From positions 512,001 to 576,000 of the forward strand of contig CAWIXE010000001.1 in assembly GCA_963840035.1 (NCBI GenBank): a stretch of 64,000 nt of DNA. Direction: 5' to 3'. Shown one piece after another: positions 1-64,000 of the stretch; within the stretch, counting starts at the first letter, position 1, and the number at the start of each line of letters is the position of its first letter. Origin of the DNA: a candidate division FCPU426 bacterium (GTDB lineage: Bacteria; Oederibacteriota; PGYV01; Palsa-1178). A program made the translations under genes and the position numbers. The notes beneath the pieces are model-generated. The model did no database searches. It was not told where the DNA came from and saw nothing but the letters and a program-made list of their open reading frames with translations.

Positions 1-774
1 GAACGCGTCCCCGGAACCTACAGGGGAAACAAGATATTTTACCTTAAGCGCGGGGTAAAAAAGGAAAGAGCCGCGGTCAAACAGCACGGCGCCTTTTTCA
101 TTAAGCGTTACTATGATGACGGGCACGCCGTATTTTGAGGAGATTTTTACGATGAATTTTTTAAGCGCCGCCTTCCCTTCAAGTTTCACATTAAAAGCTG
201 ATTCGAGTTCGTGTATGTTCTGCTTTAATATTTGGGGCCTGCCTTTTATGCCGTGCATGAGGTATTTGGAGGAAGTGTCCAGCAGCACCGCTGCGTTGTC
301 GCGGGTTGTTTCAACCGCTGTCCTGTAAAAGTCAGCTGGCAGGGAAACCGGAAGGCTGCCCGAGAGGACCACGTGCGAGGACTTCTTTGAAAGAACCCCG
401 AGTTTTTTTAAAAGAAGGCTTATTTCCTTTTTTGTTATATCAATGTCCGATTCGCTGTTGATGACAGTCTCACAGGCGCGGACGGATGTGTCCGTAATAA
501 GAAGGCATATCCTGTTTGAGCCGGTGCATGTGACAAAGTCCGAGTCCACATTGTGGTGGCTTAAAAAATGGGAAGTCTCGCGCGAGTCCCTGATGCCCAC
601 AAATCCCGTGGCAAATGTATCGGCTCCGAGCGCGGATAAGGCGCGCGATACGTTGGTGCCTTTGCCCCCGGGATAGGAGTAAATTGTCTTTGTGCGGGAA
701 ACTGAGCCGGCATTGAGCTTTTTAACGGGGGCTACAATGTCAATGGCGGGGTTTAAGGTTACGGTAAGTATCAT
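1..774 (-). CDS. PfkB/1-phosphofructokinase-family sugar kinase (3' end outside window)
   Basis: Absent from ORF track. Reverse strand reads MILTVTLNPAID...PGGKGTNVSRAL and ends at the window edge with the GSGDAF motif. ATG overlaps the upstream TGA (ATGA). Confidence 0.9.
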   Translation of the reverse strand, partial: MILTVTLNPAIDIVAPVKKLNAGSVSRTKTIYSYPGGKGTNVSRALSALGADTFATGFVGIRDSRETSHFLSHHNVDSDFVTCTGSNRICLLITDTSVRACETVINSESDIDITKKEISLLLKKLGVLSKKSSHVVLSGSLPVSLPADFYRTAVETTRDNAAVLLDTSSKYLMHGIKGRPQILKQNIHELESAFNVKLEGKAALKKFIVKISSKYGVPVIIVTLNEKGAVLFDRGSFLFYPALKVKYLVSPVGSGDAF

Positions 775-1643
775 TTTACAAAATAAACTATTATGATGGC
801 GGTTATTACATAAAGGATGATGTTGATGATCATGGGCCGGTCTTTCAGGAATACTGCCTCTGGCGAGCCGCCTAAGTTCTTCTTGTGCATTAAGTACAGG
901 TAGCGGAAAATGCCGTAAAGCACGAAAGGTATGGTCAGCATGAGAAGGTTGTGGCGCGCAGCTGTTTCCGAGGTAAAGGTGTAAAGCGAATAGGCAATGA
1001 CTGTTGAGGCGGTAACAACGGATATCATCTGGTCCAGGAGCTGCACCGAATACTCATCTAAAATTTTTCTGTGTTTATTGGCCTCGGGCAGCGAGAGCTC
1101 ATGGCGCCTTTTTGCCATGGCCACAAATAATGTGACAAGGGTGGTGCATATGATAAGCCACGGGGATATGGTAACCGAAATAACCACCGCGCCGGCGATT
1201 GCGCGCAGCACGTAGAACGCGGACAGCAGGAACACGTCAAGTATGACTATGTGTTTTAATTTAATGGTATAGAGCGTGGTTAAAACAAGGTAAACCGCTA
1301 TGACAATGCCAAAATTAAAATTCAGGGCGAAAGAGCCTGCCAGGGAAATGATCATCAGAATAAAGCTTAAAACAAACGCGAAGTTTTTATCCACCGCTCC
1401 CGATGCTATGGGGCGGTTTTTCTTTTCGGAATGGAGGCGGTCTTCCTTATAGTCGGAGATGTCGTTCATTATATAGAGCGAGCTTGCGGCGAAACACAGC
1501 AGGAAAAAAGCGACGGTTGTCTTGAAAAAATAAAGCTGGTTAAAAAGGTTGCTTGTGAATATGAGGGCGGCGTAAACGAGGAAATTCTTGGACCACTGTT
1601 TTACCCGGAGCAGATCGAGTATAACCCTGGCTTGGAGTTTCAT
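771..1643 (-). CDS. UbiA-family prenyltransferase, decaprenyl-phosphate phosphoribosyltransferase-like
   Basis: RVKQWSKN, YIMNDISDYKEDRLHSEKKNRPIASG, KRRHEL, GIFRYLYL motifs; multiple TM segments. Confidence 0.9.
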   Translation of the reverse strand: MKLQARVILDLLRVKQWSKNFLVYAALIFTSNLFNQLYFFKTTVAFFLLCFAASSLYIMNDISDYKEDRLHSEKKNRPIASGAVDKNFAFVLSFILMIISLAGSFALNFNFGIVIAVYLVLTTLYTIKLKHIVILDVFLLSAFYVLRAIAGAVVISVTISPWLIICTTLVTLFVAMAKRRHELSLPEANKHRKILDEYSVQLLDQMISVVTASTVIAYSLYTFTSETAARHNLLMLTIPFVLYGIFRYLYLMHKKNLGGSPEAVFLKDRPMIINIILYVITAIIIVYFVK

Positions 1644-1646
1644 TTA

Positions 1647-2267
1647 TTAGGGGTTAAGCCTGATGTAGTCTATGTAAAGCGTTATGTCTTTTGGCTGGCC
1701 CTTGGTGTCCATATAAATGGAAAATGAGGTCATGTTCGTAAGGTCAATCCTCGCGGTTTTGACGTCTTCCAGGAGTATTTCAACTTTATTCCTGCCGTTT
1801 TTCATGGGCCTCTGGGCAAGGTACTCTTTTCCTGAGGCGTCCACAAGCTTTATGAAAATGTCGGGGGAGGTCTGGTCAGCCACATATACGTCAAAGGCGA
1901 ATTTCTTATAGCCTGTCCAGTCTATGGTCCTTAAGGGTGTTAATGTCGAGATGGACATGGTCATGGAGGATATCCATGTGGTAACCCTGGCTGCCTGCGT
2001 GGTTGTCAGGAAATCAACCGGGACTGAAAATACAGCCTTGGCTGAGAACTTTCCTTTTGTGGCGTACTTTTTCATCTGTTCCAGGTTCACATAGCCGTTT
2101 GTTTCAATCTCAAAATCGCCGATTGAAATCTCGCTGGCGACGGTTTCAAAGCTGTTTATGACCTCAAGCGGCTTCTTTTTTGACTTTGCGTTGCCGCAGC
2201 CGGTCAAAAGAAGGAGAAAACTGAGTATAATAACGGTAAAAACCTTTAAAACGCGGCTATCTTTCAC
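1647..2267 (-). CDS. Lipoprotein with putative carbohydrate-binding beta-sandwich domain
   Basis: Lipobox LTGC; DWTGYKKFAFDVY and YIDYIRL resemble CBM-like jelly-roll motifs. Confidence 0.55.
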   Translation of the reverse strand: MKDSRVLKVFTVIILSFLLLLTGCGNAKSKKKPLEVINSFETVASEISIGDFEIETNGYVNLEQMKKYATKGKFSAKAVFSVPVDFLTTTQAARVTTWISSMTMSISTLTPLRTIDWTGYKKFAFDVYVADQTSPDIFIKLVDASGKEYLAQRPMKNGRNKVEILLEDVKTARIDLTNMTSFSIYMDTKGQPKDITLYIDYIRLNP

Positions 2268-2418
2268 AATTGCCCTCCGTGAAAATAAGTTTTAGATTAC
2301 GGATATTTTAGCAATAATGTCCTCAATTGTCAATTATCAATAATGGTCAATTTTCTTTACAACGCGCCCGCTTTTTGTTATCGTATTAGCATATCATATA
2401 AAAGGAGACATCCGGAGT

Positions 2419-3750
2419 ATGGCCGAATTTACCCCCGAATTTAAGGATTTTCTTAAAAAATACAGGATAGAGTTCCTCTTAGCCGCCATCGCGGCCATAA
2501 TAATATTTGAGATATCCTTTGCCTTCGCAGGAAAGTCCATCATAGGATTTGTAAAGGAGGAGTGGGGCATAAGGGGTTACAACCTCATTGTATTCATTAT
2601 GGGGCTGGTGCTGTTATTTGCCGCCCTTATTTCATACCCCAAGATATACAAGTTCAAGATACTCTTATCCGCGTCGGCGCTGGTCTCATACATGATCATG
2701 TTCACCATGATAACGAACATATTCCCGGTCAAAATAGCGGTCATGGATTTCAGGCTGGATTTTTACGAGCCTGCCTGGCGCGACGGGATGAGGTTTTCAA
2801 ACACTTTTTTGATGACATTACTTAACTTAAACCTCCTGGGCGTGGTGCTGGTAAACTCCACGGTGAATTATAATAAGGGAAAAGCATCCGCGCTCTGGGC
2901 GTTTTTGGGAAATCTCGCGCTTTCCATGCTTGTGATATTCTTAATCGAAGGAAATTATTTCATAGACCGCACCACAAAAACAGGCTTTGTGAAATTCGCC
3001 GGGGATTTTGTGGACGCGTTTAACAAATATGTCCTGCCGCTGAATTTCCTTGTTTTCATATTCATGGCCGTGCTTTCGGTTTTTAATATTGAAGAAGAAC
3101 ACAATTACGGCTCCATAATCATGGCCATTGCCTCGCTTAATTTTTACACGCTGCTTGTGCTTTTATACCCGGACGGATACTGGAAACTGAAGCTCATGCT
3201 GCCATTCATGTCGCTCATACTCATCGTGGGGATATTCGTGCACTGGATGGCGTGCCTGCACCACAAAGCGCATTATGACCCGCTCTTAAAGATATATAAC
3301 CGCCAGCATATGGATTCGATCATAAGCGGCGTGGCGGACATAAAGCTTGGAAAGGCTTTTTCCGTTTTTATGTGCGACATAGACCACTTCAAGGCTGTAA
3401 ACGACACATACGGCCACGGCGCCGGGGACGAAGTGCTCTTCCGCGTGGCGCAGGTCATACGCGACACGGCGCTGCCTGAGGGCGTGGTGTGCAGGTACGG
3501 CGGCGAGGAAATCATAGTTTTCATCCGCGAAAAGACAGAAGAGGAAGCCGTGCTCAAGGCGGAAAAAATAAGGAAAGAAGTAAAAAAACAGACAGTGAAG
3601 GTCAAGTCAAAATCCATAAAAGTAACCATGTCCATAGGCGTGGCCTCGACTACCAAGGGCATTGAGGATATAAATAAAATGATAAAGCGCGCTGATGAGA
3701 ATGTTTATAAGGCAAAAAAACGCGGCCGCGATAAAGTGGTGTCGGAGTAA
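2419..3750 (+). CDS. Membrane-anchored diguanylate cyclase (GGDEF)
   Basis: Multi-TM N-terminus; DIDHFKAVNDTYGHGAGD and RYGGEE motifs; RBS AGGAGA. Confidence 0.92.
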   Translation: MAEFTPEFKDFLKKYRIEFLLAAIAAIIIFEISFAFAGKSIIGFVKEEWGIRGYNLIVFIMGLVLLFAALISYPKIYKFKILLSASALVSYMIMFTMITNIFPVKIAVMDFRLDFYEPAWRDGMRFSNTFLMTLLNLNLLGVVLVNSTVNYNKGKASALWAFLGNLALSMLVIFLIEGNYFIDRTTKTGFVKFAGDFVDAFNKYVLPLNFLVFIFMAVLSVFNIEEEHNYGSIIMAIASLNFYTLLVLLYPDGYWKLKLMLPFMSLILIVGIFVHWMACLHHKAHYDPLLKIYNRQHMDSIISGVADIKLGKAFSVFMCDIDHFKAVNDTYGHGAGDEVLFRVAQVIRDTALPEGVVCRYGGEEIIVFIREKTEEEAVLKAEKIRKEVKKQTVKVKSKSIKVTMSIGVASTTKGIEDINKMIKRADENVYKAKKRGRDKVVSE

Positions 3751-3797
3751 ACAAAATTTTCAATTTAAAACCATCGTAAAATAACAAATAATATAAT

Positions 3798-3825
3798 GAA
3801 CTTTGAAGGCTGCCCCGCCGTCTAA
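3798..3825 (+). promoter_or_regulatory. ECF (RpoE/AlgU-like) sigma promoter
   Basis: GAACTT-N16-GTCTAA, about 36 nt upstream of ATG 3862. Confidence 0.6.
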
Positions 3826-3861
3826 CATTTGAAAGGCAAAAAATTCAGGCAGGAGGGCGGC

Positions 3862-4215
3862 ATGAAAAAGATAGCTTTGTTTTTAACGGCTGTATTTATC
3901 GCGGCTCTTGCCATTTACGCGCAGGCAGACGCGGCCGTTGACTCCTCCTATAATTCACCCCTCAAATACTCAAATGCGGCAACCGGCAGCCTTAAATTTA
4001 TTTCCCATAAAAAACACAGCCACAGCGCGCCTGTAAAAGGCGGCCATAAGACATCCATAACAGGGGAAGAAAGAGAAAATGAGGAGATACAGGCAATACC
4101 TGTGGCCCTTAAACTCAATACCCGGCCAAACGTTATAGCCTCCGTAAATACTTTAATAAACAATACAACATACAAAGAGAAGACAAACTTAACCATCCTG
4201 AAAACCCGTAAATAA
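3862..4215 (+). CDS. Small secreted basic protein
   Basis: RBS AGGAGG before ATG 3862; signal peptide ending AQA; HKKHSH patch. Confidence 0.7.
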   Translation: MKKIALFLTAVFIAALAIYAQADAAVDSSYNSPLKYSNAATGSLKFISHKKHSHSAPVKGGHKTSITGEERENEEIQAIPVALKLNTRPNVIASVNTLINNTTYKEKTNLTILKTRK

Positions 4216-4289
4216 ACTCCTTTTCATTTTTTATCTGTTTTTGACGCTATTTTTATGCCAAAAAACAAAAAAATAAAAGGAGAACTACC

Positions 4290-4508
4290 ATGAAAAAACT
4301 AATAGCCCTTATCCTCTCGCTCGCTTTTGTATCAGCCTTTGCCTTAGCCGCGGAAAAACCGGCTGTAAAAGTTCCTGTTTCAGCATCAGTTACGGCGCCG
4401 GCCGCGGTTACACCGGCCGCAAAAACGGCAAAAGTTTACAAAAAGTCAAAGAAAATTTCTGCCGTCAAGGCAGGAACAGCAGTTTCTGTTAAGCCGGCTG
4501 TGAAGTAA
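4290..4508 (+). CDS. Small secreted Ala/Lys/Pro-rich peptide (Asr-like)
   Basis: RBS AGGAG; signal peptide; low-complexity AVTPAAK sequence; GC-rich hairpin follows at 4520-4562. Confidence 0.75.
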   Translation: MKKLIALILSLAFVSAFALAAEKPAVKVPVSASVTAPAAVTPAAKTAKVYKKSKKISAVKAGTAVSVKPAVK

Positions 4509-4588
4509 GGATCCTACCAGGGAAGGCGCGCTGTATATGTATCGCGCAGGGCGCGCCTTCCCGACCAAAAAAAATCAGGAGGCGTTTT

Positions 4589-4765
4589 ATGAAAAAATTA
4601 ATTGTAATAGCAATGGCGGCAATGATAATGGCAGCGGCGGCTTTTGCGGCTGAAACAACAGCACCTTCAGGGATGGCGGTTGCAAAGCACGCAAAGCACG
4701 TCAAGCATGTAAAGCACCATAAAAGTACCACGGCAAAGGTTACAGCCACACCTGAAACAAAGTAA
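4589..4765 (+). CDS. 58-aa secreted Lys/His-rich peptide, Asr-like (missed by ORF track)
   Basis: RBS AGGAGG; MKKLIVIAMAAMIMAAAAFAAETTAPSGMAVAKHAKHVKHVKHHKSTTAKVTATPETK. Confidence 0.75.
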   Translation: MKKLIVIAMAAMIMAAAAFAAETTAPSGMAVAKHAKHVKHVKHHKSTTAKVTATPETK

Positions 4766-4851
4766 AAAACAGTGCGCGCCCGCTAAAAGCGCGGCAGGCG
4801 CGGACGGACATGCGCAATAAAAGCGCTAAAAAAAACAATGGAGGATTTGAA

Positions 4852-5088
4852 ATGAAAAAAATTATCGTACTGGCAACAGCAGCTTTATTCGCGGTATCAA
4901 TGGCATTCGCGGCGGAAACAAAAGCGCCGGCACCGGCAGCTACAGTGGCGGCGGCAGCAGCTTCAACAACACCGGCGGCTAAAGACGCGGTTGTTAAAAA
5001 GGGAAAAAAAGGAAAAAAGGGAAAAAAGGCGGCGGAGGCAACAGCAGCGGTTACACCGGCAGCAGCAGTAACTCCGGCCGCAAAGTAA
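4852..5088 (+). CDS. Small secreted Ala/Lys-rich peptide (Asr-like)
   Basis: RBS GGAGG before ATG 4852; AFAAET signal junction; KKG repeats. Confidence 0.75.
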   Translation: MKKIIVLATAALFAVSMAFAAETKAPAPAATVAAAAASTTPAAKDAVVKKGKKGKKGKKAAEATAAVTPAAAVTPAAK

Positions 5089-5115
5089 TCAGATAAAAAG
5101 AGTTCGAGTGCTATT

Positions 5116-5141
5116 GGGGCATGCCGCGCAGGGCATGCCCC
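5116..5141. terminator. GC-rich hairpin between convergent genes
   Basis: ggggcatgcc-gcgcag-ggcatgcccc. Confidence 0.5.
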
Positions 5142-5168
5142 TTGGCATTTCATGATATGAATTGCAAA

Positions 5169-7322
5169 TTACTGATATAGAGCGGACGGAGGGACAAGAG
5201 ATTTTTCCGTTTCAAAAGGGGGTATCCACCACAGAAAAAGCTTATAATATGAAGCCTGCACGGAATGTTTAAGCTTTATATGATGAAACCCCTTGCTGAG
5301 TGTTATTGTACCGCTGAAAAGCGCTGTTTTATTTATGCTTGTTTCAAGAACCGTTGTTTCGGCAACTATTTTTCCATCTATGCGCAGTGATGAATAATCC
5401 CTGGATTGTAACAGGAAGGTATAGGGGCCCGGAGCGTCAATCATGAGCCTGCCAGACCACTCAGCCGATGAAGGCGGTTTTATGGGTGACACAGTCCAAA
5501 AAAACAGAGGAAGGTATTTTTTTTCGGAGAAAACAGGTTTTCCGGACCATGAGGGGCCTTCATAATACCTGCCTGTTAACCCCCGGGTTTTTTCCGATTC
5601 AAGCCATTGTTTTATTTCTTCTTTCCTTACGGCAAGCGCGGTAAAGCAAAGTTCGTCCCCGGTTAACGGGTCTTTTCCTTGTGTCACTGCGGCCGCAGGG
5701 AATGTGTTTTTTAATGCTGCGCTTATGGGATAGTATTCCTTCGAAATAAGGAACGCGGTATCTGTTTCTTCCCCTTTTATAAAGGGGAGGATATTATTCA
5801 CGTCAAACATTTCCGGCCTGAAGGAGCCGTCTCCCGCGATGAACCTGAAAGTGCTTCCGTAATTATAGATGTTATCCGCGATTAAAACGCGCCAACCGGG
5901 CCCGAGTTTATTTACATAAGAAGCGGCCTGATATTCATCCAGGGAAAAATTTTTCCTGCATGCGGCGTCATGCGCCTGCGGGCCAAAATAGAGGCATATA
6001 TTCCAGGCCGCTGCCGCAGATAAAAGCGCGGCTATAAAAAGAGCGGCATAAAACGGTTTTTTAATGCTGCCGGCAATGACCCTTAAATAAGAAAGGGCAA
6101 AATATATTAACGCAGGGATGACGGTTATGACCCTTAAGGATTGCGGCGCTTCTATGGAGAAAAAACCCGCGCACGCGAAAACAAGAAAATATGAAATGAA
6201 GGCAAAATTTTCGAACCTGCGCGGGCCAAAAAGGATAAAACCAAAGCCGGCCGCTGCCGCAAGGCCCGTAAAAAAATCCAGAGCCGGACTTCCGGGGAGG
6301 TTATGCCTTCCGTTCATGTCCCCCCTGAAATTAAACATGCCTAAAGTTTTAATAACCGCGTCAGATATGGCCGCGGCCATGTTTTTATCCGGGCCGTAAT
6401 TCATCCTGACAACTTCCCTGTCAAAAAGCGAGACCTGGGACTGCCTTTCAAAAAAGTGGGGCATTTTTTTTATGGAATACAGGCCAAGAGGCGCGTACAG
6501 CAGCATGGCGACAAACACGGCAGCCGCCATATTTTTTAAGTTTGCCGCGAAAAATTTTCTGTCCGTAATAAAAATATACAGGAGAACCACGGCAAGCCAC
6601 GGGGCTAAAAGCCTCGAAGCCATGTATGTGTACTGGCAAAGGACGGCGGTTACCGCGGCCAGGATGAAATCACCGGTCTTTGCCTTCCTGTACGCGCGTA
6701 TGACGTAATACAATGTAAGGGCCAGCAGAGTGACCAGTAAAATGCAGTTGAAGCCTATGCGCGAAAAATTAATGTGCCACCTCATAACAGCCAGGAGAAA
6801 AGCGCCGGCAATCCCCATGGCCGGGCCGGCCAGGTACCGCATAAGGAAATATACCGCGGCGACAGCCATAACGCCGAGCAGGGCTGAACCCATCCGCATC
6901 TGAAGGGCACCCGCGCCAAATAATTTAAAAAACGCGCTTATAATAAAGAGATAGGCTCCGCCGTCGCCTGACGGAAATTCACCCATATTTCCGCCGGAGG
7001 ACGCCAGTCTGTCCGCGATTAAGGCCCCGTCCGCTTCATCCACGTAAAATCCCGCCGGGATACTATCGAGGGAAACAAGCCTTAACACGGCCGATAGAAT
7101 AATGATAAGGGAAAATATCATAGCCTCGTGTATTTTGGAAATATTAAGCGTTGTTTCAGAGACTGCATTGTACTTTAAGAGAAGCCCCGCGGACAGCAGG
7201 AAGAGCAGTATGCCCGGGATTGGAAGCTTAAAATAATAGAGAAAAACCTGGCCAAAAAGCGCGGCTGTAAATGAAAAAAGAGGCAGGCAATTGGAATGCA
7301 TGGATCTATTGGAAAGTATCAT
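5169..7322 (-). CDS. GT-C fold (GT39/ArnT-like) glycosyltransferase with C-terminal PA14 domain
   Basis: LRLVSLDSIPAGFYVDEA, WHINFSRIG and many TM segments; C-terminal GLTGRYY, SAEWSGRL, LSKGFHHIKL, LWWIPP typical of PA14. Confidence 0.8.
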   Translation of the reverse strand: MILSNRSMHSNCLPLFSFTAALFGQVFLYYFKLPIPGILLFLLSAGLLLKYNAVSETTLNISKIHEAMIFSLIIILSAVLRLVSLDSIPAGFYVDEADGALIADRLASSGGNMGEFPSGDGGAYLFIISAFFKLFGAGALQMRMGSALLGVMAVAAVYFLMRYLAGPAMGIAGAFLLAVMRWHINFSRIGFNCILLVTLLALTLYYVIRAYRKAKTGDFILAAVTAVLCQYTYMASRLLAPWLAVVLLYIFITDRKFFAANLKNMAAAVFVAMLLYAPLGLYSIKKMPHFFERQSQVSLFDREVVRMNYGPDKNMAAAISDAVIKTLGMFNFRGDMNGRHNLPGSPALDFFTGLAAAAGFGFILFGPRRFENFAFISYFLVFACAGFFSIEAPQSLRVITVIPALIYFALSYLRVIAGSIKKPFYAALFIAALLSAAAAWNICLYFGPQAHDAACRKNFSLDEYQAASYVNKLGPGWRVLIADNIYNYGSTFRFIAGDGSFRPEMFDVNNILPFIKGEETDTAFLISKEYYPISAALKNTFPAAAVTQGKDPLTGDELCFTALAVRKEEIKQWLESEKTRGLTGRYYEGPSWSGKPVFSEKKYLPLFFWTVSPIKPPSSAEWSGRLMIDAPGPYTFLLQSRDYSSLRIDGKIVAETTVLETSINKTALFSGTITLSKGFHHIKLKHSVQASYYKLFLWWIPPFETEKSLVPPSALYQ

Positions 7323-7498
7323 AAGGCCCCTTTGAGCATATTTTTATCATTATATTCACCCTTTTCCAAAAAGGTCAATATAAATAAGAGGTTTATGGAG
7401 GAATAATGGCTGTTTTCAAAAGAAACCGGGCCGGCGCTTGATGTTTAAAAAAACCACGAAGTGTGTTATAATAGCCGTATGATTGACAGGAGGAACAT

Positions 7499-7828
7499 TT
7501 GAAAAAAATTTGTGTTGTATACGTCACGGTTAATGAAAGGAAAGCGGCTGACAGGATAACCGGCGTACTGATTGACAAACAGCTCGCGGCAAGCGTTAAC
7601 CGCGTGACCGGAGTGGAATCCACTTACAGGTGGAAAGGCAAAGTGGAGAGGACAGGGGAACTGCTCCTTATCATAAAGACAAAGGCAAGCCTGTTAAAGG
7701 CCGTGATAAAAGAGGTTAAAAAACTGCATCCATATGAAGTGCCTGAGATCATAAGCATGAATGTAGACGGCGGAAGCCCGGAATACATTAAATGGGTAAA
7801 TGACGTGACTATACAGGGAAAAGCATAA
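7499..7828 (+). CDS. cutA: Divalent-cation tolerance protein CutA
   Basis: STYRWKG and LHPYEVPEII motifs; TTG start after AGGAGG. Confidence 0.92.
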   Translation: MKKICVVYVTVNERKAADRITGVLIDKQLAASVNRVTGVESTYRWKGKVERTGELLLIIKTKASLLKAVIKEVKKLHPYEVPEIISMNVDGGSPEYIKWVNDVTIQGKA

Positions 7829-7847
7829 TAAGGGAAGAACAGCAGCC

Positions 7848-9242
7848 ATGAAAAAAACAAAAATAACAGCCACACTGGGCCCGGCGACAAAAGACTACGG
7901 CAAAATAAGGGAGCTTATTTCCGCCGGGGTCAATGTCTTCAGGATGAATTTTTCCCACGGAGACTACGGATTTTTCAGCGCGCTTTTAAGCAATATCAAA
8001 AGGGCGAGGCTTGCCGAGGGCCAACCCGTGGCCATATTACAGGATTTGCAGGGGCCAAAGATAAGGGTAAAGCAAATGAGCGCGTCCGTAATTGTTAAAA
8101 GAGGGGAAGCGCTCATCATAGAGGGTTCGAGCAAGGAGACAAGAGACAAAAGTATATCCATAGATTTCAAGGGGCTGTATAAATATGTAAAAACGGGCAG
8201 CCGCATTCTCATAAACGACGGGATGGTATCGCTCAGGGTTGAAAAAATAAAATCAGGCGACATATACTGTACTGTCATAAACGGAGGGGAAATCGCGGGC
8301 AGGAAGGGAGTTAACCTCCCTGGCGTTAAGCTGCCTCTCTCGTCCATGACAAAAAAAGACAAAGAAAACCTGAAGTTCGGCCTTAAAAAAGGCGTGGAAA
8401 TTGTTTCCCTTTCATTTGTGCGCACCGCTGACGATGTCATTGCCCTGAAAAAAGAGATCGCAAAACAGAAAAAATGCCGCCCCATCATTATAGCCAAGAT
8501 AGAAAAACCCGAAGCCGTAAAAAATATCAAAGCCATACTTCATGAAGCCGACGGCATTATGGTGGCAAGGGGAGACCTCGCTGTGGAGGCCGGTTATAAA
8601 AAAATACCCGGAATACAGAAAAAAATAGTAACGCTGGCCAATGAAGAGGGCAAGATTGTCATAGTGGCCACGCAGATGCTCGAGTCCATGACCAACAACC
8701 CGTACCCGGAGAGGGCGGAGATAACGGACGTTTATAACGCCGTACTAGACGGCGCTGACGCGCTCATGCTCTCGGGAGAAACATCCGTGGGAAAATATCC
8801 GGTAAAAACAGTCAGGGTAATGTCAGACATCATAAAAAAAGCCGAGGCAGAATCGCTTAAGACCTGCCGCGAGAAGACAGCCATAAAGACCGAAAACAAT
8901 TATGAAAACACCCTTTCATACGCGGCCGCCGCAGCCCAGGAAATGCTTCCGGGTTCTGAAGTGGCTGTTAATGCCAATACAATCGAAGACGTATCATATA
9001 TTTCGGATTACAGGCCTAAAAAATCAGTAATTTGCGTGACGCGCGATAAGGACCTATACAATAAGATGGCGGTATATCATTCCATACAGCCGGTGCTTGT
9101 TAAGGGCAACAATCCTGAAAAATCAGCCGCGGAAATAGCGCGTAAAATCAGGAACGTTAAGAACCTGATATACGTTGAATATGGCGGGAGCAAAAAAAGA
9201 AACGGCTCCATGACCTTATTGAAGGTTAGCGATTCAAAATAA
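7848..9242 (+). CDS. pyk: Pyruvate kinase
   Basis: TLGPAT, RMNFSHG, DLQGPKIR, AKIE, MVARGDL, ATQMLESM, MLSGET. Confidence 0.97.
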   Translation: MKKTKITATLGPATKDYGKIRELISAGVNVFRMNFSHGDYGFFSALLSNIKRARLAEGQPVAILQDLQGPKIRVKQMSASVIVKRGEALIIEGSSKETRDKSISIDFKGLYKYVKTGSRILINDGMVSLRVEKIKSGDIYCTVINGGEIAGRKGVNLPGVKLPLSSMTKKDKENLKFGLKKGVEIVSLSFVRTADDVIALKKEIAKQKKCRPIIIAKIEKPEAVKNIKAILHEADGIMVARGDLAVEAGYKKIPGIQKKIVTLANEEGKIVIVATQMLESMTNNPYPERAEITDVYNAVLDGADALMLSGETSVGKYPVKTVRVMSDIIKKAEAESLKTCREKTAIKTENNYENTLSYAAAAAQEMLPGSEVAVNANTIEDVSYISDYRPKKSVICVTRDKDLYNKMAVYHSIQPVLVKGNNPEKSAAEIARKIRNVKNLIYVEYGGSKKRNGSMTLLKVSDSK

Positions 9243-9254
9243 GCGGAGTTTTTT

Positions 9255-9311
9255 GTAGCGGAAGGATTTTATCCTGCCGACGCAAAGGCCAGCCAGATAT
9301 GCGCCCGCTAC
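9255..9311. repeat. Degenerate GTAG-headed REP-like pair
   Basis: gtagcggaaggattttatcctgccg ... cccgctac. Confidence 0.5.
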
Positions 9312-9382
9312 GAAGGTTTTCGGCATGTGAACAAAAACATATCGAAATACGTCAAAATGGAAATATACTACAGGAGGAAACA

Positions 9383-10390
9383 ATGAAACTTATTAAATTA
9401 GCGGCAGTGATTTCCGTATTCATGTTTACGGCGGCATGTACCCAGCAGGCAGCGGCGGCTACCAAGGCCACTCCTGTACCGACAAAAGCAAAGGCAGCGG
9501 CGGCAAAACCCGCTGCCGTAAAAACAAAGCAGGCGGCCAACGAGGATTATTCCATCGCGTATGTCAATGACTTTGACGGCGAGTGCGAGATAAAGAGAAA
9601 AGGCGAAGACATACCCGAGGCGCTGCAGGACCTTTACATACCGCTTTATGAAGGTGACACCATATCCACCGGAAGCGACGCGGCCATGGAAGTGGTCTTT
9701 GACGATTCGACCATTATTAAGATGGATTCAAGGTCAACCCTTGTGATTAGGAATTTGAACAGAAAAAAAGAATCAAAGACCATGCTTGAGCTGTTAAAAG
9801 GCAGGGTTGTGGCAATAGTAAAAAAACTGATGGAAAAGGATGAGTTCTCGGTAAAGACCAAGATGGCAATGGCCGCGGTAAAAGGGACGGAATTCATAGT
9901 GGACTCCGGGGATGAAAAAGTCGGAGTGTATGAAGGGGCCGTGGAAGTATCAGGCATGGACATGAGCGGGAACGTGCTCAATAAAGTGGTCCTGCAAAAA
10001 GACCAGGAAACGATAATAATAAAGAACCTCCGCAGGCCCGACAGGATAAGGCCCATATCGGCGAATTTTGTAAAGCGCTATAAGGAAGTAAAGGACCTGC
10101 GCGCCAAGATAGAAATGATGAGGGAACTGCGGCGCTCCGGCAAGATAAAGAAGTTCAAGGTGGAGAGAAGGCTTAAAAGGATAGAAAGCCTGAGGACCAT
10201 GATGAACGCCGACCCGGATAAGTTCAATAACCTGCCCGAAGGGCAGAAGGCGCTGGTAAAGGAAATAATGAAGGAAGAACCGGCCTTAAACGCGCAGAAG
10301 GAAGAGCTGGAAAAGGAAAAGCGCAAGGATAAGATGAACAGGTTAAAGATGATGTTAAAGAAGAAAAAAACGGATAATAACGAGGAATAA
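9383..10390 (+). CDS. FecR-domain lipoprotein
   Basis: RBS AGGAGG; lipobox TAAC; EGDTISTG, AAVKGTEF, VYEGAVEV FecR motifs; charged helical tail. Confidence 0.8.
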   Translation: MKLIKLAAVISVFMFTAACTQQAAAATKATPVPTKAKAAAAKPAAVKTKQAANEDYSIAYVNDFDGECEIKRKGEDIPEALQDLYIPLYEGDTISTGSDAAMEVVFDDSTIIKMDSRSTLVIRNLNRKKESKTMLELLKGRVVAIVKKLMEKDEFSVKTKMAMAAVKGTEFIVDSGDEKVGVYEGAVEVSGMDMSGNVLNKVVLQKDQETIIIKNLRRPDRIRPISANFVKRYKEVKDLRAKIEMMRELRRSGKIKKFKVERRLKRIESLRTMMNADPDKFNNLPEGQKALVKEIMKEEPALNAQKEELEKEKRKDKMNRLKMMLKKKKTDNNEE

Positions 10391-10410
10391 TAAAGCAGGG
10401 TATAATGCAT

Positions 10411-10442
10411 AAAAAGGCCGGCTGAAAAAGCCGGCCTTTTTA
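10411..10442 (+). terminator. Rho-independent terminator (bidirectional form)
   Basis: aaaaaggccggct-gaaaa-agccggccttttt. Confidence 0.85.
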
Positions 10443-10672
10443 TGTTTGTTCCTGATTGTTTGGTTTTAATCTAAAATCGAAAATTCATAATCCAGAATCC
10501 TGTTTTTGTAAAGAACCCTTGTATAACCCCGCTTTTAGTAGTATAATTGAATCTGATCCAAAAAATCACATTTTCAAATGCATTTTGGGTTTAAAAGATG
10601 CGGCAAAAAGCTTGGACTTAAAGCCTGCCACATGCGGGAAGGCCCCTTAAGCGGCGGTTTTTCCGGCGGGAG

Positions 10673-12310
10673 ATGATTCACATGACTCAGAAAAAGGAAT
10701 TTTGCGAAAGCCTGAACTATCCGGCCAAGAACTTAAGGCCGCTGGGAAAAGAACCCATATCTGTCCCAAAAGACCCCATGATAACCGATTTCTCGCCGTT
10801 CAAAGGCAGCACTGTCACGCCAAAGCACTTCCATTACGGGCTGTATTTTACTGCCTTTGACGTGCGCGATTACGGCCCGCAGATAAAAAAATTCATGAAG
10901 ATTTTCGCTCCGCTTGACGTAAAAAAAGTTTACCTTGAGACATACCGCGACGGGTACACCGTTGATAAAGCCGTGCTTGAAGCCGCCAAGAAAGCCCTGC
11001 ATGAGGAGAAGTACCACGTCTCCGGCGGGATTACACCCACGCACTTTTCCGACAGGGAAAAGAACGAGTTCCCTACGGCCTCAGGCTGTTTTACCGACAG
11101 GGAAGCAAACAGAAAAATGAAAAAAATATTTGAGTTTACCGCCGAGATATTTGACGAAATAATCATAGACGACTGGTTTTTTACGGCGTGCGAATGCGCG
11201 GACTGTAAAAAAGCCAAAGGCAAAAAGACATGGCAGGAATTCAGGTCCAAGCTCATGTTTGACGTCTCAAAAAAATACATCATAGAACCGGCTAAAAAGA
11301 TAAACAAGAACGTCAACCTCATATTAAAGCTCCCGAACTGGTACGAACGTTTCTATGACAGGGGCTACGACCTGACAAAACTCGTGGATATTTACGACGA
11401 GATAGCGGTCGGAACCGAGACCAGGGACTATAACGAGGCGCGCTTCATGCCGGCGTACGGTTCCATGCTCTTTAAGTATATAAAGCAGATGGCGCCGGAC
11501 AAGGTTAAAAAAGCGTGGTTCGACGTGTACCAGTGCAATAAAGAAATATACACTGAGCAGGCATACCAGTCCATCTTAGGCGGCGCGCACGAGATAATAC
11601 TTTTCTGCGCCGGAATAATGCCGCAGCCGCTCATCAGGCCGGTCGTGGAAGAGCTCATAGAAAAGACAAATAAGATAGACAGGCTCTCCTCGTTCGGCAA
11701 AATGTTCTCTGTGCCGATGCTCAGGGAGGCGAACACTTACGGCGACGAGCTTTTCAACCAGTACCTGCTCATGATGGGCATACCGTGCTACATGTCGGAC
11801 AAACCCAACCATAAGGAAAAAATGATAGTCCTGACAGCACAGTCCGCGCACAGGGAGGATTACTCCTCGCTTTTTAACCACCTTTTAAAGCAGAAAAAAT
11901 ACATGTTCATCACTTCGACATTCGCAAAGGAACTCAAAAAATATTTCCACATAGAAAAACTCAAGGAAGAAGTAAAGGTGGAGTTTGTGGCGTATAAGAC
12001 CGCCGAGGCCTTCATGGATAACGACGTCTATATTACCCACGAGATAAATAACGGCAAGAGGATAGCGCTGGTAAATAACGCGTACTCATTTATCAGCGTA
12101 TTTAAGATAAAAGAATCGAACATCTGGGTTTTGAACATGCCCTATACCACGGATGAAATATCCACCCACACGGGCGCGAAAATAAGCGAGAATTTCAGGT
12201 TCCTGTTAAGGAACGAGCAGGCGCTGCGCGCCATACAGTCGGCATTTGACAGCTACGCGAACATAAAGCTTTTTGACGCGGTAAAGACTTTTTATAAGTA
12301 CAAGATTTAG
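10673..12310 (+). CDS. Hypothetical protein, possibly glycoside-hydrolase-like TIM barrel with Cys cluster
   Basis: VYLETYR, FDEIIIDDWFFTACECADC, GTETRD; long ORF with host-like codon use. Confidence 0.5.
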   Translation: MIHMTQKKEFCESLNYPAKNLRPLGKEPISVPKDPMITDFSPFKGSTVTPKHFHYGLYFTAFDVRDYGPQIKKFMKIFAPLDVKKVYLETYRDGYTVDKAVLEAAKKALHEEKYHVSGGITPTHFSDREKNEFPTASGCFTDREANRKMKKIFEFTAEIFDEIIIDDWFFTACECADCKKAKGKKTWQEFRSKLMFDVSKKYIIEPAKKINKNVNLILKLPNWYERFYDRGYDLTKLVDIYDEIAVGTETRDYNEARFMPAYGSMLFKYIKQMAPDKVKKAWFDVYQCNKEIYTEQAYQSILGGAHEIILFCAGIMPQPLIRPVVEELIEKTNKIDRLSSFGKMFSVPMLREANTYGDELFNQYLLMMGIPCYMSDKPNHKEKMIVLTAQSAHREDYSSLFNHLLKQKKYMFITSTFAKELKKYFHIEKLKEEVKVEFVAYKTAEAFMDNDVYITHEINNGKRIALVNNAYSFISVFKIKESNIWVLNMPYTTDEISTHTGAKISENFRFLLRNEQALRAIQSAFDSYANIKLFDAVKTFYKYKI

Positions 12311-12340
12311 TTTTTATTGCTGTGATCTGTTACAACGTTG

Positions 12341-12397
12341 GTAGCCGCAGCCTTTAGGCTGCGTAACGGGGTACCGCAACCTGAAGGTTGCGACTAC
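12341..12397. repeat. REP doublet (single copy also at 49169-49191)
   Basis: gtagccgcagcctttaggctgcg ... cgcaacctgaaggttgcgactac. Confidence 0.8.
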
Positions 12398-12445
12398 CAA
12401 AAACACATTTCCATATTGGCAACGATTAAAAAAAAGGGGTAATAC

Positions 12446-12667
12446 ATGGCAAAATCAGAAAAACCAAAAATGAACATGATACTGCTCTGCTGCCTCGGAT
12501 TCGTGGGGCTGGCGGGAATACACCGTTTCTATTCAGGCAAGGTACTCACAGGCATACTATGGCTGATAACGGCCGGGCTGTGCGGCATAGGCACCATATA
12601 TGACCTGATTGTAATCGGCACGGACAATTTCAAGGATTCAAACGGCAATACAATAAGCGACAAGTAA
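12446..12667 (+). CDS. TM2-domain protein
   Basis: GLAGIHRFYSGK...GILWLITAGLCGIGTIYDL. Confidence 0.9.
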   Translation: MAKSEKPKMNMILLCCLGFVGLAGIHRFYSGKVLTGILWLITAGLCGIGTIYDLIVIGTDNFKDSNGNTISDK

Positions 12668-12743
12668 ATACGGACTAAATTCAAACCATCAAATGGAACA
12701 AAAAAAAGTTAAATAGCCGTCATTAAAAATAAGGAGGCGTTAT

Positions 12744-13109
12744 ATGGCAGGGGTAAGTTTTATAACACATAACGGAATAAGGATCCTGTATGAAGACTAT
12801 TCAGAAAGCAAACCCGCTGAAGTATTAGGGTTTCTTGAAAAAGCAAAAACGATTATTGCCGCGGAACCTCCAAATTCGGTGCTCGCGCTTGTTAACGTAA
12901 AGGGGTCAAATTTTGACAGGACCGTCGCGAACGCCATGAAGGAATTCGTAAAAGCAAACACCCCGTACATAAAATGCTCGGCCGTTTATGGGGTCGAAGG
13001 GCTCATGGAGGTTGTATTTAAGGGCGTTATAGCTTTTTCCGGGAGGAAAAATCTCGTGCTTTTCAATGTGCTTGAAGAGGCAAAGGAGTATCTTGCAAAC
13101 CTGAAATAA
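12744..13109 (+). CDS. Small STAS/SpoIIAA-like hypothetical protein (paralog 1)
   Basis: 121 aa; clear paralog of the next gene (KEFVKxNTPYIK, AVYGVEGLM). Confidence 0.65.
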   Translation: MAGVSFITHNGIRILYEDYSESKPAEVLGFLEKAKTIIAAEPPNSVLALVNVKGSNFDRTVANAMKEFVKANTPYIKCSAVYGVEGLMEVVFKGVIAFSGRKNLVLFNVLEEAKEYLANLK

Positions 13110-13129
13110 CAATTTTAAGGGGAGAAAAC

Positions 13130-13495
13130 ATGGCCGGAATCAGCTTTATAATGCACAACGCAAAGAGGATGCTGTACCTGGATTTTTCAAACATGAACAT
13201 GGAACAGTTTTTTGAAAGCCTGGAAAAGGCAAAAGCAATGATATCCTCAGAACCTGAAAAGTCAGTGCTCACCCTTGTTAACGTAAAAGGCGGAAAATTT
13301 GACACAAAGGTAAGCGGGGCCCTGAAGGAATTCGTAAAATCAAATACCCCTTACATAAAAGCCACTGCTGTTTACGGCGTGGAAGGACTTATGGACATTA
13401 TTTTCAAAAGCATACTCGCGGTTTCAGGCAGGAAAAACCTTGTTTCTTTTACTGACCTGGATAAGGCAAAAGACTACCTCTCCGGACAGAAGTAA
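13130..13495 (+). CDS. Small STAS/SpoIIAA-like hypothetical protein (paralog 2)
   Basis: 121 aa, colinear with the preceding gene. Confidence 0.65.
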   Translation: MAGISFIMHNAKRMLYLDFSNMNMEQFFESLEKAKAMISSEPEKSVLTLVNVKGGKFDTKVSGALKEFVKSNTPYIKATAVYGVEGLMDIIFKSILAVSGRKNLVSFTDLDKAKDYLSGQK

Positions 13496-13564
13496 AAATC
13501 ACCCGCAACCCATGGCGTTTTCATGCGTTATATAGATATGAAGCAAAACACATAAGGAGATGCC

Positions 13565-15177
13565 ATGAAAAAGACAATCATAATCCTCGCACTTGCAGCC
13601 TTATTAGCGCCTGTTTACGCGGCGGATATTTCCATAGACACATCCAAGGGCCGCTCGCCCATTTCAAAGTATATCTACGGCACGAACCAGGACCTGGCTT
13701 TAAACACAAATTACACCGCCCGCAGGCTCGGCGGCAACAGGATGACAGGTTATAACTGGGAAAATAACGCCTCAAACGCCGGCCAGGACTGGCAGCACTC
13801 AAGCGACAACTATCTGCTGGATTCCTTAAGCGAACCCGTGACCGACCAGAACGAAGCCGGAAAACTCCTTACGGCATTCCACGATAAGTCCCTAACCATG
13901 AACGCCTACTCAATTATTACACTGCCGCTTGCCGGATATGTTGCAAAAGACAAAGGCGGGCCTGTCAGCGCGAAGGAAAAAGCGCCATCGGCAAGATGGG
14001 CAAAGGTAATGTTCAGCAAAAAAGGGGAACTTTCCCTGGAACCCGATAAAAATGACGACACAGTATATCTTGATGAGGAGGTAAATTTCCTTGTCAATAA
14101 ATACGGAAAAGCAAATACCCCGACCGGAATAAAAGGGTATTCGCTGGACAACGAGCCTGACATATGGGCGTCCACACACCCGATGATACATCCTGATAAA
14201 GCAGGCGCGGAGGAGTACATACAGAAATCAATAGAAGCGTGTACTGTCATAAAAAAACTGGATCCTTACGCGGAAACTTACGGACCTGCCTCTTACGGTT
14301 TCAACGGTTTCAAAACGTTCCAGGACGCGCCGGATTACACCAAGCAGCAGTGGACCTACGGCTGGTACCTGGCTTACTACCTGGATGCCATGGCAAAAGC
14401 CTCAAAAAAATCCGGGAAAGGCTGCTTGATGTCCTTGATGTGCACTGGTACCCGGAGGCATCGGCAAACGGCAAGAGGATAGTCTTCTCGCAGGGCGCGG
14501 CTGATGAGACGGCGGAGGCGCGCGTGCAGGCGCCGCGCTCGCTGTGGGACCCGGATTATACGGAATCCAGCTGGATATGCTCCAGCGGAAACTGCCCCAT
14601 CACGCTCATACCGAAACTAAACGACATGATAAAAAAGTATAACCCCGGAACAAAACTCTCGTTTACTGAATATGAATACGGCGCGGGCTATCATATCTCG
14701 GGAGGCATTGCCGAGGCTGACGTGCTTGGAATTTTCGGAAAGTACGGAGTGTACATGGCGAATTACTGGATGGTGGAGCTCGGGGCTTATACGCTGGCGG
14801 CATTCAGGCTCTACAGGAATTACGACGGCGAGAACGGAATGTACGGAGATACGAATGTAAAAGCGGACAGCTCGGATGTGGAAAAGATAACGACTTACGC
14901 TTCGATAATAGGAAATGACGAAAGCAAGCTTCACATAATCGCTATTAACAAAGACCTGGGCAATACGCAGACGGCAAACGTAACGATAAAGTCGGATCAG
15001 ATGTTTACGGAAGGCAAGGCATACGGTTTTGACAAGGCAGGCGGCCCGGGCATTACTTTAAGGGAGACATTCAGCGGGGTTAAGGGAAACAAGTTGTCGT
15101 TTGTCATGCCGCCGCTGTCGGCGTACCACCTGGTATTGGTTTCAACAGGTGTAAAGAAGACTACAAAGAAAAAATAG
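13565..15177 (+). pseudogene. Secreted GH44 endoglucanase split by a 1-nt frameshift near 14404-14420
   Basis: 5' frame has signal peptide, RLGGNRMTGYNWENNASNAG and DNEP; 3' frame has RLLDVLDVHWYPEA, RVQAPRSLWD and FTEY. Confidence 0.88.
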
Positions 15178-15212
15178 CGGTTTAGATATTAAATATTTAC
15201 AGCCCCTGTTAC

Positions 15213-15268
15213 GGGCGGACACCTGCTTTCGCTGAAGCTTCAGCAGTCAAGCATAGGTCCTCCCCTAC
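15213..15268. repeat. REP-like hairpin interrupted by a 30-bp mini-hairpin
   Basis: gggcggacac[ctgctttcgctgaagcttcagcagtcaagc]ataggtcctcccctac. Confidence 0.6.
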
Positions 15269-15318
15269 AGGGGTTATTTTGTTTGTTATGCATGGATAAA
15301 GTAAGCCAAAAACATAAT

Positions 15319-15347
15319 TTGACTTACTTTATTTTTATGTGTAAGAT
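15319..15347 (+). promoter_or_regulatory. Sigma70 promoter with overlapping inverted repeat (likely TA operator)
   Basis: TTGACT-N17-TAAGAT; CTTAC...GTAAG inverted repeat. Confidence 0.6.
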
Positions 15348-15368
15348 ATGGATATAGGAGGTGTAGCC

Positions 15369-15620
15369 ATGTATACCATAACCGTAACGCAAAAAGGGCA
15401 GGTTGTCATACCTGCAGGCATAAGAAAGAGGCTTCATATAAAAAAGGGGACAAAACTGCTTGTCCGCGAGGATGCGCAGAATATAATAATAACCCCTGAG
15501 AGTGCGGACAAGATATCCCAAATGCGCGGCGCACTTAGGTGTGAAGGATCCATGACAGAGTTCCTTCTAAACGAGCGCTCAAGCGAGTCGGAATACATGG
15601 GGCGTAAATGGGAAAAATAG
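15369..15620 (+). CDS. AbrB/MazE/SpoVT-family antitoxin
   Basis: RBS AGGAGGTG; VTQKGQVVIPAGIRKRLHIKKG. Confidence 0.88.
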   Translation: MYTITVTQKGQVVIPAGIRKRLHIKKGTKLLVREDAQNIIITPESADKISQMRGALRCEGSMTEFLLNERSSESEYMGRKWEK

Positions 15621-16006
15621 TATTTGATACATACGCCATAGCCGCGTTTTTTTATGATGAAAAAGGGGCTGGTGAGGTCGAAAATATATTAAAACACGCG
15701 GCCAAAAACGGCGGACGGATGATGATTTCCGCGGTAAATTATGGCGAGTTATTTTATGCTGTGCTTAAAAAGTCGGGCAAAGACGCGGCATTAAAAGCAA
15801 GGGACATGGTTGACGTGCTGGGGATTGAAGTAATCGACGCCGGCAGGGAATTATCCCTTCTGGCAGGAAGCTATAAAGCGTCAAATAAGATGTCATTTTC
15901 CGACTGTTTCTGCGCAGCGCTGGCAAAACTGCATGGGGCTGTTGTCATTACAGGCGACAAAGAATTTAAGGAAGTCGAAAGGGAGATAAAGATACACTGG
16001 ATTTAG
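15608..16006 (+). CDS. vapC: VapC-family PIN-domain toxin
   Basis: VFDTYA, SFSDCF, TGDKEF; overlaps the antitoxin. Confidence 0.88.
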   Translation: MGKIVFDTYAIAAFFYDEKGAGEVENILKHAAKNGGRMMISAVNYGELFYAVLKKSGKDAALKARDMVDVLGIEVIDAGRELSLLAGSYKASNKMSFSDCFCAALAKLHGAVVITGDKEFKEVEREIKIHWI

Positions 16007-16022
16007 AAATACATGGATTACC

Positions 16023-16106
16023 GTAGGGGCTATTCACGAATCTCTCTCCGCGTTTTCGCACATCACTGCCTTGCACAAAAGCGGGCGATTCGTGAATAGC
16101 CCCTAC
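16023..16106. repeat. REP doublet of the family flanking the RAYT gene
   Basis: gtaggggctattcacgaat ... gggcgattcgtgaatagcccctac. Confidence 0.8.
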
Positions 16107-16122
16107 AAAAAAAGGAGATTTT

Positions 16123-16902
16123 ATGAATACAATTATCTACTACTACACAGGCACAGGCAATTCCTTATGGACTGCGCGGCTGCTTGCGGCGGAACTTGGG
16201 GACACGTCAATTATCCCTATGGCGGGAAATCATAAACCGGAAAAAGCACAACGTGTTGGGTTTGTTTTTCCGGTGCACATGTGGGGAGTACCCGGGGCAA
16301 TAATTAAATTTCTTGAAAAACTTGAAAAAACCCCGGACACGTATTACTTCGCGGCTGCGGTAAATGCCGGGGAAGTATCCAGGACATTAATCCAGCTTCA
16401 GGAAATCTTCTCGGCAGCGGGCGTAAAACTATCAGCGGGCATTGACGTTGTCATGCCGTCGAACTACGTGCCATGGGGCGGGCCGGGGACGGATGAGCAG
16501 GTAAAAGAAATTACCGCAAAGGCAGAGAAGGCTGTTAAAGAAGCCGCGGCATATATAAAGGCCGGCAATTCCGGAAGGATAGACAAAGGGCCGCTGTGGC
16601 AGAGGATAGTATACACGTGGATATATAAAAGTTCATTCAAATGGATATTCCAGATGGATAAGGGATTCCGGGTGGATGACAAGTGCAACTCGTGCGGTAT
16701 CTGCGAAAAAGTATGCCCCGCCAAAAATATTACCATGGCCGGCGGCAAGCCCGTATGGAACCATAAGTGCGAGCAGTGCCTGGCGTGCATTCAGTGGTGC
16801 CCGGTGGCGTCCATACAGTACGGGAAGAAGACGCCGATGTATCCCAGGTATCATCAGGGGACGGTAAAAGTGGCGGATATGATAAATAGTCTTAAAGATT
16901 AG
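16123..16902 (+). CDS. EFR1-family flavodoxin-ferredoxin protein
   Basis: YYTGTGNS flavodoxin-like start; two CxxCxxCxxxCP motifs. Confidence 0.9.
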   Translation: MNTIIYYYTGTGNSLWTARLLAAELGDTSIIPMAGNHKPEKAQRVGFVFPVHMWGVPGAIIKFLEKLEKTPDTYYFAAAVNAGEVSRTLIQLQEIFSAAGVKLSAGIDVVMPSNYVPWGGPGTDEQVKEITAKAEKAVKEAAAYIKAGNSGRIDKGPLWQRIVYTWIYKSSFKWIFQMDKGFRVDDKCNSCGICEKVCPAKNITMAGGKPVWNHKCEQCLACIQWCPVASIQYGKKTPMYPRYHQGTVKVADMINSLKD

Positions 16903-16967
16903 CGGAGGAAGATCGAGACAAGAGACTGGAGACAGGAATAAGTAAGACATAGTTCACGGAGGTTCAC

Positions 16968-17399
16968 ATGAAAATATGGGACTCATGGCAGGCGCTGGCT
17001 TTTGCATCCGCGTTATTCGCGGGGTTGACCGCCATATTTGGCAAGATTGGCGTGGCAGGGGTTAATTCAAACCTCGCTACACTCATACGCACGGTTGTAA
17101 TTATCGTAGTGCTGGCTCTTATCGTTACCTGGCGAAATGAATGGCAGCCGCTTGCGAGTATTTCAAAGCATACATGGATATTCCTTACATTATCAGCGCT
17201 TGCCACCGGCGCGTCGTGGATTTGTTATTACCGCGCGCTTCAGACAGGGCCGGCGTCGAGGGTCGCGCCGATTGATAAGATGAGCGTGGTTGTGGCCATG
17301 GTTTTGGCGGCCATTTTCCTGAAGGAAACATTCACGTGGAAGGCGATATTAGGCGGCATCATGGTCGCGGCAGGGGCGCTGCTTTTAGCAATAGCGTAG
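16968..17399 (+). CDS. EamA/DMT-family membrane protein
   Basis: FAGLTAIFGKIG, YYRALQTGPASRVAPIDK. Confidence 0.9.
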   Translation: MKIWDSWQALAFASALFAGLTAIFGKIGVAGVNSNLATLIRTVVIIVVLALIVTWRNEWQPLASISKHTWIFLTLSALATGASWICYYRALQTGPASRVAPIDKMSVVVAMVLAAIFLKETFTWKAILGGIMVAAGALLLAIA

Positions 17400-17455
17400 A
17401 GACGCCTGTGGGTCCAGTTACAACAAAAAATGAGCGTATTAAGATTTAGTACTTT

Positions 17456-17522
17456 GTAGAGACACAGCCCTTTGGCCTGTTTTGGGATCCGGCGTCTGAG
17501 ACGCAGCAAGCTGCGTCTCTAC
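17456..17522. repeat. REP doublet (gtagagac family; also 49078-49140 and 56520-56597)
   Basis: gtagagacacagc ... gagacgcagcaagctgcgtctctac. Confidence 0.7.
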
Positions 17523-17611
17523 GAAAAACAAGGACTTTGTCCACAAATAGGCGGTTTACAACCCTTTCAAAAATGTTATATAATGCATCCAAGACAAACA
17601 AGGGAGGGTCC

Positions 17612-18145
17612 ATGAACAAACTCGTCAAGGAATACGACTACAAAATAAACATGTCAAAAATGATATGGCCCGTACTTTTATTCGGGGCCGCCGCCGTGTT
17701 TTTATTCCGCGAGGCCATGACAAACGACAGGGGGCTTATTATTAACGGCATCATAACGCTTGATACGGGCGGCGCGACAATTTTCTTTTATGTGCTTGCC
17801 GGGTTGTCAGCGGGGTTTGTGCTGCTGGGGATATTAATCGGCCTGTCATCATTACTTGAAAAGGATTCCCCGAAGGTAAAGCTTTACGACGACCGCTTCG
17901 AATACCCCGCAGGAGTCCTTGCCAAAAACGACGCAACAGCGCCTACAGCCGGGAAAAAGACGGTTTATAAGCAGGTGTTATATAATACAATGGCGTCTGT
18001 GAACCTGCTGGACATATATAAGACAAGGATTATAGAAGTGACAACAACAGAAAACAAAAAACACTCTCTTGTGGACTCAAAGTTCAAAACAAGGCAGGAG
18101 CTGGAAGAGGTATTTAATTTTTTATATGAGAACAGGGTGAAATGA
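17612..18145 (+). CDS. Hypothetical membrane protein (2 TM)
   Basis: RBS GGAGG before ATG 17612; two hydrophobic segments. Confidence 0.65.
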   Translation: MNKLVKEYDYKINMSKMIWPVLLFGAAAVFLFREAMTNDRGLIINGIITLDTGGATIFFYVLAGLSAGFVLLGILIGLSSLLEKDSPKVKLYDDRFEYPAGVLAKNDATAPTAGKKTVYKQVLYNTMASVNLLDIYKTRIIEVTTTENKKHSLVDSKFKTRQELEEVFNFLYENRVK

Positions 18146-18218
18146 TTTTGGCAATGTAGTCGCACCCTCTGCGTTCCATCGGGGTGCGTACGCGGGACAA
18201 CAATAAGGAGCGAAAATA

Positions 18219-18749
18219 ATGCCGGACAAAAAAGTCGAACTAAAGGTAAGAATAACCCTCGAGGATTACAGGGACTGGAACTTAAACCTGATATTCACAA
18301 CGAGGTTGATGTTCCTGTCGTTGGTAATACTTATTTTCATGCTGCTGTCGCTTTCATTTTCGTTTTTAGCCGGCAGGAGCATTGGATACTTCATGGGAAC
18401 CTTCGCCCCTGTAATTGGCATCTTCGCCGCGTTTGTCATCCTGCTCTCAGTCATGACCTACATAAACGCGAAAAAAATGTACGACAGCGACAAGCTCATC
18501 CAGGAAGAACAGACATACGCGATAGACACCGAAGCGATAAACACTACAACAAACTATTCCTCGTCCAGAATCACATGGGACAAGATATACAGGGTAACAG
18601 CGGACAAAAAATACATATGCGTATACCTCTCAAAAATGAGGGCATTTTTGCTGCCGAAGAAGTGCTTTACGTCGGCAGCGGATATAAATACAATGATAGA
18701 GATAATAAAGGAAAAGATGGATAAGAAAAAGATAAAAATTAGTAAATGA
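18219..18749 (+). CDS. YcxB-family membrane protein
   Basis: Two TM segments, then ITWDKIYRV...AFLLPKKCF. Confidence 0.8.
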   Translation: MPDKKVELKVRITLEDYRDWNLNLIFTTRLMFLSLVILIFMLLSLSFSFLAGRSIGYFMGTFAPVIGIFAAFVILLSVMTYINAKKMYDSDKLIQEEQTYAIDTEAINTTTNYSSSRITWDKIYRVTADKKYICVYLSKMRAFLLPKKCFTSAADINTMIEIIKEKMDKKKIKISK

Positions 18750-18766
18750 CGCGTAACGTGATTTTC

Positions 18767-19059
18767 GTAGAGCCGCCGCTTGCTGCGGCTCAGGGCAGGC
18801 CTTGTTTGTAATGCCTTCGTAGTCGCAGGCCTTCGTTCCACCGGCCTGCGTCTAGATAAGGGATTCAACTTCTCAAACCGCCGACAGTTCACGCGAGGTT
18901 GATAGCATGGTTTAATAGCAGGCAATCCATGAATAGGCGCGCCCCGATGAAACGAAGAGGGCACGACTACAAAATACCAGCCCTGAGCCGCAGCAAGCAT
19001 ATGTCGTGAGTTCTATAATATACTCACGACATATACGTATCGAACAGCGGCGGCTCTAC
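18767..19059. repeat. Composite nested REP element, copy 1
   Basis: Outer gtagagccgccgcttgctgcggctc...ggctctac, inner gtagtcgcagg...gactac (18819-18970), shared core; homologous to 20691-20990. Confidence 0.85.
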
Positions 19060-19108
19060 AGTGGGGTTTAGAAATTTTGAAGGTCTAAAAAAAGAAAAAA
19101 GGGGTTTT

Positions 19109-20308
19109 ATGAAAAAAACAACGTTGCTCATCCTTCTCTGCCTTGCCATACCCACCTTCACTATAGCAGGCGAGCTGCGCGTATCCCAGCTGGGCTCAGG
19201 CTGGCTTGTACCGGACGAATATGTGGACGCGCTTTATAACCCGGCGAGGATAAATTATATTATTCCAAATACGTTGATTGCAAATTTAAGTGCTGAATAT
19301 TTTTATGATGCTCCAGAAACATCTTCTATAAATAATCGTCAAGGAATTATAACAAAACCAAATGGTGTATTTTTGGGAAAATTAGGGGACGTATATTATG
19401 GAATAAGCTCAGGCATCATTTATGATTATCGTTTTTATAATAATCCATCAATTGATTTGCATCAAACATTTGATGAATCAATTATGGGAATAGCCGGAAT
19501 GAGATTTAATGAAAATGTTTGTATAGGCGCTAAATTAAGTTATTTGAATGGATATCTTTCAAATTATATTTCCGTTAAGGGCGCAAGTTTAGGACTTAAT
19601 TATGAAAAAGATGGTTTGGATTTAGGCGTTAATATTTCGGGCAGCAGCGGTTTTGATGAAATTGAGCGATATGCAGCAAGCATAGATCTGATGGGAGGTT
19701 TAAAAATATCGGATAATGCAGAAATTAGATTTATTAACACTATTGAATATGGCGCAAATGAGCAAAAGATTGACAGTGAAATATTACCTGCAAATCTTAC
19801 GGGAGAGTATTTTGGAAAAAAGGTTTTATCGGATATTACAGGAGTTTCCGCTATAATAAAATCAGAAGACACAAAATATGTATTTGGAGTATCAAATGCG
19901 TGGACGATTTTTCATTATTACAGTGAATTTGACGGGATAGGACAATTTAAAGCGTTGGATATTGCAGATTATTTAAAAATAAACATAGGTATTGAAACAC
20001 CGTTAATTGTTGATTGGCTTCTATTTAGGATAAATTATAATCCGCTGACTATATTTTATATGCATGAAAAAAGGACTCACGGATTTTCTGATGATAAAGA
20101 ATCAACTGATATTTCATTTCTTAAGCCGTACACTGTTGATGTTGGATTTTGTATAATTACAAGTGCAGTTTCTAAAATTGATATTGGATTCTTTGGAAGT
20201 GGATTATATTCATATAATTACGACAATTATTATTCTGATTATGACTCTGAACACAAGCAGGCATATTATAGATTACATTTTAAAGCGGAATACACTCAAA
20301 AATTTTAG
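19109..20308 (+). CDS. Putative outer-membrane beta-barrel protein with AT-rich body
   Basis: Signal peptide, YNPA motif, aromatic-rich strands, C-terminal YTQKF. Confidence 0.6.
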   Translation: MKKTTLLILLCLAIPTFTIAGELRVSQLGSGWLVPDEYVDALYNPARINYIIPNTLIANLSAEYFYDAPETSSINNRQGIITKPNGVFLGKLGDVYYGISSGIIYDYRFYNNPSIDLHQTFDESIMGIAGMRFNENVCIGAKLSYLNGYLSNYISVKGASLGLNYEKDGLDLGVNISGSSGFDEIERYAASIDLMGGLKISDNAEIRFINTIEYGANEQKIDSEILPANLTGEYFGKKVLSDITGVSAIIKSEDTKYVFGVSNAWTIFHYYSEFDGIGQFKALDIADYLKINIGIETPLIVDWLLFRINYNPLTIFYMHEKRTHGFSDDKESTDISFLKPYTVDVGFCIITSAVSKIDIGFFGSGLYSYNYDNYYSDYDSEHKQAYYRLHFKAEYTQKF

Positions 20309-20316
20309 GAGGTTTT

Positions 20317-20694
20317 ATGAAACCCGTTGACCCAAAAATTATTACAACCGGCATTCTCCTCATACTTTCCCTCGCCTCAGGTTTCTGGGTAACAAACTCA
20401 GGGCGTCCGCTGAATACCGTCATATTTACCATCCACAAACTTATAGCGCTGGCAGGGATTATATTCTCTATAATCATTATCAACAACCTGCGCAAGGGAG
20501 TTGCAATTGAAGGTGCGATACTGGCGGCAATTGTATGCGCCGGCGTGTTTCTGTTGATGACTTTCGTGTCAGGGGCCATATCGAGCTTTGAAAAGCCGAT
20601 ACCTGATTTGGTAAAAATAATGCATAAGGCAGGGCCGGTGCTTTTTACGGTGTCGGTTTTTACGGCTGTTGTTTTGATGTTAAGGAAATTGTAG
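20317..20694 (+). CDS. Small hypothetical membrane protein (4 TM)
   Basis: RBS AGGAGG; four hydrophobic segments with two HK motifs. Confidence 0.7.
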   Translation: MKPVDPKIITTGILLILSLASGFWVTNSGRPLNTVIFTIHKLIALAGIIFSIIIINNLRKGVAIEGAILAAIVCAGVFLLMTFVSGAISSFEKPIPDLVKIMHKAGPVLFTVSVFTAVVLMLRKL

Positions 20695-20990
20695 AGCCGC
20701 CGCTTGCATATGCCGTGAGTTCTATAATATACTCACGACATATACGTATCGAACGGCTGCGGCTCAGGGCAGGATATTTGTTTTTATGAATTCGTAGTCG
20801 CAGGCCTTCGGTTCATCGGCCTGCGTCTATATAAGGCATTCAGATATGCAAACCATTGACAGTCCACTCGAGGTTATCCGAAAGGTTTGATCGCAGGCAA
20901 TACTTAATAGGCGCACCCCGATAGGACGAAGGGGTGCGACTACAAAAACCAACCTTGCATGCTTTGAGCCGCAGCAAGCGGCGGCTCTAC
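20691..20990. repeat. Composite nested REP element, copy 2
   Basis: Same architecture as 18767-19059, direct orientation; inner pair 20794-20943. Confidence 0.85.
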
Positions 20991-22432
20991 AAAACCGAAA
21001 ACACAACCTTTACCTTCATGTTCTTGCCCACCGGCAATGACACAAACCCCTCTTTTGAATTAAAATCCTCATATGGCTTTCCGTCTATCTCAACCGACTT
21101 TATTACCACCGCCGGGTCTTCCAGCAGGTTTACGTAATGCTTTTCCCCTGCCGTGTCCGCGCTTAGGTTGAAGTACAGCGTTGCCTCTGTTTTATACACG
21201 TACAGGCTTAAGTACAGGTATGAAAAGAGTGCCTGTTCCATGGAGTGGTAGGCTGATTTATATGAATCTGCTTTTTCCAGTTTGGTCGGTTTTCCTTTTC
21301 TTGTCAGCGCCTGGTAGCACTCGCCGTTTTTTCTGTCTATAAAATATTTGTCCCAGAACTGCGCGCCCTGTTCAAAATACTTCAGGTACTCTTTTTTATG
21401 CGGGGAGAGGGTTATCATCAGGTTGTTGCCTTCCTCTTGTGTCCACCAGTCTTTCGTCTCTGTCACGTCTTCGGGGGTGTCTGACTGAAAGTGGAAGAAC
21501 CAGCCGTGGTATTTTTTGTCCCACGTGTATTTGACCTGGCCTTCGGCTATTTTTAAGGCGGCGTCCAGGTATTTTTTATCGCCTGTCAGACCATACAGCC
21601 TGGTGAGCACCCAGCCTGTTTTCAGGTTGTGTCCCACCCAGAGGTTTGGCTGCTGCGAGACCCATTCGCGCGAGTATGACTCGCCGACAAAGCCTGTCTT
21701 CGGGTCAACCATGCGGGCCACTATCACGTCGCCTACGGCAATTAAGTCCTTTAATATTGCCGGGTCCTTGGTGGCCAGGTAGTAATATATAAGGTAAGCG
21801 GTGCAGGTATCAAGGATGGAGTTAAATGATTTTGTGTAAGTCACATTCTCCCACGCGTTGCCGACAGAGGCGTAGTAGCCGCCAAATTCCTTGTCCCATG
21901 CTTTTGTCTGCATGAGCTCGTGCGTCTTTGAGACAAGGGAAAGCGCGTTCTTGTCTCCGGTGGCCATATAATAGAATATGGGGCCGAGATTGCCGTATGT
22001 TTCGTCAAAAAGATTTTTCCAGCCCGTGTCAGGTTCGTTCTCTTCATCCACGTTAGTAACCCAGCCGCCGGACTGTTTGTCCCAGCAGTATTCGGATAAA
22101 AAATCCATGGCGTGTTTGGCGAAGGGAAGGTACTTTTCATCGCCAGAGAGCATGTATGCCGCGGAAAAACCAAAGAGTATCCTCGAGTTCATGCGCGAGT
22201 ATTTATTCGCGGCCGCGCCGATGGAGCCGTCTTCATTTACATTGGTATAGAACCCGCCGTAGTCCTTATCGATTGTTTTTTCCCAGAAAGGAATGAGATC
22301 TGTTAAAGCCTGGTTTTTCCAGTATTCCGGGTTCAGGACATTTTTTACGTCAGCCGGAGGGGCAGCAATGCAGGAGGAAAAGAGCAGCAATAATATGAAG
22401 AGGGGGAGTAATTTTTTCAAGGTGTTTTTCAT
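20987..22432 (-). CDS. AGE/cellobiose 2-epimerase-family protein with lipoprotein signal
   Basis: DKDYGGFY, WVGHNLKTGW, KDWWTQEEG, YKSAYH; lipobox FSSC. Confidence 0.82.
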   Translation of the reverse strand: MKNTLKKLLPLFILLLLFSSCIAAPPADVKNVLNPEYWKNQALTDLIPFWEKTIDKDYGGFYTNVNEDGSIGAAANKYSRMNSRILFGFSAAYMLSGDEKYLPFAKHAMDFLSEYCWDKQSGGWVTNVDEENEPDTGWKNLFDETYGNLGPIFYYMATGDKNALSLVSKTHELMQTKAWDKEFGGYYASVGNAWENVTYTKSFNSILDTCTAYLIYYYLATKDPAILKDLIAVGDVIVARMVDPKTGFVGESYSREWVSQQPNLWVGHNLKTGWVLTRLYGLTGDKKYLDAALKIAEGQVKYTWDKKYHGWFFHFQSDTPEDVTETKDWWTQEEGNNLMITLSPHKKEYLKYFEQGAQFWDKYFIDRKNGECYQALTRKGKPTKLEKADSYKSAYHSMEQALFSYLYLSLYVYKTEATLYFNLSADTAGEKHYVNLLEDPAVVIKSVEIDGKPYEDFNSKEGFVSLPVGKNMKVKVVFSVL

Positions 22433-22472
22433 GAATTCTCCTTATTTATATGGTATTTTTAGTTAAGTCTTC

Positions 22473-22517
22473 GTAGGGGCGAGCCCAGCTTCGCTGGACA
22501 TGGCCGGTGGCTTGCCC
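22473..22517. repeat. REP with internal sub-hairpin (family also at 56618-56663 and 56690-56735)
   Basis: gtaggggcgagc-ccagcttcgctgg-acatggccggtggcttgccc. Confidence 0.65.
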
Positions 22518-22615
22518 GGCCTTTAAACTACAGGCACAACATTATAACGCAAACATGAAGGAAAGGGTGCATTTAAGGCGGAGATTTCCGGCGAGCGTGG
22601 GTGCCACTAAAGCAT

Positions 22616-22652
22616 CCCCCACCCTAGCCCTCCCCCTTGAAAAGGGGGAGGG
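22616..22652. repeat. C-rich/G-rich hairpin repeat
   Basis: cccccaccctagccctcccccttgaaaagggggaggg. Confidence 0.55.
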
Positions 22653-22690
22653 AAGCGGAAGGGGGTCAATAGGGGGCGGGTAGAAATGTG

Positions 22691-22719
22691 TTGCAATTAG
22701 AGGCGTAATTTGATATTAT
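22691..22719 (+). promoter_or_regulatory. Sigma70 promoter of the rpsB operon
   Basis: TTGCAA-N17-TATTAT with extended TGn. Confidence 0.7.
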
Positions 22720-22733
22720 TACACGTTTTCAAA

Positions 22734-22811
22734 TACACCATGCTTCACGGATTTCGGGCTGGTCCCGCTTGTCGGGTTGCCCGGAAGATGAAGTAAGCAG
22801 AGGTTAAAACC
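22734..22811 (+). ncRNA. rpsB (S2) leader, t44-like structured RNA
   Basis: ACAC start, paired gcttca/tgaagt and cgggc/gcccg stems, GAGG-TAAAACC end, between the promoter and rpsB. Confidence 0.55.
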
Positions 22812-22830
22812 AAACGGAGGTAGTAGAATT

Positions 22831-23724
22831 ATGCCACAGGTATCAATGAAAGCACTTCTCGAAAGCGGCGTCCATTTCGGACACCAAACCAAACGCTGGA
22901 ACCCGAAGATGAAACCTTATATCTTTGCGGCACGTAACGGCATTTACATCATCGACCTGCAGAAGACACTCAAGTACACCAAGGACGCCATCGTGTTCGT
23001 AAAAGACATCGTCCGCAAGGGCAAGAACATCATGTTCGTCGGAACAAAAAAACAGGCCAAAGACGCCATCAAGGAAGAAGCCATACGCTGCGGCATGCCT
23101 TTCGTATGCTCCAGGTGGTTAGGCGGCACCATGACTAACTTCGAGACCATCAGGAAAAGGATGGAAAGGTTAAGGCAGCTTGAAGAAATGGACGCATCCG
23201 GCGGATTCGAACGCTATCCGATCAAGGAAAAAATGTCCATGCAGAAAGAACTCAGGAAACTTTCAGAGAACTTAGGCGGCCTTAAGGAAATGGGAACGCT
23301 CCCGGGAGCCATATTTGTCATAGACACAAAGCGCGAAGAAAACGCCGTTAAAGAAGGAAACAAACTCGGAATTCCCGTCATAGCCGTGGTTGACACGAAC
23401 TGCGACCCGGAACCTATCGACGTTTTAATCCCGGGAAATGACGACGCCATCCGCGCCGTACGCTTAATGTGCAAGATCATGGCGGACACCATCATAGAGG
23501 AAAAAGTTGCCATGGAAAAAGAGAAAGAACAGCAGATAAAGCAGGAAGCTGAAACAGCGGCTATCGCCGCTGACGCCGCAGCCGCCTCATCGCCGGAAGA
23601 AAAAGAAAAGATAGCGGCGCAGGTTGTGGACACCACGGATTACGCGGAAGTTTTCGTTGATGAACTTGACGCAGAGGGAAACGTAAAGCCGAGGAAAGCG
23701 AAGAAAAAAGAGGGCGAAGAATAG
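22831..23724 (+). CDS. rpsB: 30S ribosomal protein S2
   Basis: [36 protein letters not shown]. Confidence 0.99.
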
Positions 23725-23808
23725 TAATCGGATTCTGAATTCTAAATTTTAGATTCTGGATTGAAAGGCAAGACCTAAAACTTACATAACATCTTAAGGA
23801 GATAAGTC

Positions 23809-24411
23809 ATGGCTGAGATATCAAAGGATCTGGTAAAAGATTTACGCGAGAAATCAGGCGCCGGGATGGGCGATTGCTTAAAGGCGCTTCAGGAAACCAA
23901 CGGCGATATGACAAAGGCAATGGAAGTATTAAGGCAGAAGGGCATAGCTTCGGCTGATAAGCGCACGGCGCGCAAGGCAAAAGAAGGGCTCGTATACGCT
24001 TACATCCATGGCGGCGGAAAAGTCGGCACCATGGTGGAGATAAACTGCGAAACAGACTTTGTGGCAAGGACCAAGGAATTTGAGGACCTGTGCAAGGAAG
24101 TCGCCATGCAGGTGGCCGCAATGTCGCCGAGATGGGTAAAAAGGGAAGAAGTTCCGGCCGAGATAGTCGCGAAAGAAAAAGAAATATACGCGGCGCAGAT
24201 GGCGGACCAGAAAAAACCGCCAAATGTCATAGAGAAGATCATCGAGGGAAAACTCGAAAAATTTTACAAAGACACATGCTTAATTGAGCAGGCGTATATA
24301 AAGGATGATTCAAAGAACATAGATACGATAGTAAAAGAAGCCATAGGAAAGATCGGCGAAAATATAGTGGTAAAAAGGTTTTCAAGGTTTGTACTTGGAG
24401 AAGAAATTTAA
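23809..24411 (+). CDS. tsf: Elongation factor Ts (short form)
   Basis: LREKSGAGMGDC, EINCETDFVA. Confidence 0.98.
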   Translation: MAEISKDLVKDLREKSGAGMGDCLKALQETNGDMTKAMEVLRQKGIASADKRTARKAKEGLVYAYIHGGGKVGTMVEINCETDFVARTKEFEDLCKEVAMQVAAMSPRWVKREEVPAEIVAKEKEIYAAQMADQKKPPNVIEKIIEGKLEKFYKDTCLIEQAYIKDDSKNIDTIVKEAIGKIGENIVVKRFSRFVLGEEI

Positions 24412-24429
24412 AAGTCAGTGCGGAGGGTA

Positions 24430-24517
24430 AAGTTCGGAGTTCGGAGTTGACATAATTAACCGAACTAATGCGGTTGTTTATGTTGAACTCCGAACTCCGA
24501 ACCCCGAACTCCGAACT
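24430..24517. repeat. Inverted pair of heptamer arrays (GTTCGGA / AACTCCG)
   Basis: agttcggagttcggagtt ... aactccgaactccgaaccccgaactccgaact. Confidence 0.85.
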
Positions 24518-24547
24518 TAATTTTGTTAAACCAACTGGGGGCCGCGT

Positions 24548-25264
24548 ATGGGAAAAACAAAAAAGTACAAGAGAATCATGCTGAAAATCTCCGGCGAAGC
24601 GCTTGGCGGGGAAAAAGGCTCGGGCATCGATTATGATACTGTGTATTCCATAGCTGAAGAAATAAAAGAAGTGCACAAACAGGGGGTCCAGATAGCCCTC
24701 GTAATAGGCGGCGGGAACATCTTCCGCGGCGGCAGGGGAAAAAATTTCAAGATAGACCGCGTGGTCGGCGATTATATGGGCATGCTCGCCACCGTCATAA
24801 ACGCCATGGCATTCCAGGACGTGCTCGAGCAGATGGGCGTAAAGACCAGGGTATTATCCGCCATTGAAATGCAGAAAATAGCCGAGCCATTCATACGCCG
24901 CAGGGCGCAGAGGCACCTCGAAAAAGGGCGCGTCGTTATCTTCGCCGGAGGCACCGGAAACCCTTACTTCACCACGGATACGGCGGCAGCGCTGCGCGCC
25001 ATTGAGATAGGCTCCGAAGTCGTGCTTAAAGCCACCAAAGTCGGCGGCGTTTACACGGGCGACCCGGAAAAAGACAAAACCGCGAAAAAATACGACACCT
25101 TAAAATACATCGACGTCTTAAACCAGCACCTTCAGGTCATAGACTCGACGGCCATATCGCTTTGCATGGACAACAAGATACCGGTAATTATTTTCAACCT
25201 TAAGGAAAAAGGCAATATTCAGAAGGTGGTTAACGGAAAGAAAATAGGGACGATCATTCAATAA
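24548..25264 (+). CDS. pyrH: UMP kinase
   Basis: [31 protein letters not shown]. Confidence 0.99.
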
Positions 25265-25280
25265 TCTCCTGGAGGGAATC

Positions 25281-25835
25281 ATGGATAAAGTATTCGCCGA
25301 GCTTGAAACAAAAATGAAAAAAACAACCGAGGTTTTTCAGAAAGAACTTTCAAATATCAGGACAGGCAGGGCAAGCGCCGCGGTTTTAGACGGCGTGCGC
25401 GTAATGTACTACGGCAACCCCATGCCGATAAACCAGGTCGCGGCCATTTCAGTGGTTGAGGCAAAGACCCTCGACATCAAGCCGTGGGACAAAGGCGTGG
25501 TAAAGGACCTTGAAAAAGCCATCATGGAAGCAAACCTTGGACTCTCCATTGTCAATACGGGAGATTCGCTGAAGGTAAGGTTCCCGGATTTAACGGAAGA
25601 GACCAGGAAAGATCTCGTAAAAAAAGTTAAAAAGATGTCGGAAGAGTCAAAAGTGGACCTCCGCAACATACGCAGGGATTTTAATGAAAAGGTTAAGGAC
25701 CAGGAGAAGAACAAGGAAATATCACAGGACGAATTAAAGCTCGCCGAAACACACATACAAAAAGCCACGGATAAGCACATACTCAACATAGACAACATAG
25801 TAAAGGACAAAGAAAAAGAATTAATGACCATATAA
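25281..25835 (+). CDS. frr: Ribosome recycling factor
   Basis: IRTGRAS, LTEETRK, LRNIRRD. Confidence 0.98.
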   Translation: MDKVFAELETKMKKTTEVFQKELSNIRTGRASAAVLDGVRVMYYGNPMPINQVAAISVVEAKTLDIKPWDKGVVKDLEKAIMEANLGLSIVNTGDSLKVRFPDLTEETRKDLVKKVKKMSEESKVDLRNIRRDFNEKVKDQEKNKEISQDELKLAETHIQKATDKHILNIDNIVKDKEKELMTI

Positions 25836-25840
25836 AATAC

Positions 25841-25911
25841 ATGTCGGATATCGGATGTCGGATATCGGATATAAACTGCAAGATCCGCAAACCGCAATCT
25901 GCGATCCGCAA
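25841..25911. repeat. Heptamer arrays (ATRTCGG; ATCCGCA)
   Basis: atgtcggatatcggatgtcggatatcggat; atccgcaaaccgcaatctgcgatccgca. Confidence 0.8.
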
Positions 25912-25929
25912 GCGCATGATTGGATGATA

Positions 25930-26649
25930 ATGGATAAAAAAATGAAAGTCCCGGCCCACATTGCCATCATCATGGACGGTAACGGCAGATGGGCCAATAA
26001 AAGGAACCTTCCCAGGGTGCTAGGCCATAAGGAAGGGGCAAAATCTGTCAAGGCCATCACCGAAGCTTGCGCCGAGCTCGGGGTAAAATACCTCACTTTA
26101 TACGCTTTCTCCACCGAAAACTGGAAAAGGCCGGAAAAGGAAGTGGGATTCCTCATGGATCTTTTATCCAGCCACCTCGACAATGAAAAAAAGACAATGA
26201 TGAAAAACAACGTCCGCCTTTTAACCATCGGCGACATAGACAGGCTTCCCGCGAAAGTCACAAAAAAACTAGATTCCGTGAAAAAAGCCACATCAAAAAA
26301 TACCGGACTTAAACTCGTGCTCGCCCTGAATTACGGGTCAAAAAGGGAAATTACAAAGGCCGTGCGCGACATAGCCGCAAAGGCAAAAAAAGGCAGGATA
26401 AAAATATCAGATATAAATGAAGAGACAATATCAGGCCATCTTTACACAAAGGGGATGCCTGACCCTGACCTTCTTATCCGGACCAGCGGGGAGATGAGGA
26501 TATCAAATTTTCTGCTGTGGCAGATTGCCTATTCGGAGATATATGTGACAGATGTGCTCTGGCCCGATTTCAGAAAAAAAGAACTCCTTGCCGCGCTTGA
26601 GAATTTCAGCGCGCGCGAAAGAAGATTCGGAGGCGTTACCGCGTCATGA
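25930..26649 (+). CDS. uppS: Undecaprenyl diphosphate synthase
   Basis: HIAIIMDGNGRWA, AFSTENW, RTSGEMRISNFLLWQ; start moved past the repeat-derived extension. Confidence 0.97.
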   Translation: MDKKMKVPAHIAIIMDGNGRWANKRNLPRVLGHKEGAKSVKAITEACAELGVKYLTLYAFSTENWKRPEKEVGFLMDLLSSHLDNEKKTMMKNNVRLLTIGDIDRLPAKVTKKLDSVKKATSKNTGLKLVLALNYGSKREITKAVRDIAAKAKKGRIKISDINEETISGHLYTKGMPDPDLLIRTSGEMRISNFLLWQIAYSEIYVTDVLWPDFRKKELLAALENFSARERRFGGVTAS

Positions 26650-27458
26650 AAACAAGGCTGATACTCTCCCTTATAATAGTACCCATATTTGCTTTCATTC
26701 TTTTTAACACCAACCCCTGGCCGTTAATCGGAGTAATGATAGTGGCGCTTACATGGGCCCTGACAGAAGTGTATTCGATGCTGAGGGCAAAGGAATTAAA
26801 ACCCTACGACTGGGCCGGGGTTATTTTCGGCCTTTACATTTACGCGATGACGCTGCTAAAAATGGACGCGGCCATACTATACGGCTGGGCAGTATTTATG
26901 ATACTGATATTCACCCTTGCTGTTTTATCAAGGAATGAAATGAATTTTACGCGTATCGGGGCCACATACCTGCCTTTAATTTATATTTCCTCCCTGGGTA
27001 TATTCGGGCTGAAACTGAGAATGATGGATCACGGGTATTACATGACGTTCCTGCTATTTCTTTATACACTTGTCTATGACGGCGGGGCGTATTTTGCCGG
27101 TTCGTTTTTCGGAAAGAACAAACTTATACCTGAAATTTCAAAAGGTAAAACAATAGAAGGCTGCGTCGGCGGGGTAATAGTGAGCATGATAACGGTCATC
27201 ATTGTAGGGCTAACATGGCTGCCGAAGGACCTCTTCGGGCCAAATACGATGATTCACCTTATAATACTTTCAGTCCTGCTCTCAGTTGTTGGCCAGCTCG
27301 GCGACTTAAGCGCCTCTTTATTAAAGAGGTTCTGCGGCGTAAAAAACTCATCAAACCTTCTGCCCGAGATGGGCGGGGTCCTGGATAAGATAGACTCGGC
27401 AATGTTTAACGCGCCAGTGCTGTTTTTGTATGCTGTTTTTGTGACGAAGTTGTTTTAG
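26646..27458 (+). CDS. cdsA: Phosphatidate cytidylyltransferase
   Basis: ISKGKTIEG, GDLSASLLKR, GGVLDKIDS; synteny. Confidence 0.95.
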   Translation: MKTRLILSLIIVPIFAFILFNTNPWPLIGVMIVALTWALTEVYSMLRAKELKPYDWAGVIFGLYIYAMTLLKMDAAILYGWAVFMILIFTLAVLSRNEMNFTRIGATYLPLIYISSLGIFGLKLRMMDHGYYMTFLLFLYTLVYDGGAYFAGSFFGKNKLIPEISKGKTIEGCVGGVIVSMITVIIVGLTWLPKDLFGPNTMIHLIILSVLLSVVGQLGDLSASLLKRFCGVKNSSNLLPEMGGVLDKIDSAMFNAPVLFLYAVFVTKLF

Positions 27459-27463
27459 CAGGT

Positions 27464-27591
27464 TATATTGGATATACGATATGCGATATTAGATATAAAC
27501 TATACAATATTTGATATACGATATAGGATATTAGATATAAAACCGGCGGTTTAAGCCATATATCTAATATCCGATATCCAATATCCAATAT
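27464..27591. repeat. Inverted heptamer arrays (GATATNN / AATATCC)
   Basis: gatatacgatatgcgatattagatataa, a near-identical second block, then tatctaatatccgatatccaatatccaatat. Confidence 0.85.
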
Positions 27592-27606
27592 TACCAAGGA
27601 TGACTT

Positions 27607-28752
27607 ATGAAAAAAGTGGTAATCATCGGTTCCACCGGGTCCATAGGAAAGTCGGCGCTTGACCTTTTTGACACCGTGCTTAAGGATTATCAGGTGCTGG
27701 CGTTATCCGCAAACGAAAACGTTGTGGAACTGGCAAAACAGGTAAAAAAATACAGGCCGAAATACGCCGTCATAACAAACCCTGAGAATAATAACATCAT
27801 AAAAAAGGCCAACAAATCCACAAAAGTCTTAAACGGCATTAACGGATTGATGGAGATAGCTTCGTTAAAAGAAGCTGACCTCATACTGCTCGGGCTTGTC
27901 GGGTCCGTCGGCATAGTCCCTTTAATGGCGGCGGCGCGCGCTGGAAAGCGCATTGCCATGGCAAACAAGGAATCCCTGGTAATGGCCGGTTCCATAGTGT
28001 TAAACGAAGTAAAAAAATACGGCGCCGAAATAATACCCGTGGACTCGGAGCACAGCGCCATATTCCAGTGCCTTCAGGGCAATGATGTTGAAAACGTAAA
28101 AAGGCTCATCATCACAGCTTCAGGCGGCCCGTTTAAAAATTTAAAGGCTTCAGGGTTAAAGCACATCACGCCTGAGCAGGCCTTAAACCATCCGACATGG
28201 AAAATGGGAAAAAAAATCACCATAGACTCATCCACACTGATGAACAAGGGGCTGGAAGTCATAGAAGCGCATTACCTCTTCGGCCTGCCCTTTGAAAAAA
28301 TAGACGTCGTCATACACCCGCAGTCCATCATTCACTCCATGGTGGAGTACATAGACGGCTCCATCATGGCGCAGATGTCGCACCCTGACATGAGGCTGCC
28401 TATACTTTACGCGCTGACATATCCGGGCAGGCGCGCCGGCGTCATAAAGCCCATGAGTTTTTCAGAAATAGCAAGGCTGGATTTTTTCAAAGTGGACTTC
28501 AAGAAGTTTCCGTGCTTTGAGCTTGCTTTATCCGCGGGAAAGACGGGCGGCACTATGCCCGCTGTCATGAACGGCGCGAACGAGGCAGCCGTGAATAATT
28601 TCCTAAATAAAAAAATTGCTTTTGATAAAATACCGTATTATGTGAGGAAGACTATGGAATCGCATAAAACCGTGAAGAAGCCGGGAATAGATGAAGTGCT
28701 GCGAGCGGACCTTCTGGCCCGCGCAAGCGTGGAGGAGATGATAAATGGTTGA
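27607..28752 (+). CDS. dxr: 1-deoxy-D-xylulose-5-phosphate reductoisomerase
   Basis: GSTGSIG, ANKESLV, PVDSEH, HPTWKMGKKITIDS. Confidence 0.99.
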   Translation: MKKVVIIGSTGSIGKSALDLFDTVLKDYQVLALSANENVVELAKQVKKYRPKYAVITNPENNNIIKKANKSTKVLNGINGLMEIASLKEADLILLGLVGSVGIVPLMAAARAGKRIAMANKESLVMAGSIVLNEVKKYGAEIIPVDSEHSAIFQCLQGNDVENVKRLIITASGGPFKNLKASGLKHITPEQALNHPTWKMGKKITIDSSTLMNKGLEVIEAHYLFGLPFEKIDVVIHPQSIIHSMVEYIDGSIMAQMSHPDMRLPILYALTYPGRRAGVIKPMSFSEIARLDFFKVDFKKFPCFELALSAGKTGGTMPAVMNGANEAAVNNFLNKKIAFDKIPYYVRKTMESHKTVKKPGIDEVLRADLLARASVEEMING

Positions 28753-30091
28753 GATACTGTACATAATAATAACGATAGGCCTGACAATATTTGTCCATGA
28801 GCTGGGCCATTTTGTGGCCGCAAAAAGGCTCGGGGTAAAAGTCGAAAAATTCGCCATAGGTTGGGGGCCCAAGATTGCTTCTTTTAAAAAAGGCGACACA
28901 GAATACTTAATAGCCCTGTTTTTCTTCCTGGGCGGTTACGTAAAGATGGCGGGGGAAAATCCTGAGGAAGCAGAGGCCATAGGGGACCGCGCGTTCTTAA
29001 AACAGGCGCCGTGGAAAAAAATAGTTATATCGGTTTCCGGGGTAATACAAAACGCCATCTTCGCGGTATTCCTCATGTGGATAGTATTTCTTTTCGGCAC
29101 GGATTCATTAAAGCCGGTCATTGACGACGTTAAAAAAGGCTACCCCGCATATGAAGCCGGGTTAAAACGCGGGGATATCATTACAGGAATAAACAGCGAG
29201 AAGGTGCTCTACTGGAACCAGATATCGGAGTTCATATCAGCCACAAAAGGGGAACCGGTAAAAATTTCGGTGAACCGCGAAGGTAAAGCCATTGAGTTTA
29301 CCCTAAAGCCTGTTATGGAGGAGAGCGAGGATATATTAAAGGATAAGAAAATGAAACCGATCCTCGGGATTACGCCGCTGACGATACTTCCCGTGGTTGA
29401 GGAATTAAAAAAAGGCTTTCCCGCGGAAGCCGCCGGGATGAAAAAAGGCGATATAATCAAAAAAATAGACGGCAAAGAGATAAAATACTGGGAAGACTTT
29501 ACCGCCGCGATACAATCCTCAAAAGGAAAAGAAATTAAAATGACCCTGGAAAGGGCGGATAAAACGCTGAAGACAGGGACAGTGGAAGTGCGCCTCTCGC
29601 CGAAGATGGTGATTACCGAGGACGAGGAAAAGAAAAAAATAGAGACATATCAGATAGGCATATCACCGCTTGGAAACTATACCAAGGAGCATTACGGCCC
29701 GGTAAAAGCCCTGGAAAAAGGGGCAAAGCAGGCGTGGTTCTTTACAGAGATAACCGTAAAATCCATATATAAGATGATAGCGCGCAAAATAGAGCCTGAC
29801 ATAGCCGGCCCCATAGGCGTGGCTCAGATAGCCTATAAGGTGGCAAAGACAGGGCTTATAAACCTGCTGCTGTTAATCGCCATCATTAACATCAACCTAG
29901 CGCTTTTCAACCTCCTGCCGCTTATTCCTTTCGACGGCGGGCTCATAGTAATGTTCCTGGTGGAAGCAATCACGGGAAAAGCAGTGCCTTTAAAAGCGCA
30001 GGAGATAATGATGGAAATAGGCTGGGCCCTTGTCATAGTGCTGATACTGTTTGTGACGTACAGCGATATAATGAGGCTTATAAAAGGATAA
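28745..30091 (+). CDS. rseP: RIP metalloprotease RseP with two PDZ domains
   Basis: HELGH, GGYVKM, NLLPLIPFDGG. Confidence 0.96.
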   Translation: MVEILYIIITIGLTIFVHELGHFVAAKRLGVKVEKFAIGWGPKIASFKKGDTEYLIALFFFLGGYVKMAGENPEEAEAIGDRAFLKQAPWKKIVISVSGVIQNAIFAVFLMWIVFLFGTDSLKPVIDDVKKGYPAYEAGLKRGDIITGINSEKVLYWNQISEFISATKGEPVKISVNREGKAIEFTLKPVMEESEDILKDKKMKPILGITPLTILPVVEELKKGFPAEAAGMKKGDIIKKIDGKEIKYWEDFTAAIQSSKGKEIKMTLERADKTLKTGTVEVRLSPKMVITEDEEKKKIETYQIGISPLGNYTKEHYGPVKALEKGAKQAWFFTEITVKSIYKMIARKIEPDIAGPIGVAQIAYKVAKTGLINLLLLIAIININLALFNLLPLIPFDGGLIVMFLVEAITGKAVPLKAQEIMMEIGWALVIVLILFVTYSDIMRLIKG

Positions 30092-30145
30092 TGCGGATTG
30101 GCGATTGCGGAATGCGGAATAAATACAAAACCAGGCGGAAGATGA

Positions 30146-31210
30146 ATGACAAATAAAGTAAAGATCGGAAAAGTTACCATAGGCGGGGGGAATCCCATCG
30201 CGGTGCAGTCCATGACGAATACAAAGACTGCCAACGTGAAGGCTACTGTCGCGCAGATTCAGCGGCTAACTTCCGCCGGCTGTGAGATAGTGCGCTGCGG
30301 CATACCTGACATGGAGTCGGCGCAGGCGCTTAAAGACATTAAGAAAAAAATTAAAATACCTCTCGTGGCGGATATCCATTACGATTACAGGCTTGCCATA
30401 GAGTCCATGAAGAACGGGGCGGACAAGATAAGGATCAACCCGGGAAATATCGGCGCGGCTGAAAAAGTGCAGGCAGTCATAGAAGCGGCGCAGAAATACA
30501 AATGCGCCATAAGGGTGGGAGTGAATTCAGGATCGCTAAAGGCAGCTGAAAATTTAAAACTGAAAATTGAAAGTGGAAACAAAACCGCAAACACCATGGT
30601 TGGTTCGCTTATGGAACATATTGAGTTCTTTGAACGGTTGGAATTTTCCGACATTGTCGTATCGCTTAAAGCCTCCGACATACTCACCACGTTTGAAGCG
30701 TACAAACTTTTTTCAAAGCTGCGCGATTATCCCACACACATAGGGATTACCGAGGCGGGAACGGAACTTGGCGGCGTTATAAAATCATCAGCCGGCCTCG
30801 CGCTGCTTTTAAATGAGGGTATCGGCGATACCATGAGGGTTTCGCTTACTGCGGAGCCTGAAAAGGAAATATATGTGGCGTACAGGATACTCGACGCGCT
30901 AAATAAAAGGAAGAGGGGCGTGGATATCATCTCGTGCCCCACGTGCGCAAGGACAGAGATAGACGTGATAAAACTGGCGCATGACGTGGAGAAGATGACA
31001 ATGAACGTGGAAAAACCCCTGAAAGTGGCTGTTATGGGCTGCTCAGTCAACGGCCCCGGCGAAGCTTCCCACGCGGACATAGGAGTGGCAGGAGGCAGGG
31101 GAATAGGGCTGATATTTAAGAAAGGAAAGATAATAAAGAAAGTGAAGAAGGCTGTGCTGTTGAAGGAGTTTAGTAAAGAACTTAAGAAGAGTTTAAGAGA
31201 CAAGAGATAG
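30146..31210 (+). CDS. ispG: HMBPP synthase
   Basis: VQSMTNT, VADIH, RINPGN, SCPTCAR, VMGCSVNGPGE. Confidence 0.99.
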   Translation: MTNKVKIGKVTIGGGNPIAVQSMTNTKTANVKATVAQIQRLTSAGCEIVRCGIPDMESAQALKDIKKKIKIPLVADIHYDYRLAIESMKNGADKIRINPGNIGAAEKVQAVIEAAQKYKCAIRVGVNSGSLKAAENLKLKIESGNKTANTMVGSLMEHIEFFERLEFSDIVVSLKASDILTTFEAYKLFSKLRDYPTHIGITEAGTELGGVIKSSAGLALLLNEGIGDTMRVSLTAEPEKEIYVAYRILDALNKRKRGVDIISCPTCARTEIDVIKLAHDVEKMTMNVEKPLKVAVMGCSVNGPGEASHADIGVAGGRGIGLIFKKGKIIKKVKKAVLLKEFSKELKKSLRDKR

Positions 31211-31319
31211 GAGCCAGGAGTAAGGAAAAACAACGGCAGCAAAAGAGTCGTTTTTCGGTTTACTTCTGTCTCCAATCTCTTGTCTCTTGTCTCAAAAATT
31301 TTATTTTAAGGAGCCTCAC

Positions 31320-33041
31320 ATGCGCTGGTCAAAAGCCCTTATTAATACCCTCCGCGAAACGCCGAAAGAAGCGGAAACCGTCGCCCACAAATATATGCTG
31401 CGCGCGGCCATGATAAAAAAACTCGGGGCGGGAGTATACGACTGGATGCCGCTCGGGTTTAAATCATTATCAAAGGTAACAGCCATCATACGCGAAGAGA
31501 TGAACCGCGCCGGCGCGCAGGAAGTGCTTTTGCCTGTGCTCTCCCCAGCCGAACTATGGAAGGAAACAAACAGATGGAACGTTTATGGCAAAGAACTTAT
31601 GAGGATCACAGACAGGCACAACAATGAATTCGCGCTCGGGCCCACGCACGAAGAGGTCATAACCGATTTAATCCGCAGGGAAGTCAATTCATACAAGCAG
31701 CTCCCGCAGAACCTCTACCAGATACAGGTTAAGTTCCGCGACGAGATAAGGCCGCGTTTCGGAGTAATGCGTTCGCGCGAATTCATGATGAAAGACGCCT
31801 ACTCCTTTGACCGCGATGAAAAAGGCGCGATGGAAAGCTATAAAACCATGTTTGAGACATATGTCAGGATATGCAAGCGCATAGGATTCAAATTCAGGCC
31901 GGTTGAGGCCGACTCGGGCGCCATAGGCGGAAATTTATCCTCGGAATTCATGGTCTTAGCCGACACCGGAGAAGACACAATAGTATACTGCGACAAATGC
32001 GAATACGCCGCGAACCTTGAAAAAGCAGTGTCAAAAAAACCGGAACAGCAGACAGCCGCTGAAGAACCGCTGACAAAGGTCCATACCCCGAATATAAAGA
32101 CGGTTGAAGAACTTGCCGCGTTCCTTGGAAAGAAACCTGAGGACACCGCCAAGACAATTCTGTACATTGTAAACGGAACCAAGATGGCGGGGGCGGTAAT
32201 CAGAGGGGACAGGGAAATCAACGAAGTAAAATTAAAAAACGCGCTGGGCGCGAATGAAATAAGGCTGGCCACACCCGAGGAAATCCTGGAAAAAACAGGC
32301 GCGCCGGTAGGCTTTGCCGGGCCCATAGGCTTAAGGGAAAAAGGAATAAGGCTTGCCATAGACGAAACAGCCGCGGTATTAAAAAACACGGTAACAGGCG
32401 GGAACGAAACGGACTACCACTATACGGGCGTAAACAAAACAAGGGACTACCAGGAAAACCTGATAGCGGATTTTGCCAAAGCGGGCAAAGGCGACACCTG
32501 CGCCAAATGCGGCGGCACCCTGCAGGAACAAAAAGGAATAGAAATGGGCCACGTATTCTTCCTGGGCAACAAATATTCCAAATCCATGAAAGCCACATAC
32601 CTGGACGAGACAGGCAAAACCCAGGAAATGGTAATGGGATGCTACGGCATAGGAGTATCAAGGGTCGTGGCCGCGTCCATAGAGCAAAACAACGACGAAA
32701 ACGGCATAATCTGGCCCATGGCCATCGCGCCGTATGAAGTGAATGTGATACCGGTAAACGTAAAATACGAGGAAGGCATGAAATACGCCGAAGAAATATA
32801 CACGAAGTTAAAGGAAGCCGGCATAGACGTAATAATGGACGACCGGGACATATCGCCCGGGGTTAAGTTCAAGGACTCGGACCTGATAGGCTTCCCGCTG
32901 CGCGTGGTCGTGGGGGAGAAGAATTTTAAGGACGGGAAAGTGGAAATGAAGATGAGAAGGGATAAGGATTTTGAGTTGATGGATAAGGCGGATGTGTTTA
33001 ATAAGGTTATGGAGATTGTAAAGAAAGAGAAAGCAATCTAA
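31320..33041 (+). CDS. proS: Proline--tRNA ligase with INS editing domain
   Basis: LGPTHEE, KFRDEIRPRFG, MGCYGIGVSR; RBS AAGGAG before ATG 31320. Confidence 0.98.
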   Translation: MRWSKALINTLRETPKEAETVAHKYMLRAAMIKKLGAGVYDWMPLGFKSLSKVTAIIREEMNRAGAQEVLLPVLSPAELWKETNRWNVYGKELMRITDRHNNEFALGPTHEEVITDLIRREVNSYKQLPQNLYQIQVKFRDEIRPRFGVMRSREFMMKDAYSFDRDEKGAMESYKTMFETYVRICKRIGFKFRPVEADSGAIGGNLSSEFMVLADTGEDTIVYCDKCEYAANLEKAVSKKPEQQTAAEEPLTKVHTPNIKTVEELAAFLGKKPEDTAKTILYIVNGTKMAGAVIRGDREINEVKLKNALGANEIRLATPEEILEKTGAPVGFAGPIGLREKGIRLAIDETAAVLKNTVTGGNETDYHYTGVNKTRDYQENLIADFAKAGKGDTCAKCGGTLQEQKGIEMGHVFFLGNKYSKSMKATYLDETGKTQEMVMGCYGIGVSRVVAASIEQNNDENGIIWPMAIAPYEVNVIPVNVKYEEGMKYAEEIYTKLKEAGIDVIMDDRDISPGVKFKDSDLIGFPLRVVVGEKNFKDGKVEMKMRRDKDFELMDKADVFNKVMEIVKKEKAI

Positions 33042-33066
33042 TATTTGTTGTTGTCGTTCGTTATGT

Positions 33067-33939
33067 GGGCGATTCGTGAATCGCCCCTACAAGGGCGTCC
33101 TGTTGTTGTTGGTGTTTGGGTAATTCGTGAATTGTCACACAAATATGTTCTGCTGTTGTCATTGTAGGGGCGATTCACGAATCGCCCAAACCAAGGCCTT
33201 AAATCAGCATATGAGGGATGTTGATGACTTACAACCCAAAAATCCACCACAGGCGTTCCATACGAATAAAGGATTATGATTATTCCTCAGGGCATGCCTA
33301 TTACATCACAATCTGCACGCAGGACAGGTTATGCGTTTTAGGAGATGTTAAGGACGGGATAATAGAACTAAACTCAAACGGAAGAACCGTTAAAGACACA
33401 CTTAAAAACCTGCCAAGCCGGTATCCCGGGTCAAGTCTTGAATCCTACGTCATCATGCCAAACCACGTCCATTTTATAATACAGCTGCGTGGGGCGATTC
33501 GTGAATCGCCCCTACAAGGGATGAATGCAAGACGGCAGATGACTTTGCCTAAGACAATAGGATTTTTAAAAATGAATACAGCAAAAGCTATTAACAAAAT
33601 GCGTGGTACTTCTGGCGGGAAAGTCTGGCAGAAGGATTATTTTGAGCATATTATACGGAACGAAAAATCATATGGTGAGATTACGGAGTATATTTATAAC
33701 AATCCGTATTTATGGCATGAGGATGAGTACAATCCTAACAAGCCGGTAAAGCCGTTGGGCGATTCGTGAATCGCCCCTACAGGGGCAGACAAAGCGTGTT
33801 GTGGGTGATTTGTATACCGTTTGGGCGATTCGTGAATCGCCCCTACAAGGGCAGACAAACCGTGTTAGTGGGTGATTTGCATACCGTAGTTTTAGTTGTT
33901 GTATAAATCGAATTTGTAGGGGCGATTCACGAATCGCCC
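33067..33939. repeat. Cluster of REPs GTAGGGGCGATTCACGAATCGCCC around and inside the RAYT gene
   Basis: Copies at 33067-33090, 33164-33187, 33492-33515, 33757-33780, 33823-33846, 33916-33939, in both orientations. Confidence 0.92.
33224..33769 (+). mobile_element. REP-associated tyrosine (Y1/HUH) transposase, RAYT
   Basis: HHRRSIR, YYITICT, VIMPNHVH (HUH), WQKDYFEHIIR, YIYNNP; flanked by REPs. Confidence 0.92.
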
Positions 33940-34004
33940 AAGGCGGGTAATTCAGCATAAAACCATGTTTTTAATCGACAATTGACAATCGTCAATCCCC
34001 AATC

Positions 34005-35215
34005 TAAAAAGTGTAAGATGAAATGCACCATCTGAGTAAATAAAAAGTCCCACCAAGCACTTGTGTTATTATGTTGTTTGCGAAGACACCATAAAAAACA
34101 CGAGGTGAATGATGGGACAAGTCAAGATTACCACAAGGGACAGGAAAAACAAGTATTTAAGTTTAAAAGAACGGTACCAGATTGAGGCTCTGCGCGATAA
34201 GAAGTGTACTGGGCGTGAGATAGCCGAACAACTTGGAAGAGACCCAAGCACGATAAATCGTGAGATAAAAAGAGGTTCTGTAATACAGACGGATTGGGAA
34301 CTCAAAGAGAGATTGGTATATAGGGCCGATCATGGACAGCTGGACTATGATGAAAAACAAAAGAACAAAGGACGCCCGTTAAAGATCGGGTTTGACCACG
34401 AACTAAGCAGGCATATAGAACGGAAGATAACGCAGGATAAGTATTCGCCGGCAGCAGTAATAGGCGAAATAATGCGAACCAAGCTGGGGTTTAAGACATA
34501 TCTGTGCATAAAGACAGTTTACAATTATATACATTCCGGTGTGTTTGCAGGTGTTGGAGAAGCAGAACTGGTATATGGAGGAAGGCGTAAAAAGAAGTAT
34601 CGGAAGGTCGGAAAAGTAAATAGAAGCAGGCTTTTCAAGAGCATAGAAGAAAGACCAAAGGCGGCAAACGAAAGAACGGAGTATGGTCACTGGGAGATAG
34701 ATGTTGTTAAGGGTATTAAATGGACAAGAGCATGTCTTCTGACAATCAGCGAACGTATGACAAGACAGGAAATAATAATTAAGATGAACTGTTGCAAGGT
34801 CGAAGAAGTGGACAAGGCGTTGACTGGACTCGAAAGGACTTATGGCGGTTTGTTTGCCAGGATATTCAAGACGATAACCGCAGACAACGGTTCGGAGTTT
34901 CTCGATTGGAGAACCCTTGAAGAGAGTAAATTAAAGCCAGGGACAAAAAGGACCATGCTATATTACGCGCATCCTTTCAGTTCTTTTGAAAGAGGAACCA
35001 ACGAGAATACAAACCGCATAATAAGGCGGTTCGTACCTAAAGGGACGGATATAGGGGAAGTGTCTGTAGAAACGGTAAAAAAGGCCCAAAATTGGATAAA
35101 CAACTATCCCAGAGGGATATTTGGATACAAAACAGCCAACGACATGATAATTCAAAATGCTACAAGAAAAATGTGTGGGATTCAGGGAGTGGTGCATTAA
35201 AACTTGCAACTTACC
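34005..35215 (+). mobile_element. IS30-family insertion sequence (1211 bp)
   Basis: Imperfect terminal IRs tgtaagatgaaatgcacca / tggtgcattaaaacttgca; flanked by direct repeat cgtcaatccccaatc at 33990-34004 and 35216-35230. Confidence 0.9.
34109..35200 (+). CDS. IS30-family transposase
   Basis: HTH ([14 protein letters not shown]), [29 protein letters not shown]. Confidence 0.95.
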
Positions 35216-35241
35216 CGTCAATCCCCAATCGTTTTTAGCTA

Positions 35242-35269
35242 TTGACTTAAAAGGGCAATGTGCTATTAT
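35242..35269 (+). promoter_or_regulatory. Sigma70 promoter of cspA
   Basis: TTGACT-N16-TATTAT with extended TGn. Confidence 0.6.
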
Positions 35270-35330
35270 GACCGCACAATTTGTAGGATTCGTTCTACAA
35301 GAATTTTTTAATCTAGTGGAGGTTTTAGTT

Positions 35331-35531
35331 ATGCCGAAGGGAAAAGTGAAATGGTTTAATGACAAGAAAGGTTATGGCTTCATCGAACAGGAAGGCGGAA
35401 AAGACGTGTTTGTGCACTACGCAGCAATCCAGGGCGACGGCTTCAAGACCTTAAAAGAAGGCCAGGAAGTTACTTTTGACGTCACAGAAGGCGCAAAGGG
35501 ACCGCAGGCTGCTAACGTAGTATCAGCATAA
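35331..35531 (+). CDS. cspA: Cold-shock protein
   Basis: [37 protein letters not shown]. Confidence 0.96.
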
Positions 35532-35547
35532 GCCAACCATATACCAG

Positions 35548-35581
35548 AAAAAAGCCCGGCGGACAACCGCCGGGCTTTTTT
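35548..35581 (+). terminator. Rho-independent terminator
   Basis: aaaagcccggcgg-acaa-ccgccgggcttttt. Confidence 0.9.
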
Positions 35582-35656
35582 ATTTGTAGAGAAGGGGTTT
35601 ACCCCTTCTCCGGCGCGGGTAACTCTGTTGATATGCCGGATTGATACCATACCCGC

Positions 35657-35864
35657 GTATGGCCGCCAGGCGGGGAGTGATTTTTTGAATTAGCTGACGG
35701 TTTCATAGCAGACATAGTTGATAGCATAAATAACTTGAGGTTTTGATATATGGTCTGTTTGTATCCTACCGGACAGCTTGTTTGGTTCACAGTATATTTG
35801 ATGGCAGGCCTCATTTCCCGTAAGCTTCTTCAAAAAAGTCATCTCCCCGCCTGGCGGCCCCTAC
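35657..35864. repeat. About 208-bp element bounded by ~45-bp imperfect inverted repeats (MITE/REPIN-like)
   Basis: gtatggccgccaggcggggagtgattttttgaattagctgacgg ... ccgtaagcttcttcaaaaaagtcatctccccgcctggcggcccctac. Confidence 0.7.
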
Positions 35865-36060
35865 ATTTCTGCATGATAAAAGGTAAAAAAAATATGAGGG
35901 CAATGGAGAATCCCCATTTATAAAAAGCAAAAAATACATTTATGTGTTATTCACTTGAATAATCCGTAGAACACCCATATTAAAAATTGACAAAATACCT
36001 GTAAAATGATAAAATTAAGATGGACTAAGTGTCTCTATATTTACATTTTTGGAGGTATAT

Positions 36061-36447
36061 ATGAAAGGAATTTTCATTACAGCGGGTATTGTATTGGCGT
36101 TAGCGGGTTATTTTCTCATCGGTTCTGAAAACGTAAGCCAGATGTTGGAAAAATATTCCGTGGAAAAAATGAAGGGGACAGACCTCGAAGACGCAGCAGC
36201 TTTCAACATCAGGTACATGGATTTTACCGGAAAATACGACAGGTGCCTTGAGCTCATAAGCAAATTCAATGAAAGGTACGAGGAAAAATCAAAATATCTT
36301 CCTGAGTTTATGTTAACACAGGCAAGGATACTGGAACTGCGGCTTAAGACCGCCGCTGCCAGGGACATTTACCAGAAATATGTCGATACTTATCCGGACG
36401 CGGCGAATGTTAATGATATAAAATATAAAATCATGGAACTTAAATAA
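36061..36447 (+). CDS. Membrane-anchored TPR-like hypothetical protein
   Basis: RBS GGAGG; N-terminal TM; YQKYVDTYPD TPR-like end. Confidence 0.6.
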   Translation: MKGIFITAGIVLALAGYFLIGSENVSQMLEKYSVEKMKGTDLEDAAAFNIRYMDFTGKYDRCLELISKFNERYEEKSKYLPEFMLTQARILELRLKTAAARDIYQKYVDTYPDAANVNDIKYKIMELK

Positions 36448-36468
36448 GGCTTTTAAGCAGGAGGAAAA

Positions 36469-37647
36469 ATGAAGAAAAATTTCTTATTTCCGGCATTATT
36501 AACCATTTCATTATTTATACCCGCCTTTTTATTTGCCGCGGATGAAGCTGCTGCGGCTGCCGAAGCCGCTGCCATTACCGCGTCTCCTGAAGCCACTGCT
36601 GAAGCAACTGCCGCGGCCACTGTTGAAGCTACGGTTGAACCTACTGCCGTATCAACTGTTGAAACCACAGTTGAACCGACCGCCGAAGCCACTGCTGAAG
36701 CAACTGCCGCACCTACGACAATACCCACTGTAACCGAAAAAGTTGAAGTTGATACATCATATAAAGCAGATGATGAAGGCGTGGTTATACTCTCGCCAGG
36801 GGAAACATCCATGGAAGAACTTGAAAAATATATATTAACAAAAAGAAAACCCGCGCAACAGGAAGAAACCGACAACGGCGACGTGACAATGACATTTGAA
36901 CCCGAGTCAGCCGAAGAGGAAAACGGCGGGATCATACTCATGGAAGATGAGAAAAAAGGAAAGATGGAAAGCACGGGATATGTGATGGTTGAGAGGGGCG
37001 GGTTCATATCAGACAACTTCAAGGAAGACGGAATAGTATATTCGCTTGACGGCAGGGAAATACTCGCGGCCGGCGATAACGTATACATAAAGCTCACCGT
37101 GGGTAAAGGCGTTAAAAAAGGGACTGAATTCATAGTCTATGACGACTCGGAATCGGTTATAAACCCCATGACAGACGAAAATATGGGGAAAAAGATAAAG
37201 ATCGTCGCGGTAGGGAAAGTCAGGGGCAGCGCGGACGCCGATGACAACATATGGAAGGCAAAACTCACAAAGACCTACGAACCTGCCGGAAATAATTTTA
37301 AGATTAAGATCAGGAAAGAACTCAAGGATTATTACAACAAGCTTATCACAAAGATAAAGAAAAAACCGCAGCCGCTGGAAGGGTTCATCATAAGCGTAAA
37401 CGGCGGAACCCAGGGCATCAATAACAAGGACGTTGTTTACATAGACAGGGGACTTAAGGACGGGATCGCCCCCGGGGATATCCTGACCGTGGTAAGGCTC
37501 TCCGAGGACAAGGAAACCGGCGCCATGAAAAAATATAACACCATAGGAAAAGTCATGGTCATAAATACCATGAGGAGTTCCTCGGTAGGCATCATAAGCG
37601 GCCAGACTGATGTAATAAAAGTCGGGGACCTGGTAAAGACCAAATAA
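36469..37647 (+). CDS. Secreted protein with Ala/Thr/Glu linker and FlgT-C/TsaP-like beta domains
   Basis: Signal peptide; low-complexity linker; AAGDNVYI, INPMTDENMG, YIDRGLKDGIAPGD, IKVGDLV. Confidence 0.55.
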   Translation: MKKNFLFPALLTISLFIPAFLFAADEAAAAAEAAAITASPEATAEATAAATVEATVEPTAVSTVETTVEPTAEATAEATAAPTTIPTVTEKVEVDTSYKADDEGVVILSPGETSMEELEKYILTKRKPAQQEETDNGDVTMTFEPESAEEENGGIILMEDEKKGKMESTGYVMVERGGFISDNFKEDGIVYSLDGREILAAGDNVYIKLTVGKGVKKGTEFIVYDDSESVINPMTDENMGKKIKIVAVGKVRGSADADDNIWKAKLTKTYEPAGNNFKIKIRKELKDYYNKLITKIKKKPQPLEGFIISVNGGTQGINNKDVVYIDRGLKDGIAPGDILTVVRLSEDKETGAMKKYNTIGKVMVINTMRSSSVGIISGQTDVIKVGDLVKTK

Positions 37648-37705
37648 AACAACCGCCGGGCCCTTTTCCGGCGGAAACCGCAACCACCATATAGAGAGGT
37701 AAAAA

Positions 37706-39115
37706 ATGAAATTTGGCAGCAAGAAAAGCGTGCTCATTTTGTGCGGAATATTCGTAACACTTCTTGCCGTAAGTTTTACCAGGATAAACAGCAGTTATAT
37801 TTTCCTGGCAGCGGGCCTGGCCGCCTCGCTCATTTCCTTTAACGGAGGGTGGGTTAACGGGGTTTTCATGTCGCTGCTTTTTAATTTTACTTTTTACTCG
37901 CTCCACACCGCTATGGGCGTCCAGAGCATGGTTTTAAATATAGCGGTTTTTTCAGCTCTTTCTGTGCTTGCGGACAGGCTTAAGATAGGAAGCAATGCTC
38001 CGGTTCAGAAGGATTCAAATCCCGAGGAAAAAGCTTTTGTAAACAAAGTAATAAATTCGTTCATGCTTGGCCATGACATGGTACGCGAGATAAAAAAAGG
38101 GATAACAAGGAGCGAACTGCTCGCTCTATTCGCGCGCAATGTATCAAACTTGACAGGCGCCGACCAGGTGCTGGTTTATACCGGTGAAAACGCCCCGGAA
38201 GGAAAGTTAAAGCTCACGCTCTCCGCGGGAAAATACCAGGAGAGGGTCATAGAGCCTGAAGCTGAAATTGAGAGTGTACTCTGTTTGTCGGAGAAAAACC
38301 TTCCCGCAAATGAAGCCGGATTCATAAAGAGCGTCAGCGACGGGTACGCCATCATAATGCCGGTCAATGAAAAGGGAAAAGCCGGGGACATCGCTGTGCT
38401 TTACAAGGGAAATGAGTTCTCATACAGCGACATATACATAGCCGAATTTTTCAGCGCGCAGATATTTGTCATAATGGAAAAGCAGGAACTCCTTAAAAAG
38501 ATGTCGGGAAATTACGAGCGCATCATAGAAGCCCTCGCCCTGGCCATAGATACCAAGGACCACGAGACGCACGGCCACTCGCTGGCCACCATGAAGTACG
38601 CCGTAAAAATCGCGGAAAAAATGAACCTGCCTGATGAGGAAAGGGAAATGATAAAATACGCCTCCCTCCTGCATGACATAGGAAAGATAAACATAAGCAG
38701 CGCCATACTTAACAAGCCCGACAAGCTTACGGCTGAGGAATTTGACATCATAAAAAAGCACCCGGAAGAGGGCGTGCACATTTTGGACAGGATGGACATA
38801 TTCGGGGAGATACTCCCGCTTGTTATGCACCATCACGAGCATTTTGACGGCAAAGGCTACCCAAAGAAGCTAAAGGGGGACAGCATCCCGCTGGGGTCCA
38901 GAATTTGCTCGATTGCGGACGCGTACTCGGTGATGGTGGCGGACCGCCCCTACAGGAAAGCGCGCACAAGGGATGAGGCCATTAATGAGCTGAAACGCTG
39001 CTCCGGGACGCAGTTTGACAGGCAGATAGTGGATGTCTTCCTCGGGATAATAAAGGAAGAAAACACGCAGGAAGCGGCATTACATAATATTACCGGCGCA
39101 GGGCCGGTAAACTGA
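37706..39115 (+). CDS. Membrane-bound HD-GYP phosphodiesterase with GAF-like region
   Basis: KDHETHGHS, LLHDIGK, HHEHFDGKGYP, DRPYR. Confidence 0.92.
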   Translation: MKFGSKKSVLILCGIFVTLLAVSFTRINSSYIFLAAGLAASLISFNGGWVNGVFMSLLFNFTFYSLHTAMGVQSMVLNIAVFSALSVLADRLKIGSNAPVQKDSNPEEKAFVNKVINSFMLGHDMVREIKKGITRSELLALFARNVSNLTGADQVLVYTGENAPEGKLKLTLSAGKYQERVIEPEAEIESVLCLSEKNLPANEAGFIKSVSDGYAIIMPVNEKGKAGDIAVLYKGNEFSYSDIYIAEFFSAQIFVIMEKQELLKKMSGNYERIIEALALAIDTKDHETHGHSLATMKYAVKIAEKMNLPDEEREMIKYASLLHDIGKINISSAILNKPDKLTAEEFDIIKKHPEEGVHILDRMDIFGEILPLVMHHHEHFDGKGYPKKLKGDSIPLGSRICSIADAYSVMVADRPYRKARTRDEAINELKRCSGTQFDRQIVDVFLGIIKEENTQEAALHNITGAGPVN

Positions 39116-39918
39116 TGGATGAGTTAACCGCGTTTAATAATATTAAGGCGCTGATATTGAAGGAAAAATTCCTAGATGTCACGCAGTACAAGGAAAATTA
39201 CCTGAAACGAAGGCTGGCGGTGCGGATGAGGGCGCTTAACGCCCACACGTACACCGACTACCTCGCGGTGATGGAAAAAAACAAGAACGAACTGAACATA
39301 CTTTTGGATAAGCTGACGATAAACGTAACGCAGTTCTTCAGGGACCCAGAAGTCTTCGTGGAACTTGAGAATGTCATACTGCCGGAACTTTTAGCCGGCG
39401 GAAAGACCGACTTAAGGGTGTGGAGCGCCGGATGTTCCTCAGGCGAGGAGCCTTACTCGATTGCCATTTCCATAGAGGAGACAGCGGAGCGGCTCGGTTT
39501 GAAAAACCTGAGATATGAGATTTATGCCACGGACTTAGACGATGAAATACTGCGCAGGGCCCTTGAAGGCAAGTACGAAGGCAGGACCCTGGACAACATA
39601 GCGGAGTCACGTAAGAGAAAATATTTTGATTTTGACGGAAAAAAATATTCCGTTACGCAGAGGATACGCAAAAACATCCTGTTTTTTAAGCATAACCTGA
39701 TGGAACCGTACAAAAAGGATTTTTTTAACCTGGTTTTCTGCAGGAATGTCATCATTTATTTTACGAGGGAACTGCAAAAAACGGTGTTACAGCACTATTA
39801 TGATTCCATGAAGGAGGGCGCGGTACTGTACCTGGGAAAGACCGAGACCATGCTCATGGAACACAGGAATAATTTTGAATGTATAAATATTAAGGAAAGG
39901 ATATTCAGGAAAATATAA
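39115..39918 (+). CDS. cheR: Chemoreceptor methyltransferase CheR
   Basis: TINVTQFFRD, RVWSAGCSSGEEPYS, CRNVIIYF. Confidence 0.97.
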   Translation: MDELTAFNNIKALILKEKFLDVTQYKENYLKRRLAVRMRALNAHTYTDYLAVMEKNKNELNILLDKLTINVTQFFRDPEVFVELENVILPELLAGGKTDLRVWSAGCSSGEEPYSIAISIEETAERLGLKNLRYEIYATDLDDEILRRALEGKYEGRTLDNIAESRKRKYFDFDGKKYSVTQRIRKNILFFKHNLMEPYKKDFFNLVFCRNVIIYFTRELQKTVLQHYYDSMKEGAVLYLGKTETMLMEHRNNFECINIKERIFRKI

Positions 39919-41084
39919 TGGACACAGTACAGGACCACATAAATCTCGGGCTGGCCTTTGCCATGAGCAAGCGCTATGACCAGGCCATAAAAGAATTTGA
40001 AAAGGCCCTCAGCATAAACGCTGACGACGCAGAGGTACTAAAGCACCTGGCTAACGCCTACGTTTATAAAGGCGAATATGACCAGGCCATAAACTCATAT
40101 GAAAAAGCCCTCAAGATCAATCCCATGAACGCCGAGGTAATAATGAAACTCGGAAAATTATACGCGAACATGGCCAATTTTGACAAGGCTCTGGTGCAGT
40201 ATAAAAAAGGGCTTGAGATCAACTCTACAGACTCAGCCTTAAGGCACGCGCTGGCAGACCTGTACGTGAAGATGGGAAAAAACGCCGAGGCCGAGGCCGA
40301 GTACAGGAAGATGATAGAAAAGGAACCGGCTAATATGGAGCTTATTTTCAAGCTCGGCTATATATTTGAATCCGAGAAAAAATACGCCGAAGCAGCGGTG
40401 GAATACGAGAAAGTCGTAAAGGCAAACCCTAAAAGCCCCGGCATTAATTCCATGCTTGGAAATGTTTACAGGGAATTAAAGCAGTTTGACAAGGCCATAG
40501 AGCATTATGACAAGGCCGTTAAGATAAATCCCAGGGATACCGCTGTGGCTTTTAACCTGGGGGTCCTGTATTTTGAAAGCGGGCAGAACGAAAAGGCCAT
40601 AACGCAGCTGGAGATAGCCAAGAAAAACAAGTTTAAAAATTCGGAAATATTCATAATCCTTGGGGAAGTGTACTCCAGGCTCGGCAGAAAAAAAGAAGCG
40701 CTTGAGGAATATAAAAAGGTAGCCGAGCTCGGGAGCGCGGACGCGGAAACGCATAAAGCCCTCGGGTTCATATACATGGAAGAGGACCAGCTCGACGACG
40801 CCCTCGCCGAATACAAAAAGGCCATGGAAACAAAATCAGACGACCCCGCGATATATGAGAATATGGGGCAGATATACTATAAAAAAATAATGTATAAGGA
40901 AGCGAAGGAATATTTCTCAAAGGCCATAGAGGCCGGCAGGGAAAGCGCGGACATGTTCTACAAGCTGGGGAACATATATATGAAGGAATCCAACCCGGAA
41001 AAGGCCAAGGAAAACTGGAACAAGTCGCTTAAGATATACCCGGAGAACGAGATAATAAAAAAGAATCTGAAACTGCTCGGCTGA
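39918..41084 (+). CDS. TPR-repeat protein
   Basis: Regular 34-aa LG...A...Y.KA..INP units along the whole length. Confidence 0.93.
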   Translation: MDTVQDHINLGLAFAMSKRYDQAIKEFEKALSINADDAEVLKHLANAYVYKGEYDQAINSYEKALKINPMNAEVIMKLGKLYANMANFDKALVQYKKGLEINSTDSALRHALADLYVKMGKNAEAEAEYRKMIEKEPANMELIFKLGYIFESEKKYAEAAVEYEKVVKANPKSPGINSMLGNVYRELKQFDKAIEHYDKAVKINPRDTAVAFNLGVLYFESGQNEKAITQLEIAKKNKFKNSEIFIILGEVYSRLGRKKEALEEYKKVAELGSADAETHKALGFIYMEEDQLDDALAEYKKAMETKSDDPAIYENMGQIYYKKIMYKEAKEYFSKAIEAGRESADMFYKLGNIYMKESNPEKAKENWNKSLKIYPENEIIKKNLKLLG

Positions 41085-41120
41085 GTTTAAAGTCAGGTTT
41101 TAAATTGCAGGGGGAAATGA

Positions 41121-41720
41121 ATGGAACTTTATAAAAAACAGGACAAGAGTTTGGGCGAACTCCTAATACAGGCGGGATTTATAACAAACGAGCAGCTGAA
41201 AGAATGCCTGCTGGAACAGCACTCGACAGGCGAGCCCCTGGGGAAAATCCTCATATCAAAGCATTATGTCAGGGAAGAGAACATCATAAACGTCTTAAAG
41301 GGTATGCTCGTGGTGGTGGTCGAGGTTAATAATGAAAAATTCGGAATAGAGATCATATACGCCAGGGAAATTATAAAATACAAAAAAATATCCGCCCTTC
41401 CGAACCTGCCGGACTACATCCTGGGCATGATGTCGCTTCGGGAGGATGTCATCCCGGTAGTCAGCCTTAATAAGAAAATTTTCAACAGGGAAGACGCCAT
41501 AACAGAAAACTCAAAGATAATAATTATAGACGGCAAAAAGGACCTGATGGGTGTTTTAGTGGATGAAGTCATAAACGTAAAGAATTACCAGTCGTCGGAT
41601 TTTGCCAATATCACAAAATACACCTTTACCATAGACAGAAAATACATCGCCGGGCTGATAAAGGACGGCGACGGGGTAATAACCCTAATAAAGCCGGAAA
41701 TCCTTTTTGAAGGCAGGTAA
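41121..41720 (+). CDS. cheW: CheW with N-terminal MshEN-like domain
   Basis: SLGELLIQAGFITNEQLKECLLEQ-HSTGE-PLGKIL, then ALPNLPDYILGMMSLREDVIPVVSL and GVLVDEV. Confidence 0.85.
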   Translation: MELYKKQDKSLGELLIQAGFITNEQLKECLLEQHSTGEPLGKILISKHYVREENIINVLKGMLVVVVEVNNEKFGIEIIYAREIIKYKKISALPNLPDYILGMMSLREDVIPVVSLNKKIFNREDAITENSKIIIIDGKKDLMGVLVDEVINVKNYQSSDFANITKYTFTIDRKYIAGLIKDGDGVITLIKPEILFEGR

Positions 41721-41722
41721 GC

Positions 41723-43927
41723 ATGGAAAAACCGGACAAAACGCCTTCAAAGGAATCAAAGTCTGAAAATGACGCCATAGAGCTTAATAATGTGGGCGTA
41801 TATTATTATTCCAAGGGAATGTATCAGGAAGCCATCGAGCAGTTCAAAAAAGCGCTGACTATAAACCCGTCATACGGACAGGCGCAGGGAAATTTAAAAG
41901 CAGTCAATAAGCAGACCGGCATTTACGACAGGGCAATATCCGCGTACAGGAAGGCGGTACAGCTTTATCCTTCGGACCCTGAGGCGAACTTCAACCTTGG
42001 AAAGTCGCTGTGCTACACGGGCGATTATGAAAGCGCGGTAAAGTCGTTAAAGAGGGCGCTCGAGCTCAACCCCGAGCACTTAATGGCGCAGAACCTTCTG
42101 GGAGTAATTTACAAGAATATGGGGGATTACGACCTGGCTGAAAAAGTTTTCAGGGAAGCCATGAAAAAATTCCCGAATTACGCGGAGTTAAGGAACAACC
42201 TTGGCGAGACGCTTTATAAAAAAGGGGCCTATGACGAGGCGGAAGAACAGCTGAAAAAGGCCATCCAGCTTAACAAGGAATACGCGCTGGCATACTATAA
42301 CATAAGTTTTGTTTACGGCGAAACAGGCAAGGACGAGGACGCGGGCATATGCTATAACCGCGCGGTGGAACTTAACCCCTCATTCATCAAATCAAACAAA
42401 TCCCTGGTCATCGACTATTACGAGTCAAACGCCGCCTCAAACTTAAAACGCGGCGAGGAAGTCGAAAAGATGGACGACGGAAAAAGGAAGGAAGAAGCCT
42501 ACTTCAACCTCGCGAAGGTGTATAAGCTCAAAGGCTACACTGATGACGCCATCACCCAGATAAAATCGGCCATTACTTTCAATTCCAAACAGCCCCAGTA
42601 CTATAACTTTTTCGGAGAGCTGCTCATAAAAAAAGGAATACTCAAGGAAGCCATTGAAATTTTCAAGCAGACCATAAAGTTAAAACCCGACATGGTGGAG
42701 GCAAAAGTAAATATTGCCGTAGCTTACAGGGAAATGAAGGAATTTGAAAAGGCCAGGGCGGTTCTTGACGCCATACAGGAGGAAAACCCGGAGTATACCA
42801 GGGTGGAACTCGAGCGCGGAATAATCCTTTATAAGGAAGAGCGCATAGAGGAAGCCATCACCCTTCTTTTAAAGCACCTTGAGACCGAGCCTTATGATGA
42901 CGAGGCAAGGTATTTCCTGGGGGTCTCATACTACAAACTGAAAAAATATGACGAGGCCGTGACCGAACTGCGCAAAGCCCTCGAGCTGCTCCCGAATTAC
43001 ATAAAGAAACCGGACATAAACCTCTACCTCGGCCTGGTCTTAACCGACAAGGGCAGGAATGAGGAGGCCATAATAGAGTACCAGAAGGCCATAGCTGTCC
43101 AGCCAAATAACGCGGTCGCGCATAATTCAATGGGCGTGGCCTTTAAAAACATGGGGAATGTGGACCGCGCCATAGAGGAATATCAAAAGGCTGTGGAAAT
43201 AGATAAGGAGTATTACAAGGCATATAACAACCTCGGGGTAGCATATTATAAGAAGAACTTTTTTAAGGAAGCCCAGAAATACTTCGAGCAGGCCCTGAAA
43301 ATCAACCCGGAGTATTCTGTGGCAAAAAAGAACCTGGATGCCGCGCAGAAAAAGGACGTGGTTTTCAAGGAAACCATTGAAAAATTAAGGGAAAAACAGG
43401 CTGAGGCGCCGGTGGACAGCATAGTCGCCTACGATCTTGGCAACGCGTACAGAAATACTGGACAATTGCAGGAGGCTATTGTAGAATATAAGAAAGTGCT
43501 TGCGGCAAGCCCCGGAAATACCGAGGCATTAAACAGCGTAGGGTCTGTGTATTTTGACACAGGCGACTATGATAATGCCGTAAAAGCCTTCATAACCGTC
43601 GTATCTCAGGACCCGAAAAACGCCAAAGGGCATCTTAACCTGGCCAACGCCTATTTTAAAAAGGAATGGTGGGACGAAGCCGACATCGAGTACCATAAAG
43701 CCCTTGAAATGAACGCTGACTTCGCGGAAGTGTATTTTAAGCTCGGCGAGGTATACAGGTGGAAGGGCTGGTGGGACGAGGCCATTGATATGTGGAAAAA
43801 ATACGTGGAAAAAGCGCCCGACACGGAGATGGCAAGGCTGGCGCAGGAAAATTTAAGGATGGTGGAAGTGTGGAAAAAAGAACTCATGCTTTCTCCTTCT
43901 TCAAGCAGGAAAAAGCTCATAAAATAA
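41723..43927 (+). CDS. Large TPR-repeat protein
   Basis: Many TPR units (NNLG..YY.KG, AHNSMG, AYNNLG). Confidence 0.93.
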   Translation: MEKPDKTPSKESKSENDAIELNNVGVYYYSKGMYQEAIEQFKKALTINPSYGQAQGNLKAVNKQTGIYDRAISAYRKAVQLYPSDPEANFNLGKSLCYTGDYESAVKSLKRALELNPEHLMAQNLLGVIYKNMGDYDLAEKVFREAMKKFPNYAELRNNLGETLYKKGAYDEAEEQLKKAIQLNKEYALAYYNISFVYGETGKDEDAGICYNRAVELNPSFIKSNKSLVIDYYESNAASNLKRGEEVEKMDDGKRKEEAYFNLAKVYKLKGYTDDAITQIKSAITFNSKQPQYYNFFGELLIKKGILKEAIEIFKQTIKLKPDMVEAKVNIAVAYREMKEFEKARAVLDAIQEENPEYTRVELERGIILYKEERIEEAITLLLKHLETEPYDDEARYFLGVSYYKLKKYDEAVTELRKALELLPNYIKKPDINLYLGLVLTDKGRNEEAIIEYQKAIAVQPNNAVAHNSMGVAFKNMGNVDRAIEEYQKAVEIDKEYYKAYNNLGVAYYKKNFFKEAQKYFEQALKINPEYSVAKKNLDAAQKKDVVFKETIEKLREKQAEAPVDSIVAYDLGNAYRNTGQLQEAIVEYKKVLAASPGNTEALNSVGSVYFDTGDYDNAVKAFITVVSQDPKNAKGHLNLANAYFKKEWWDEADIEYHKALEMNADFAEVYFKLGEVYRWKGWWDEAIDMWKKYVEKAPDTEMARLAQENLRMVEVWKKELMLSPSSSRKKLIK

Positions 43928-43946
43928 CAGGGGACCGGCAAATAAA

Positions 43947-44285
43947 ATGAAAAAAGTAACAGTCATAGTTCAGCCGGTAAAATTTGAAGCCATAAAAAAA
44001 GAACTCGTGGAAATGGGAGTCAACGGGATCACCATATCGGACTGCGAAGGCTATGGCTTTCAGAAAAGGAAAATTGACGTGCTTGAGGGCAAGGATGTAT
44101 CGGTGGAGTTCCTTCCCAAGGTAAAAATAGAAATAGTGCTGAAAGACGACGAAGTGGAAAAAATTATTGAAAAAATAATAGAAATAACCAGAACCGGAAG
44201 GATAGGCGACGGAAAGATATTCATAACCGATGTCGCGGAGGTCATAAGGATAAGGACCGGCGAGCGCGGGGAATACGCGGTTTAG
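43947..44285 (+). CDS. glnB: P-II family signal transduction protein with divergent T-loop
   Basis: 112 aa; FLPKVKIEIV, TGRIGDGKIF, IRIRTGE. Confidence 0.9.
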   Translation: MKKVTVIVQPVKFEAIKKELVEMGVNGITISDCEGYGFQKRKIDVLEGKDVSVEFLPKVKIEIVLKDDEVEKIIEKIIEITRTGRIGDGKIFITDVAEVIRIRTGERGEYAV

Positions 44286-44292
44286 AAAAAAG

Positions 44293-44385
44293 AAGTCTCA
44301 GTAGACTCAGCAGTCTCAGTGATCTCAATAGATTTAGAACTGACTTTTGAGACCATTGAGACTACTGAGATTGTTGAGACTAAAT
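44293..44385. repeat. Inverted pair of 9-mer arrays
   Basis: agtctcagt agactcagc agtctcagt gatctcaat ... tgagaccat tgagactac tgagattgt tgagact. Confidence 0.75.
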
Positions 44386-44412
44386 AAATAAAAAATTAAA
44401 AGGAGAACTACA

Positions 44413-44778
44413 ATGGCAAAAAGGATCTTAATAGCTGACGACGCGGCGTTTATGAGGATGATGCTTAAAAACATCCTGACAGCCGGAGGATATGACGTGG
44501 TGGGGGAGGCCGGAAACGGCCGCGAAGCCATAGCGAAATATAAAGAACTTAAGCCGGACATGCTGATTTCCGACATGGTTATGCCGGAGATGGGCGGCAT
44601 TGACGTCTTAAAAAATGTGATAGCTGAATTCCCGGCCGCGAATGTTTTAATATGCAGCGCCATAGGCCAGCAGGCGCTGGTCATAGAGGCTATACAGGCG
44701 GGAGCCAAGGATTACATCGTAAAACCTTTTGAACAGTCAAACGTGCTTGAGACCGTAGCAAAAATACTGGGAGCATAA
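44413..44778 (+). CDS. cheY: CheY response regulator
   Basis: LIADDAAFMR, SDMVMPEMGG, SAIGQQ, IVKPF. Confidence 0.95.
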   Translation: MAKRILIADDAAFMRMMLKNILTAGGYDVVGEAGNGREAIAKYKELKPDMLISDMVMPEMGGIDVLKNVIAEFPAANVLICSAIGQQALVIEAIQAGAKDYIVKPFEQSNVLETVAKILGA

Positions 44779-44779
44779 G

Positions 44780-45403
44780 ATGGCGGAAAATAAATTAAGC
44801 GAATTCCAGCGGGACGCCCTTAAAGAACTTGGCAATATAGGCGCGGGAAGCGCGGCCACGGCGTTATCGCAGCTGCTTGGAAAAGACATTAACATAGACG
44901 TACCTTCCATTACCATGGTCCCCATAGAAAAGATGGCTGAGATGGCTGCGCAGGATACAAAGATAGTGGCGGCCGTGTACATGAGGATATACGGCGAAAT
45001 ACAGGCAAGGGCGCTGCTTTTATTCCCGCAGGACAAGGTATTTTTCATGCTTGATTTGCTGATGAAAAGAAAACTCGGGCAGACCACGGAATTCGGCGAG
45101 ACCGAACAGTCAGCCCTTAAAGAAATAGGGAACATCCTTATATCCGCGTACTTAAACGCCATAGCCAAATTCATAGGGTTAAATTCCGTGCCGTCGGTGC
45201 CGGCGCTTGCCGTGGACATGACAGACGCGATATTTGAGACCATATCCGCCGAACTTGCGGAAGTGGGCCCGGAAGCCATGCTCATAGAAAATGAGATGAT
45301 GGAATCAGTGACCAACTTAAAGACAAAGTTATTCATAATACCTGATAAGGCGGCAATGGCAAAGATCCTTGAGGCCCTGAATAATACAATACAGGGCGCC
45401 TGA
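44780..45403 (+). CDS. cheC: CheC phosphatase
   Basis: DALKELGNIGAGSAATALSQL and SALKEIGNIL. Confidence 0.95.
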   Translation: MAENKLSEFQRDALKELGNIGAGSAATALSQLLGKDINIDVPSITMVPIEKMAEMAAQDTKIVAAVYMRIYGEIQARALLLFPQDKVFFMLDLLMKRKLGQTTEFGETEQSALKEIGNILISAYLNAIAKFIGLNSVPSVPALAVDMTDAIFETISAELAEVGPEAMLIENEMMESVTNLKTKLFIIPDKAAMAKILEALNNTIQGA

Positions 45404-45408
45404 GATAA

Positions 45409-45888
45409 ATGGCCGGCGAGATCATAAAAGTAAACATGGGTGAGCTTAAAATCGGCCGGCAGGAGGACATACTTGCCGCGTACGGAGTGGGCTCATGCAT
45501 CATCGTGGCCTGCTATCAGAGGAACAACATGACGGCCGGCATGCTGCACGGGATTTTGCCCGAGAAACCCGGCACAAAGGGAACTAACGACAACAAGTAC
45601 TTAAACACCGGCATAGAGAACCTGGTAAAGGCCATGATGAAAGAGGGACTGTCGATAAACGGCCTTGAAGCCAAGATTTTCGGCGGGGCAAAGATGTTTG
45701 ACATGACCAGCGATACGGCGGCCATAGGCGAGCGCAATATAAAGATGGCAAAGATGATGCTCGATAAAAAGGGCATTAAGATAGCGGCGGAAGACACGGG
45801 CAGCAATTACGGCAGGACCATAGAATTCAGGGTAAATGACAAGTCGGCAACTATAAGGAGTTTTCAGAAAGGCACCATAATAATTTAA
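45409..45888 (+). CDS. cheD: Chemoreceptor glutamine deamidase CheD
   Basis: [37 protein letters not shown]. Confidence 0.95.
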
Positions 45889-45901
45889 ACGGCGGTTAAC
45901 A

Positions 45902-47164
45902 ATGGCGGGAAAACACGACGACTGGTTGAGAAAGATAGTAATGATAAACGCAGGGGCCGGAATCGGGTCGGCCCTTATATTCGGATTATTATGCGCGCTG
46001 CTGCATATAAAAACGGACAGTGTGATATTTTTTGTCCTGTTACTTATACTTGCCGGGGTTTTAATGGCCGTTAATTCCATAGCGGGGATGAAGATAGGCG
46101 CTGATAAATTTGACAAGCTCGCGGTAAAATTTGAAAAAATAGCGTCAGGAGACCTCACGGATGAAGTCAAAATAAAGGGCGGTTTTGTAAAGTCCATAAC
46201 AATGAGCGTCAATAAAATGATAGACGACCTCCGGAACATGCTCGGAAAACTCGACGATTCCACGGGCGTCATTATGAACCTGGCCGAGAATTTATCGGCT
46301 TCCACGCAGGAGATAAACGCCTCCGCGGAGGAAATATCCTCCACGGTCCAGCAGATAGCGCGCGGCGTGGAGCAGCAGGCGGAGAGGACAGTGGAGACTT
46401 CCCGCATCATGGAAAACATGTCGAACTCCATACAGGAAGTGGCGCAGAAGTCAGAAGAAGTGCTCGGCGTGGCAAAATCAGCCAAGGACGCCTCGGAGCA
46501 CGGCATACATTCCGTGGACGAGACCGTAAAAAAGATGGAAGAGATAGTCATAGTGACAAAGAAAGCCAAGGAATCCATAGAGGAACTGAAAGTTTATTCC
46601 GAAAAAATCGAGGAAGTCGTCAACATAATAACTGATATAGCGGACCAGACCAACCTTCTGGCTTTAAACGCCGCCATTGAGGCTGCGCGCGCCGGCGAGG
46701 CGGGTAGGGGATTTGCGGTTGTCGCCGACGAAGTAAGGAAGCTCGCGGAAGGCTCGGCAGGAGCCGCGAAGGAAATCACGCGCCTAGTGGAGGACATACA
46801 CGAGAAGACTGAGAATGTCGTAAAGGACATAGTCGTCGGCGTGAAGGAAACTGAAGAGGGAAAACAGGTTGCCAAGCAGAGCGGGGACGCCCTGCGCAAG
46901 ATAGACGACATAGTAAGCAGGGTTGTATCGCTTTCAAACGAGATTACAAGCCTCTCAAAAGCGCAGGCAGAGGACACGGACAGGGTGGTAAAAGCAGTCG
47001 AGGAAATAGCGGCCGTAGCCGAGGAAACAGCTGCAGGAACGCAGCAGGCATCGGCCTCCACGCAGCAGCAGACGGCATCCATGGAAGAAATCGCGGCGCA
47101 GGCGCAGGAGCTGGCCCAGACCGCGGAAGTATTAAAAGGCATGATGTCAAAGTTCAGGAGATAA
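45902..47164 (+). CDS. Methyl-accepting chemotaxis protein lacking a periplasmic sensor domain
   Basis: Two adjacent TMs, [42 protein letters not shown]. Confidence 0.96.
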
Positions 47165-47167
47165 AAA

Positions 47168-47662
47168 TTGGAAAATAAGATTGTAGGGTTTAAGCTTAGG
47201 GATGATGAATTCGCCTTCGATATCATGAAGGTTGTGGAAATCATCAGGCTTAAAAACCAGATAACCGAGGTGCCCACGGCGCCAAAGTTCATAGAAGGGG
47301 TCATAAACTTAAGGGGCAAGATCATCCCCATCATAGACCTGCGCAAGCGTTTTAATATGGAGGATAAGGAAGCCACCAAGCAGGCCAGGATAATAATCAC
47401 GGAATTCCTGAAAAACCAGCTCGTCGGGGTGGTGGTGGACGAAGTTACCAAAGTCTTAAACGTCAGGCCTGAGGAAGCGCTTCCGGCGCCGCCGTCTGTT
47501 ACAGGCGTGGGAGGAAGGTACATACAGTCGCTGGTTAAGACAGGCGAAAAAATAATAGTCCTGCTCGACATAGAAAAAATCTTCACCGAACAGGAGCAGG
47601 AAGACATAAAGGAATTGCTACAATCCGAAGGAGGCAAAATTGAAGAAAGTTCTAATCGTTGA
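47168..47662 (+). CDS. cheW: CheW
   Basis: VPTAPKFIEGVINLRGKIIPIIDLR, GVVVDEV. Confidence 0.96.
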   Translation: MENKIVGFKLRDDEFAFDIMKVVEIIRLKNQITEVPTAPKFIEGVINLRGKIIPIIDLRKRFNMEDKEATKQARIIITEFLKNQLVGVVVDEVTKVLNVRPEEALPAPPSVTGVGGRYIQSLVKTGEKIIVLLDIEKIFTEQEQEDIKELLQSEGGKIEESSNR

Positions 47663-48002
47663 TGATACCAAATTCATGAGGAACATCCTGGCCTCCATAC
47701 TTAAGAAAAAAGACCTGGAGGTCGTGGGAGAAGCCGTGAACGGCAGGGAAGCCATAGAGAAGTATAAGGAATTAAGGCCGGACCTTGTCACTATGGACAT
47801 AATAATGCCCGAGATTGACGGCATACAGGCAGTGAAGGAAATAATGAAGATAGACCCGGCGGCAAAGATACTTATGTGCAGCGCCATGGGACAGCAGGCT
47901 CTGGTAATAGAAGCCATACAGGCGGGCGCCAAGGATTTTGTGATCAAACCTTTCCAGCCGACAAGGGTTTTGGAAGCAGTCGACAGAACGTTCCAGGAGT
48001 AA
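47640..48002 (+). CDS. cheY: CheY response regulator
   Basis: LIVDDTKFMR, TMDIIMPEIDG, SAMGQQ, KPF; TTG start after GGAGG. Confidence 0.95.
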   Translation: MKKVLIVDDTKFMRNILASILKKKDLEVVGEAVNGREAIEKYKELRPDLVTMDIIMPEIDGIQAVKEIMKIDPAAKILMCSAMGQQALVIEAIQAGAKDFVIKPFQPTRVLEAVDRTFQE

Positions 48003-48008
48003 ACCATA

Positions 48009-49073
48009 ATGGGAAAGATCAGGGTCCTTGTAGTGGATGACTCGGCCTTCATGAGGAAAATAATTCCGGACATGTTAAATGAAGACAGCTCCATAGAGGT
48101 CATAGCCACGGCAAAAGACGGCAAGGACGCTTTTAAAAAGGTTATGGAATTAAAGCCGGATGTTGTCACCCTTGACGTTGAAATGCCCGGCATGGACGGG
48201 TTACAGACGCTCGGATACATCATGAGCGAACAGCCCACCCCGGTAATCATGCTCTCCGCGTACACCCCCCAGGGAGCCGAGACCACTATCAAATCATTGC
48301 AGTACGGCGCCGTGGATTTTGTGTGCAAGCCTTCCGGAGAGATATCACTCGACATAAAAAAAGTGCAGGCCGAGCTTGTGGAAAAAATAAAGGCCGCGAA
48401 AAACATAGACACATCCACCGTTAAATTCCTCCTTCCTGACAACTCGGAGCCGGCAAAAAAAGAAAAAATAACAGCCCGCAAGAATGAACTGCTCGTCATC
48501 ATAGCCGCCTCAACCGGCGGGCCCAGGGCCCTGACAGAAGTGGTCCCAAACATACCGCGCGACCTTCCGGCGGCATTTCTCATCATACAGCACATGTCCG
48601 AAGGCTTTACAAAGACGCTGGCGGAGCGCTTAAACTCGCTTTCCATGATACAGATAAAGGAAGCCGAGCACGGCGAAGTGATCAAAGCCGGAAACGCCTA
48701 CCTGGCCCCGGGCGATTATCACATGGAAATTTCCAAAAGCGGCGACGAATACTGCATAGACTTAAACCAGAAACCATCCAGGCTCGGAGTGAGGCCATGC
48801 GCTGACATGACTTTTTTCTCGGCGGCTAAAGTTTTTGGCGGAAAAATAATCGGGGTTGTTTTAACGGGAATGGGCAAGGACGGCACTGCCGGAGCTGAAA
48901 TGATAAGGCAGAAAAACGCGAGAATCATAGCGCAGGATAAGGAAACAAGCGTCATATACGGCATGCCCAAGTCAGTGGCTGAAAAAGGGTATGTGGACAG
49001 GGTGCTGCCGATTACATCGATTGCCGCGGCCATTACTGACGAGATAAAAAGGGCATTAGAGGAAGTCAAATAA
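48009..49073 (+). CDS. cheB: CheB methylesterase (REC plus catalytic domain)
   Basis: VVDDSAFMR, ASTGGP, IQHM, LTGMGKDG. Confidence 0.97.
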   Translation: MGKIRVLVVDDSAFMRKIIPDMLNEDSSIEVIATAKDGKDAFKKVMELKPDVVTLDVEMPGMDGLQTLGYIMSEQPTPVIMLSAYTPQGAETTIKSLQYGAVDFVCKPSGEISLDIKKVQAELVEKIKAAKNIDTSTVKFLLPDNSEPAKKEKITARKNELLVIIAASTGGPRALTEVVPNIPRDLPAAFLIIQHMSEGFTKTLAERLNSLSMIQIKEAEHGEVIKAGNAYLAPGDYHMEISKSGDEYCIDLNQKPSRLGVRPCADMTFFSAAKVFGGKIIGVVLTGMGKDGTAGAEMIRQKNARIIAQDKETSVIYGMPKSVAEKGYVDRVLPITSIAAAITDEIKRALEEVK

Positions 49074-49224
49074 TATCGTAGAGACGCCACCGGTGGGCGT
49101 CTCAGGGCTGGAGCTAGTCGGGAACGGGTCCCGTCTCTACGAAGACATTAAGAAGGATAGAAACGCCGGTAGCCGCAGCCTTTAGGCTGCGAAACGATGT
49201 GTGAAGTATGGAGGAAGTAAATAA

Positions 49225-51267
49225 ATGAACACAGAAGATTATAAAGAAGCGTTTTTAGAGGAAGCCGCTGAGAATGTAAACATTCTCAACAAAGCCTTGC
49301 TTGCCTTTGAAAAAAACATAGATGACTTAACGCCGTTAAACGAACTTTTCCGCGCGGCGCATACCTTAAAAGGCATGTCAGCCACCATGGGCTACGATAA
49401 GATGGCGGAATTCACCCACATGCTCGAAGAAGTCATGGATAAGATACGCGGGGGAATGCTCGCGCCCGGCCTCGACGTGGTGAACCTGCTTTTTAAGTCC
49501 ATAGATATAATGCAGGAATTTGTGGAAAACATTAAAACAAAAAACGTGGATTTTGCCGATGGCTACCGGGAAACCATAGACCGTATAAAGCAGATAAAGG
49601 GAACCTCGTCCGAAGAAATAAAAACCGCCCCGGCAAAACCGCAGCCGGCCCCGGCCATTCCCGGCGCCCGCGCCCTGGCAGGCGTGTCCATAGACCTTGA
49701 AATAGAAGCAATGGCCCTTGAAGAAGCGGCAAAGCAGTCCATGAAGGTTTTTAAAATACGCGTGGCCGTGGCAAGGTCTTGCGCCTTTAAAAATGTGCGC
49801 TCATTTATGGTATTCAGGAACCTCTCCGAAAAAGGGGAAATAATAAAAGCAAACCCGAAAGCCAAGGACATAGAAGAGGGTAATTTTGATTACGCGTTCA
49901 CCCTGGGGTATGTGACAAGCTTATCAGCTGATGAGGTGAACAAGCTCATCTCCAGGATCGCCGAGATTGACAGCGTCGAAGTCGAGGAAATAAAGCTTCC
50001 GGAAAATCCGGCCGGGGCCCCGGCATCGGCGCAGGAAGACAGGGATGAAAAACAGGAACACGCAGATGAAAAAAAAGAAAAAGCGCCGAAGGACAAAAAA
50101 GGCCCGCTTTCACAGAGCGTGAGGGTGAATATAGAAAAACTTGACTCCATGATGAACTTAGTCGGGGAGCTTGTGATAAACAAGATAAGGCTCGACCAGA
50201 TAACCAAGAGCAAATCATTCGGGGAGTTATCGCCCACGGTCGCTGAATTTGACAGGATCATAGACGCGCTGCAGATAGAAGTAACGGATGTCCGCATGCT
50301 TCCCGTGTCGCACATATTCGACAGGTACCCGAGGGTCATCAGGGATTTAGCCGCGGACGCAGGCAAACAGATAGAAGTGGAAATAATCGGAGGAGACATT
50401 GAAATAGACAGGACAGTGCTTGAGGAGATAAACGAGCCTGTCATGCACTTAATCAGGAATTCCGTGGCGCACGGCATAGAGATACCTGACAAGAGGGAAA
50501 TGGCGGGAAAGAACAGAAAAGGCGTGATAAGGATGTCCGCGCGCAGGGAACGCAACTCAGTTATCATAGAAGTATCGGACGACGGCGCAGGGGTTAACGT
50601 GGAAAAGGTCAGAAAAAAAGCGGTGGAAAAGGGCATAATGCCTGCGGATAAAATAGAGAGTTTGTCTGAAGAAGAAGCGGTAAATCTAATAACCCTCCCG
50701 GGTTTTTCCACGGTAGATAAGGTTAATACGGTATCAGGAAGGGGCGTCGGCGTCGACGTTGTAAAAACAAAAGTCGAGGCGTTCGGCGGTATCTTTAAGA
50801 TAGAAAACCATCCCGGCGAGGGAATGAAGTCGATTCTAAAACTGCCGCTTACGCTGGCAATCATACAGGCGCTTTTAGTCAAGGCGGGCGGCGGAATATA
50901 CGCCATACCGGTCATACATACCATAGAAACAGTGGAACTCCCGATAACCGAGATAAAAGTCATTCAGGACCGCAGGGTGCTGGTGCTGCGGGATGAAGTT
51001 GTGCCTGTGCTCTCGCTGGCTGAGCTTATAGGCAAGCCCAGGGACGTGCATGATGTGGTGCACATGGTCATCATAGAGTCGCGTGAAAAGAAGATAGCCA
51101 TGGAAGTGGAGGCTGTAATCGGCCAGCAGGAAATAGCCATCAAAAGCCTCGGTGAATTTTTAAAGTACGCAAAGGGTTTTTCCGGAGTGACAATACTTGG
51201 CGACGGGTCGATAAGCCTTATAGTGGACGTGCAGTCGCTCATTGAGGCGAATATAAAGCTGGTGTAA
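49225..51267 (+). CDS. cheA: Chemotaxis histidine kinase CheA
   Basis: FRAAHTLKG, P2 domain, MNLVGELVI, HLIRNSVAHG, SGRGVGVDVV, LPLTLAI, C-terminal CheW domain. Confidence 0.98.
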   Translation: MNTEDYKEAFLEEAAENVNILNKALLAFEKNIDDLTPLNELFRAAHTLKGMSATMGYDKMAEFTHMLEEVMDKIRGGMLAPGLDVVNLLFKSIDIMQEFVENIKTKNVDFADGYRETIDRIKQIKGTSSEEIKTAPAKPQPAPAIPGARALAGVSIDLEIEAMALEEAAKQSMKVFKIRVAVARSCAFKNVRSFMVFRNLSEKGEIIKANPKAKDIEEGNFDYAFTLGYVTSLSADEVNKLISRIAEIDSVEVEEIKLPENPAGAPASAQEDRDEKQEHADEKKEKAPKDKKGPLSQSVRVNIEKLDSMMNLVGELVINKIRLDQITKSKSFGELSPTVAEFDRIIDALQIEVTDVRMLPVSHIFDRYPRVIRDLAADAGKQIEVEIIGGDIEIDRTVLEEINEPVMHLIRNSVAHGIEIPDKREMAGKNRKGVIRMSARRERNSVIIEVSDDGAGVNVEKVRKKAVEKGIMPADKIESLSEEEAVNLITLPGFSTVDKVNTVSGRGVGVDVVKTKVEAFGGIFKIENHPGEGMKSILKLPLTLAIIQALLVKAGGGIYAIPVIHTIETVELPITEIKVIQDRRVLVLRDEVVPVLSLAELIGKPRDVHDVVHMVIIESREKKIAMEVEAVIGQQEIAIKSLGEFLKYAKGFSGVTILGDGSISLIVDVQSLIEANIKLV

Positions 51268-51334
51268 TACAATTTTATATTTGAAATTTTCAATTTTAAA
51301 TTAATTGCAAGAAAGACGAAATAAGGAGAATACA

Positions 51335-51958
51335 ATGGCGGACGGAAGTTTACAGAATCTTTCGGACATACAGACAGACGCGTTAAAAGAGGTCGGGAAC
51401 ATAGGCGCGGGGCACGCTGCCACGGCGCTTTCCCAGCTTATAAAGAAAAAAATAATGATATCAGTGCCGACGGTAAAAGTCATCAAGTCGCAGGACATAG
51501 AGACACTTCTGGGCGACCCGAACACGCTGGTGGCCGGCATCATTATGAATGTATTGGGCGATATAACCGCGAAAATCCTTCTTCTTTTAACCAGGGAATC
51601 GGCCCTTTCGCTTGTGGATATGCTACTGCAGAAACCCGTCGGGTCCACAAAAGTATTATCCGAGGTGGGAAACTCCGCCATAAAGGAAACAGGAAACATC
51701 CTAGCCGGGGCATACATGAATTCTTTGAACGAGTTTCTGGGGCTCATGCTTTTGCCGTCGGTCCCGAATCTCGTATTTGATATCTCAAGCGCGATACTTT
51801 CATCGCTCTCTGACGGTTTTGACGGGATGTCACAGCACATCCTTTCCATAGAAACGCAGTTTTCGGAAGCAAATGAAAAGGTCATTAAAGGTTATTTACT
51901 CCTGATACCGGACGAGCCTTCGGTGAAGGTGTTGTTGCAGTCGATAAAGGTTGGGTAA
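51335..51958 (+). CDS. cheC: CheC phosphatase (second copy)
   Basis: DALKEVGNIGAGHAATALSQL and SAIKETGNIL; RBS AAGGAG. Confidence 0.95.
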   Translation: MADGSLQNLSDIQTDALKEVGNIGAGHAATALSQLIKKKIMISVPTVKVIKSQDIETLLGDPNTLVAGIIMNVLGDITAKILLLLTRESALSLVDMLLQKPVGSTKVLSEVGNSAIKETGNILAGAYMNSLNEFLGLMLLPSVPNLVFDISSAILSSLSDGFDGMSQHILSIETQFSEANEKVIKGYLLLIPDEPSVKVLLQSIKVG

Positions 51959-51968
51959 GCAGTAAACC

Positions 51969-52050
51969 GTGCGGGATGGATCGTGCGGGGTGCGGGATGG
52001 ATCGTGCGGGGTGCGGGATGGATCGTGCGGGGTGCGGGATAAGGCGTGCG
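51969..52050. repeat. 21-bp tandem repeat made of heptamers
   Basis: (gtgcggg atggatc gtgcggg) x3, then gtgcggg ataaggc gtgcg. Confidence 0.9.
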
Positions 52051-52126
52051 TAATTTAAAATACGCACGGACGGCGCACTGCGGGCGCACGAATTTTCAGG
52101 CACGTATCACGTTATAGGGAGAAATA

Positions 52127-54250
52127 ATGGCCGTTTTCGCTTTAGACATAGGAACCCGCAAGGTAGCCGGCATATTAGGCGAGCTTCGCGGAGAGAGAGT
52201 GCACATCATAGATGCCGTTTTAATGGAGCATGAAAAACGCGCCATGATAGACGGGCAGATACACTCCATAGAGGGCGTCACAGACATTGTGCGCAAAATA
52301 AAGAACGAGCTTGAAATGCGCAACGGCATTATAATTGAAAAGGTCACAACAGCGCTCGCGGGCAGGAGCCTTCATACGGAAAAGACGGATGTTATCATAG
52401 AAAAAAAGGGCGATGTCACGAAGGAAGACCTGGCTTACCTGGAGATGTTAAGCGTAAAGCAGGCAAATGAAAAGCTGACCGGCCAGAAAAAACTTGATTA
52501 TTACTGCGTGGGTTATTCCACGGTTTCATTCTCCGTCGACGGCGAGGTAATGAAGTCCCCGCTGCAGCAGCTGGCAAAAAGGTCGCTTGGCATTTCCACC
52601 ATAGTTACATTCCTTCCCAAACCGGTATTTGACTCCATGGTCACGGTCTTAAACAACTGCGGCCTGGTCATAGACGCGATAACGCTTGAGCCAATAGCGG
52701 CGTTATCAGTCACAATCCCGGAGGACATGAGGCTTTTAAACCTCGCGCTTGTGGACGTGGGCGCGGGAACATCGGACATCGCGATAACTGACAAGGGTAA
52801 AATAACAGCGTATGGCATGATACCAAAAGCAGGGGACGAGATAACTGAAGCGATCTGCCATGAATTCCTGGTGGATTTTAACACGGCGGAAAAAGTAAAG
52901 AGGAAAGCTGAAAGCCCGGAAGAAGCCGGGGCTAAAGACATATTTAATAACCCTGTGATTGTTACCGCGGAAAAATTCCGCGAGGCGGTATTTGCAAAGA
53001 CAGAAGAAGTGGCCAAAGATGTTGCAGACGGAATTTTAATGTTAAACGGAAAACAGCCGCAGGCGGTTGTCATGGTAGGCGGCGGAAGTTCGCTTATGCT
53101 TTTACGCGAGCGCGTGGCCGCGAATTTAAGCCTGCCGGTGGGCAGGGTCGGCGCGAGGACCCCGGAGACCATTACAAACATAGAAAACCTGCCTGACGTG
53201 TTAAAGGGCACTGAAGGAATAACCCCCCTTGGCATACTCGAGACCGCGCTTTTCAAAAGGGGCATAGGATTTGTGGATGTCACTGTAAACGGCGAAAAAG
53301 AATACGTCATAAACCTCGACCAGGAGATAAAAGTCGTGGACGTGCTGGCGTCGCGCGGCATGGAAATGAAGAGGCTTTACGGAAAACCCGGAAACTCGCT
53401 TACCTTTACATTTAACGGAGAGCTTAAGATACTGCGCGGGAGCCACGGCGAACACGCGAAAATATATGTCAACAACGACGAGAGACAGCTTGAAGACAGG
53501 GTATATAAAGGCGACGCCATATTCATAACGTCGGCAAAAGACGGCGCTTCAGCCTCGGCCATAATAAGGGACATCATAGGCGAACACTACGTCACAGTAG
53601 TTGAGATAAACGGCAAGAAACACGAGATAGCGCCGCTGGTCCTGCGCGAAGGCAGGGAAGTCACAATAGACGAGCCTTTAACGGACAGGGCGGATATTAC
53701 AGCGGAGAGGATAGACATGGCCGCGGACGTGCTTGCAAGGGCCGGCTATGAGATAAAGGCGTCGAACGAGCGCGACATCATAATAACAGTCAACGGCGAA
53801 CCGCAGGTTTTAAAGCAGAGGAACTACCAGCTGAAGGTAAACGGCGTAGAAGTCGCGGCCGATTATAAGCTGCGCAACATGGACAGGGTGGAATACAAGG
53901 ACACGCCGGCGTATTACAGGGTAAAAGACGTGCTGAAAACCTCGCGCAAGCACAAGATAAGCGTCATCATAAACGGCAAGCCTTTTGAGATGGAACAGGA
54001 AAATTCCGGAATATTCATGAACGGAAAGAAAGTCTCGGAGGACGAGTTCCTCATTAACGGCGCCTCCATAGACATAAAATCAAACGAAGAAAAAATGATA
54101 CTATCCTCGGTATTTAAGTTCTACCCCATAGACACGCAGAGAATCAAAGGAAGGCTCCTGGAGCTGAAGGTTAACGGCGAAAAAGCCGGCTACACCACCC
54201 AGATAACCGAAGGCGCAAACATAGAAATAAACTTCACAGACGCGGTATAA
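52127..54250 (+). CDS. FtsA/PilM-like actin-fold ATPase with C-terminal beta-grasp (ThiS/ubiquitin-like) repeats
   Basis: ALDIGTRKV, LEPIAA, LVDVGAGTSD, VGGGS; C-terminal half has recurring (V/I)NG motifs ending LKVNGEKAGYTTQITEGANIEI. Confidence 0.8.
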   Translation: MAVFALDIGTRKVAGILGELRGERVHIIDAVLMEHEKRAMIDGQIHSIEGVTDIVRKIKNELEMRNGIIIEKVTTALAGRSLHTEKTDVIIEKKGDVTKEDLAYLEMLSVKQANEKLTGQKKLDYYCVGYSTVSFSVDGEVMKSPLQQLAKRSLGISTIVTFLPKPVFDSMVTVLNNCGLVIDAITLEPIAALSVTIPEDMRLLNLALVDVGAGTSDIAITDKGKITAYGMIPKAGDEITEAICHEFLVDFNTAEKVKRKAESPEEAGAKDIFNNPVIVTAEKFREAVFAKTEEVAKDVADGILMLNGKQPQAVVMVGGGSSLMLLRERVAANLSLPVGRVGARTPETITNIENLPDVLKGTEGITPLGILETALFKRGIGFVDVTVNGEKEYVINLDQEIKVVDVLASRGMEMKRLYGKPGNSLTFTFNGELKILRGSHGEHAKIYVNNDERQLEDRVYKGDAIFITSAKDGASASAIIRDIIGEHYVTVVEINGKKHEIAPLVLREGREVTIDEPLTDRADITAERIDMAADVLARAGYEIKASNERDIIITVNGEPQVLKQRNYQLKVNGVEVAADYKLRNMDRVEYKDTPAYYRVKDVLKTSRKHKISVIINGKPFEMEQENSGIFMNGKKVSEDEFLINGASIDIKSNEEKMILSSVFKFYPIDTQRIKGRLLELKVNGEKAGYTTQITEGANIEINFTDAV

Positions 54251-54331
54251 AAACAGGGAAGCATAAGGGCAAATTCTTGAAATATTCAGTATTTTAAAAC
54301 TCTTAACAAAACAAGTCCATGCGGAGGTTCC

Positions 54332-55018
54332 ATGAAAAAATTACTGATTTTAGTTGTTATGTGTCTGTCATTTCCGGCGTTGTATGCATCCGATGAAACT
54401 GCCGCAGCGCAGACAGTGACCCCGGCCGCAAAGAACGCGGTGATATTTGACGGCGCATCAGGTTCAATAACAATGATAGCAAAAGCAATCAAGGCACCGG
54501 CGACAATAGGCATAACCGGGCTTTCATTCAGGTTCTTAAACTCTAAATGGGAAGGATTTGAGATACCAGTAGGAATATCATTTTCATCCAGTGGGGCAGA
54601 CCAATCAGGCAACAATGATTTTCGCGTTGGAGGAAGTATATATACAGGGTATAAGCTCATAATACCGTCATTTATGAATGAGTATATAAGGATATATTCT
54701 ATACCGGGAATTACAGGAAGTTATCAATTCCAGTACGAACACTATAATAGCACGAGTGACCCGGCTTATACAGAATTAAGCCATAGCTTTGGTTTGACCC
54801 TGTATGCAGGGTTGGAGATTGAAGTGCCGATAGGCAAACTTCTGTCGCTCCCGCCAAATACAATATGTGTTTCAAGCGGTGTTTCAGTTTATGGAGGCGG
54901 GACTGTAACGACAAATTATGTAAACGGAAAATATAAGAAAATAACCGCAAATATGAACTGCAGCACAGGCTCATCAGGAACAAGCCTGACAACACTGTCA
55001 GTAAGGTATTATTTTTAA
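54332..55018 (+). CDS. Putative outer-membrane beta-barrel protein
   Basis: Signal peptide; Gly/aromatic strands; C-terminal VRYYF. Confidence 0.6.
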   Translation: MKKLLILVVMCLSFPALYASDETAAAQTVTPAAKNAVIFDGASGSITMIAKAIKAPATIGITGLSFRFLNSKWEGFEIPVGISFSSSGADQSGNNDFRVGGSIYTGYKLIIPSFMNEYIRIYSIPGITGSYQFQYEHYNSTSDPAYTELSHSFGLTLYAGLEIEVPIGKLLSLPPNTICVSSGVSVYGGGTVTTNYVNGKYKKITANMNCSTGSSGTSLTTLSVRYYF

Positions 55019-55033
55019 GGACACGAAAATACA

Positions 55034-55195
55034 ATGACGGATAATAAAACAGCAATACAAGAACAGGCAGAAAAACCATTATCCATATTTATTAAAGGGC
55101 TGGTAATTGGGGTTGTCGTACTTATAACAGGCGTAGTCATCTATATAGCCGCGTTTGTTTTGCCTGTCGCGTTAACCCTTTCAGGCTGGGAATAA
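55034..55195 (+). CDS. 53-aa membrane peptide (missed by ORF track)
   Basis: MTDNKTAIQEQAEKPLSIFIKGLVIGVVVLITGVVIYIAAFVLPVALTLSGWE; fills the gap after the OMP-like gene. Confidence 0.5.
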   Translation: MTDNKTAIQEQAEKPLSIFIKGLVIGVVVLITGVVIYIAAFVLPVALTLSGWE

Positions 55196-55198
55196 ACT

Positions 55199-55267
55199 GT
55201 AGAGAGGCGGCTTGCTGCCTCTCACAGCAGAACGCCGCGTCTGAGAGGGGGCAAGCCCCCTCTCTAC
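55199..55267. repeat. REP doublet
   Basis: gtagagaggcggcttgctgcctctc ... gagagggggcaagccccctctctac. Confidence 0.75.
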
Positions 55268-55280
55268 AAGATCAAAATAT

Positions 55281-55323
55281 TTGACAAAAACTTCCTTAGA
55301 GTGTATACTTGAAGTGTACACTT
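55281..55323 (+). promoter_or_regulatory. Sigma70 promoter with TA operator palindromes
   Basis: TTGACA-N17-TATACT; agtgtatact (55300-55309) and aagtgtacactt (55312-55323). Confidence 0.75.
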
Positions 55324-55335
55324 AAGGAGGCGGTT

Positions 55336-55584
55336 ATGAAGGCGAACTTTTTGGACTTTAGAAAACACACAAAGAACATCATCAAAGCCCTTGAATTAAA
55401 CGAAACTGTCACAGTTATGTACCGTGGCAAGGAAAAGGGCAAACTATACCCCACCGGCAGCCAAAAAAACACAAAAACATCGGTTAAAGATCATCCTGTG
55501 TTCGGCATGTGGAAGAACAGGCAGGACATGACGGATCCTGTCAAATACGTGCGCAAGATAAGGGAGTCGCGGCATGATTTTTGA
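55336..55584 (+). CDS. Phd/YefM-like antitoxin
   Basis: RBS AAGGAGG; MKANFLDFRK...TVTVMYRGK; FGMWKNR; overlaps a PIN toxin. Confidence 0.75.
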   Translation: MKANFLDFRKHTKNIIKALELNETVTVMYRGKEKGKLYPTGSQKNTKTSVKDHPVFGMWKNRQDMTDPVKYVRKIRESRHDF

Positions 55585-55951
55585 TACGGATATTTTGATA
55601 TGGGTAATGCGTGGAAATGAAAAGGCCGCAAAGCTGGTGCAATCGGCGTACAGACGTTTTATTTCAGTGGTTACTTATATGGAACTTATTCAGGGCTGCA
55701 GGGATAAGGGCGAATTACTTAATATTAAATCTTTTTTGGAAGAATTTGATTTTGATATGCTTGCATTAACTGAAAATACAGGTCACAGGGCGTCCATTTA
55801 TATTGAACAATACGCTTTAAAGTCAGGGATGAGGCTGGCAGACGCCTTAATCGCATCAACCGCGGTAGAGCGTGCGTTGCCTTTATCCACGGCAAATGTT
55901 AAAGATTATAAAATGATTACTGATATTGATTTAAAGGCGTTTCATCCTTAA
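55574..55951 (+). CDS. vapC: VapC-family PIN-domain toxin
   Basis: IFDTDILI, TYMEL, LADALIASTA, TANVKDY. Confidence 0.9.
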   Translation: MIFDTDILIWVMRGNEKAAKLVQSAYRRFISVVTYMELIQGCRDKGELLNIKSFLEEFDFDMLALTENTGHRASIYIEQYALKSGMRLADALIASTAVERALPLSTANVKDYKMITDIDLKAFHP

Positions 55952-56475
55952 AAAAACACCTGAGTGACCCTTATTTTTTTATCCTTCGATATTGACGCGC
56001 CTGTTCCAACCAGCGTGTAATCCCCGTTTAAAATATTTTTCCTGTGGCCTTCGCTGTTCATCCAGCCCCTGACAATCCTCCACGCCATCTGGTCGACCGG
56101 CTCTAAATACGGCGATTCAACCCCGTTTTCCTCCATATAAGACTGGTGCTGGGCAATGTTTTCGCCAACGCCTATGCGGGTGGAGTTCTTTTTTTCCAGC
56201 CTGATGTTATATCCGGCTTTTTTTGCACGGTCATTCGGGGACAAACCTTCTGGGGTGACGTGCGAGGTGTAATCCCTTTTTGCCATGTCAGTGGAGTGGG
56301 CTGAGGCGATTTGGGAAAGTTTGGCTGAGGCTTTCAGGGGCTTAAGGCCGTTTTTGACCCGTTCTTTGTTGACGTAAGAGAAGACCTTTTGCTCGAGGGT
56401 GGTCTTATAGTCGGAGGCATGGCAGAGTATTGGCGTTAAGGATAAAACAAAAAGAAACAGTAATAATTTTTTCAT
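55948..56475 (-). CDS. Secreted CAP/SCP-domain protein
   Basis: VNKERVKNGL, AHSTDM, GENIA, WMNSEGHRKNIL; signal peptide from ATG 56475. Confidence 0.92.
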   Translation of the reverse strand: MKKLLLFLFVLSLTPILCHASDYKTTLEQKVFSYVNKERVKNGLKPLKASAKLSQIASAHSTDMAKRDYTSHVTPEGLSPNDRAKKAGYNIRLEKKNSTRIGVGENIAQHQSYMEENGVESPYLEPVDQMAWRIVRGWMNSEGHRKNILNGDYTLVGTGASISKDKKIRVTQVFF

Positions 56476-56617
56476 ATAATAATTATATATCACGATATGA
56501 TGAAAGTAAAGACGCAGTCGTAGAGACGGGGCTCGTCCCCGTCTAAGTGCAGGGGTTTGCAATCAAGGCAGTAGACGCCCACGAGGGGCGTCTCTACGAG
56601 TTCTAAAACCAACACGC

Positions 56618-56735
56618 GGGCCGCCACATAGCCATGTCCCGCAAAGCGGGAGGCGGCCCCTACAGGGAATGTCTGTTTTATTTGCCCCTGTAGGGGCGAC
56701 CTCCCGCTTTGCGGGACATGGCCATGTGGTCGCCC
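56618..56735. repeat. Inverted pair of REPs with internal sub-hairpin
   Basis: gggccgccacatagccatgtcccgcaaagcgggaggcggcccctac ... gtaggggcgacctcccgctttgcgggacatggccatgtggtcgccc. Confidence 0.8.
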
Positions 56736-56851
56736 GACAGGCAAGTAATTATTTATTGACTAATCATTTGTTTGTGTTTATATTATCTGCTACAAGGTAG
56801 GGTTTGCAATTGGGAATTGCAAATTACAAATACAAACATATAGGGGGCTAT

Positions 56852-57958
56852 ATGGATTCACGTACTGCTTTAATTGCTTTGAACATGGTGCCGGGGATTG
56901 GTTCTGTAAAACTCAACAGGCTAATCGGCGCTTTCGGGTCGCCTGAGGACGTATTTAAGGCATGCGCGGAAGATTTGGCGCGCGTGGAAGGCATCGGCAC
57001 TGAGATAATAAGGCACATCATTAATTTTCCGGATATTTTCAACATAGATAAGGAACTAAAGGAATGCGAAGAGAAATCCATAAAGATCATAACCATATAC
57101 GACGACGCCTACCCAGTTCTTTTAAAAAAGATATTTGACCCGCCGCCCGTGCTTTATACCGCAGGCGCTTTTGAGAGATGGCCGGACCATTCCATGAACT
57201 TAGGCATTGTCGGCACCAGGATGGCTTCAGATTATGGCGAGCGCGCTTTAAAAAAAATCATAGAAGAGATACGCGCCTCAAAACTGCGCTTTAACACTGT
57301 CTCGGGCATGGCGCGGGGAATAGACGTTATCGCGCACATGGAGTCATTAAAGTGCGGCATTTATACGGCGGCTGTCCTGGGGTTCGGGCTTAACAAGCTT
57401 TATCCCTTTGACAAACATTACATTGCAGGGCATATAATAAAGAACGGCTGCCTTGTGTCGGAGTTCCCGCTGAACATGCTTCCTTTAAAGCAGAACTTCC
57501 CCCGCAGGAACAGGGTCATATCGGGCTTGTCCGACGCGGTGCTTGTCGTGGAGGCGGGCGAAAGGAGCGGCGCTCTTATTACTTCGGACTACGCGCTTGA
57601 GCAGGGCAGGGACGTTTTTGCGGTGCCGGGGTCCATATTCGCGGACAAATGCATGGGCACGAACTGGCTGATAAAGCAGGGGGCAAAACCCGTCACATCC
57701 TTTTTTGACATTGCCGAGGAGTATGAACTGCTGGGAAAGCCGGGACACAAGCAGATGGAACTGAAGCTGACCCTGCCGGATATGAACGAAAATGAGAGGA
57801 AAATATACGATATTTTGACTTTTGAAAAAAAACATATTGACAATATAGCAATTGAAAGTAATATAGAGGTTATTAAATTGGGCGCCACACTCACCATAAT
57901 GGAGATGAAAGGCGCGGTCAAGCAGTTAAGCGGCAAGAACTTCATAAAAGCCGTATAA
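56852..57958 (+). CDS. dprA: DNA-processing protein DprA
   Basis: DPPPVLY, IVGTR, SGMARGID, FPRRNRVISGLS, VEAGERSGALIT. Confidence 0.97.
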   Translation: MDSRTALIALNMVPGIGSVKLNRLIGAFGSPEDVFKACAEDLARVEGIGTEIIRHIINFPDIFNIDKELKECEEKSIKIITIYDDAYPVLLKKIFDPPPVLYTAGAFERWPDHSMNLGIVGTRMASDYGERALKKIIEEIRASKLRFNTVSGMARGIDVIAHMESLKCGIYTAAVLGFGLNKLYPFDKHYIAGHIIKNGCLVSEFPLNMLPLKQNFPRRNRVISGLSDAVLVVEAGERSGALITSDYALEQGRDVFAVPGSIFADKCMGTNWLIKQGAKPVTSFFDIAEEYELLGKPGHKQMELKLTLPDMNENERKIYDILTFEKKHIDNIAIESNIEVIKLGATLTIMEMKGAVKQLSGKNFIKAV

Positions 57959-57976
57959 ACCAAAGCGGAGAGACAA

Positions 57977-60469
57977 GTGGAAGAAAACAAACCTGAAGAA
58001 AAAAAGCCTGAGACGATATCCACGGAAACATCAACGCCCGCGGACGAGCAAGAGCAGACACCAGGGGATGTAACCACTGAAGCAGGGACGCCGGAAACCG
58101 AGACAGGCGCGGCGCCCAAGAAAAAAGCAAAGGCAAAGGCGAAGAAAGCCAAAACAAAAAAACCAAAGGGCGGGAAGATAATCCTCGTTGAGTCGCCCAC
58201 CAAGGTCCACACCATACAAAAATACGTCAAAGGAAAATACCATGTCATGGCCACCAAGGGCCACGTCAAGGACCTTCCAAAATCAAAGCTCGGCATTGAC
58301 ATAGAGCATAACTTCGAACCGTACTACATAGTTTTAAAGGACAAGAGGAAGATACTCTCCGAGATAAAAAAGGAAGTCAAGAAAGTCGACGAGGTATACC
58401 TGGCTACCGACCCTGACCGCGAGGGAGAAGCCATATGCTGGCACGTAGCCGAAGAAGTCAAGAAATTAGGCGGGGATAAGAAGATATTCAGGGTCATGTT
58501 CAATGAAATCACAAAGACTGCCGTATTAAAAGCGCTGGAAAACCCGCGCGAGATAAACATGAACCTGGTTAACGCCCAGCAGGCAAGAAGGGTTTTGGAC
58601 AGGCTCGTGGGATACAAGATAAGCCCGCTGTTATGGAAAGCCATCAGGAAAGGCCTCTCAGCCGGACGCGTCCAGTCGGTCGCGCTAAAGCTCATAGTTG
58701 AAAGGCAGGCGGAGATAGACAAATTCAACCCTGTGGAATACTGGTCCATACGCGCCATACTGGAAAACAGCGGCAAGATGGCCATTGACTCTAAATTAAC
58801 CGAGAAAAACGGCGAAAAGATAGACTTAAAAAATGAGGCGGACAGCGGCGCCATAGTGGAAGAGTTAAAGAACGCGGAATATATAATAAGCGAAGTGGTA
58901 AAAAAGGAACGGCGCAGGAAAGCGCTCCCTCCTTTCATCACTTCAACCCTCCAGCAGGACTCGGCGCGCAAGTACCATTTCACGGCGCAAAAGACCATGA
59001 TGATAGCCCAGCAGTTATACGAGGGCGTGACTATCGCGGGAGAGGGCCAGGTCGGTTTGATAACATACATGAGGACCGACTCGCTGCGTGTATCCGAAGA
59101 AGCGCAGAAAGAAGCAGTGGCGTACATAGAATCCAGCCTCGGAAAAGAATTCCTTCCAGAGACCCCCAACGTTTACAAATCAAGAAAGTCGGCGCAGGAC
59201 GCGCATGAAGCCATAAGGCCTTCTTCAGTGGCGCGCCACCCCAACGACATAAAAGAAAACCTCGACAACGACCAGTTCAAGGTTTACTCGTTAATATGGA
59301 AAAGGTTCGTCGCCTCGCAGATGTCGCCGGCAGTGTTTGACGATACGCGCGTAAAGATAGCGGCCGGGCCATACACATTCCAGGCAAACGGCTCCATACA
59401 GAAATTTGAAGGCTTCTTAAAGGTATATGAAGTCATAACAGACGCTGAGAAACCCGCTGAGAACAGCAATGGCGCCGGCAATGACGAGGACAAACCCGAA
59501 GACAGGCGCCTGCCGGAAGTAACGCAGGGGGAAAAGCTTGACTTAAAGGAACTCCTGCCCGAACAGCACTTTACACAGCCGCCTCCGGCATTCTCGGACG
59601 CCACGCTCGTTAAAGCGCTTGAAGAAAAGGACATCGGAAGGCCGTCCACATACGCGCCGATTATAACGACGCTGGTCGCGCGCAAGTATATTACAAGGGA
59701 CAGGGGAAAGTTCGAGCCCACAGAACTGGGCACGCTTGTTTCCGACATACTGCTTAAACATTTTTCCACCATTATAAATGAAGAGTTCACTGCCAAAATG
59801 GAAACAGACCTGGACAAGGTCGAGGAAGGTTCCATAGAATGGCACGACCTCATGAGGACTTTTTACACGACCTTTGATGTGCTTTTAAAGGCGGCAGAGC
59901 CTTTCATGCTGGACATGCGCAAGGATATCGAAGGCGACACCGGCGAGATATGCGAAAAGTGCGGGGGAAAGATGATCATAAAGTGGGGCAGGCACGGCAA
60001 GTTCATGTCCTGCGAAAAATACCCCGAGTGCAAAAACGCAAAGCCGCTCGGCGAGGACGGCAAGAAAAAGGAAGAGGTGCAGCTAAACGAGAACTGCCCG
60101 ACATGCGGCGCGCCGCTTATCATAAAGCACGGGCCATACGGAGAGTTCATAGCGTGCTCAAAGTACCCGGAGTGCAAATACACCAAGCAGATAGTAAAAA
60201 AGGTCGGCGTCAACTGCCCGGACTGCGGCGGGGACATCATAGAGAGGACCTTCAAGCGCTTCAGGAAATTCTACGGCTGCTCGAACTACCCCACATGCAA
60301 ATTCATGGTATGGGACAAGCCGCTGGCGGAAAAGTGCCCGAAGTGCGGGGCTGACTACCTCCTCGAAAAATGGAAAAAGACAGGGTCCATAGTATACTGC
60401 AAAAAATGCGACTACAAAGCTGACAAGGTTCAGGCGGAGGAAACACCTCCTACCCCGAAAAATGAGTAA
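57977..60469 (+). CDS. topA: DNA topoisomerase I
   Basis: VESPTK, ATDPDREGEAI, SAGRVQS, ITYMRTD, GRPSTY, C-terminal zinc ribbons. Confidence 0.98.
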   Translation: MEENKPEEKKPETISTETSTPADEQEQTPGDVTTEAGTPETETGAAPKKKAKAKAKKAKTKKPKGGKIILVESPTKVHTIQKYVKGKYHVMATKGHVKDLPKSKLGIDIEHNFEPYYIVLKDKRKILSEIKKEVKKVDEVYLATDPDREGEAICWHVAEEVKKLGGDKKIFRVMFNEITKTAVLKALENPREINMNLVNAQQARRVLDRLVGYKISPLLWKAIRKGLSAGRVQSVALKLIVERQAEIDKFNPVEYWSIRAILENSGKMAIDSKLTEKNGEKIDLKNEADSGAIVEELKNAEYIISEVVKKERRRKALPPFITSTLQQDSARKYHFTAQKTMMIAQQLYEGVTIAGEGQVGLITYMRTDSLRVSEEAQKEAVAYIESSLGKEFLPETPNVYKSRKSAQDAHEAIRPSSVARHPNDIKENLDNDQFKVYSLIWKRFVASQMSPAVFDDTRVKIAAGPYTFQANGSIQKFEGFLKVYEVITDAEKPAENSNGAGNDEDKPEDRRLPEVTQGEKLDLKELLPEQHFTQPPPAFSDATLVKALEEKDIGRPSTYAPIITTLVARKYITRDRGKFEPTELGTLVSDILLKHFSTIINEEFTAKMETDLDKVEEGSIEWHDLMRTFYTTFDVLLKAAEPFMLDMRKDIEGDTGEICEKCGGKMIIKWGRHGKFMSCEKYPECKNAKPLGEDGKKKEEVQLNENCPTCGAPLIIKHGPYGEFIACSKYPECKYTKQIVKKVGVNCPDCGGDIIERTFKRFRKFYGCSNYPTCKFMVWDKPLAEKCPKCGADYLLEKWKKTGSIVYCKKCDYKADKVQAEETPPTPKNE

Positions 60470-61343
60470 CGCGGAAGAAAACCTCGCGTCTTATACGAAA
60501 TACCTGTCACATGAAAAAAACTATTCCATACACACCGTGGACAACTACTCCCGCGACATACGCCAGTTCCTGGAATTCACCGGCGGCGAAATAAACGTCA
60601 ACGAGGCAAAGCTCAGGGGTTTCCTTGAGTTTTTAGGCAAAAAAAAATACGACAAGACTTCGGTGGTCCGCAAGATAGTGGCGGTGAGGAACTTCTACAA
60701 ATACCTGGCCAGGCATAAAATAATCACAAAGAACCCTTTCCTGTACATACTCACCCCAAAAGACGACAAGAAGCTTCCCACATATTTAACCGAGGCCGAG
60801 GCAGCGGCCCTGCTGGACACCATGGACACTTCGGATTTTTTTAAGCTGCGCGACAGGGTCATGCTGGAACTTTTATATTCTACAGGAATCCGCGTGCACG
60901 AGATTACCACGCTGGATACGGGAGATGTGGATTTTGTAAATGAGGAAGTAAAAGTGCTGGGCAAGGGCGGCAAGGAGCGTATTGTCCCGTGCGGAGGCAA
61001 AGCAATAACGCTGCTGCGCGATTACATGAAAAAACTTAAAAGTTACGGGGCAGCAGACATATTATTCATCAACCAGCGCAACGGCAGGCTGACCCCGCGC
61101 TCGATTGAAATGATGATAAAGCAGGCAGCGATAAAAGCCGGCATAGACAAGAAAGTAACGCCGCATACCCTGCGCCATTCATTTGCCACCCACATGCTCG
61201 ACCACGGCGCTGACCTGCGCTCCGTGCAGGAACTGCTCGGCCACGCGAACCTGTCCACCACCCAAATATACACCCACCTTTCCATCGGAAAGCTGAAGAA
61301 AGAATATGATAAGGCGCATCCGAGGGCAAAAAAACCAATTTAG
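60462..61343 (+). CDS. xerC: Tyrosine recombinase XerC
   Basis: LYSTGIR, GKGGKER, HTLRHSFATH, LLGH, TQIYTH; dprA-topA-xerC synteny. Confidence 0.88.
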   Translation: MSNAEENLASYTKYLSHEKNYSIHTVDNYSRDIRQFLEFTGGEINVNEAKLRGFLEFLGKKKYDKTSVVRKIVAVRNFYKYLARHKIITKNPFLYILTPKDDKKLPTYLTEAEAAALLDTMDTSDFFKLRDRVMLELLYSTGIRVHEITTLDTGDVDFVNEEVKVLGKGGKERIVPCGGKAITLLRDYMKKLKSYGAADILFINQRNGRLTPRSIEMMIKQAAIKAGIDKKVTPHTLRHSFATHMLDHGADLRSVQELLGHANLSTTQIYTHLSIGKLKKEYDKAHPRAKKPI

Positions 61344-61592
61344 AACTTTCAATTTTAAATTTTCAATTAATGGCTAAAACAGGTGGTTTTACCGTTTTTT
61401 ATAATTGAAAATTGAAAATTTGGAATAGAAAATTAGTCCTGTTTTATCTATTTGAAAACCCCTCTTTTATATAGTATAATAAGGAAAGGCGGGAACATCA
61501 TAATTAACCCTTTTATTACAGGGGTTTATTATACGCACACCGGGAATTACATGAGAAAACCGTTAATATGACGGTTTGGAAACGGGAATTTA

Positions 61593-64000
61593 TTGTCTTT
61601 TAAAGCATTATCAGTAAAGGCATTTAAAAGAGCTGGTTTGATATTTGCCATGATTTTTATTATGGCTATATTTACTAATGCGGCAACAATAATATTACCT
61701 GCTACCGGTCTAATGTCCGGGGAAACCACGGATCCGAACTGGCAAAACCCCGCCGGCATAAGCGCGCCGGATTATCAATACGCTTCAGCCACAGCCAAGG
61801 ACCAGAAGCTTTATACAGCTTTTAACCAGATGCCATTGAACGGCGTGATAATTAACTCCATAACACTGCACGTCATGCACGTAACCGAGGGGACAATAAC
61901 CCCCGGGGATACAATGCAATTAAATTATTCTTTTGATAACGGCTCCAGCTGGCATTCTGCAACAACACTTCTGTCAAACATCATGGAAAATTCCGCTGTC
62001 GGCATTGACATATCTGAATTTGACCCGTGTGATGAAACCAGGGTTAATTCATTCGGGCTTGACATATCGCCTGTCAGCGATACTTTTGACCGTTTTATGA
62101 TTGATTATACATATCTGCTTGTCGATTACACCGTGCCTTCGCAGACAGTCACTTTTACCCCGAGTTTTACAGCCACCCATACAGACACTCCGTCGGCTAC
62201 GGAAACAACAACCGAAACCGCGACACAGACAGCTACGGAAACAGCGACACAGACAGCAACGGAAACGGAGACCTGCACAATAACACAAACCATTACGAAA
62301 ACACAGACAGAAACAGCGACGCAGACAATCACTCAGACCGCGACTGTTACTTATACATCCACGCCTGAGGTGCAGGCATACATTGAGCCGAAATCCGCGG
62401 TCATGGGGGATACGGTAATATATACATACCGCGTGATTGCGCGGGGCAACGGGGCCATAAATAGCCTGCTTATCACGGCGCCGGGAGTTGCCATGACAGG
62501 CGTAGTGAGCTCAAGGGGAGGGGCCATATCCTATCCGGGAGTAAACGTACAGGTTACATACGGCACCGCATGGAACACATTAAGCGACCCGAATTTTGAC
62601 GTGATAACATTTACAGGAGTAATAACAACTGCAGGCACAAAGACATTTACCGGCCTTATAAACGGCGGATTTTTATCCACGGTTCCGTCAGGGTATACAA
62701 ACCAGGTCAGCGTGTCATCCCCAACATTTACAGTAACCTGTACTGTAACACCCACAGACACGCAGACTATAACCGCCACAGATACGCAGACTTTGACGCA
62801 GACACAGACGCAAACTATAACGCAGACGGCAACAGAGACCGCGACTCAAAGCGTCACTCAGACAAAAACACAGACAGCGACACAGACCGCAACAGAAACC
62901 GTGACGCAGACAGATACGAAAACCGCGACGCAGACACTTACGCAGACCATAACGCAGACAGACACGCCGACCATGACGCAAACAGCCACGCCCAGCGTGA
63001 CGGTGACGTATACATCCACTCCGGAGGCGCAGGCATATATACAGCCTGAAACGGCAATAATGGGGGATACGGTAACATATACATACCGGGTAATTGCGCG
63101 GGGCAACGGGGCCATAAACAGCCTGCTCATCATGGCTCCGGATGTCACAATGGCCGGCGCAGTGAGCGCGAACGGCGGCGTCATAACACAGCCCGGCGGG
63201 AACATACAGGTAAATTACGGGACCGCGTGGAATTCATCAAGCGACCCGAATTTTGACGTGATAACATTTACGGGGGTAATAACAGTAACAGGCGCAAAGA
63301 CATTTACAGGGCTGATAAACGGCGGGTATTCATGCACGGTACCGGCCGGGTATACAAATCAGGTAAGTGTGGCGTCGCCGACATTTACTGCAACAAGGAC
63401 GGCAACGCAGACTGTAACACAGACAATAACACAAACCCCTACGCAGACATGCACACAAACAATTACACAGACCGCGACTCAGACCAACACTCAGACCGCG
63501 ACACAAACCGCGACACAGACGATAACGGAGACTGCGACGCAGACCATAACAGCCACAGTAACACAAACCGCGACGCAGACCGGGACACAGACCATAACGG
63601 AAACCGCGACGCAGACCATAACAAGTACAGCAACACAGTCAGCCACGCAGACTGTAACGAAGACTGCAACCGGAACCGTGACACAGACAGCAACGCAGAC
63701 AATATCACAGACAGCCACGCAGTCCATAACGGAAACCATCACCCAGACCGCGACGCAGACTGTTACGGGAACAGTGACGCAGACAATCACGCAGACAGCG
63801 ACGCAAACTGCCTCTCCCACATGCACACCGACATCATACCTTTCAGTTTCCATAGGCCCGGCAAATCCGGCGTCAGCAAATTACATGTTTGACGAGGCAA
63901 ACGCCGTCTCCATGCAGATAAGGCTTTCGGCAAATAACGGGAATGTTGGGGTTGGAAGAATAGCATTTGTATCATCAGGGTCGCTCGTGGATTATACTGA
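61593..64000 (+). CDS. Large secreted Thr-repeat surface protein (runs off the window; start uncertain, TTG 61593 or ATG 61650)
   Basis: Absent from ORF track. Read as an open frame to the window end: signal peptide, globular domain, (Thr-X)n tracts, and two homologous ~127-aa domains at about 62352-62732 and 63009-63389. Confidence 0.85.
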   Translation, partial: MSFKALSVKAFKRAGLIFAMIFIMAIFTNAATIILPATGLMSGETTDPNWQNPAGISAPDYQYASATAKDQKLYTAFNQMPLNGVIINSITLHVMHVTEGTITPGDTMQLNYSFDNGSSWHSATTLLSNIMENSAVGIDISEFDPCDETRVNSFGLDISPVSDTFDRFMIDYTYLLVDYTVPSQTVTFTPSFTATHTDTPSATETTTETATQTATETATQTATETETCTITQTITKTQTETATQTITQTATVTYTSTPEVQAYIEPKSAVMGDTVIYTYRVIARGNGAINSLLITAPGVAMTGVVSSRGGAISYPGVNVQVTYGTAWNTLSDPNFDVITFTGVITTAGTKTFTGLINGGFLSTVPSGYTNQVSVSSPTFTVTCTVTPTDTQTITATDTQTLTQTQTQTITQTATETATQSVTQTKTQTATQTATETVTQTDTKTATQTLTQTITQTDTPTMTQTATPSVTVTYTSTPEAQAYIQPETAIMGDTVTYTYRVIARGNGAINSLLIMAPDVTMAGAVSANGGVITQPGGNIQVNYGTAWNSSSDPNFDVITFTGVITVTGAKTFTGLINGGYSCTVPAGYTNQVSVASPTFTATRTATQTVTQTITQTPTQTCTQTITQTATQTNTQTATQTATQTITETATQTITATVTQTATQTGTQTITETATQTITSTATQSATQTVTKTATGTVTQTATQTISQTATQSITETITQTATQTVTGTVTQTITQTATQTASPTCTPTSYLSVSIGPANPASANYMFDEANAVSMQIRLSANNGNVGVGRIAFVSSGSLVDYT

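Follow-up and report, generated by a model that had tools for sequence, protein, structure and literature searches.

A chemosensory operon combining an F1-like Che core with HD-GYP, MshEN-like, P-II, and FtsA-like accessory genes in a candidate division FCPU426 bacterium

Analysis of a 64,000-nt stretch of DNA from a candidate division FCPU426 bacterium (hereafter the window) revealed an operon of 18 close-packed genes on the forward strand (36049-54250), in which a complete CheA/W/Y/B/R/C/D core is combined with genes for an HD-GYP protein, two TPR proteins, an MshEN-like-CheW fusion, a P-II protein, an MCP, and an FtsA-like ATPase. With moderate confidence, we read it as a single F1-type pathway whose lineage-specific accessory module was incorporated in the operon and co-inherited with the core, CheY-P most likely acting on a flagellar-type motor. 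All 18 same-strand ORFs were present and 17 of the 18 deduced proteins matched a Pfam family at E ≤ 0.001, which bears out the gene content listed by an earlier sequence-only reading; a 392-aa ORF left unnamed there turned out to encode a secreted protein of TsaP/FlgT-like fold. Spacing between the genes ranged from -23 to +168 nt, with 37 nt or less at 13 of 17 junctions. Among the sigma-70-like promoter matches preceding the first gene, the best (35987..36015, forward strand; TTGACA-17-TAAAAT, 11/12, extended -10 TG) is a consensus match only, the site total not being above that of shuffles. The arrangement is not due to chance, as relatives with 25-95% protein identity show the same gene order. 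Literature searches revealed no published description of the system, in line with its earlier designation as undescribed.

Within the core, which like all genes described below lies on the forward strand, cheR (39115..39918; CheR E 1.3e-54 plus CheR_N) overlaps both neighbors by 1 nt. Further downstream, we identified genes for CheY1 (44413..44778; Response_reg E 2.3e-28, top NCBIfam CheY_Halo), the phosphatase CheC1 (44780..45403; CheC, top NCBIfam CheC_Thtogales), CheD (45409..45888; CheD E 7.7e-30, top NCBIfam CheD_Thtga), the MCP (45902..47164; MCPsignal E 9.8e-47), CheW (47168..47662; CheW E 4.6e-38), CheY2 (47640..48002; Response_reg E 1.4e-31, 23-nt overlap with cheW), CheB (48009..49073; CheB_methylest E 1.4e-64 plus a receiver domain), CheA (49225..51267; Hpt, P2, H-kinase_dim, HATPase_c, and CheW domains), and a second CheC phosphatase, CheC2 (51305..51958; CheC), whose gene is always found between cheA and the FtsA-like gene. 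The two CheY proteins are close to each other, the same CheY model scoring best for both, and each CheC possesses both active-site motifs according to D/S-x3-E-x2-N-x22-P, which we take to be the CheC pattern. For CheA, the best NCBIfam model was CheA_Halo with 509 bits versus 370 for the E. coli-type model. The 420-aa, 44H-like MCP displays a TM hairpin (hydrophobic stretch 12-67, two helices joined by a loop of few residues) and no periplasmic domain, and its residues 219-418 align without gaps to residues 109-308 of T. maritima TM1143 (2ch7). It had been described as sensor-less, which holds, but with its two N-terminal hydrophobic helices it is not soluble.

The F1 class, with Thermotoga maritima and Bacillus subtilis as organism examples, normally drives flagella or archaella. 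According to the accessible text of PMC10746217, it is defined by CheC and CheD, 44H cognate receptors, and no fixed gene order, ACF receptors being 40H. Based on the presence of CheC and CheD, an MCP of 44H-type appearance, and Thermotoga and Halobacterium models scoring best, the core appears to be F1-like. It shares with F1 chemotaxis of T. maritima and B. subtilis, as the class is defined in that text (PMC10746217), CheA-CheW-CheY together with CheB, CheR, CheC, and CheD, a 44H-type receptor, and a FliM/FliY switch, but differs by the addition of the MshEN-like-CheW, two large cytoplasmic TPR proteins, P-II, HD-GYP, the TsaP/FlgT-like protein, and the FtsA-like ATPase, and in that the genome carrying the operon yielded no flagellin gene. 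Since all three CheW domains of the genome lie inside the cluster and tblastn revealed a single full-length CheA, the operon is the genome's only chemosensory system. The genome harbors five MCPs, and two of those outside the operon (601 and 615 aa) have about 390-400 residues ahead of the signaling domain. Thus, of the proposal that internal signals are read, the general idea remains plausible in view of the P-II nucleotide-binding residues, the MshEN-like domain, and HD-GYP, while a reading of internal signals alone is unlikely. The Dif pathway of Myxococcus xanthus reportedly has an MCP whose two TM helices are joined by hardly any periplasmic loop, a phosphatase of the CheC type, and a pilus-related output. 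With respect to features alone, the operon is similar in its near-loopless two-TM MCP, its CheC-type phosphatases, and a possible pilus-related output, but it possesses CheB, CheR, and CheD, its receptor is 44H-like rather than ACF-type, and it is the sole Che system of a motor-bearing genome.

The operon starts with a gene for a 132-aa, membrane-anchored, small TPR-like protein (36049..36447; N-terminal hydrophobic segment 1-27; TPR_6 at 20.7 bits, below cut-off), whose position is kept in same-order relatives at 25-43% identity. The 392-aa protein encoded next (36469..37647) displays a signal-peptide-like N-terminus followed by an Ala/Thr/Glu-rich linker and matched no Pfam or NCBIfam family. 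Structure prediction (AF2 pLDDT of about 90 for residues 167-392) followed by Foldseek revealed a C-terminal two-domain module (residues ~167-392) with TsaP as top PDB match (6ve2_O; Foldseek E 4.9e-7; VIA Z 13.9, rmsd 4.2, 209 aligned) and the Vibrio LPHT ring, which contains FlgT, as the second (Z 10.0). Residues 167-391 share the periplasmic fold of both TsaP of the PilQ-associated ring (PDB 6ve2) and FlgT of the Vibrio H/T-ring (PDB 8z5n, 3w1e). In contrast to these, the protein has no Pfam-detectable LysM, identity is 16%, and its gene, the sole one of this kind found genome-wide by tblastn, sits in a che operon. It is followed by a gene for a 469-aa membrane-anchored HD-GYP c-di-GMP phosphodiesterase (37706..39115; HD_5 E 2e-38, HD) with the motifs LLHDIGK and HHHEHFDGKGYP and hydrophobic N-terminal segments. 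This gene stands between the 392-aa gene and cheR in seven of nine same-order loci covering that junction, versus none of five loci of other order.

Translationally coupled to cheR is a gene for a 388-aa TPR protein (39918..41084; many TPR families), which is always found immediately 3' of cheR in relatives (39-76% identity). FrzF of M. xanthus is said to be a CheR-TPR methyltransferase; likened by description, CheR is here also tied to a TPR module, with a 1-nt gene overlap and constant adjacency, but in two separate proteins instead of a fusion, which may act together like a split FrzF. The second TPR protein, of 734 aa (41723..43927; TPR families), is still 39-42% identical across some 720 aa in G028, G034, and G036, which are high-GC lineages. 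Since neither revealed a signal peptide or TM segment, both large TPR proteins are taken to be cytoplasmic. Between the two lies the gene for the 199-aa fusion (41121..41720), with CheW at residues 64-196 and, at residues 11-60, a match to NCBIfam NF053729 ("c-di-GMP_motif, MshE-related"; 61.5 bits, cut-off 38), confirming the earlier MshEN call. In all 12 orthologs examined, two positions differ from the relaxed motif as published: motif 1 begins with Ser/Thr, and motif 2 ends with a hydrophobic residue. All 12 lack the Arg as well as one of two Gln. Reportedly, c-di-GMP enters chemotaxis via MapZ-CheR1 in Pseudomonas aeruginosa and via the PilZ-bearing receptor Tlp1 in Azospirillum. In the accessible part of PMC5013675, the MshEN Arg and both Gln are described as c-di-GMP contacts and fusions of MshEN to CheA and CheX are listed, while "CheW" has no occurrence in its main text. 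As in all these cases, a second-messenger-binding type of module sits on a chemotaxis component, but here it is MshEN-like, is carried by a CheW coupler, and has two ligand-contact residues replaced. MshEN-CheW is a probable c-di-GMP sensor, but in view of the absent Arg and Gln contacts its binding of c-di-GMP is only putative. The 112-aa P-II paralog encoded next to the 734-aa TPR protein (43947..44285; P-II E 5.6e-27) scored below the cut-off of the NCBIfam GlnB/GlnK equivalogs (112 bits vs 202) and is 38% identical to both further P-II genes that the genome contains. It keeps Q39, K58, TGRIGDGKIF, and RIRTGE, and its T-loop has L at position 46, E at 47, and V at 51. HD-GYP, CheC, and P-II all retain their catalytic or ligand-site residues.

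The last gene (52127..54250) encodes a 707-aa actin-fold ATPase (FtsA/PilM-like in Pfam; TIGR01174 ftsA E 1.5e-31, below cut-off). Its predicted structure (AF2 pLDDT 87.7) best matched E. coli FtsA (7q6d; E 1e-27, TM 0.84), and 54 sequences share DxGT, DxGxGT, and GGG as invariant nucleotide-binding motifs. Compared with FtsA and PilM (PDB 7q6d, 1e4g, 5eou), the N-terminal 375 residues have the FtsA fold, but the C-terminal membrane-targeting helix is missing, its place being taken by about 330 residues that form five small beta-rich modules. These are probably beta-grasp; only sub-threshold TGS, Ub-Mut7C, and SAMP2 matches were obtained, and Atlas neighbors bear ThiS/TGS. Unlike ftsA, the gene does not accompany ftsZ but follows cheA-cheC, an arrangement also detected in Omnitrophota (L063, L098) and Methanolobus (L035, L039). 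PpfA, a ParA-type ATPase that is encoded in a che operon of Rhodobacter sphaeroides and reportedly positions cytoplasmic arrays, may serve as a working analogy, being a cytoskeletal-type ATPase within a che operon; the likeness rests on that location, the fold being actin-like and not ParA.

We compared the operon with 41 related genomes, probably belonging to Candidatus Goldiibacteriota, of which 29 carry a CheA ortholog and 12 do not. The order CheR-TPR388-MshEN-CheW-TPR734-P-II-CheY-CheC-CheD-CheW-CheY-CheB is kept in G028, G034, and G036 at 30-67% identity; for the part from CheR to CheD, the order is maintained at 31-67%. Among 15 loci retrieved around the FtsA-like gene, six showed the full 18-gene order; the rest were partial due to contig ends or module splits. 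That HD-GYP, TPR, P-II, and FtsA-like proteins merely share operon position and act elsewhere, e.g., in nitrogen control or cell division, seems very improbable to us. Such a passenger status would fit the Bacillota/Thermotogota FtsA-like family, which occurs in housekeeping neighborhoods without che genes at all nine loci inspected and without a che cluster at 75 of 80 loci searched by tblastn, and the missing HD-GYP in the cluster of several relatives. However, MshEN-CheW and the FtsA-like gene each co-occur with CheA (28/29 genomes with versus 0/12 without the ortholog), gene order is retained at identities as low as about 30-40%, split clusters included, the genome has two additional P-II genes as well as a separate FtsA-like ORF of 428 aa, and the MshEN-like domain is physically fused to CheW. 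Judging from these comparisons, the accessory genes are integral to the system, and their conservation with the core, as predicted earlier, is supported by shared order and co-occurrence across the phylum.

In regard to the output, the earlier statement that flagellar genes are absent is correct for the window, but two flagellar clusters are located elsewhere in the genome: a fla operon (MCP-...-FlgC-FliE-FliF-FliG-FliH-I-J-K-FlgD-FlgE-MotA-MotB-FliL-FliM-FliY-FliOPQR-FlhB-FlhA-FlhF-FlhG-PilZ-FliA) and a second cluster (FlgF-G-A-H-I-J-M-N-K). Together, they account for a complete hook-basal-body and motor as well as a FliM/FliY switch. The FliM N-terminus (DDILSDGELDALL) keeps the CheY-docking peptide, as do all 11 primary FliM examined from other Che-positive genomes. 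Being also kept in at least seven of nine genomes without a CheA ortholog, the peptide is not discriminating. The designation as an "alternative" pathway is contradicted by a sole Che system with F1-like components in a genome whose motor FliM carries this CheY-binding peptide. No Flagellin_N, Flagellin_C, or FliD_C was detected in the genome, which is N-free, 98.3% complete, and comprises three contigs, an unfiltered custom flagellin/FlgL HMM search of all ORFs yielded no flagellin or FlgL (best E 0.068), and flgL-fliC-fliD-fliS, usual after flgK, are missing there. Most relatives likewise revealed no flagellin, FlgL, or FliD. A pathway acting on type IV pili or some other envelope machine, with the motor running independently and the TsaP-like protein, the MshEN-like domain, and the FtsA/PilM-like ATPase as links to the pilus apparatus, is possible, though we regard it as rather unlikely. 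It would agree with the Z of 13.9 of the first large gene's product to PilQ-bound TsaP, pilT, pilM, pilO, and pilQ in the genome (C2:79935-89001), and seven T2SSE-type ATPases. Moreover, FliM, FlhA, and flagellin are all absent from G028, a 100%-complete genome with the whole Che system. In this genome and in G034, the distance from pilT-pilM-(N)-O-Q to the downstream cheA-cheC-ftsA-like trio is about 3 kb, but housekeeping genes separate cheA from this pil-aroC neighborhood. In support of a flagellar-type output, a primary FliM is present in 22 of the 29 Che-positive genomes. Flagellin is absent from 23; the six others carry it beside a second FliM, without the docking peptide in all four examined. 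The motor is also retained in 9 of the 12 genomes without a CheA ortholog. Against a pilus output stand components that are F1-like and not Tfp/ACF-like, the MCP fitting 44H versus 40H for ACF (accessible text of PMC10746217), the kept FliM peptide together with a FliY-type switch phosphatase, the MCP gene heading the fla operon, and the lack of any pil gene in or adjoining the cluster in the source genome. The fold of the 392-aa protein suits a flagellar collar equally, the LPHT ring with FlgT being its second-best match. The sequence-only reading is thus upheld in the conservation of its accessory genes and weakened by the flagellar motor genes; its non-flagellar output is opposed by motor and docking peptide, but favored by the missing flagellin, FlgL, and FliD, by G028, and by the TsaP-like gene. 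Altogether, a flagellar-type switch is favored as output, with type IV pili possible.

A division of labor, in which CheW and one CheY serve the FliM/FliY switch while MshEN-CheW, TPR, P-II, and the second CheY direct pili or a c-di-GMP/metabolic response, is in our view unlikely. Throughout the phylum, CheY, CheC, and CheW-type genes each occur as a conserved pair, the CheR-to-CheB front module and the cheA-cheC-ftsA-like trio stand at separate loci in G028 and G034, the front genes through MshEN-CheW lie on another contig than the CheY1-to-FtsA-like genes in G013, and both flagellar and pilus machineries are encoded. However, there is a single CheA and a single CheB/CheR set, and the CheY paralogs are close, with the same best model.

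In the preferred reading of a single F1-type pathway, the five MCPs, of which two have the length to accommodate a periplasmic domain while three, including the hairpin MCP of the operon, are short, would form arrays coupled via plain CheW and MshEN-CheW. The latter may render coupling responsive to c-di-GMP or a related ligand, which the membrane HD-GYP would lower locally, and P-II may pass ATP/ADP (possibly 2-oxoglutarate) status via its divergent T-loop to a putative Che partner, most likely the adjacent 734-aa TPR scaffold or MshEN-CheW. The FtsA-like ATPase may work with CheA/CheC2 as a nucleotide-dependent scaffold. CheY-P would most likely dock on the FliM N-terminal peptide in the FliM/FliY switch of a flagellar-type motor and be dephosphorylated by CheC1, CheC2, and FliY, while the TsaP/FlgT-like periplasmic protein may connect the operon to an envelope-spanning machine.

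The 18 ORFs of the cluster are all located on the plus strand, span window positions 36049–54250, and are joined by junctions of −23 to +168 nt. Pfam gave names to 17 of them, with only sub-threshold matches for a small TPR-like protein, leading to the order small TPR-like protein, HD-GYP, CheR, a 388-aa TPR protein (TPR388), a 199-aa CheW, a 734-aa TPR protein (TPR734), P-II, CheY, CheC, CheD, a 420-aa MCP, CheW, CheY, CheB, CheA, CheC, and a 707-aa FtsA/PilM-like protein, while ORF 2 (392 aa) belongs to no family. The MshEN part that the sequence-only reading had claimed for the 199-aa CheW was borne out, residues 11–60 scoring 61.5 bits on NF053729 (NCBIfam; cut-off 38). Other calls needed amendment: the MCP, there described as sensor-less, possesses a two-helix membrane hairpin, the two proteins named simply as TPR proteins are both cytoplasmic, and the 392-aa ORF, left unnamed, is a secreted protein. 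An identity of TPR388 and TPR734 as PilW/Tgl was rejected, given that some NCBIfam scores were high but promiscuous and that both proteins are devoid of a lipobox and a signal peptide. About 35 nt 5' of the first ORF is the best promoter-like site; the promoter scan as a whole, like the terminator scan, did not rise above shuffles.

Directly upstream of the operon, a REP-associated tyrosine transposase (window 33218–33769), an IS30-family transposase (34109–35200), and a cold-shock-domain ORF (35157–35531) were found. A low-GC patch (0.42) at 54286–56600, between the gene for the FtsA-like protein and dprA, contains genes for a signal-peptide protein of 228 aa and a VapC-type toxin as well as a YkwD-like gene on the minus strand, and looks like an insertion because dprA directly follows the FtsA-like gene in G028, one of the 41 related genomes searched (G numbers). 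The 228-aa ORF (54332–55018) was not accepted as a 19th gene of the cluster, since it sits in this patch and is without a homologue in the relatives' loci.

Fifteen loci around the FtsA-like gene were fetched from the 28 related genomes having that gene. Six of them displayed the full 18-gene order (G002, G010, G012, G015, G018, and G022). The locus of G009 lacked only HD-GYP, that of G003 reached its edge within HD-GYP, and that of G008 began at a contig end, while in G013 the small TPR, the 392-aa protein, CheR, TPR388, and MshEN-CheW were on a separate contig and TPR734 and P-II on neither of the two stretches examined. G024 and G031 revealed another order, namely 392-aa protein–CheR–TPR–MshEN-CheW–P-II–CheY–CheC–CheD–MCP–CheW–CheY–CheB–CheA–CheC–FtsA-like. 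The high-GC lineages G028, G034, and G036 kept CheR–TPR388–MshEN-CheW–TPR734–P-II–CheY–CheC–CheD–CheW–CheY–CheB in the same order at 30–67% identity, with cheA–cheC–ftsA-like at a separate locus in G028 and G034.

A full-length CheA orthologue was identified in 29 of the 41 genomes (hereafter Che+), after exclusion of G025 and G026, whose partial matches to other kinases had brought the count to 31. The FtsA-like gene occurred in 28 of the 29 Che+ genomes (exception G036) and MshEN-CheW likewise in 28 (exception G040), each in none of the 12 others; these counts are descriptive only, because related genomes are not independent. With the gene order kept across relatives as well, the accessory genes proved to be conserved with the core, as the sequence-only reading had supposed, and they can be counted as part of the chemosensory system. 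HD-GYP, present in seven of the nine same-order loci covering its junction and in none of the five loci of other orders, is more peripheral than the other accessory genes. Altogether, the cluster is a real, conserved system. Beyond the phylum, a scan whose pattern covered just the MshEN portion of MshEN-CheW returned at least 77 loci of other lineages (L113–L189); among the matches listed, at least four (L116, L125, L126, and L171) continue beyond residue 120 and so take in CheW sequence, and tblastn revealed no accessory module in these.

The window's own genome comprises 3.46 Mb in three contigs without N runs and is 98.3% complete. Its phylum is probably Candidatus Goldiibacteriota, as MshEN-CheW orthologues with 55–63% identity occur in NCBI records named Candidatus Goldiibacteriota/Goldbacteria bacterium. 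It encodes a single CheA, a single CheR, a single CheD, a single FtsA-like gene of this type, and five MCP genes. Since all three of its CheW domains and the sole CheA sit in the cluster, this is the only chemosensory pathway of the genome and not an extra one, so that the idea of an 'alternative' pathway beside another had to be given up. An MCP gene outside the operon (409 aa) lies in a conserved cluster on contig C2 (C2:1220908–1234349, locus L190), together with an sCache-HAMP-SpoIIE phosphatase, STAS, an anti-sigma-type kinase, PilZ, a PQQ-type beta-propeller, a HAMP protein, DnaJ-TPR, Hsp70, and an MshEN-T2SSE ATPase. Two Goldbacteria-labelled MAG contigs are collinear with this cluster over 8–9 genes (34–81% protein identity), a second line of evidence for the phylum. 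A receptor is thus placed alongside a secretion/pilus ATPase that binds c-di-GMP and two chaperones.

According to the available part of PMC10746217, the F1 class is defined by CheC plus CheD, has cognate 44H receptors, and shows no fixed gene order. Two CheC and one CheD were found in the cluster (Pfam and NCBIfam). Both CheC proteins carry the motif D/S-x3-E-x2-N-x22-P, which we take to be the phosphatase active site occurring twice per protein, at positions 12 and 111 (CheC1) and 25 and 124 (CheC2). Alignment of the cluster's MCP to the 44H receptor TM1143/2ch7 was gapless over 200 residues in the C-arm, and in the N-arm it had a gap of 7 residues where similarity was weak. As a proxy for class, CheA scored 509 bits with CheA_Halo versus 370 bits with the E. 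coli-type model (NCBIfam), and the top NCBIfam models of the core proteins were CheA_Halo, CheY_Halo, CheC_Thtogales, and CheD_Thtga. A FliY-type protein is part of the genome's flagellar switch. An F1-like nature of the core is well supported by gene content, receptor alignment, and family models. A Dif/ACF-type system would be expected to have 40H receptors (PMC10746217) and no flagellar partner; the cluster's receptor looks 44H-like and the genome has motor genes, but no flagellin was detected in the genome and G028 is devoid of flagellar genes. An F1 core is of an already known kind, and it is the accessory add-on module that appears to be new.

Among the accessory proteins, MshEN-CheW scored above the curated cut-off of NF053729, and Pfam gave no MshEN match at E ≤ 0.001. 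According to PMC5013675, MshEN is built from two motifs of 24 residues each, set 5 residues apart, with Arg and Gln contacts to c-di-GMP. MshEN-CheW keeps the hydrophobic positions of both motifs and Gln33, as well as both Gly turns, with His at the second one in our protein. In all 12 orthologues examined, Ser/Thr replaces the Arg expected at the start of motif 1, and a hydrophobic residue replaces the Gln expected at the end of motif 2, with 2–4 deviations from the published motif per sequence; the replaced Arg and last Gln are both described as c-di-GMP contacts in PMC5013675. The same source names CheA and CheX as fusion partners of MshEN, and 'CheW' is absent from its main text, Supplementary Table 4 aside. 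Judged from titles and abstract openings, none of the papers listed by an open-access literature search concerned an MshEN-CheW fusion, and the main text of a CheW-domain census preprint (10.1101/2022.05.07.491037) makes no mention of MshEN, T2SSE, TPR, or c-di-GMP. The HD-GYP protein is membrane-anchored (HD_5, E 2e-38) with intact 'HDIGK' and 'HHEHFDGKGYP' motifs. Elsewhere, the genome encodes nine other HD-GYP paralogues and about 13 GGDEF proteins, including a diguanylate cyclase (443 aa; window 2419–3750) encoded some 32 kb 5' of the operon.

The che-linked P-II (PF00543, E 5.6e-27) keeps the ATP/ADP-site residues TGRIGDGKIF, K58, Q39, R101, and R103, and the residues of the nucleotide and 2-oxoglutarate sites are conserved in 14 che-linked orthologues. 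Its T-loop is divergent and differs among lineages, with Leu at position 46, Glu at 47, and Val at 51, so that the Tyr51 of uridylylation is absent. It falls below the GlnB and GlnK equivalogs (112 and 109.5 bits versus cut-offs of 202 and 181; NCBIfam) and shares 38% identity with two further P-II genes elsewhere in the genome. No relevant description of P-II/GlnB in a che operon was found in the open-access literature.

Structural comparison of residues 167–391 of the 392-aa protein (pLDDT ~90) revealed PilQ-bound TsaP as the best match (6ve2_O; Z 13.9, 209 of 225 residues aligned), followed by the Vibrio flagellar LPHT ring (Z 10.0). As in TsaP, two FlgT-like periplasmic domains are predicted. 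TsaP carries an N-terminal LysM peptidoglycan-binding domain; in the 392-aa protein, no LysM was found even at E ≤ 5, and the N-terminal 166 residues are of low complexity and low pLDDT.

For the 707-aa FtsA-like protein, an AF2 model was obtained with a pLDDT of 87.7 (54 sequences). Residues 1–375 matched FtsA structures best (Foldseek; TM 0.77–0.85, E. coli FtsA 0.84), with PilM behind; the nucleotide-binding motifs are invariant, and TIGR01174 gave 109.9 bits versus a cut-off of 175.85. Unlike FtsA, it lacks the C-terminal amphipathic membrane-targeting helix, and the model ends in beta strands. Residues 380–707 form five small beta-rich modules in the model; these C-terminal 328 residues had only sub-threshold Pfam matches (TGS, Ub-Mut7C, SAMP2), and Atlas neighbours of the protein bear ThiS/TGS. 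Based on secondary structure, these matches, and the Atlas leads, the modules are probably beta-grasp domains. The family is widespread, with at least 559 loci among the genomes searched. Among 80 loci examined, che genes flank the FtsA-like gene in five, of which two belong to Methanolobus contigs, two to Omnitrophota contigs, and one to a close relative; every one reads cheA–cheC–ftsA-like. In the loci inspected from Bacillota and Thermotogota, housekeeping genes flank it. No description of such a protein in a chemotaxis operon was found in the open-access literature.

Regarding the output, a non-flagellar role had been proposed. Loci outside the window (fetched as L191, L193, L194, and L197) supply the genome with all parts of a hook-basal-body and with an export gate, MotAB, a FliM/FliY switch, FliA/FlgM, and FlgK. 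The fla operon (C2:1038000–1072808) comprises an MCP gene at its head, FlgC, FliE–K, FlgD, FlgE, MotAB, FliL, FliM, FliY, FliOPQR, FlhBAFG, a PilZ protein, and FliA, and a second flagellar cluster (C2:393000–404600) comprises FlgF, G, A, H, I, an FlgJ-like protein, FlgM, FlgN, and FlgK. The MCP gene (404 aa; C2:1071594–1072808, L191:5595–6809) lies directly 5' of and co-oriented with flgC–fliE–fliF–fliG, with two unnamed small ORFs between. In the second cluster, flgH (C2:~399,070–399,140; L197:6040–6160) is in two frames: the match of a 116-aa ORF to FlgH is confined to the N-terminal part, and the remainder aligns in another frame immediately after a G6 run. This is either a true frameshift or an assembly error. 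The genome also encodes pilT, pilM, pilO, and pilQ; a PilT-like ATPase at C1:1131612–1132664 lies inside a 761-aa open frame of about twice the usual length, which may be a PilT-TPR type fusion. The available part of the Goldbacteria paper PMC7031533 mentions flagellar genes, and the word 'chemotaxis' does not occur in it. Motor genes and pil genes are both present, and the non-flagellar proposal finds partial support.

For a flagellar-type switch speak the two flagellar clusters and the N-terminus of FliM, 'MADDILSDGELDALL', the CheY-P docking peptide, which is kept in all 11 FliM of this primary type read from other Che+ genomes; it also occurs in at least seven of nine primary FliM from genomes without a CheA orthologue, the other two being unreadable from the chosen start codon. 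Against such an output counts that Flagellin_N, Flagellin_C, and FliD_C had no match in the genome, where an unfiltered custom flagellin/FlgL HMM found nothing, FlgL and FliD, sought in this genome only, were not found, and htrA and lnt come after flgK in place of flgL–fliC–fliD–fliS. Flagellin_N was detected in 7 of the 41 genomes and is missing from 34, ours and a one-contig genome included. In the six genomes with a strong match, flagellin shares its contig with a second, divergent FliM of a second flagellar set, without the docking peptide in all four copies read. Primary FliM was present in 31 of the 41 genomes (22 of 29 Che+, 9 of 12 others), among them the one-contig genome G027, which has neither flagellin nor this CheA. 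G028 (100% complete), on the other hand, has the whole Che system without FliM, FlhA, or flagellin, and in G028 and G034 the cheA trio is about 3 kb from pilT–pilM–(N)–O–Q–aroC, as would suit an output through pili. Because of these points for and against a flagellar-type output, we lean, with modest confidence, towards the FliM/FliY switch as the target in our genome and keep the others under consideration, steering of pili being rather unlikely and a dual output on motor and pili less likely still.

Chemotaxis is among the best understood signalling systems. To our knowledge, its recognized components include neither P-II proteins nor second-messenger sensors borne on CheW nor actin-like ATPases. 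No description of the accessory add-on module was found in the open-access literature searched. Tentatively, and with some doubt, the system might be a phylum-wide machine with P-II as energy/carbon sensor, a CheW that binds a second messenger, and a new beta-grasp-tailed FtsA-like ATPase as true array parts, steering a filament-less flagellar-type rotary motor or pili and not a classical flagellum. P-II, MshEN-CheW, and the FtsA-like ATPase are fixed parts of the sole Che pathway of a candidate phylum, the former two being direct candidates for feeding metabolic state and c-di-GMP into receptor arrays. A motor without detectable flagellin in most genomes, one closed genome included, raises the question of what it turns, and the FtsA-like/beta-grasp protein, which follows cheA–cheC in an archaeal genus as well as in two bacterial phyla, may be a general accessory of F1-type systems that has been overlooked so far.

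What the first reader, a model, noticed from the sequence alone, without database searches (positions are those of the whole stretch)
41121..41720. MshEN-CheW fusion: a possible c-di-GMP-gated coupling protein
Seen: residues 10-33 fit LGxxLLxxGxIxxxxLxxxLxxQ, followed by a 5-aa linker, a partial second motif (PLGKIL) and a CheW domain. Both leading Arg residues are replaced (Ser, Pro). Known: MshEN is a c-di-GMP receptor usually found on PilB/GspE ATPases. I do not recall a characterised CheW fusion. Inference: c-di-GMP acts directly on receptor-kinase coupling, with the co-encoded HD-GYP as the local eraser.
Basis: partly seen in the sequence, partly recalled or inferred. Interest (0 to 1): 0.8.

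Follow-up and report, generated by a model that had tools for sequence, protein, structure and literature searches.

The report
CheW adaptor with c-di-GMP-type module
This gene encodes a second chemotaxis adaptor protein (CheW) whose front end is the small four-helix module that other proteins use to bind the messenger c-di-GMP, so the "swim or settle" signal could act directly on the chemoreceptor-kinase complex, though ligand binding is untested.

Summary
ORF 41121-41720 (+) encodes 199 aa. Residues 10-62 are an MshEN_N-type module: motif I 10-33, a 5-residue linker, and a full-length motif II 39-62. NCBIfam NF053729 scores 61.5 bits against a cut-off of 38. The model superposes on c-di-GMP-bound MshE at Z 9.5, rmsd 0.9 A over 53 residues. 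The CheW domain follows with no linker.

Of 14 MshE contact residues, 11 are kept or conservatively replaced. Three differ: R9->S10, R38->P39, Q61->M62. Loss of Arg does not rule out binding: PilF GSPII-B (K/L, 6 nM) and GSPII-C (Pro at that position, ~0.3-0.5 uM) both bind c-di-GMP (PMC11731258). Ser at position 1 and the missing second Gln remain real doubts.

The fusion is in 64 of 99 genomes of the phylum and arose once. Its N-module is better conserved than its CheW domain. The HD-GYP neighbour is specific to part of the lineage.

A 2016 survey listed MshEN_N in CheA and CheX but not in a stand-alone CheW, and I found none in print. This scan has noted the same fusion before on other genomes. 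Ligand binding is plausible, about 55%, and untested.

The parts
41121..41720 (+). Gene for the 199-aa MshEN_N-CheW fusion protein (stop codon included)
   Evidence: ORF. NCBIfam and Pfam hits. AF2 model with mean pLDDT 85.9.
41110..41115 (+). GGGGGA Shine-Dalgarno-like run, 5 nt before the ATG
   Evidence: Read directly from the sequence.
41148..41219 (+). Motif I of the MshEN_N module, residues 10-33 (S10 ... Q33)
   Evidence: Sequence. NF053729 alignment covers residues 11-60. Gap-free structural register to MshE residues 7-59. G12, L30 and Q33 are present in 161 of 161 relatives.
41220..41234 (+). Five-residue linker, residues 34-38 (HSTGE)
   Evidence: Sequence. E38 is invariant in the 25 phylum-wide sequences.
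41235..41306 (+). Motif II of the MshEN_N module, residues 39-62 (P39 ... M62). The last residue is already the first residue of CheW strand beta-1.
   Evidence: Sequence. In the model, helix 52-60 is followed directly by strand 62-69. P39, G41 and K42 are present in 161 of 161 relatives.
41310..41708 (+). CheW-like domain, residues 64-196
   Evidence: PF01584, 92.3 bits. Z 20.0, rmsd 2.0 A over 139 residues to TtCheW 2qdl_B. End-to-end alignment to E. coli CheW.
37706..39115 (+). Membrane-anchored HD-GYP phosphodiesterase gene in the same operon, three genes upstream. It is a lineage-specific neighbour.
   Evidence: HD_5 132 bits. The translation carries HDIGK and HHEHFDGKGYP. Present in 6 of 11 related loci that span the spot and in 0 of 8 distant loci.
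39115..39918 (+). cheR
   Evidence: PF01739 and PF03705.
39918..41084 (+). 388-aa TPR protein. It lies immediately upstream of the fusion in 12 of 13 related loci, and 7 of 8 distant loci carry a full-length homologue (the eighth, L044, has only a partial match).
41723..43927 (+). 734-aa TPR protein that starts 3 nt after the fusion's stop codon
   Evidence: TPR families. It follows the fusion in 9 of 13 related loci and in 7 of 8 distant loci.
43947..44285 (+). P-II-like protein gene
   Evidence: PF00543, 94.5 bits. Present in 8 of 8 distant loci.
44413..51958 (+). Rest of the single che operon: cheY, cheC, cheD, mcp, canonical cheW (47168-47662), a second cheY (47640-48002), cheB, cheA (49225-51267) and a cheC/X-like gene
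   Evidence: Pfam hits. The genome has only three CheW-like domains.

Best explanation
The gene encodes a second CheW-type coupling protein of the organism's only chemotaxis system. Its N-terminal 62 residues form an MshEN_N four-helix module.

Inferred mechanism of ligand binding: the module binds one c-di-GMP molecule as MshE and PilF do.
- Each guanine sits on a triad of hydrophobic residues: L26/L30/L40 for one base and L11/I55/L59 for the other.
- The backbone amides of G12-E13 and G41-K42 read the guanine O6 and N7 atoms.
- Q33 holds the ribose-phosphate.
- The family-specific, nearly invariant Q7-x-K9-S10 tail stands in for the missing Arg 'lid'.

Inferred mechanism of signalling: helix alpha-4 runs straight into strand beta-1 of CheW with no linker. 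Ligand-dependent ordering of the module could therefore change how this CheW sits between the receptors and CheA-P5. Kinase coupling would then change as c-di-GMP rises. This is the logic of CheV (CheW plus a regulatory domain), with a second messenger as the input.

Shown here: the homology, the fold, the fusion, its conservation, and its place in the che operon. Inferred: ligand binding (about 55%) and its effect on coupling (about 40%).
For: Homology and fold:
- NF053729 scores 61.5 bits against a cut-off of 38. All 25 of 25 phylum-wide members hit it at E <= 1e-5.
- The family profile hits MshE 5htl and PilF GSPII chains.
- The model's residues 8-60 superpose on c-di-GMP-bound MshE 5htl_B (Z 9.5, rmsd 0.9 A over 53 residues) and on PilF GSPII-B 8pdk_A (Z 9.6, rmsd 1.5 A over 54).

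Binding residues:
- 11 of 14 MshE contact residues are identical or conservatively replaced (using the register).
- None of the Gly or Leu changes that Wang 2016 lists for the non-binder XpsE is present (PMC5013675, passage).
- G12, G41, L30 and Q33 are present in 161 of 161 relatives. Q33's only known role is to contact the ligand.

Selection on the module:
- The N-module is 40-56% identical across the phylum, against 23-33% for the CheW domain (20 orthologues).
- Mean column entropy is 0.96 bits for the N-module and 1.89 bits for the CheW domain.
- 8 of the 10 invariant columns lie in the N-module.

Arg is dispensable in known binders:
- PilF GSPII-B has K167/L196 and binds at 6 nM. GSPII-C has P335 at motif II position 1 and binds at about 0.3-0.5 uM (PMC11731258).
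- D. geothermalis PilB_2 has K and A at these positions and binds at 13.5 nM (Wang 2016 supplement).
- In distant members of this family, position 1' is P, K, A or L. All four occur in proven binders.
- Q61A in MshE costs only 11.8-fold in affinity.

Genomic context:
- The genome makes and reads c-di-GMP: 17 GGDEF matches, 10 HD_5 matches and 15 PilZ matches.
- It has one CheA, only three CheW-like domains, and the flagellar export gene flhA.
- The fusion lies inside the che operon.
- Of 73 phylum genomes with CheA, 62 also have the fusion.
Against: - No binding data exist for any member of this family.
- Three side-chain contacts are changed in every member: Ser/Thr at position 1 (S in 143 and T in 14 of 161), Pro at position 1', and Met/Leu/Ile at position 24'.
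- In PilF GSPII-A, putting Ser back at position 1' removed measurable binding, though in a background that was already weak. A stabilised N-cap on helix alpha-1 also blocks that site (PMC12002112). Ser10 followed by L-G-E could form such an N-cap.
- Losing one terminal Gln cost 77-fold in PilF and about 12-fold in MshE.
- The invariant residues Q7, K9, E38 and K42 are not part of the canonical motif and could serve a protein contact instead.
- Pfam's MshEN model does not hit.
- The CheW domain of the fusion evolves fast. Its internal branches are 1.13 and 2.2 changes per column, so its coupling role may have diverged.
- The HD-GYP neighbour is not a conserved part of the system.
Confidence: 0.5

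Rival explanations
1. The N-module is a degenerate MshEN_N that no longer binds c-di-GMP. It works as a protein-protein contact or scaffold. For example, it could dock the CheW paralogue to the two conserved TPR proteins that flank it, or to another array component. Non-binding relatives of this kind are known: PilF GSPII-A, and the N-domain of XpsE/GspE.
For: - Positions 1, 1' and 24' differ from the R/K/L...Q consensus in all 161 relatives.
- Ser at position 1' abolished binding in a GSPII-A construct (PMC12002112).
- Wang 2016 notes many MshEN domains that have lost binding.
- The family-specific invariant residues Q7, K9, E38 and K42 lie outside the canonical contacts.
- The flanking TPR genes are conserved phylum-wide.
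Against: - Both glycines, all six triad hydrophobic residues and Q33 are kept at or near 100%. A pure scaffold would not need this pattern.
- Known non-binders carry Gly-to-bulky or Leu-to-charged changes that are absent here.
- Position 1' varies only among residues seen in proven binders.
- The TPR link rests on gene neighbourhood alone.
Confidence: 0.3
2. The module does bind c-di-GMP, but the protein does not tune kinase coupling inside the array. Instead the ligand controls whether this CheW paralogue is recruited, displaced or sequestered, so that it competes with the canonical CheW. Alternatively, the protein tethers other proteins to the array.
For: - A canonical CheW is always co-encoded: 17 loci have both, and the two are only 33% identical here.
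- The fusion's CheW domain forms its own fast-evolving clade.
- PMC11731258 discusses c-di-GMP as a possible structural cofactor that forms a composite surface.
Against: - There is no direct evidence either way.
- The CheW domain aligns end to end with E. coli CheW and keeps the Arg of the 'LR(G)' segment.
- That Arg (R107) is nearly invariant, present in at least 90% of the 25 phylum-wide sequences.
Confidence: 0.12
3. The module binds a different nucleotide, for example cGAMP, pGpG or another cyclic dinucleotide, rather than c-di-GMP.
For: - VcMshEN shows weaker binding of cGAMP (Wang 2016 figure legend).
- The altered 'lid' residue (S10) and the lost Gln at position 24' could shift specificity.
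Against: - In MshE, guanine is read by the backbone amides after the two glycines, and both glycines are invariant here.
- No second-messenger system other than c-di-GMP was looked for in this genome.
Confidence: 0.05

Closest known systems
MshEN_N subdomain of Vibrio cholerae MshE (PDB 5HTL; Wang et al. 2016, PMC5013675)
   Same: - It has two 24-residue motifs joined by 5 residues, folded as four helices.
- The structural alignment is gap-free (model 8-60 to MshE 7-59, Z 9.5, rmsd 0.9 A, 38% identity).
- 11 of 14 contact residues are kept or conservatively replaced.
   Different: - There is no MshEN_C subdomain and no ATPase. The module is fused to CheW instead.
- R9, R38 and Q61 are replaced by S, P and M.
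- Binding is untested.
Thermus thermophilus PilF GSPII-B and GSPII-C (PDB 8PDK; Neissner et al. 2024, PMC11731258)
   Same: - These are the closest sequences in the PDB (E 2e-8 for the 66-residue query; 50% identity over 48 columns).
- They bind c-di-GMP without Arg at position 1. GSPII-C has Pro at motif II position 1, as here.
   Different: - PilF has K or L, not Ser, at motif I position 1.
- The two motifs of GSPII-B that bind c-di-GMP end in Gln190 and Gln218, the targets of the Q190E and Q218E variants; here motif II ends in Met62.
- The PilF domains sit on a pilus ATPase.
[quoted passage not shown] 2016
   Same: The same module is fused to a chemotaxis protein, and c-di-GMP input into chemotaxis was predicted from the architecture alone.
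   Different: - The host protein there is the kinase or the phosphatase, not the stand-alone adaptor.
- A CheW-only fusion is not in that table: 'CheW' occurs once, as the P5 part of CheA.
- None of these fusions has been tested, as far as my searches show.
CheV (CheW fused to a receiver domain). This comparison is recalled from general knowledge and comes from no call.
   Same: It is a CheW-type adaptor that carries a regulatory domain and coexists with a plain CheW in one system.
   Different: - The regulatory domain of CheV is C-terminal and is phosphorylated by CheA.
- Here the regulatory domain is N-terminal and of a ligand-binding type.
- No receiver domain is present.
PilZ-based c-di-GMP inputs into chemotaxis: the PilZ chemoreceptor Cbp1 (PMC6454048, listing and abstract), PlzC acting with CheX in V. 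cholerae (PMC12799141, abstract and passages), and MapZ-CheR1 (seen only as references)
   Same: c-di-GMP feeds into the chemotaxis pathway through a dedicated receptor protein.
   Different: These use a different receptor fold (PilZ) and different points of entry: the receptor, the methyltransferase or the phosphatase. None acts through the coupling protein.
Non-binding relatives: PilF GSPII-A (PMC12002112) and Xanthomonas XpsE N-domain (Wang 2016)
   Same: They share the fold and have deviations at the first and last motif positions.
   Different: - They also carry Gly-to-Ala/Val/Leu or Leu-to-charged changes, and GSPII-A has an elongated, capped helix alpha-1.
- Here both glycines and all triad residues are kept.
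- The model starts helix 1 at residue 11.

Membership tests
MshEN_N / GSPII N-terminal c-di-GMP module (NCBIfam NF053729) | Curated profile match above the cut-off | tested here: met
   61.5 bits against a cut-off of 38, residues 11-60 matching profile positions 2-51 of 53. All 25 of 25 phylum-wide members match at E <= 1e-5.
MshEN_N / GSPII N-terminal c-di-GMP module (NCBIfam NF053729) | Two 24-residue motifs separated by a 5-residue linker | tested here: met
   Residues 10-33, 34-38 and 39-62. The register to MshE 7-59 is gap-free.
MshEN_N / GSPII N-terminal c-di-GMP module (NCBIfam NF053729) | Compact four-helix fold | tested here: met
   The AF2 model has helices 11-17, 23-36, 40-46 and 52-60 with block pLDDT of 82-95. 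Z 9.5-9.6 to 5htl_B and 8pdk_A. This is a prediction, not a solved structure.
MshEN_N / GSPII N-terminal c-di-GMP module (NCBIfam NF053729) | Gly at position 3 of both motifs, so that backbone amides can read guanine | tested here: met
   G12 and G41 are present in 161 of 161 relatives.
MshEN_N / GSPII N-terminal c-di-GMP module (NCBIfam NF053729) | Two hydrophobic triads (positions 2, 17 and 21 of each motif) | tested here: met
   L11, L26, L30, L40, I55 and L59. Relatives show only L/I/V/F/M at these positions.
MshEN_N / GSPII N-terminal c-di-GMP module (NCBIfam NF053729) | Gln at position 24 of both motifs | tested here: not met
   Q33 is present in 161 of 161 relatives. Position 24' is M62 here, and M, L or I in all 161.
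MshEN_N / GSPII N-terminal c-di-GMP module (NCBIfam NF053729) | R/K/L at position 1 of both motifs (extended consensus of Neissner 2024) | tested here: not met
   S10 and P39. Pro at position 1' does occur in the proven binder PilF GSPII-C and in Wang's relaxed pattern [RKPN]. Ser does not occur in either.
MshEN_N / GSPII N-terminal c-di-GMP module (NCBIfam NF053729) | Binds c-di-GMP | not testable with these tools
   This needs ITC, DRaCALA or NMR on purified protein.
Full MshEN / T2SSE_N domain (Pfam PF05157) | Pfam profile match that includes the C-terminal subdomain | tested here: not met
   PF05157 was not listed even at E <= 1. CheW strand beta-1 starts at residue 62, so there is no room for MshEN_C.
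CheW (Pfam PF01584) | Profile match and two-subdomain beta-barrel fold | tested here: met
   92.3 bits against a cut-off of 23.5. Z 20.0, rmsd 2.0 A over 139 residues to 2qdl_B.
CheW (Pfam PF01584) | Conserved Arg of the 'LRG' segment. Its E. coli number, R62, is recalled and comes from no call. | tested here: met
   R107 aligns with the Arg of E. coli 'NLRG'. It is nearly invariant in A2.
CheW (Pfam PF01584) | Binds CheA-P5 and chemoreceptors | not testable with these tools
   This is inferred from homology and from the location in the che operon only.
CheV | CheW domain plus a receiver (REC) domain | tested here: not met
   No Response_reg hit in this protein. The resemblance is in logic only.

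The most novel reading that the evidence does not exclude
c-di-GMP binds this CheW paralogue and directly gates receptor-kinase coupling in the organism's only, flagellar, chemotaxis system. The protein would belong to a phylum-wide four-gene insert (TPR, MshEN_N-CheW, TPR, P-II) that feeds second-messenger and perhaps metabolic status into the chemosensory array. This would be a CheV-like regulatory principle with a nucleotide as the input, and the first c-di-GMP receptor located at the coupling protein.
Probability: 0.35. Interest if true: 0.8.

Novelty: new variant of a known kind. Interest (0 to 1): 0.55.

Why it matters
c-di-GMP is the main bacterial switch between swimming and settling. 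Its known routes into chemotaxis go through PilZ proteins that act on receptors, CheR, CheX or the motor.

A receptor built into the coupling protein would place the messenger at the heart of the receptor-kinase lattice. The idea is directly testable with a 63-residue domain and a standard CheA assay.

The family also carries a natural Ser/Pro/Met variant of the MshEN motif, fixed in one phylum for a long time. Measuring its affinity would sharpen the rules used to predict which of the many MshEN-like domains in genomes are real receptors.

Current Pfam-based annotation calls all these proteins plain 'CheW'.

Tried and rejected
- Pfam did not list PF05157 at E <= 1. The only N-terminal Pfam hints were DUF4388 (E 0.01) and FumaraseC_C (E 0.098), both below their cut-offs, and I did not pursue them.
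- A word-based search with residues 1-63 alone returned only the same family: 18 proteins, all CheW-annotated. It says nothing about other phyla.
- In the exhaustive HMM search, the 150 listed hits were mostly multi-CheW proteins. Only P0054, P0106, P0170 and the fragment P0125 matched in one stretch across both domains of the query. P0170 is identical at the N-terminus to a phylum member (L023). Fusions outside this phylum that score below about 154 bits could not be seen, so 'restricted to this phylum' is not established.
- The cluster look-up gave no taxonomy.
- dN/dS comparison of the two domains failed because synonymous sites are saturated (74 and 64 of 91 pairs). Only pN could be compared: 0.269 for the N-module against 0.314 for CheW.
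- Expression: no RNA holder was listed. One DNA run held a small share of the words, and I did not lay it.
- Complex prediction with the fusion, CheA-P5 and c-di-GMP riding along gave no verdict. Scores were 0.14 and 0.09, under the mark of 0.32, and the controls were not run. This is no evidence for or against binding. The pair is also a textbook one.
- The promoter and terminator scan gave only consensus matches. The best is TTGACA-17-TAAAAT at 35987-36015, upstream of the first gene of the operon.
- I considered and rejected a chance motif match or a mis-called start. The profile E-value, the conservation and the SD-like site argue against both.
- I could not inspect inter-domain contacts in the model, because no coordinates are available in the script box.
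Full report
WHAT IS THERE

Window 41121-41720 (+) is an ORF of 199 codons. A GGGGGA run lies 5 nt before its ATG. The gene starts 36 nt after the stop codon of a TPR gene, and the next TPR gene starts 3 nt after its own stop. It therefore sits inside a tightly packed operon.

Pfam finds one domain, CheW, at residues 64-196 (92.3 bits, cut-off 23.5). It finds nothing significant in the first 63 residues, and its T2SSE_N/MshEN model is not listed even at E <= 1.

NCBIfam does recognise the N-terminus. NF053729, 'cyclic di-GMP-binding domain-containing protein, MshE-related', is a 53-position domain model. It matches residues 11-60 at E 4.8e-17 and 61.5 bits, against a curated cut-off of 38. Weaker matches fall on the MshEN parts of NfrB-type glycosyltransferases and of PilB.

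By sequence:
- Residues 10-33 are motif I (S-LGELLIQAGFITNEQLKECLLEQ).
- Residues 34-38 are the five-residue linker.
- Residues 39-62 are a full-length motif II (P-LGKILISKHYVREENIINVLKGM).

The one exception is that motif II is complete in length, not partial.

HOMOLOGY AND FOLD

A profile of 51 full-length homologues hits the c-di-GMP complex of V. cholerae MshE (5htl_A, E 4e-9, query 5-76 to chain 4-76). It also hits the GSPII domains of Thermus PilF (about 1e-8) and CheW structures. The 66-residue N-terminus alone hits PilF GSPII-B at E 2e-8 and MshE at 2.5e-6.

An AlphaFold2 model built on that alignment has mean pLDDT 85.9 and pTM 0.70. It shows four helices (11-17, 23-36, 40-46, 52-60) followed at once by CheW strand 62-69.

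- Foldseek superposes 48 columns on 8pdk_A at rmsd 0.8 A and 50% identity.
- VIA-align gives Z 9.5, rmsd 0.9 A over 53 residues to c-di-GMP-bound MshE (model 8-60 to chain 7-59, no gaps). It gives Z 9.6 to PilF GSPII-B.
- For the CheW domain it gives Z 20.0 to TtCheW.

The CheW part aligns end to end with E. coli CheW and keeps the Arg of the 'LRG' segment. It is 33% identical to the operon's canonical CheW.

CAN IT BIND c-di-GMP?

I used the gap-free structural register to map the 14 MshE residues that Wang et al. 2016 name as contacts (passages). They map as follows:

| MshE | This protein | Status |
|---|---|---|
| L10, G11, L25, L29, Q32, L39, G40, L58 | L11, G12, L26, L30, Q33, L40, G41, L59 | identical |
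| D12 | E13 | backbone contact, side chain tolerated |
| D41 | K42 | backbone contact, side chain tolerated |
| L54 | I55 | conservative |
| R9 | S10 | changed |
| R38 | P39 | changed |
| Q61 | M62 | changed |

The literature bears on each of the three changes.

- Arginine is dispensable in known binders.
  - PilF GSPII-B has K167 and L196 and binds at 6 nM. K167R weakens binding 25-fold, and K167L tightens it to 2 nM (PMC11731258, section 7).
  - D. geothermalis PilB_2 has K and A at these positions and binds at 13.5 nM (Wang 2016 supplement).
  - Wang's own relaxed search pattern allows [RKPN] at position 1.
  - The genome's own PilB-like protein (L001) also reads EPLGRIL.
- Loss of one terminal Gln weakens binding but does not abolish it. 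Q61A in MshE costs 11.8-fold. Q218E in PilF costs 77-fold but still leaves a Kd of 460 nM. Only the double Gln mutant loses binding.
- Ser at position 1 is the real worry. In engineered PilF GSPII-A, restoring Ser39 at position 1' abolished measurable binding, though in a background already at 19 uM. A capped, elongated helix alpha-1 also blocks that site (PMC12002112, sections 6 and 9). Here the model begins helix 1 at residue 11 and leaves residues 1-10 unstructured. That makes S10 a possible N-cap but does not show an elongated helix.

CONSERVATION

Conservation argues that the module is functional.

In 161 family members, taken from the lists and all 170-290 aa long, the following holds:
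- G12, L14, L30, Q33, P39, G41, K42 and G61 are present in 161 of 161.
- Q7 is present in 160 and K9 in 159.
- Position 1 is S in 143 and T in 14.
- Position 24' is M, L or I in all.
- Mean column entropy is 0.96 bits for residues 7-61 and 1.89 bits for the CheW domain.

Across 20 distant orthologues, the N-module is 40-56% identical to the window protein, against 23-33% for the CheW domain. In a 25-sequence phylum-wide alignment, 8 of the 10 invariant columns lie in the N-module.

Position 1' varies among P, K, A and L in distant lineages. All four residues occur in proven binders.

Q33 has no known role other than holding the ligand's ribose-phosphate, so its invariance is the strongest single hint. 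The equally invariant Q7-x-K9-S10 tail is specific to this family. It may replace the Arg lid, which is inference, or it may be a protein contact.

All 25 of 25 phylum-wide members pass NF053729 at E <= 1e-5.

GENOMIC SETTING

The window's genome is 3.46 Mb and 98% complete. It has:
- 4 MshEN_N matches, three of them in 575-649-aa frames (two of these read as PilB-like) and the fourth being this protein;
- 17 GGDEF matches, some of which are pieces of one frame;
- 10 HD_5 matches and 15 PilZ matches;
- 5 MCP signalling domains and the flagellar export gene flhA;
- only three CheW-like domains: the canonical CheW, this protein, and CheA-P5.

So there is one chemotaxis system, probably flagellar, with two adaptors.

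The operon in the window reads: a 392-aa protein, HD-GYP, CheR, TPR, the fusion, TPR, P-II-like, CheY, CheC, CheD, MCP, CheW, CheY, CheB, CheA, CheC/X-like, and an FtsA/PilM-like ATPase.

Thirteen related loci were found among 116 candidate stretches. Among them:
- The 388-aa TPR gene precedes the fusion in 12. L016 starts too late to tell.
- The 734-aa TPR gene follows the fusion in 9. L006 goes straight to cheY. L008 has no che gene in the 10 kb downstream. L009 and L011 end too early to tell.
- The HD-GYP gene lies between the 392-aa gene and cheR in 6 of the 11 loci that span that junction.

In eight more distant loci:
- The block CheR-TPR-fusion-...-P-II-CheY-CheC-CheD-CheW-CheY-CheB is kept in 8 of 8.
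- The 734-aa TPR gene is present in 7 of 8.
- None has an HD-GYP gene upstream of cheR.
- One (L039) has a receiver gene plus an HD-GYP gene after cheB.

The HD-GYP is therefore a lineage-specific addition. It is suggestive of a c-di-GMP link but is not part of the conserved core.

DISTRIBUTION AND ORIGIN

Of the 99 species genomes of the phylum that are held, 64 have a full-length match, and of the 60 high-quality ones, 47 do. The CheA dimerisation domain is present in 73. The overlap is:

| | CheA present | CheA absent |
|---|---|---|
| Fusion present | 62 | 2 (G029, G039; 89-90% complete) |
| Fusion absent | 11 | 24 |

These genomes are related to one another, so the counts are descriptive and not a statistical test.

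In a maximum-likelihood tree of 22 fusion CheW domains, 17 canonical CheW proteins and 12 CheA-P5 domains, the fusion domains form one group (support 97/80, 96% of bootstrap trees), with long internal branches. This fits a single old fusion that was inherited vertically, with a faster-evolving CheW part.

Source names on relatives include Candidatus Goldiibacteriota/Goldbacteria and candidate division FCPU426. Some records are labelled Spirochaetia or Methylomirabilis. All named relatives are called plain 'CheW'.

WHAT IS KNOWN

Wang et al. 2016 state that MshEN is also associated with REC, HD-GYP, CheA, CheX, cyclases and kinases (main text). [quoted passage not shown] 'CheW' occurs once in that file, as the last domain of that CheA.

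Full-text searches found no paper that describes a stand-alone MshEN-CheW protein or c-di-GMP binding by a CheW:
- MshEN + CheW (16 papers, none relevant by title; most were name coincidences);
- MshEN + chemotaxis + CheA;
- T2SSE_N + CheW (0 papers);
- c-di-GMP + CheW + 'coupling protein' + 'binds c-di-GMP' (2 papers, on a PilZ chemoreceptor and on FsnR);
- MshEN_N (6 papers).

I checked passages of PMC12943098, PMC10212136 and PMC12799141 and found nothing on this fusion. Subscription-only papers are outside these searches.

This scan's own notebook holds follow-up notes on the same architecture in at least five other genomes, with the same conclusion. My results agree with them and were obtained independently on this window.

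VERDICT

- The fusion and its homology are solid.
- c-di-GMP binding is plausible, and I put it near 55%.
- Direct gating of receptor-kinase coupling is an attractive but untested inference, at about 35-40%.
- The HD-GYP 'local eraser' is a lineage-specific neighbour only.

I class this as a new variant of a known kind. The known kind is a c-di-GMP module placed on chemotaxis proteins, catalogued in 2016 for CheA and CheX. The new variant places it on the stand-alone adaptor and carries a fixed Ser/Pro/Met form of the motif.

Noticed in passing
window 39918-44285: Between cheR and cheY lies a four-gene insert: a 388-aa TPR gene, the fusion, a 734-aa TPR gene and a P-II-like gene. It is conserved across the phylum. 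The 734-aa TPR protein is 65-80% identical among close loci and about 40% identical in distant ones. The role of a P-II-type protein in a che operon is unexplained.
   Followed up: partly
window 47640-48002: A second CheY-like receiver gene (120 aa, TTG start) overlaps the end of the canonical cheW by about 20 nt. It is 80-93% identical across the related loci.
   Followed up: partly
window 52127-54250: A 707-aa protein with FtsA/PilM/MreB-like actin-fold matches closes the che operon. It is also found after cheC2 in L006 and L044.
   Followed up: no
L039 (G023:C3) 17756-19231: In one distant relative, a receiver gene plus an HD-GYP-like gene follow cheB. This is a different way of placing a c-di-GMP phosphodiesterase in the same operon.
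   Followed up: no
window 2419-3750: A 443-aa GGDEF diguanylate cyclase gene lies in the same window, about 37 kb upstream of the fusion.
   Followed up: no
window 33218-35200: An IS200-like Y1 transposase fragment (weak match) and an HTH_38 protein lie just upstream of the operon. A cold-shock-domain ORF follows at 35157-35531.
   Followed up: no
own genome G000:C2:1224496-1231231: A third MshEN_N-bearing frame of 649 aa lies about 6 kb from a PilZ gene that is directly next to an MCP gene.
   Followed up: no
L002 (G000:C3:169465-169623): One of the genome's PilB-like paralogues has Lys at motif I position 1 and Ser at motif II position 1 (DSLGVIL). This is another natural Ser variant of the motif.
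   Followed up: no
L006 6721-6866 and L008 10588-20588: Two close relatives break the synteny. L006 lacks the 734-aa TPR and P-II genes between the fusion and cheY. L008 has no che gene in the 10 kb downstream of the fusion.
   Followed up: no

Follow-up and report, generated by a model that had tools for sequence, protein, structure and literature searches.

The locus described here raises the question of what a P-II protein could be doing in the middle of a chemotaxis operon. P-II proteins are the most widespread sensors of metabolic status, and act, as far as is known, on transporters, enzymes and regulators of transcription. To our knowledge, coupling between metabolic state and taxis is known only in a few special cases, such as energy-taxis receptors and links to the phosphotransferase system. 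In the window, i.e. the whole stretch of 64,000 nt analyzed, a gene of the P-II family stands among che genes, and an earlier note made from the letters of this stretch had taken the product for a dedicated, non-uridylylated P-II with a rewired T-loop.

The P-II gene and the surrounding che cluster

The product of the gene is a P-II protein as judged by its sequence and predicted fold. PF00543 matches it at 94.5 bits (cut-off 25, E 5.6e-27), with residues 1-106 aligned to profile positions 1-102 of 102, i.e. over the full length of the domain. The alignment to solved P-II proteins is gapless over residues 1-111 or 1-112; the closest of them, at 42-50% identity and with E-values from 1e-33 to 1e-28, include Aquifex 2eg1 (E 1.5e-33), E. 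coli PII 1pil (E 3.2e-30) and E. coli GlnK 1gnk (E 7.9e-29), and the length of 112 aa and the colinearity with E. coli GlnB given in the earlier note were thus confirmed. An AlphaFold2 model built from 19 orthologues (pLDDT 84.5) contains the P-II double b-a-b fold with the T-loop between b2 and b3, the modelled order b-a-b-(T-loop)-b-a-b being E2-8, H10-22, E29-35, loop, E56-65, H67-81 and E90-95. In a Foldseek search of the PDB, the top 50 matches were all P-II chains (E ~1e-10, TM ~0.7). Scores against the NCBIfam equivalogs fell below the cut-offs (112 vs 202 for NF008111 and 109.5 vs 181 for NF007946), and on these comparisons the protein is a member of the P-II family outside the GlnB/GlnK equivalogs.

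In the alignment to solved structures, the window's protein keeps Q39, K40, K58, T83-G84-R85-x-G87-D88-G89-K90, R101 and R103; the earlier note had listed Q39, K58, the B-loop, R101 and R103 as retained, and rightly so. The residues for nucleotide phosphates (B-loop G84-x-x-G87-D88-G89-K90, R101 and R103), whose roles are taken from the available portions of PMC7919409 and PMC8395244, are intact. By analogy with other P-IIs, the protein would form a homotrimer with ATP or ADP in the inter-subunit clefts.

Table 1. Features of the P-II gene and of the che cluster, with positions counted from the first letter of the window
Feature	Positions	Strand	Evidence
HD-GYP-type HD protein (HD_5, E 2e-38), at the cluster head	37706..39115	+	Pfam
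CheR methyltransferase	39115..39918	+	Pfam
TPR1, TPR protein of 388 aa; start overlaps the CheR stop	39918..41084	+	Pfam
CheWa, CheW domain (64-196) with 63-aa N-terminal extension	41121..41720	+	Pfam
TPR2, all-TPR protein of 734 aa, proposed partner of P-II	41723..43927	+	Pfam, synteny
Che-linked P-II protein, 112 aa and stop	43947..44285	+	Open reading frame without internal stops, Pfam, solved structures, model
Diverged T-loop of the P-II protein, codons 36-55 (YGFQKRKIDVLEGKDVSVEF)	44052..44111	+	Alignments to solved P-IIs, the genome's own GlnKs and the clade
Long hairpin in the 127-nt spacer between P-II and CheY1	44294..44381	+	Folding
CheY1, single-domain response regulator directly 3' of P-II	44413..44778	+	Pfam
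CheC	44780..45403	+	Pfam
CheD	45409..45888	+	Pfam
MCP (MCPsignal domain)	45902..47164	+	Pfam
CheWb	47168..47662	+	Pfam
CheY2	47640..48002	+	Pfam
CheB	48009..49073	+	Pfam
CheA, the sole one found in the genome	49225..51267	+	Pfam
Second CheC-like protein	51305..51958	+	Pfam
FtsA/PilM-like protein, 707 aa, closing the conserved cluster	52127..54250	+	Weak FtsA and PilM_2 matches (Pfam)

The cluster spans 37706 to 54250, its genes all on the + strand and either overlapping or separated by short gaps (Table 1). Pfam matches place CheA, CheW, CheY, CheB, CheR, CheC, CheD and an MCP in this one cluster, which is of the CheC/CheD (Bacillus/Thermotoga) type. As the genome holds a single CheA, the cluster is the only chemosensory pathway found in the cell. 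The flagellar protein FlhA is also encoded in the genome, and the one CheA together with FlhA fits a flagellar output of the cluster, which is plausible from the gene content. The absence of amtB and of nitrogen genes next to the P-II gene was noted earlier and holds, its neighbors being TPR2 and CheY1. In a pattern scan, terminator-like sites were not enriched over shuffled sequence (31 vs a mean of 25.8), and none lay on the + strand between the cluster genes.

Several features of the cluster deserve a separate mention. The HD-GYP gene occurs at the cluster head only in the window's own order, and its product has a long N-terminal part without a Pfam match; in one other genome (G023), an HD-GYP-like gene lies downstream of CheB. 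The HD-GYP protein was considered as a conserved partner of P-II and ruled out, as families f18, f19 and f22 lack it in their clusters. The overlapping stop and start of CheR and TPR1 look like a CheR-TPR fusion protein split in two (such fusions are described in the available part of PMC3447774). The extension of CheWa (41121-41310, + strand) contains two helix-like repeats of the type LGxxLIxxGxIxxxQL. It was considered as a c-di-GMP site of the MshEN/T2SSE_N kind and rejected, as Pfam gave no T2SSE_N match at E up to 1; a match to DUF4388 was sub-threshold (E 6.8e-4, 20.1 bits vs the cut-off of 25). The 707-aa FtsA/PilM-like gene stands 3' of the second CheC-like gene in most loci that reach past the latter, at identities down to 32%, and its product is no known che component.

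The hairpin between P-II and CheY1 is a near-perfect structure of 88 nt built of 9-nt periodic units. Its folding energy is -41.6 kcal/mol (z -7.3), none of 200 shuffles folds as well, and no T-run follows it on the + strand. Similar structures occupy the spacer in some relatives (loci L041, L056, L060 and L063) and are absent in others; the hairpin was therefore dropped as a candidate conserved element, being strong in the window and some other loci only. It could act in processing or stabilization, setting the upstream and downstream halves of the operon apart.

Outside the cluster, the region 33218-35200 (+ strand), upstream, contains a fragment of an IS200-like Y1 transposase (PF01797, E 7.6e-7) and a 363-aa transposase-like protein with an HTH_38 domain. 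These genes are followed by a gene for a cold-shock protein (approximately 35330-35531). The gene at 55574-55951 (+ strand) encodes a protein with a PIN domain (PF01850, E 5.9e-10) that may be the toxin of a VapBC-type pair.

T-loop, ligand residues and the nitrogen P-IIs of the genome

The earlier note had singled out four substitutions, K9Q, R38F, G41R and Y51V, and all of them are present. Position 9 is Q in the window's protein and K in the four printed structures, position 38 is F where the printed structures have R or Q, and positions 41 and 51 are R and V vs G and Y in solved P-IIs. Further departures are L46 (Y), E47 (R), K42 (H) and E34 (K). Hence the canonical base of the T-loop, R/Q38-Q39-K40-G41, and its apex, Y46-R47...Y51, are absent, and the window's protein has F38-Q39-K40-R41, L46-E47 and V51 at these places. 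Among the best 150 representatives from 1.84 billion proteins, with 156 aligned domains, R38 is found in 143 domains and G41 in 151, so F38 and R41 are not chance variation.

The same positions were surveyed in 36 che-linked P-IIs, 35 of which are complete. Position 38 is F in 12, I in 9, Y in 8, V in 5 and L in 2 of them, and R in none; G41 is found in 3 of the 36, and K or R at position 9 in none. Position 39 is Q in 20, H in 9 and E in 4, position 58 is K in 15, R in 18 and Q in 3, and Y51 is retained in 13 proteins. D88, G89, K90, R101 and R103 are present in all 35 complete sequences.

The ordinary nitrogen P-IIs of the genome (3.46 Mb, 98.3% complete) lie elsewhere. The genome yielded three P-II matches, and the other two each follow an amtB on another contig, forming two amtB-glnK pairs 4 kb apart (genome G000, contig C2, approximately 691-698 kb, loci L001 and L003); a glutamate dehydrogenase gene adjoins one of the pairs. 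Both amtB-linked GlnKs have the usual R38-Q39-K40-G41, Y46-R47 and K58. They also have Q9 and E51 in place of K9 and Y51, so neither Q9 nor the absence of Y51 is peculiar to the che copy. Judged by these alignments, F38 and R41 alone of the four substitutions mark the che-linked clade, while K9Q and Y51V do not distinguish it. The term rewired T-loop is nevertheless justified in that the loop is of a clade-defining type, set against the R38 and G41 counts elsewhere. No match to the GlnD domain (PF08335) was found in this 98.3%-complete genome, and therefore no P-II of the genome is likely to be uridylylated. The description of the che-linked protein as non-uridylylated is thus correct, given V51 and the missing GlnD match, and it applies to every P-II of the genome rather than to this one in particular. 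A separate canonical glnK-amtB had been suggested as a check, and the two pairs found show that the che-linked gene is not the ordinary nitrogen P-II of the genome. The best explanation of the gene is a P-II paralogue dedicated to the chemotaxis pathway, and not a nitrogen regulator.

The ligands of such a protein can be judged from residues of known function. In the window's P-II, the 2-oxoglutarate set is kept in part, with Q39 and K58 retained and Q9 and R41 changed. An excerpt of PMC6908673 names K58 and Q39 as the main 2-oxoglutarate ligands and reports that K58N abolishes its binding. In Methanococcales GlnK, as described in the accessible portion of PMC8395244, the Q39 and G41 backbone holds the keto group of 2-oxoglutarate, R9 and K58 hold its carboxylate, Q39 bridges the Mg ion, and Ile38 contacts ATP via its main chain, ATP and 2-oxoglutarate still being bound. 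Nucleotide binding can thus go together with a hydrophobic residue at position 38. In GlnZ, according to the part of PMC7919409 available, the side chain of R38 contacts the gamma-phosphate; this residue is always hydrophobic in the che-linked P-IIs, which counts against the explanation favored here. Since the 2-oxoglutarate residues vary across the che-linked clade, sensing of this compound cannot be its common function; in the window's P-II, with Q39 and K58 alongside Q9 and R41, it is possible.

Distribution, linkage and losses across the phylum

The earlier note had called for a P-II phylogeny and for a comparison of neighborhoods. A maximum-likelihood tree (112 columns, midpoint root only, one row cut by a contig end left out) was built with 20 canonical P-IIs picked from approximately 90 listed and the genome's two GlnKs. 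A branch with support 94/99, recovered in 94% of bootstrap trees, separates the 35 che-linked P-IIs from all of these other copies. In this comparison the che-linked P-IIs are one clade with a T-loop type of its own, the root of the tree not being established. The dN/dS ratio was 0.015-0.113 in eight of the ten close pairs of che-linked P-IIs compared, the two remaining pairs being saturated, and by this measure the gene is under purifying selection. It is a real, conserved and strongly constrained feature, and the function proposed for it below is plausible.

The family is small and, within the reach of these searches, restricted to this lineage. Among 5.8 billion protein clusters, approximately 27 with the same T-loop type were found at 55-91% identity, below which lies a plateau of ordinary P-IIs at approximately 50-55%. 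A profile of 30 che-linked P-IIs run against 1.84 billion representatives recovered the T-loop type in three of the best 150 matches, these three being the top-scoring single-domain matches among them. A single-protein search in other lineages gave six loci, one of them a close relative and the other five at 31-43% identity. A search with TPR2 in 185,579 species genomes gave 41 loci. Full-length matches at 39-80% identity account for 28 of them and are labelled Goldbacteria/Goldiibacteriota or unclassified MAGs, some of them Spirochaetia or proteobacterium; the other 13 reach 22-36% identity in the best segment and are read as generic TPR proteins. Given these labels, no TPR2-PII pair was found outside this lineage with TPR2 as the query in those 185,579 genomes.

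The phylum comprises 99 species genomes, the window's own included. A TPR2 orthologue (E up to 1e-40) was found in 62 of the 99, again counting the window's own. In all 61 other genomes with TPR2, the P-II gene stands directly downstream of it on the same strand, as established by tblastn on fetched stretches in 20 and 12 cases and by coordinates in 29; TPR2 without P-II was found in none of the 62. The stop of TPR2 overlaps the start of P-II (-4 or -1) in 13 of 20 loci measured, and in the other seven the gap is 1-19 nt, the window's being 19 nt. The gap from P-II to CheY was positive in every one of the 20 loci (20-171 nt), and CheY1 follows P-II directly in all P-II loci examined. The order CheR-TPR1-CheWa-TPR2-PII-CheY1-CheC-CheD-(MCP)-CheWb-CheY2-CheB-(CheA) is kept from 80% down to 37% TPR2 identity, also in families with their MCP and CheA genes elsewhere; in families f16 and f17, CheA is far from the cluster, and TPR2, P-II and CheY are still together. 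With three further genomes in which P-II is part of the che cluster without TPR2, the orthologues are che-linked, so that the neighborhoods answer the question asked of them: P-II is a fixed member of a conserved che cluster, the sole chemotaxis operon.

The exceptions are informative as to the partner of P-II. CheA was found in 73 of the 99 genomes, 13 of them without TPR2, of which 11 were examined (G013 and G035 were left out). In G094, a 97%-complete genome of the window's family, the cluster is whole, except that CheWa is followed after 145 nt by CheY1, with TPR2 and P-II gone. In G086 and G087, which belong to another family, the CheR-TPR1-CheWa locus ends at that point and the genes from CheY1 onward form a second locus behind dnaX-ybaB-recR-like genes (named by eye from their N-termini); TPR2 and P-II are again missing. 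These cases are suggestive of at least two joint losses of TPR2 and P-II, in a set of few events among related genomes that are no independent replicates. In G034, G036 and G037, the order is CheR-TPR1-CheWa-PII-CheY without TPR2, and the T-loop is shorter by 2-4 residues; on the branch closest to theirs in the tree, that of G039, TPR2 is shortened (31% identity) and the T-loop lacks one residue. This is suggestive of a P-II that can outlive TPR2 and of a T-loop that then decays, again from few events among related genomes. As P-II without TPR2 occurs in one lineage of three genomes, TPR2 cannot be its sole partner, and a second contact of P-II in the cluster is probable. The remaining genomes have other, smaller che clusters without P-II (G014, G017, G018 and G044) or a contig that ends inside the che cluster (G025).

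Possible role and comparison with known systems

From the conserved residues and gene order, we consider it on balance probable that the che-linked protein is a dedicated P-II that senses adenylates, possibly also 2-oxoglutarate, and acts through its T-loop on a protein of the cluster, most likely TPR2. In the proposed mechanism, the P-II trimer would bind ATP or ADP in its inter-subunit clefts; in the window's order, in which Q39 and K58 are retained, Mg-ATP-2-oxoglutarate may be a further ligand. T-loop conformation would depend on the ligand bound, and the loop would then bind or release a cluster protein, TPR2 being the most likely candidate. The TPR2 scaffold, placed beside CheR/TPR1 and CheWa, would in turn change the methylation of receptors or their coupling to CheA. 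The outcome would be a receptor-independent input of energy or carbon state into flagellar taxis. As TPR2 sits with CheR/TPR1 and CheWa, i.e. with methylation and receptor coupling, the output is likely a change in adaptation or in kinase coupling. The whole chain, with P-II/TPR2 as a receptor-independent input to the array through which adenylate status (in some lineages 2-oxoglutarate status) would pass via the T-loop and the TPR scaffold to CheR methylation or CheW/CheA coupling and finally to swimming bias, is put forward as a tentative proposal. A prediction of the 1:1 complex of TPR2 and P-II from 19-row alignments, run without controls, gave 0.08 and 0.01 vs a mark of 0.32 and speaks neither for nor against binding.

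Three other explanations were weighed. P-II may act directly on a signalling enzyme of the pathway, likeliest CheA, as GlnB does on NtrB, or else CheY1 or CheC/CheD, TPR2 being an independent scaffold that shares the operon. The retention of P-II between CheWa and CheY in the three genomes without TPR2 agrees with such an arrangement, as does CheY1, which always comes next after P-II, and the control of a histidine kinase by P-II is established for GlnB-NtrB (PMC6978683, in the part available). We nevertheless regard direct action as unlikely: none of the 62 genomes with TPR2 lacks P-II, both genes disappeared jointly on two occasions, 13 of 20 loci show an overlap of their reading frames, and in f16 and f17 it is CheA that is far off, while TPR2, P-II and CheY stay together.

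It is less likely still that the P-II fold senses some other small molecule, e.g. a cyclic nucleotide, as in SbtB and c-di-AMP receptors of the P-II-like type, and reports it to the pathway, perhaps together with the c-di-GMP gene of the cluster. The T-loop's base and the 2-oxoglutarate ligands are indeed changed or variable, the cluster begins with an HD-GYP gene in the window's order, GlnZ of A. brasilense binds c-di-GMP enzymes and affects aerotaxis (available portion of PMC7646526), and SbtB binds several adenine nucleotides (excerpt of PMC9974498). Against this, the residues with which ATP/ADP-binding P-IIs typically hold phosphate do not vary, and the P-II-carrying clusters of f18, f19 and f22 have no HD-GYP gene. 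Finally, an ordinary nitrogen P-II or redundant copy, placed in the che cluster by chance, would equally score as a P-II and have GlnB proteins as its nearest solved relatives. This explanation is extremely improbable in view of the two amtB-glnK pairs elsewhere in the genome, the position kept in all 61 other TPR2 genomes, in families at 37-80% identity, the separate clade with its specific T-loop, and scores far under the NCBIfam equivalog cut-offs.

The dedicated P-II acting on TPR2 thus appears preferable. A diverged P-II in a che operon suggests that energy or carbon state may be fed directly into swimming decisions. If the proposal is true, chemosensory arrays join the list of P-II targets and a new route of metabolism-dependent taxis is added; a P-II hard-wired into chemotaxis would be a general and simple way of coupling metabolism to taxis. 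The proposal can be tested in vitro, as a stretch of 16 kb encodes every candidate partner; the lineage (Goldbacteria-type) is uncultured, and the feature is limited to a single small phylum.

Among known systems, the window's P-II resembles canonical GlnB/GlnK proteins (1pil, 1gnk, 2eg1, S. elongatus PII 2xul and A. brasilense GlnZ 3mhy) in its length of 112 aa, its colinearity and its predicted fold. It differs from them by a hydrophobic residue 38 and the lack of G41 and Y46-R47, and also by its place in a che operon, with no amtB, glnA or nif gene as a neighbor. As in GlnB-NtrB, contact with a P-II protein could determine how active a two-component pathway is; here, however, the pathway is chemotaxis and the kinase CheA, the cluster has no NtrB- or NtrC-like gene, and contact with the kinase is hypothetical. 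Similar to GlnK with AmtB, the window's P-II would be a target-dedicated paralogue encoded beside its putative target. Further P-II-like proteins are tied by gene order to one target, such as SbtB with SbtA and NifI1/NifI2 with nitrogenase. The likeness to these is that loss of the target gene goes along with loss of the P-II gene; they act, however, on a transporter or an enzyme, whereas here the putative target, a TPR scaffold, is soluble and belongs to a signalling pathway.

TPR modules on the methylation branch are known from FrzF-type CheR-TPR fusions (PMC3447774 and PMC2535941, in their available parts), to which CheR-TPR1 is similar. Unlike in those fusions, the TPR proteins here are encoded by separate genes, and a second, larger one is coupled to P-II. 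Full-text searches, limited to papers readable without subscription, turned up none that describes a P-II encoded in a chemotaxis operon; the available portions of two papers on chemotaxis and nitrogen in A. brasilense (PMC8561660 and PMC6978683) mention P-II only in the references or in the context of NtrB. The nearest precedent is GlnZ of A. brasilense, which also ties a P-II to motility, via c-di-GMP enzymes to aerotaxis; as described in the accessible part of PMC7646526, this link is indirect and runs through a general nitrogen P-II without che-operon linkage, whereas the P-II of the window is a member of the operon itself.
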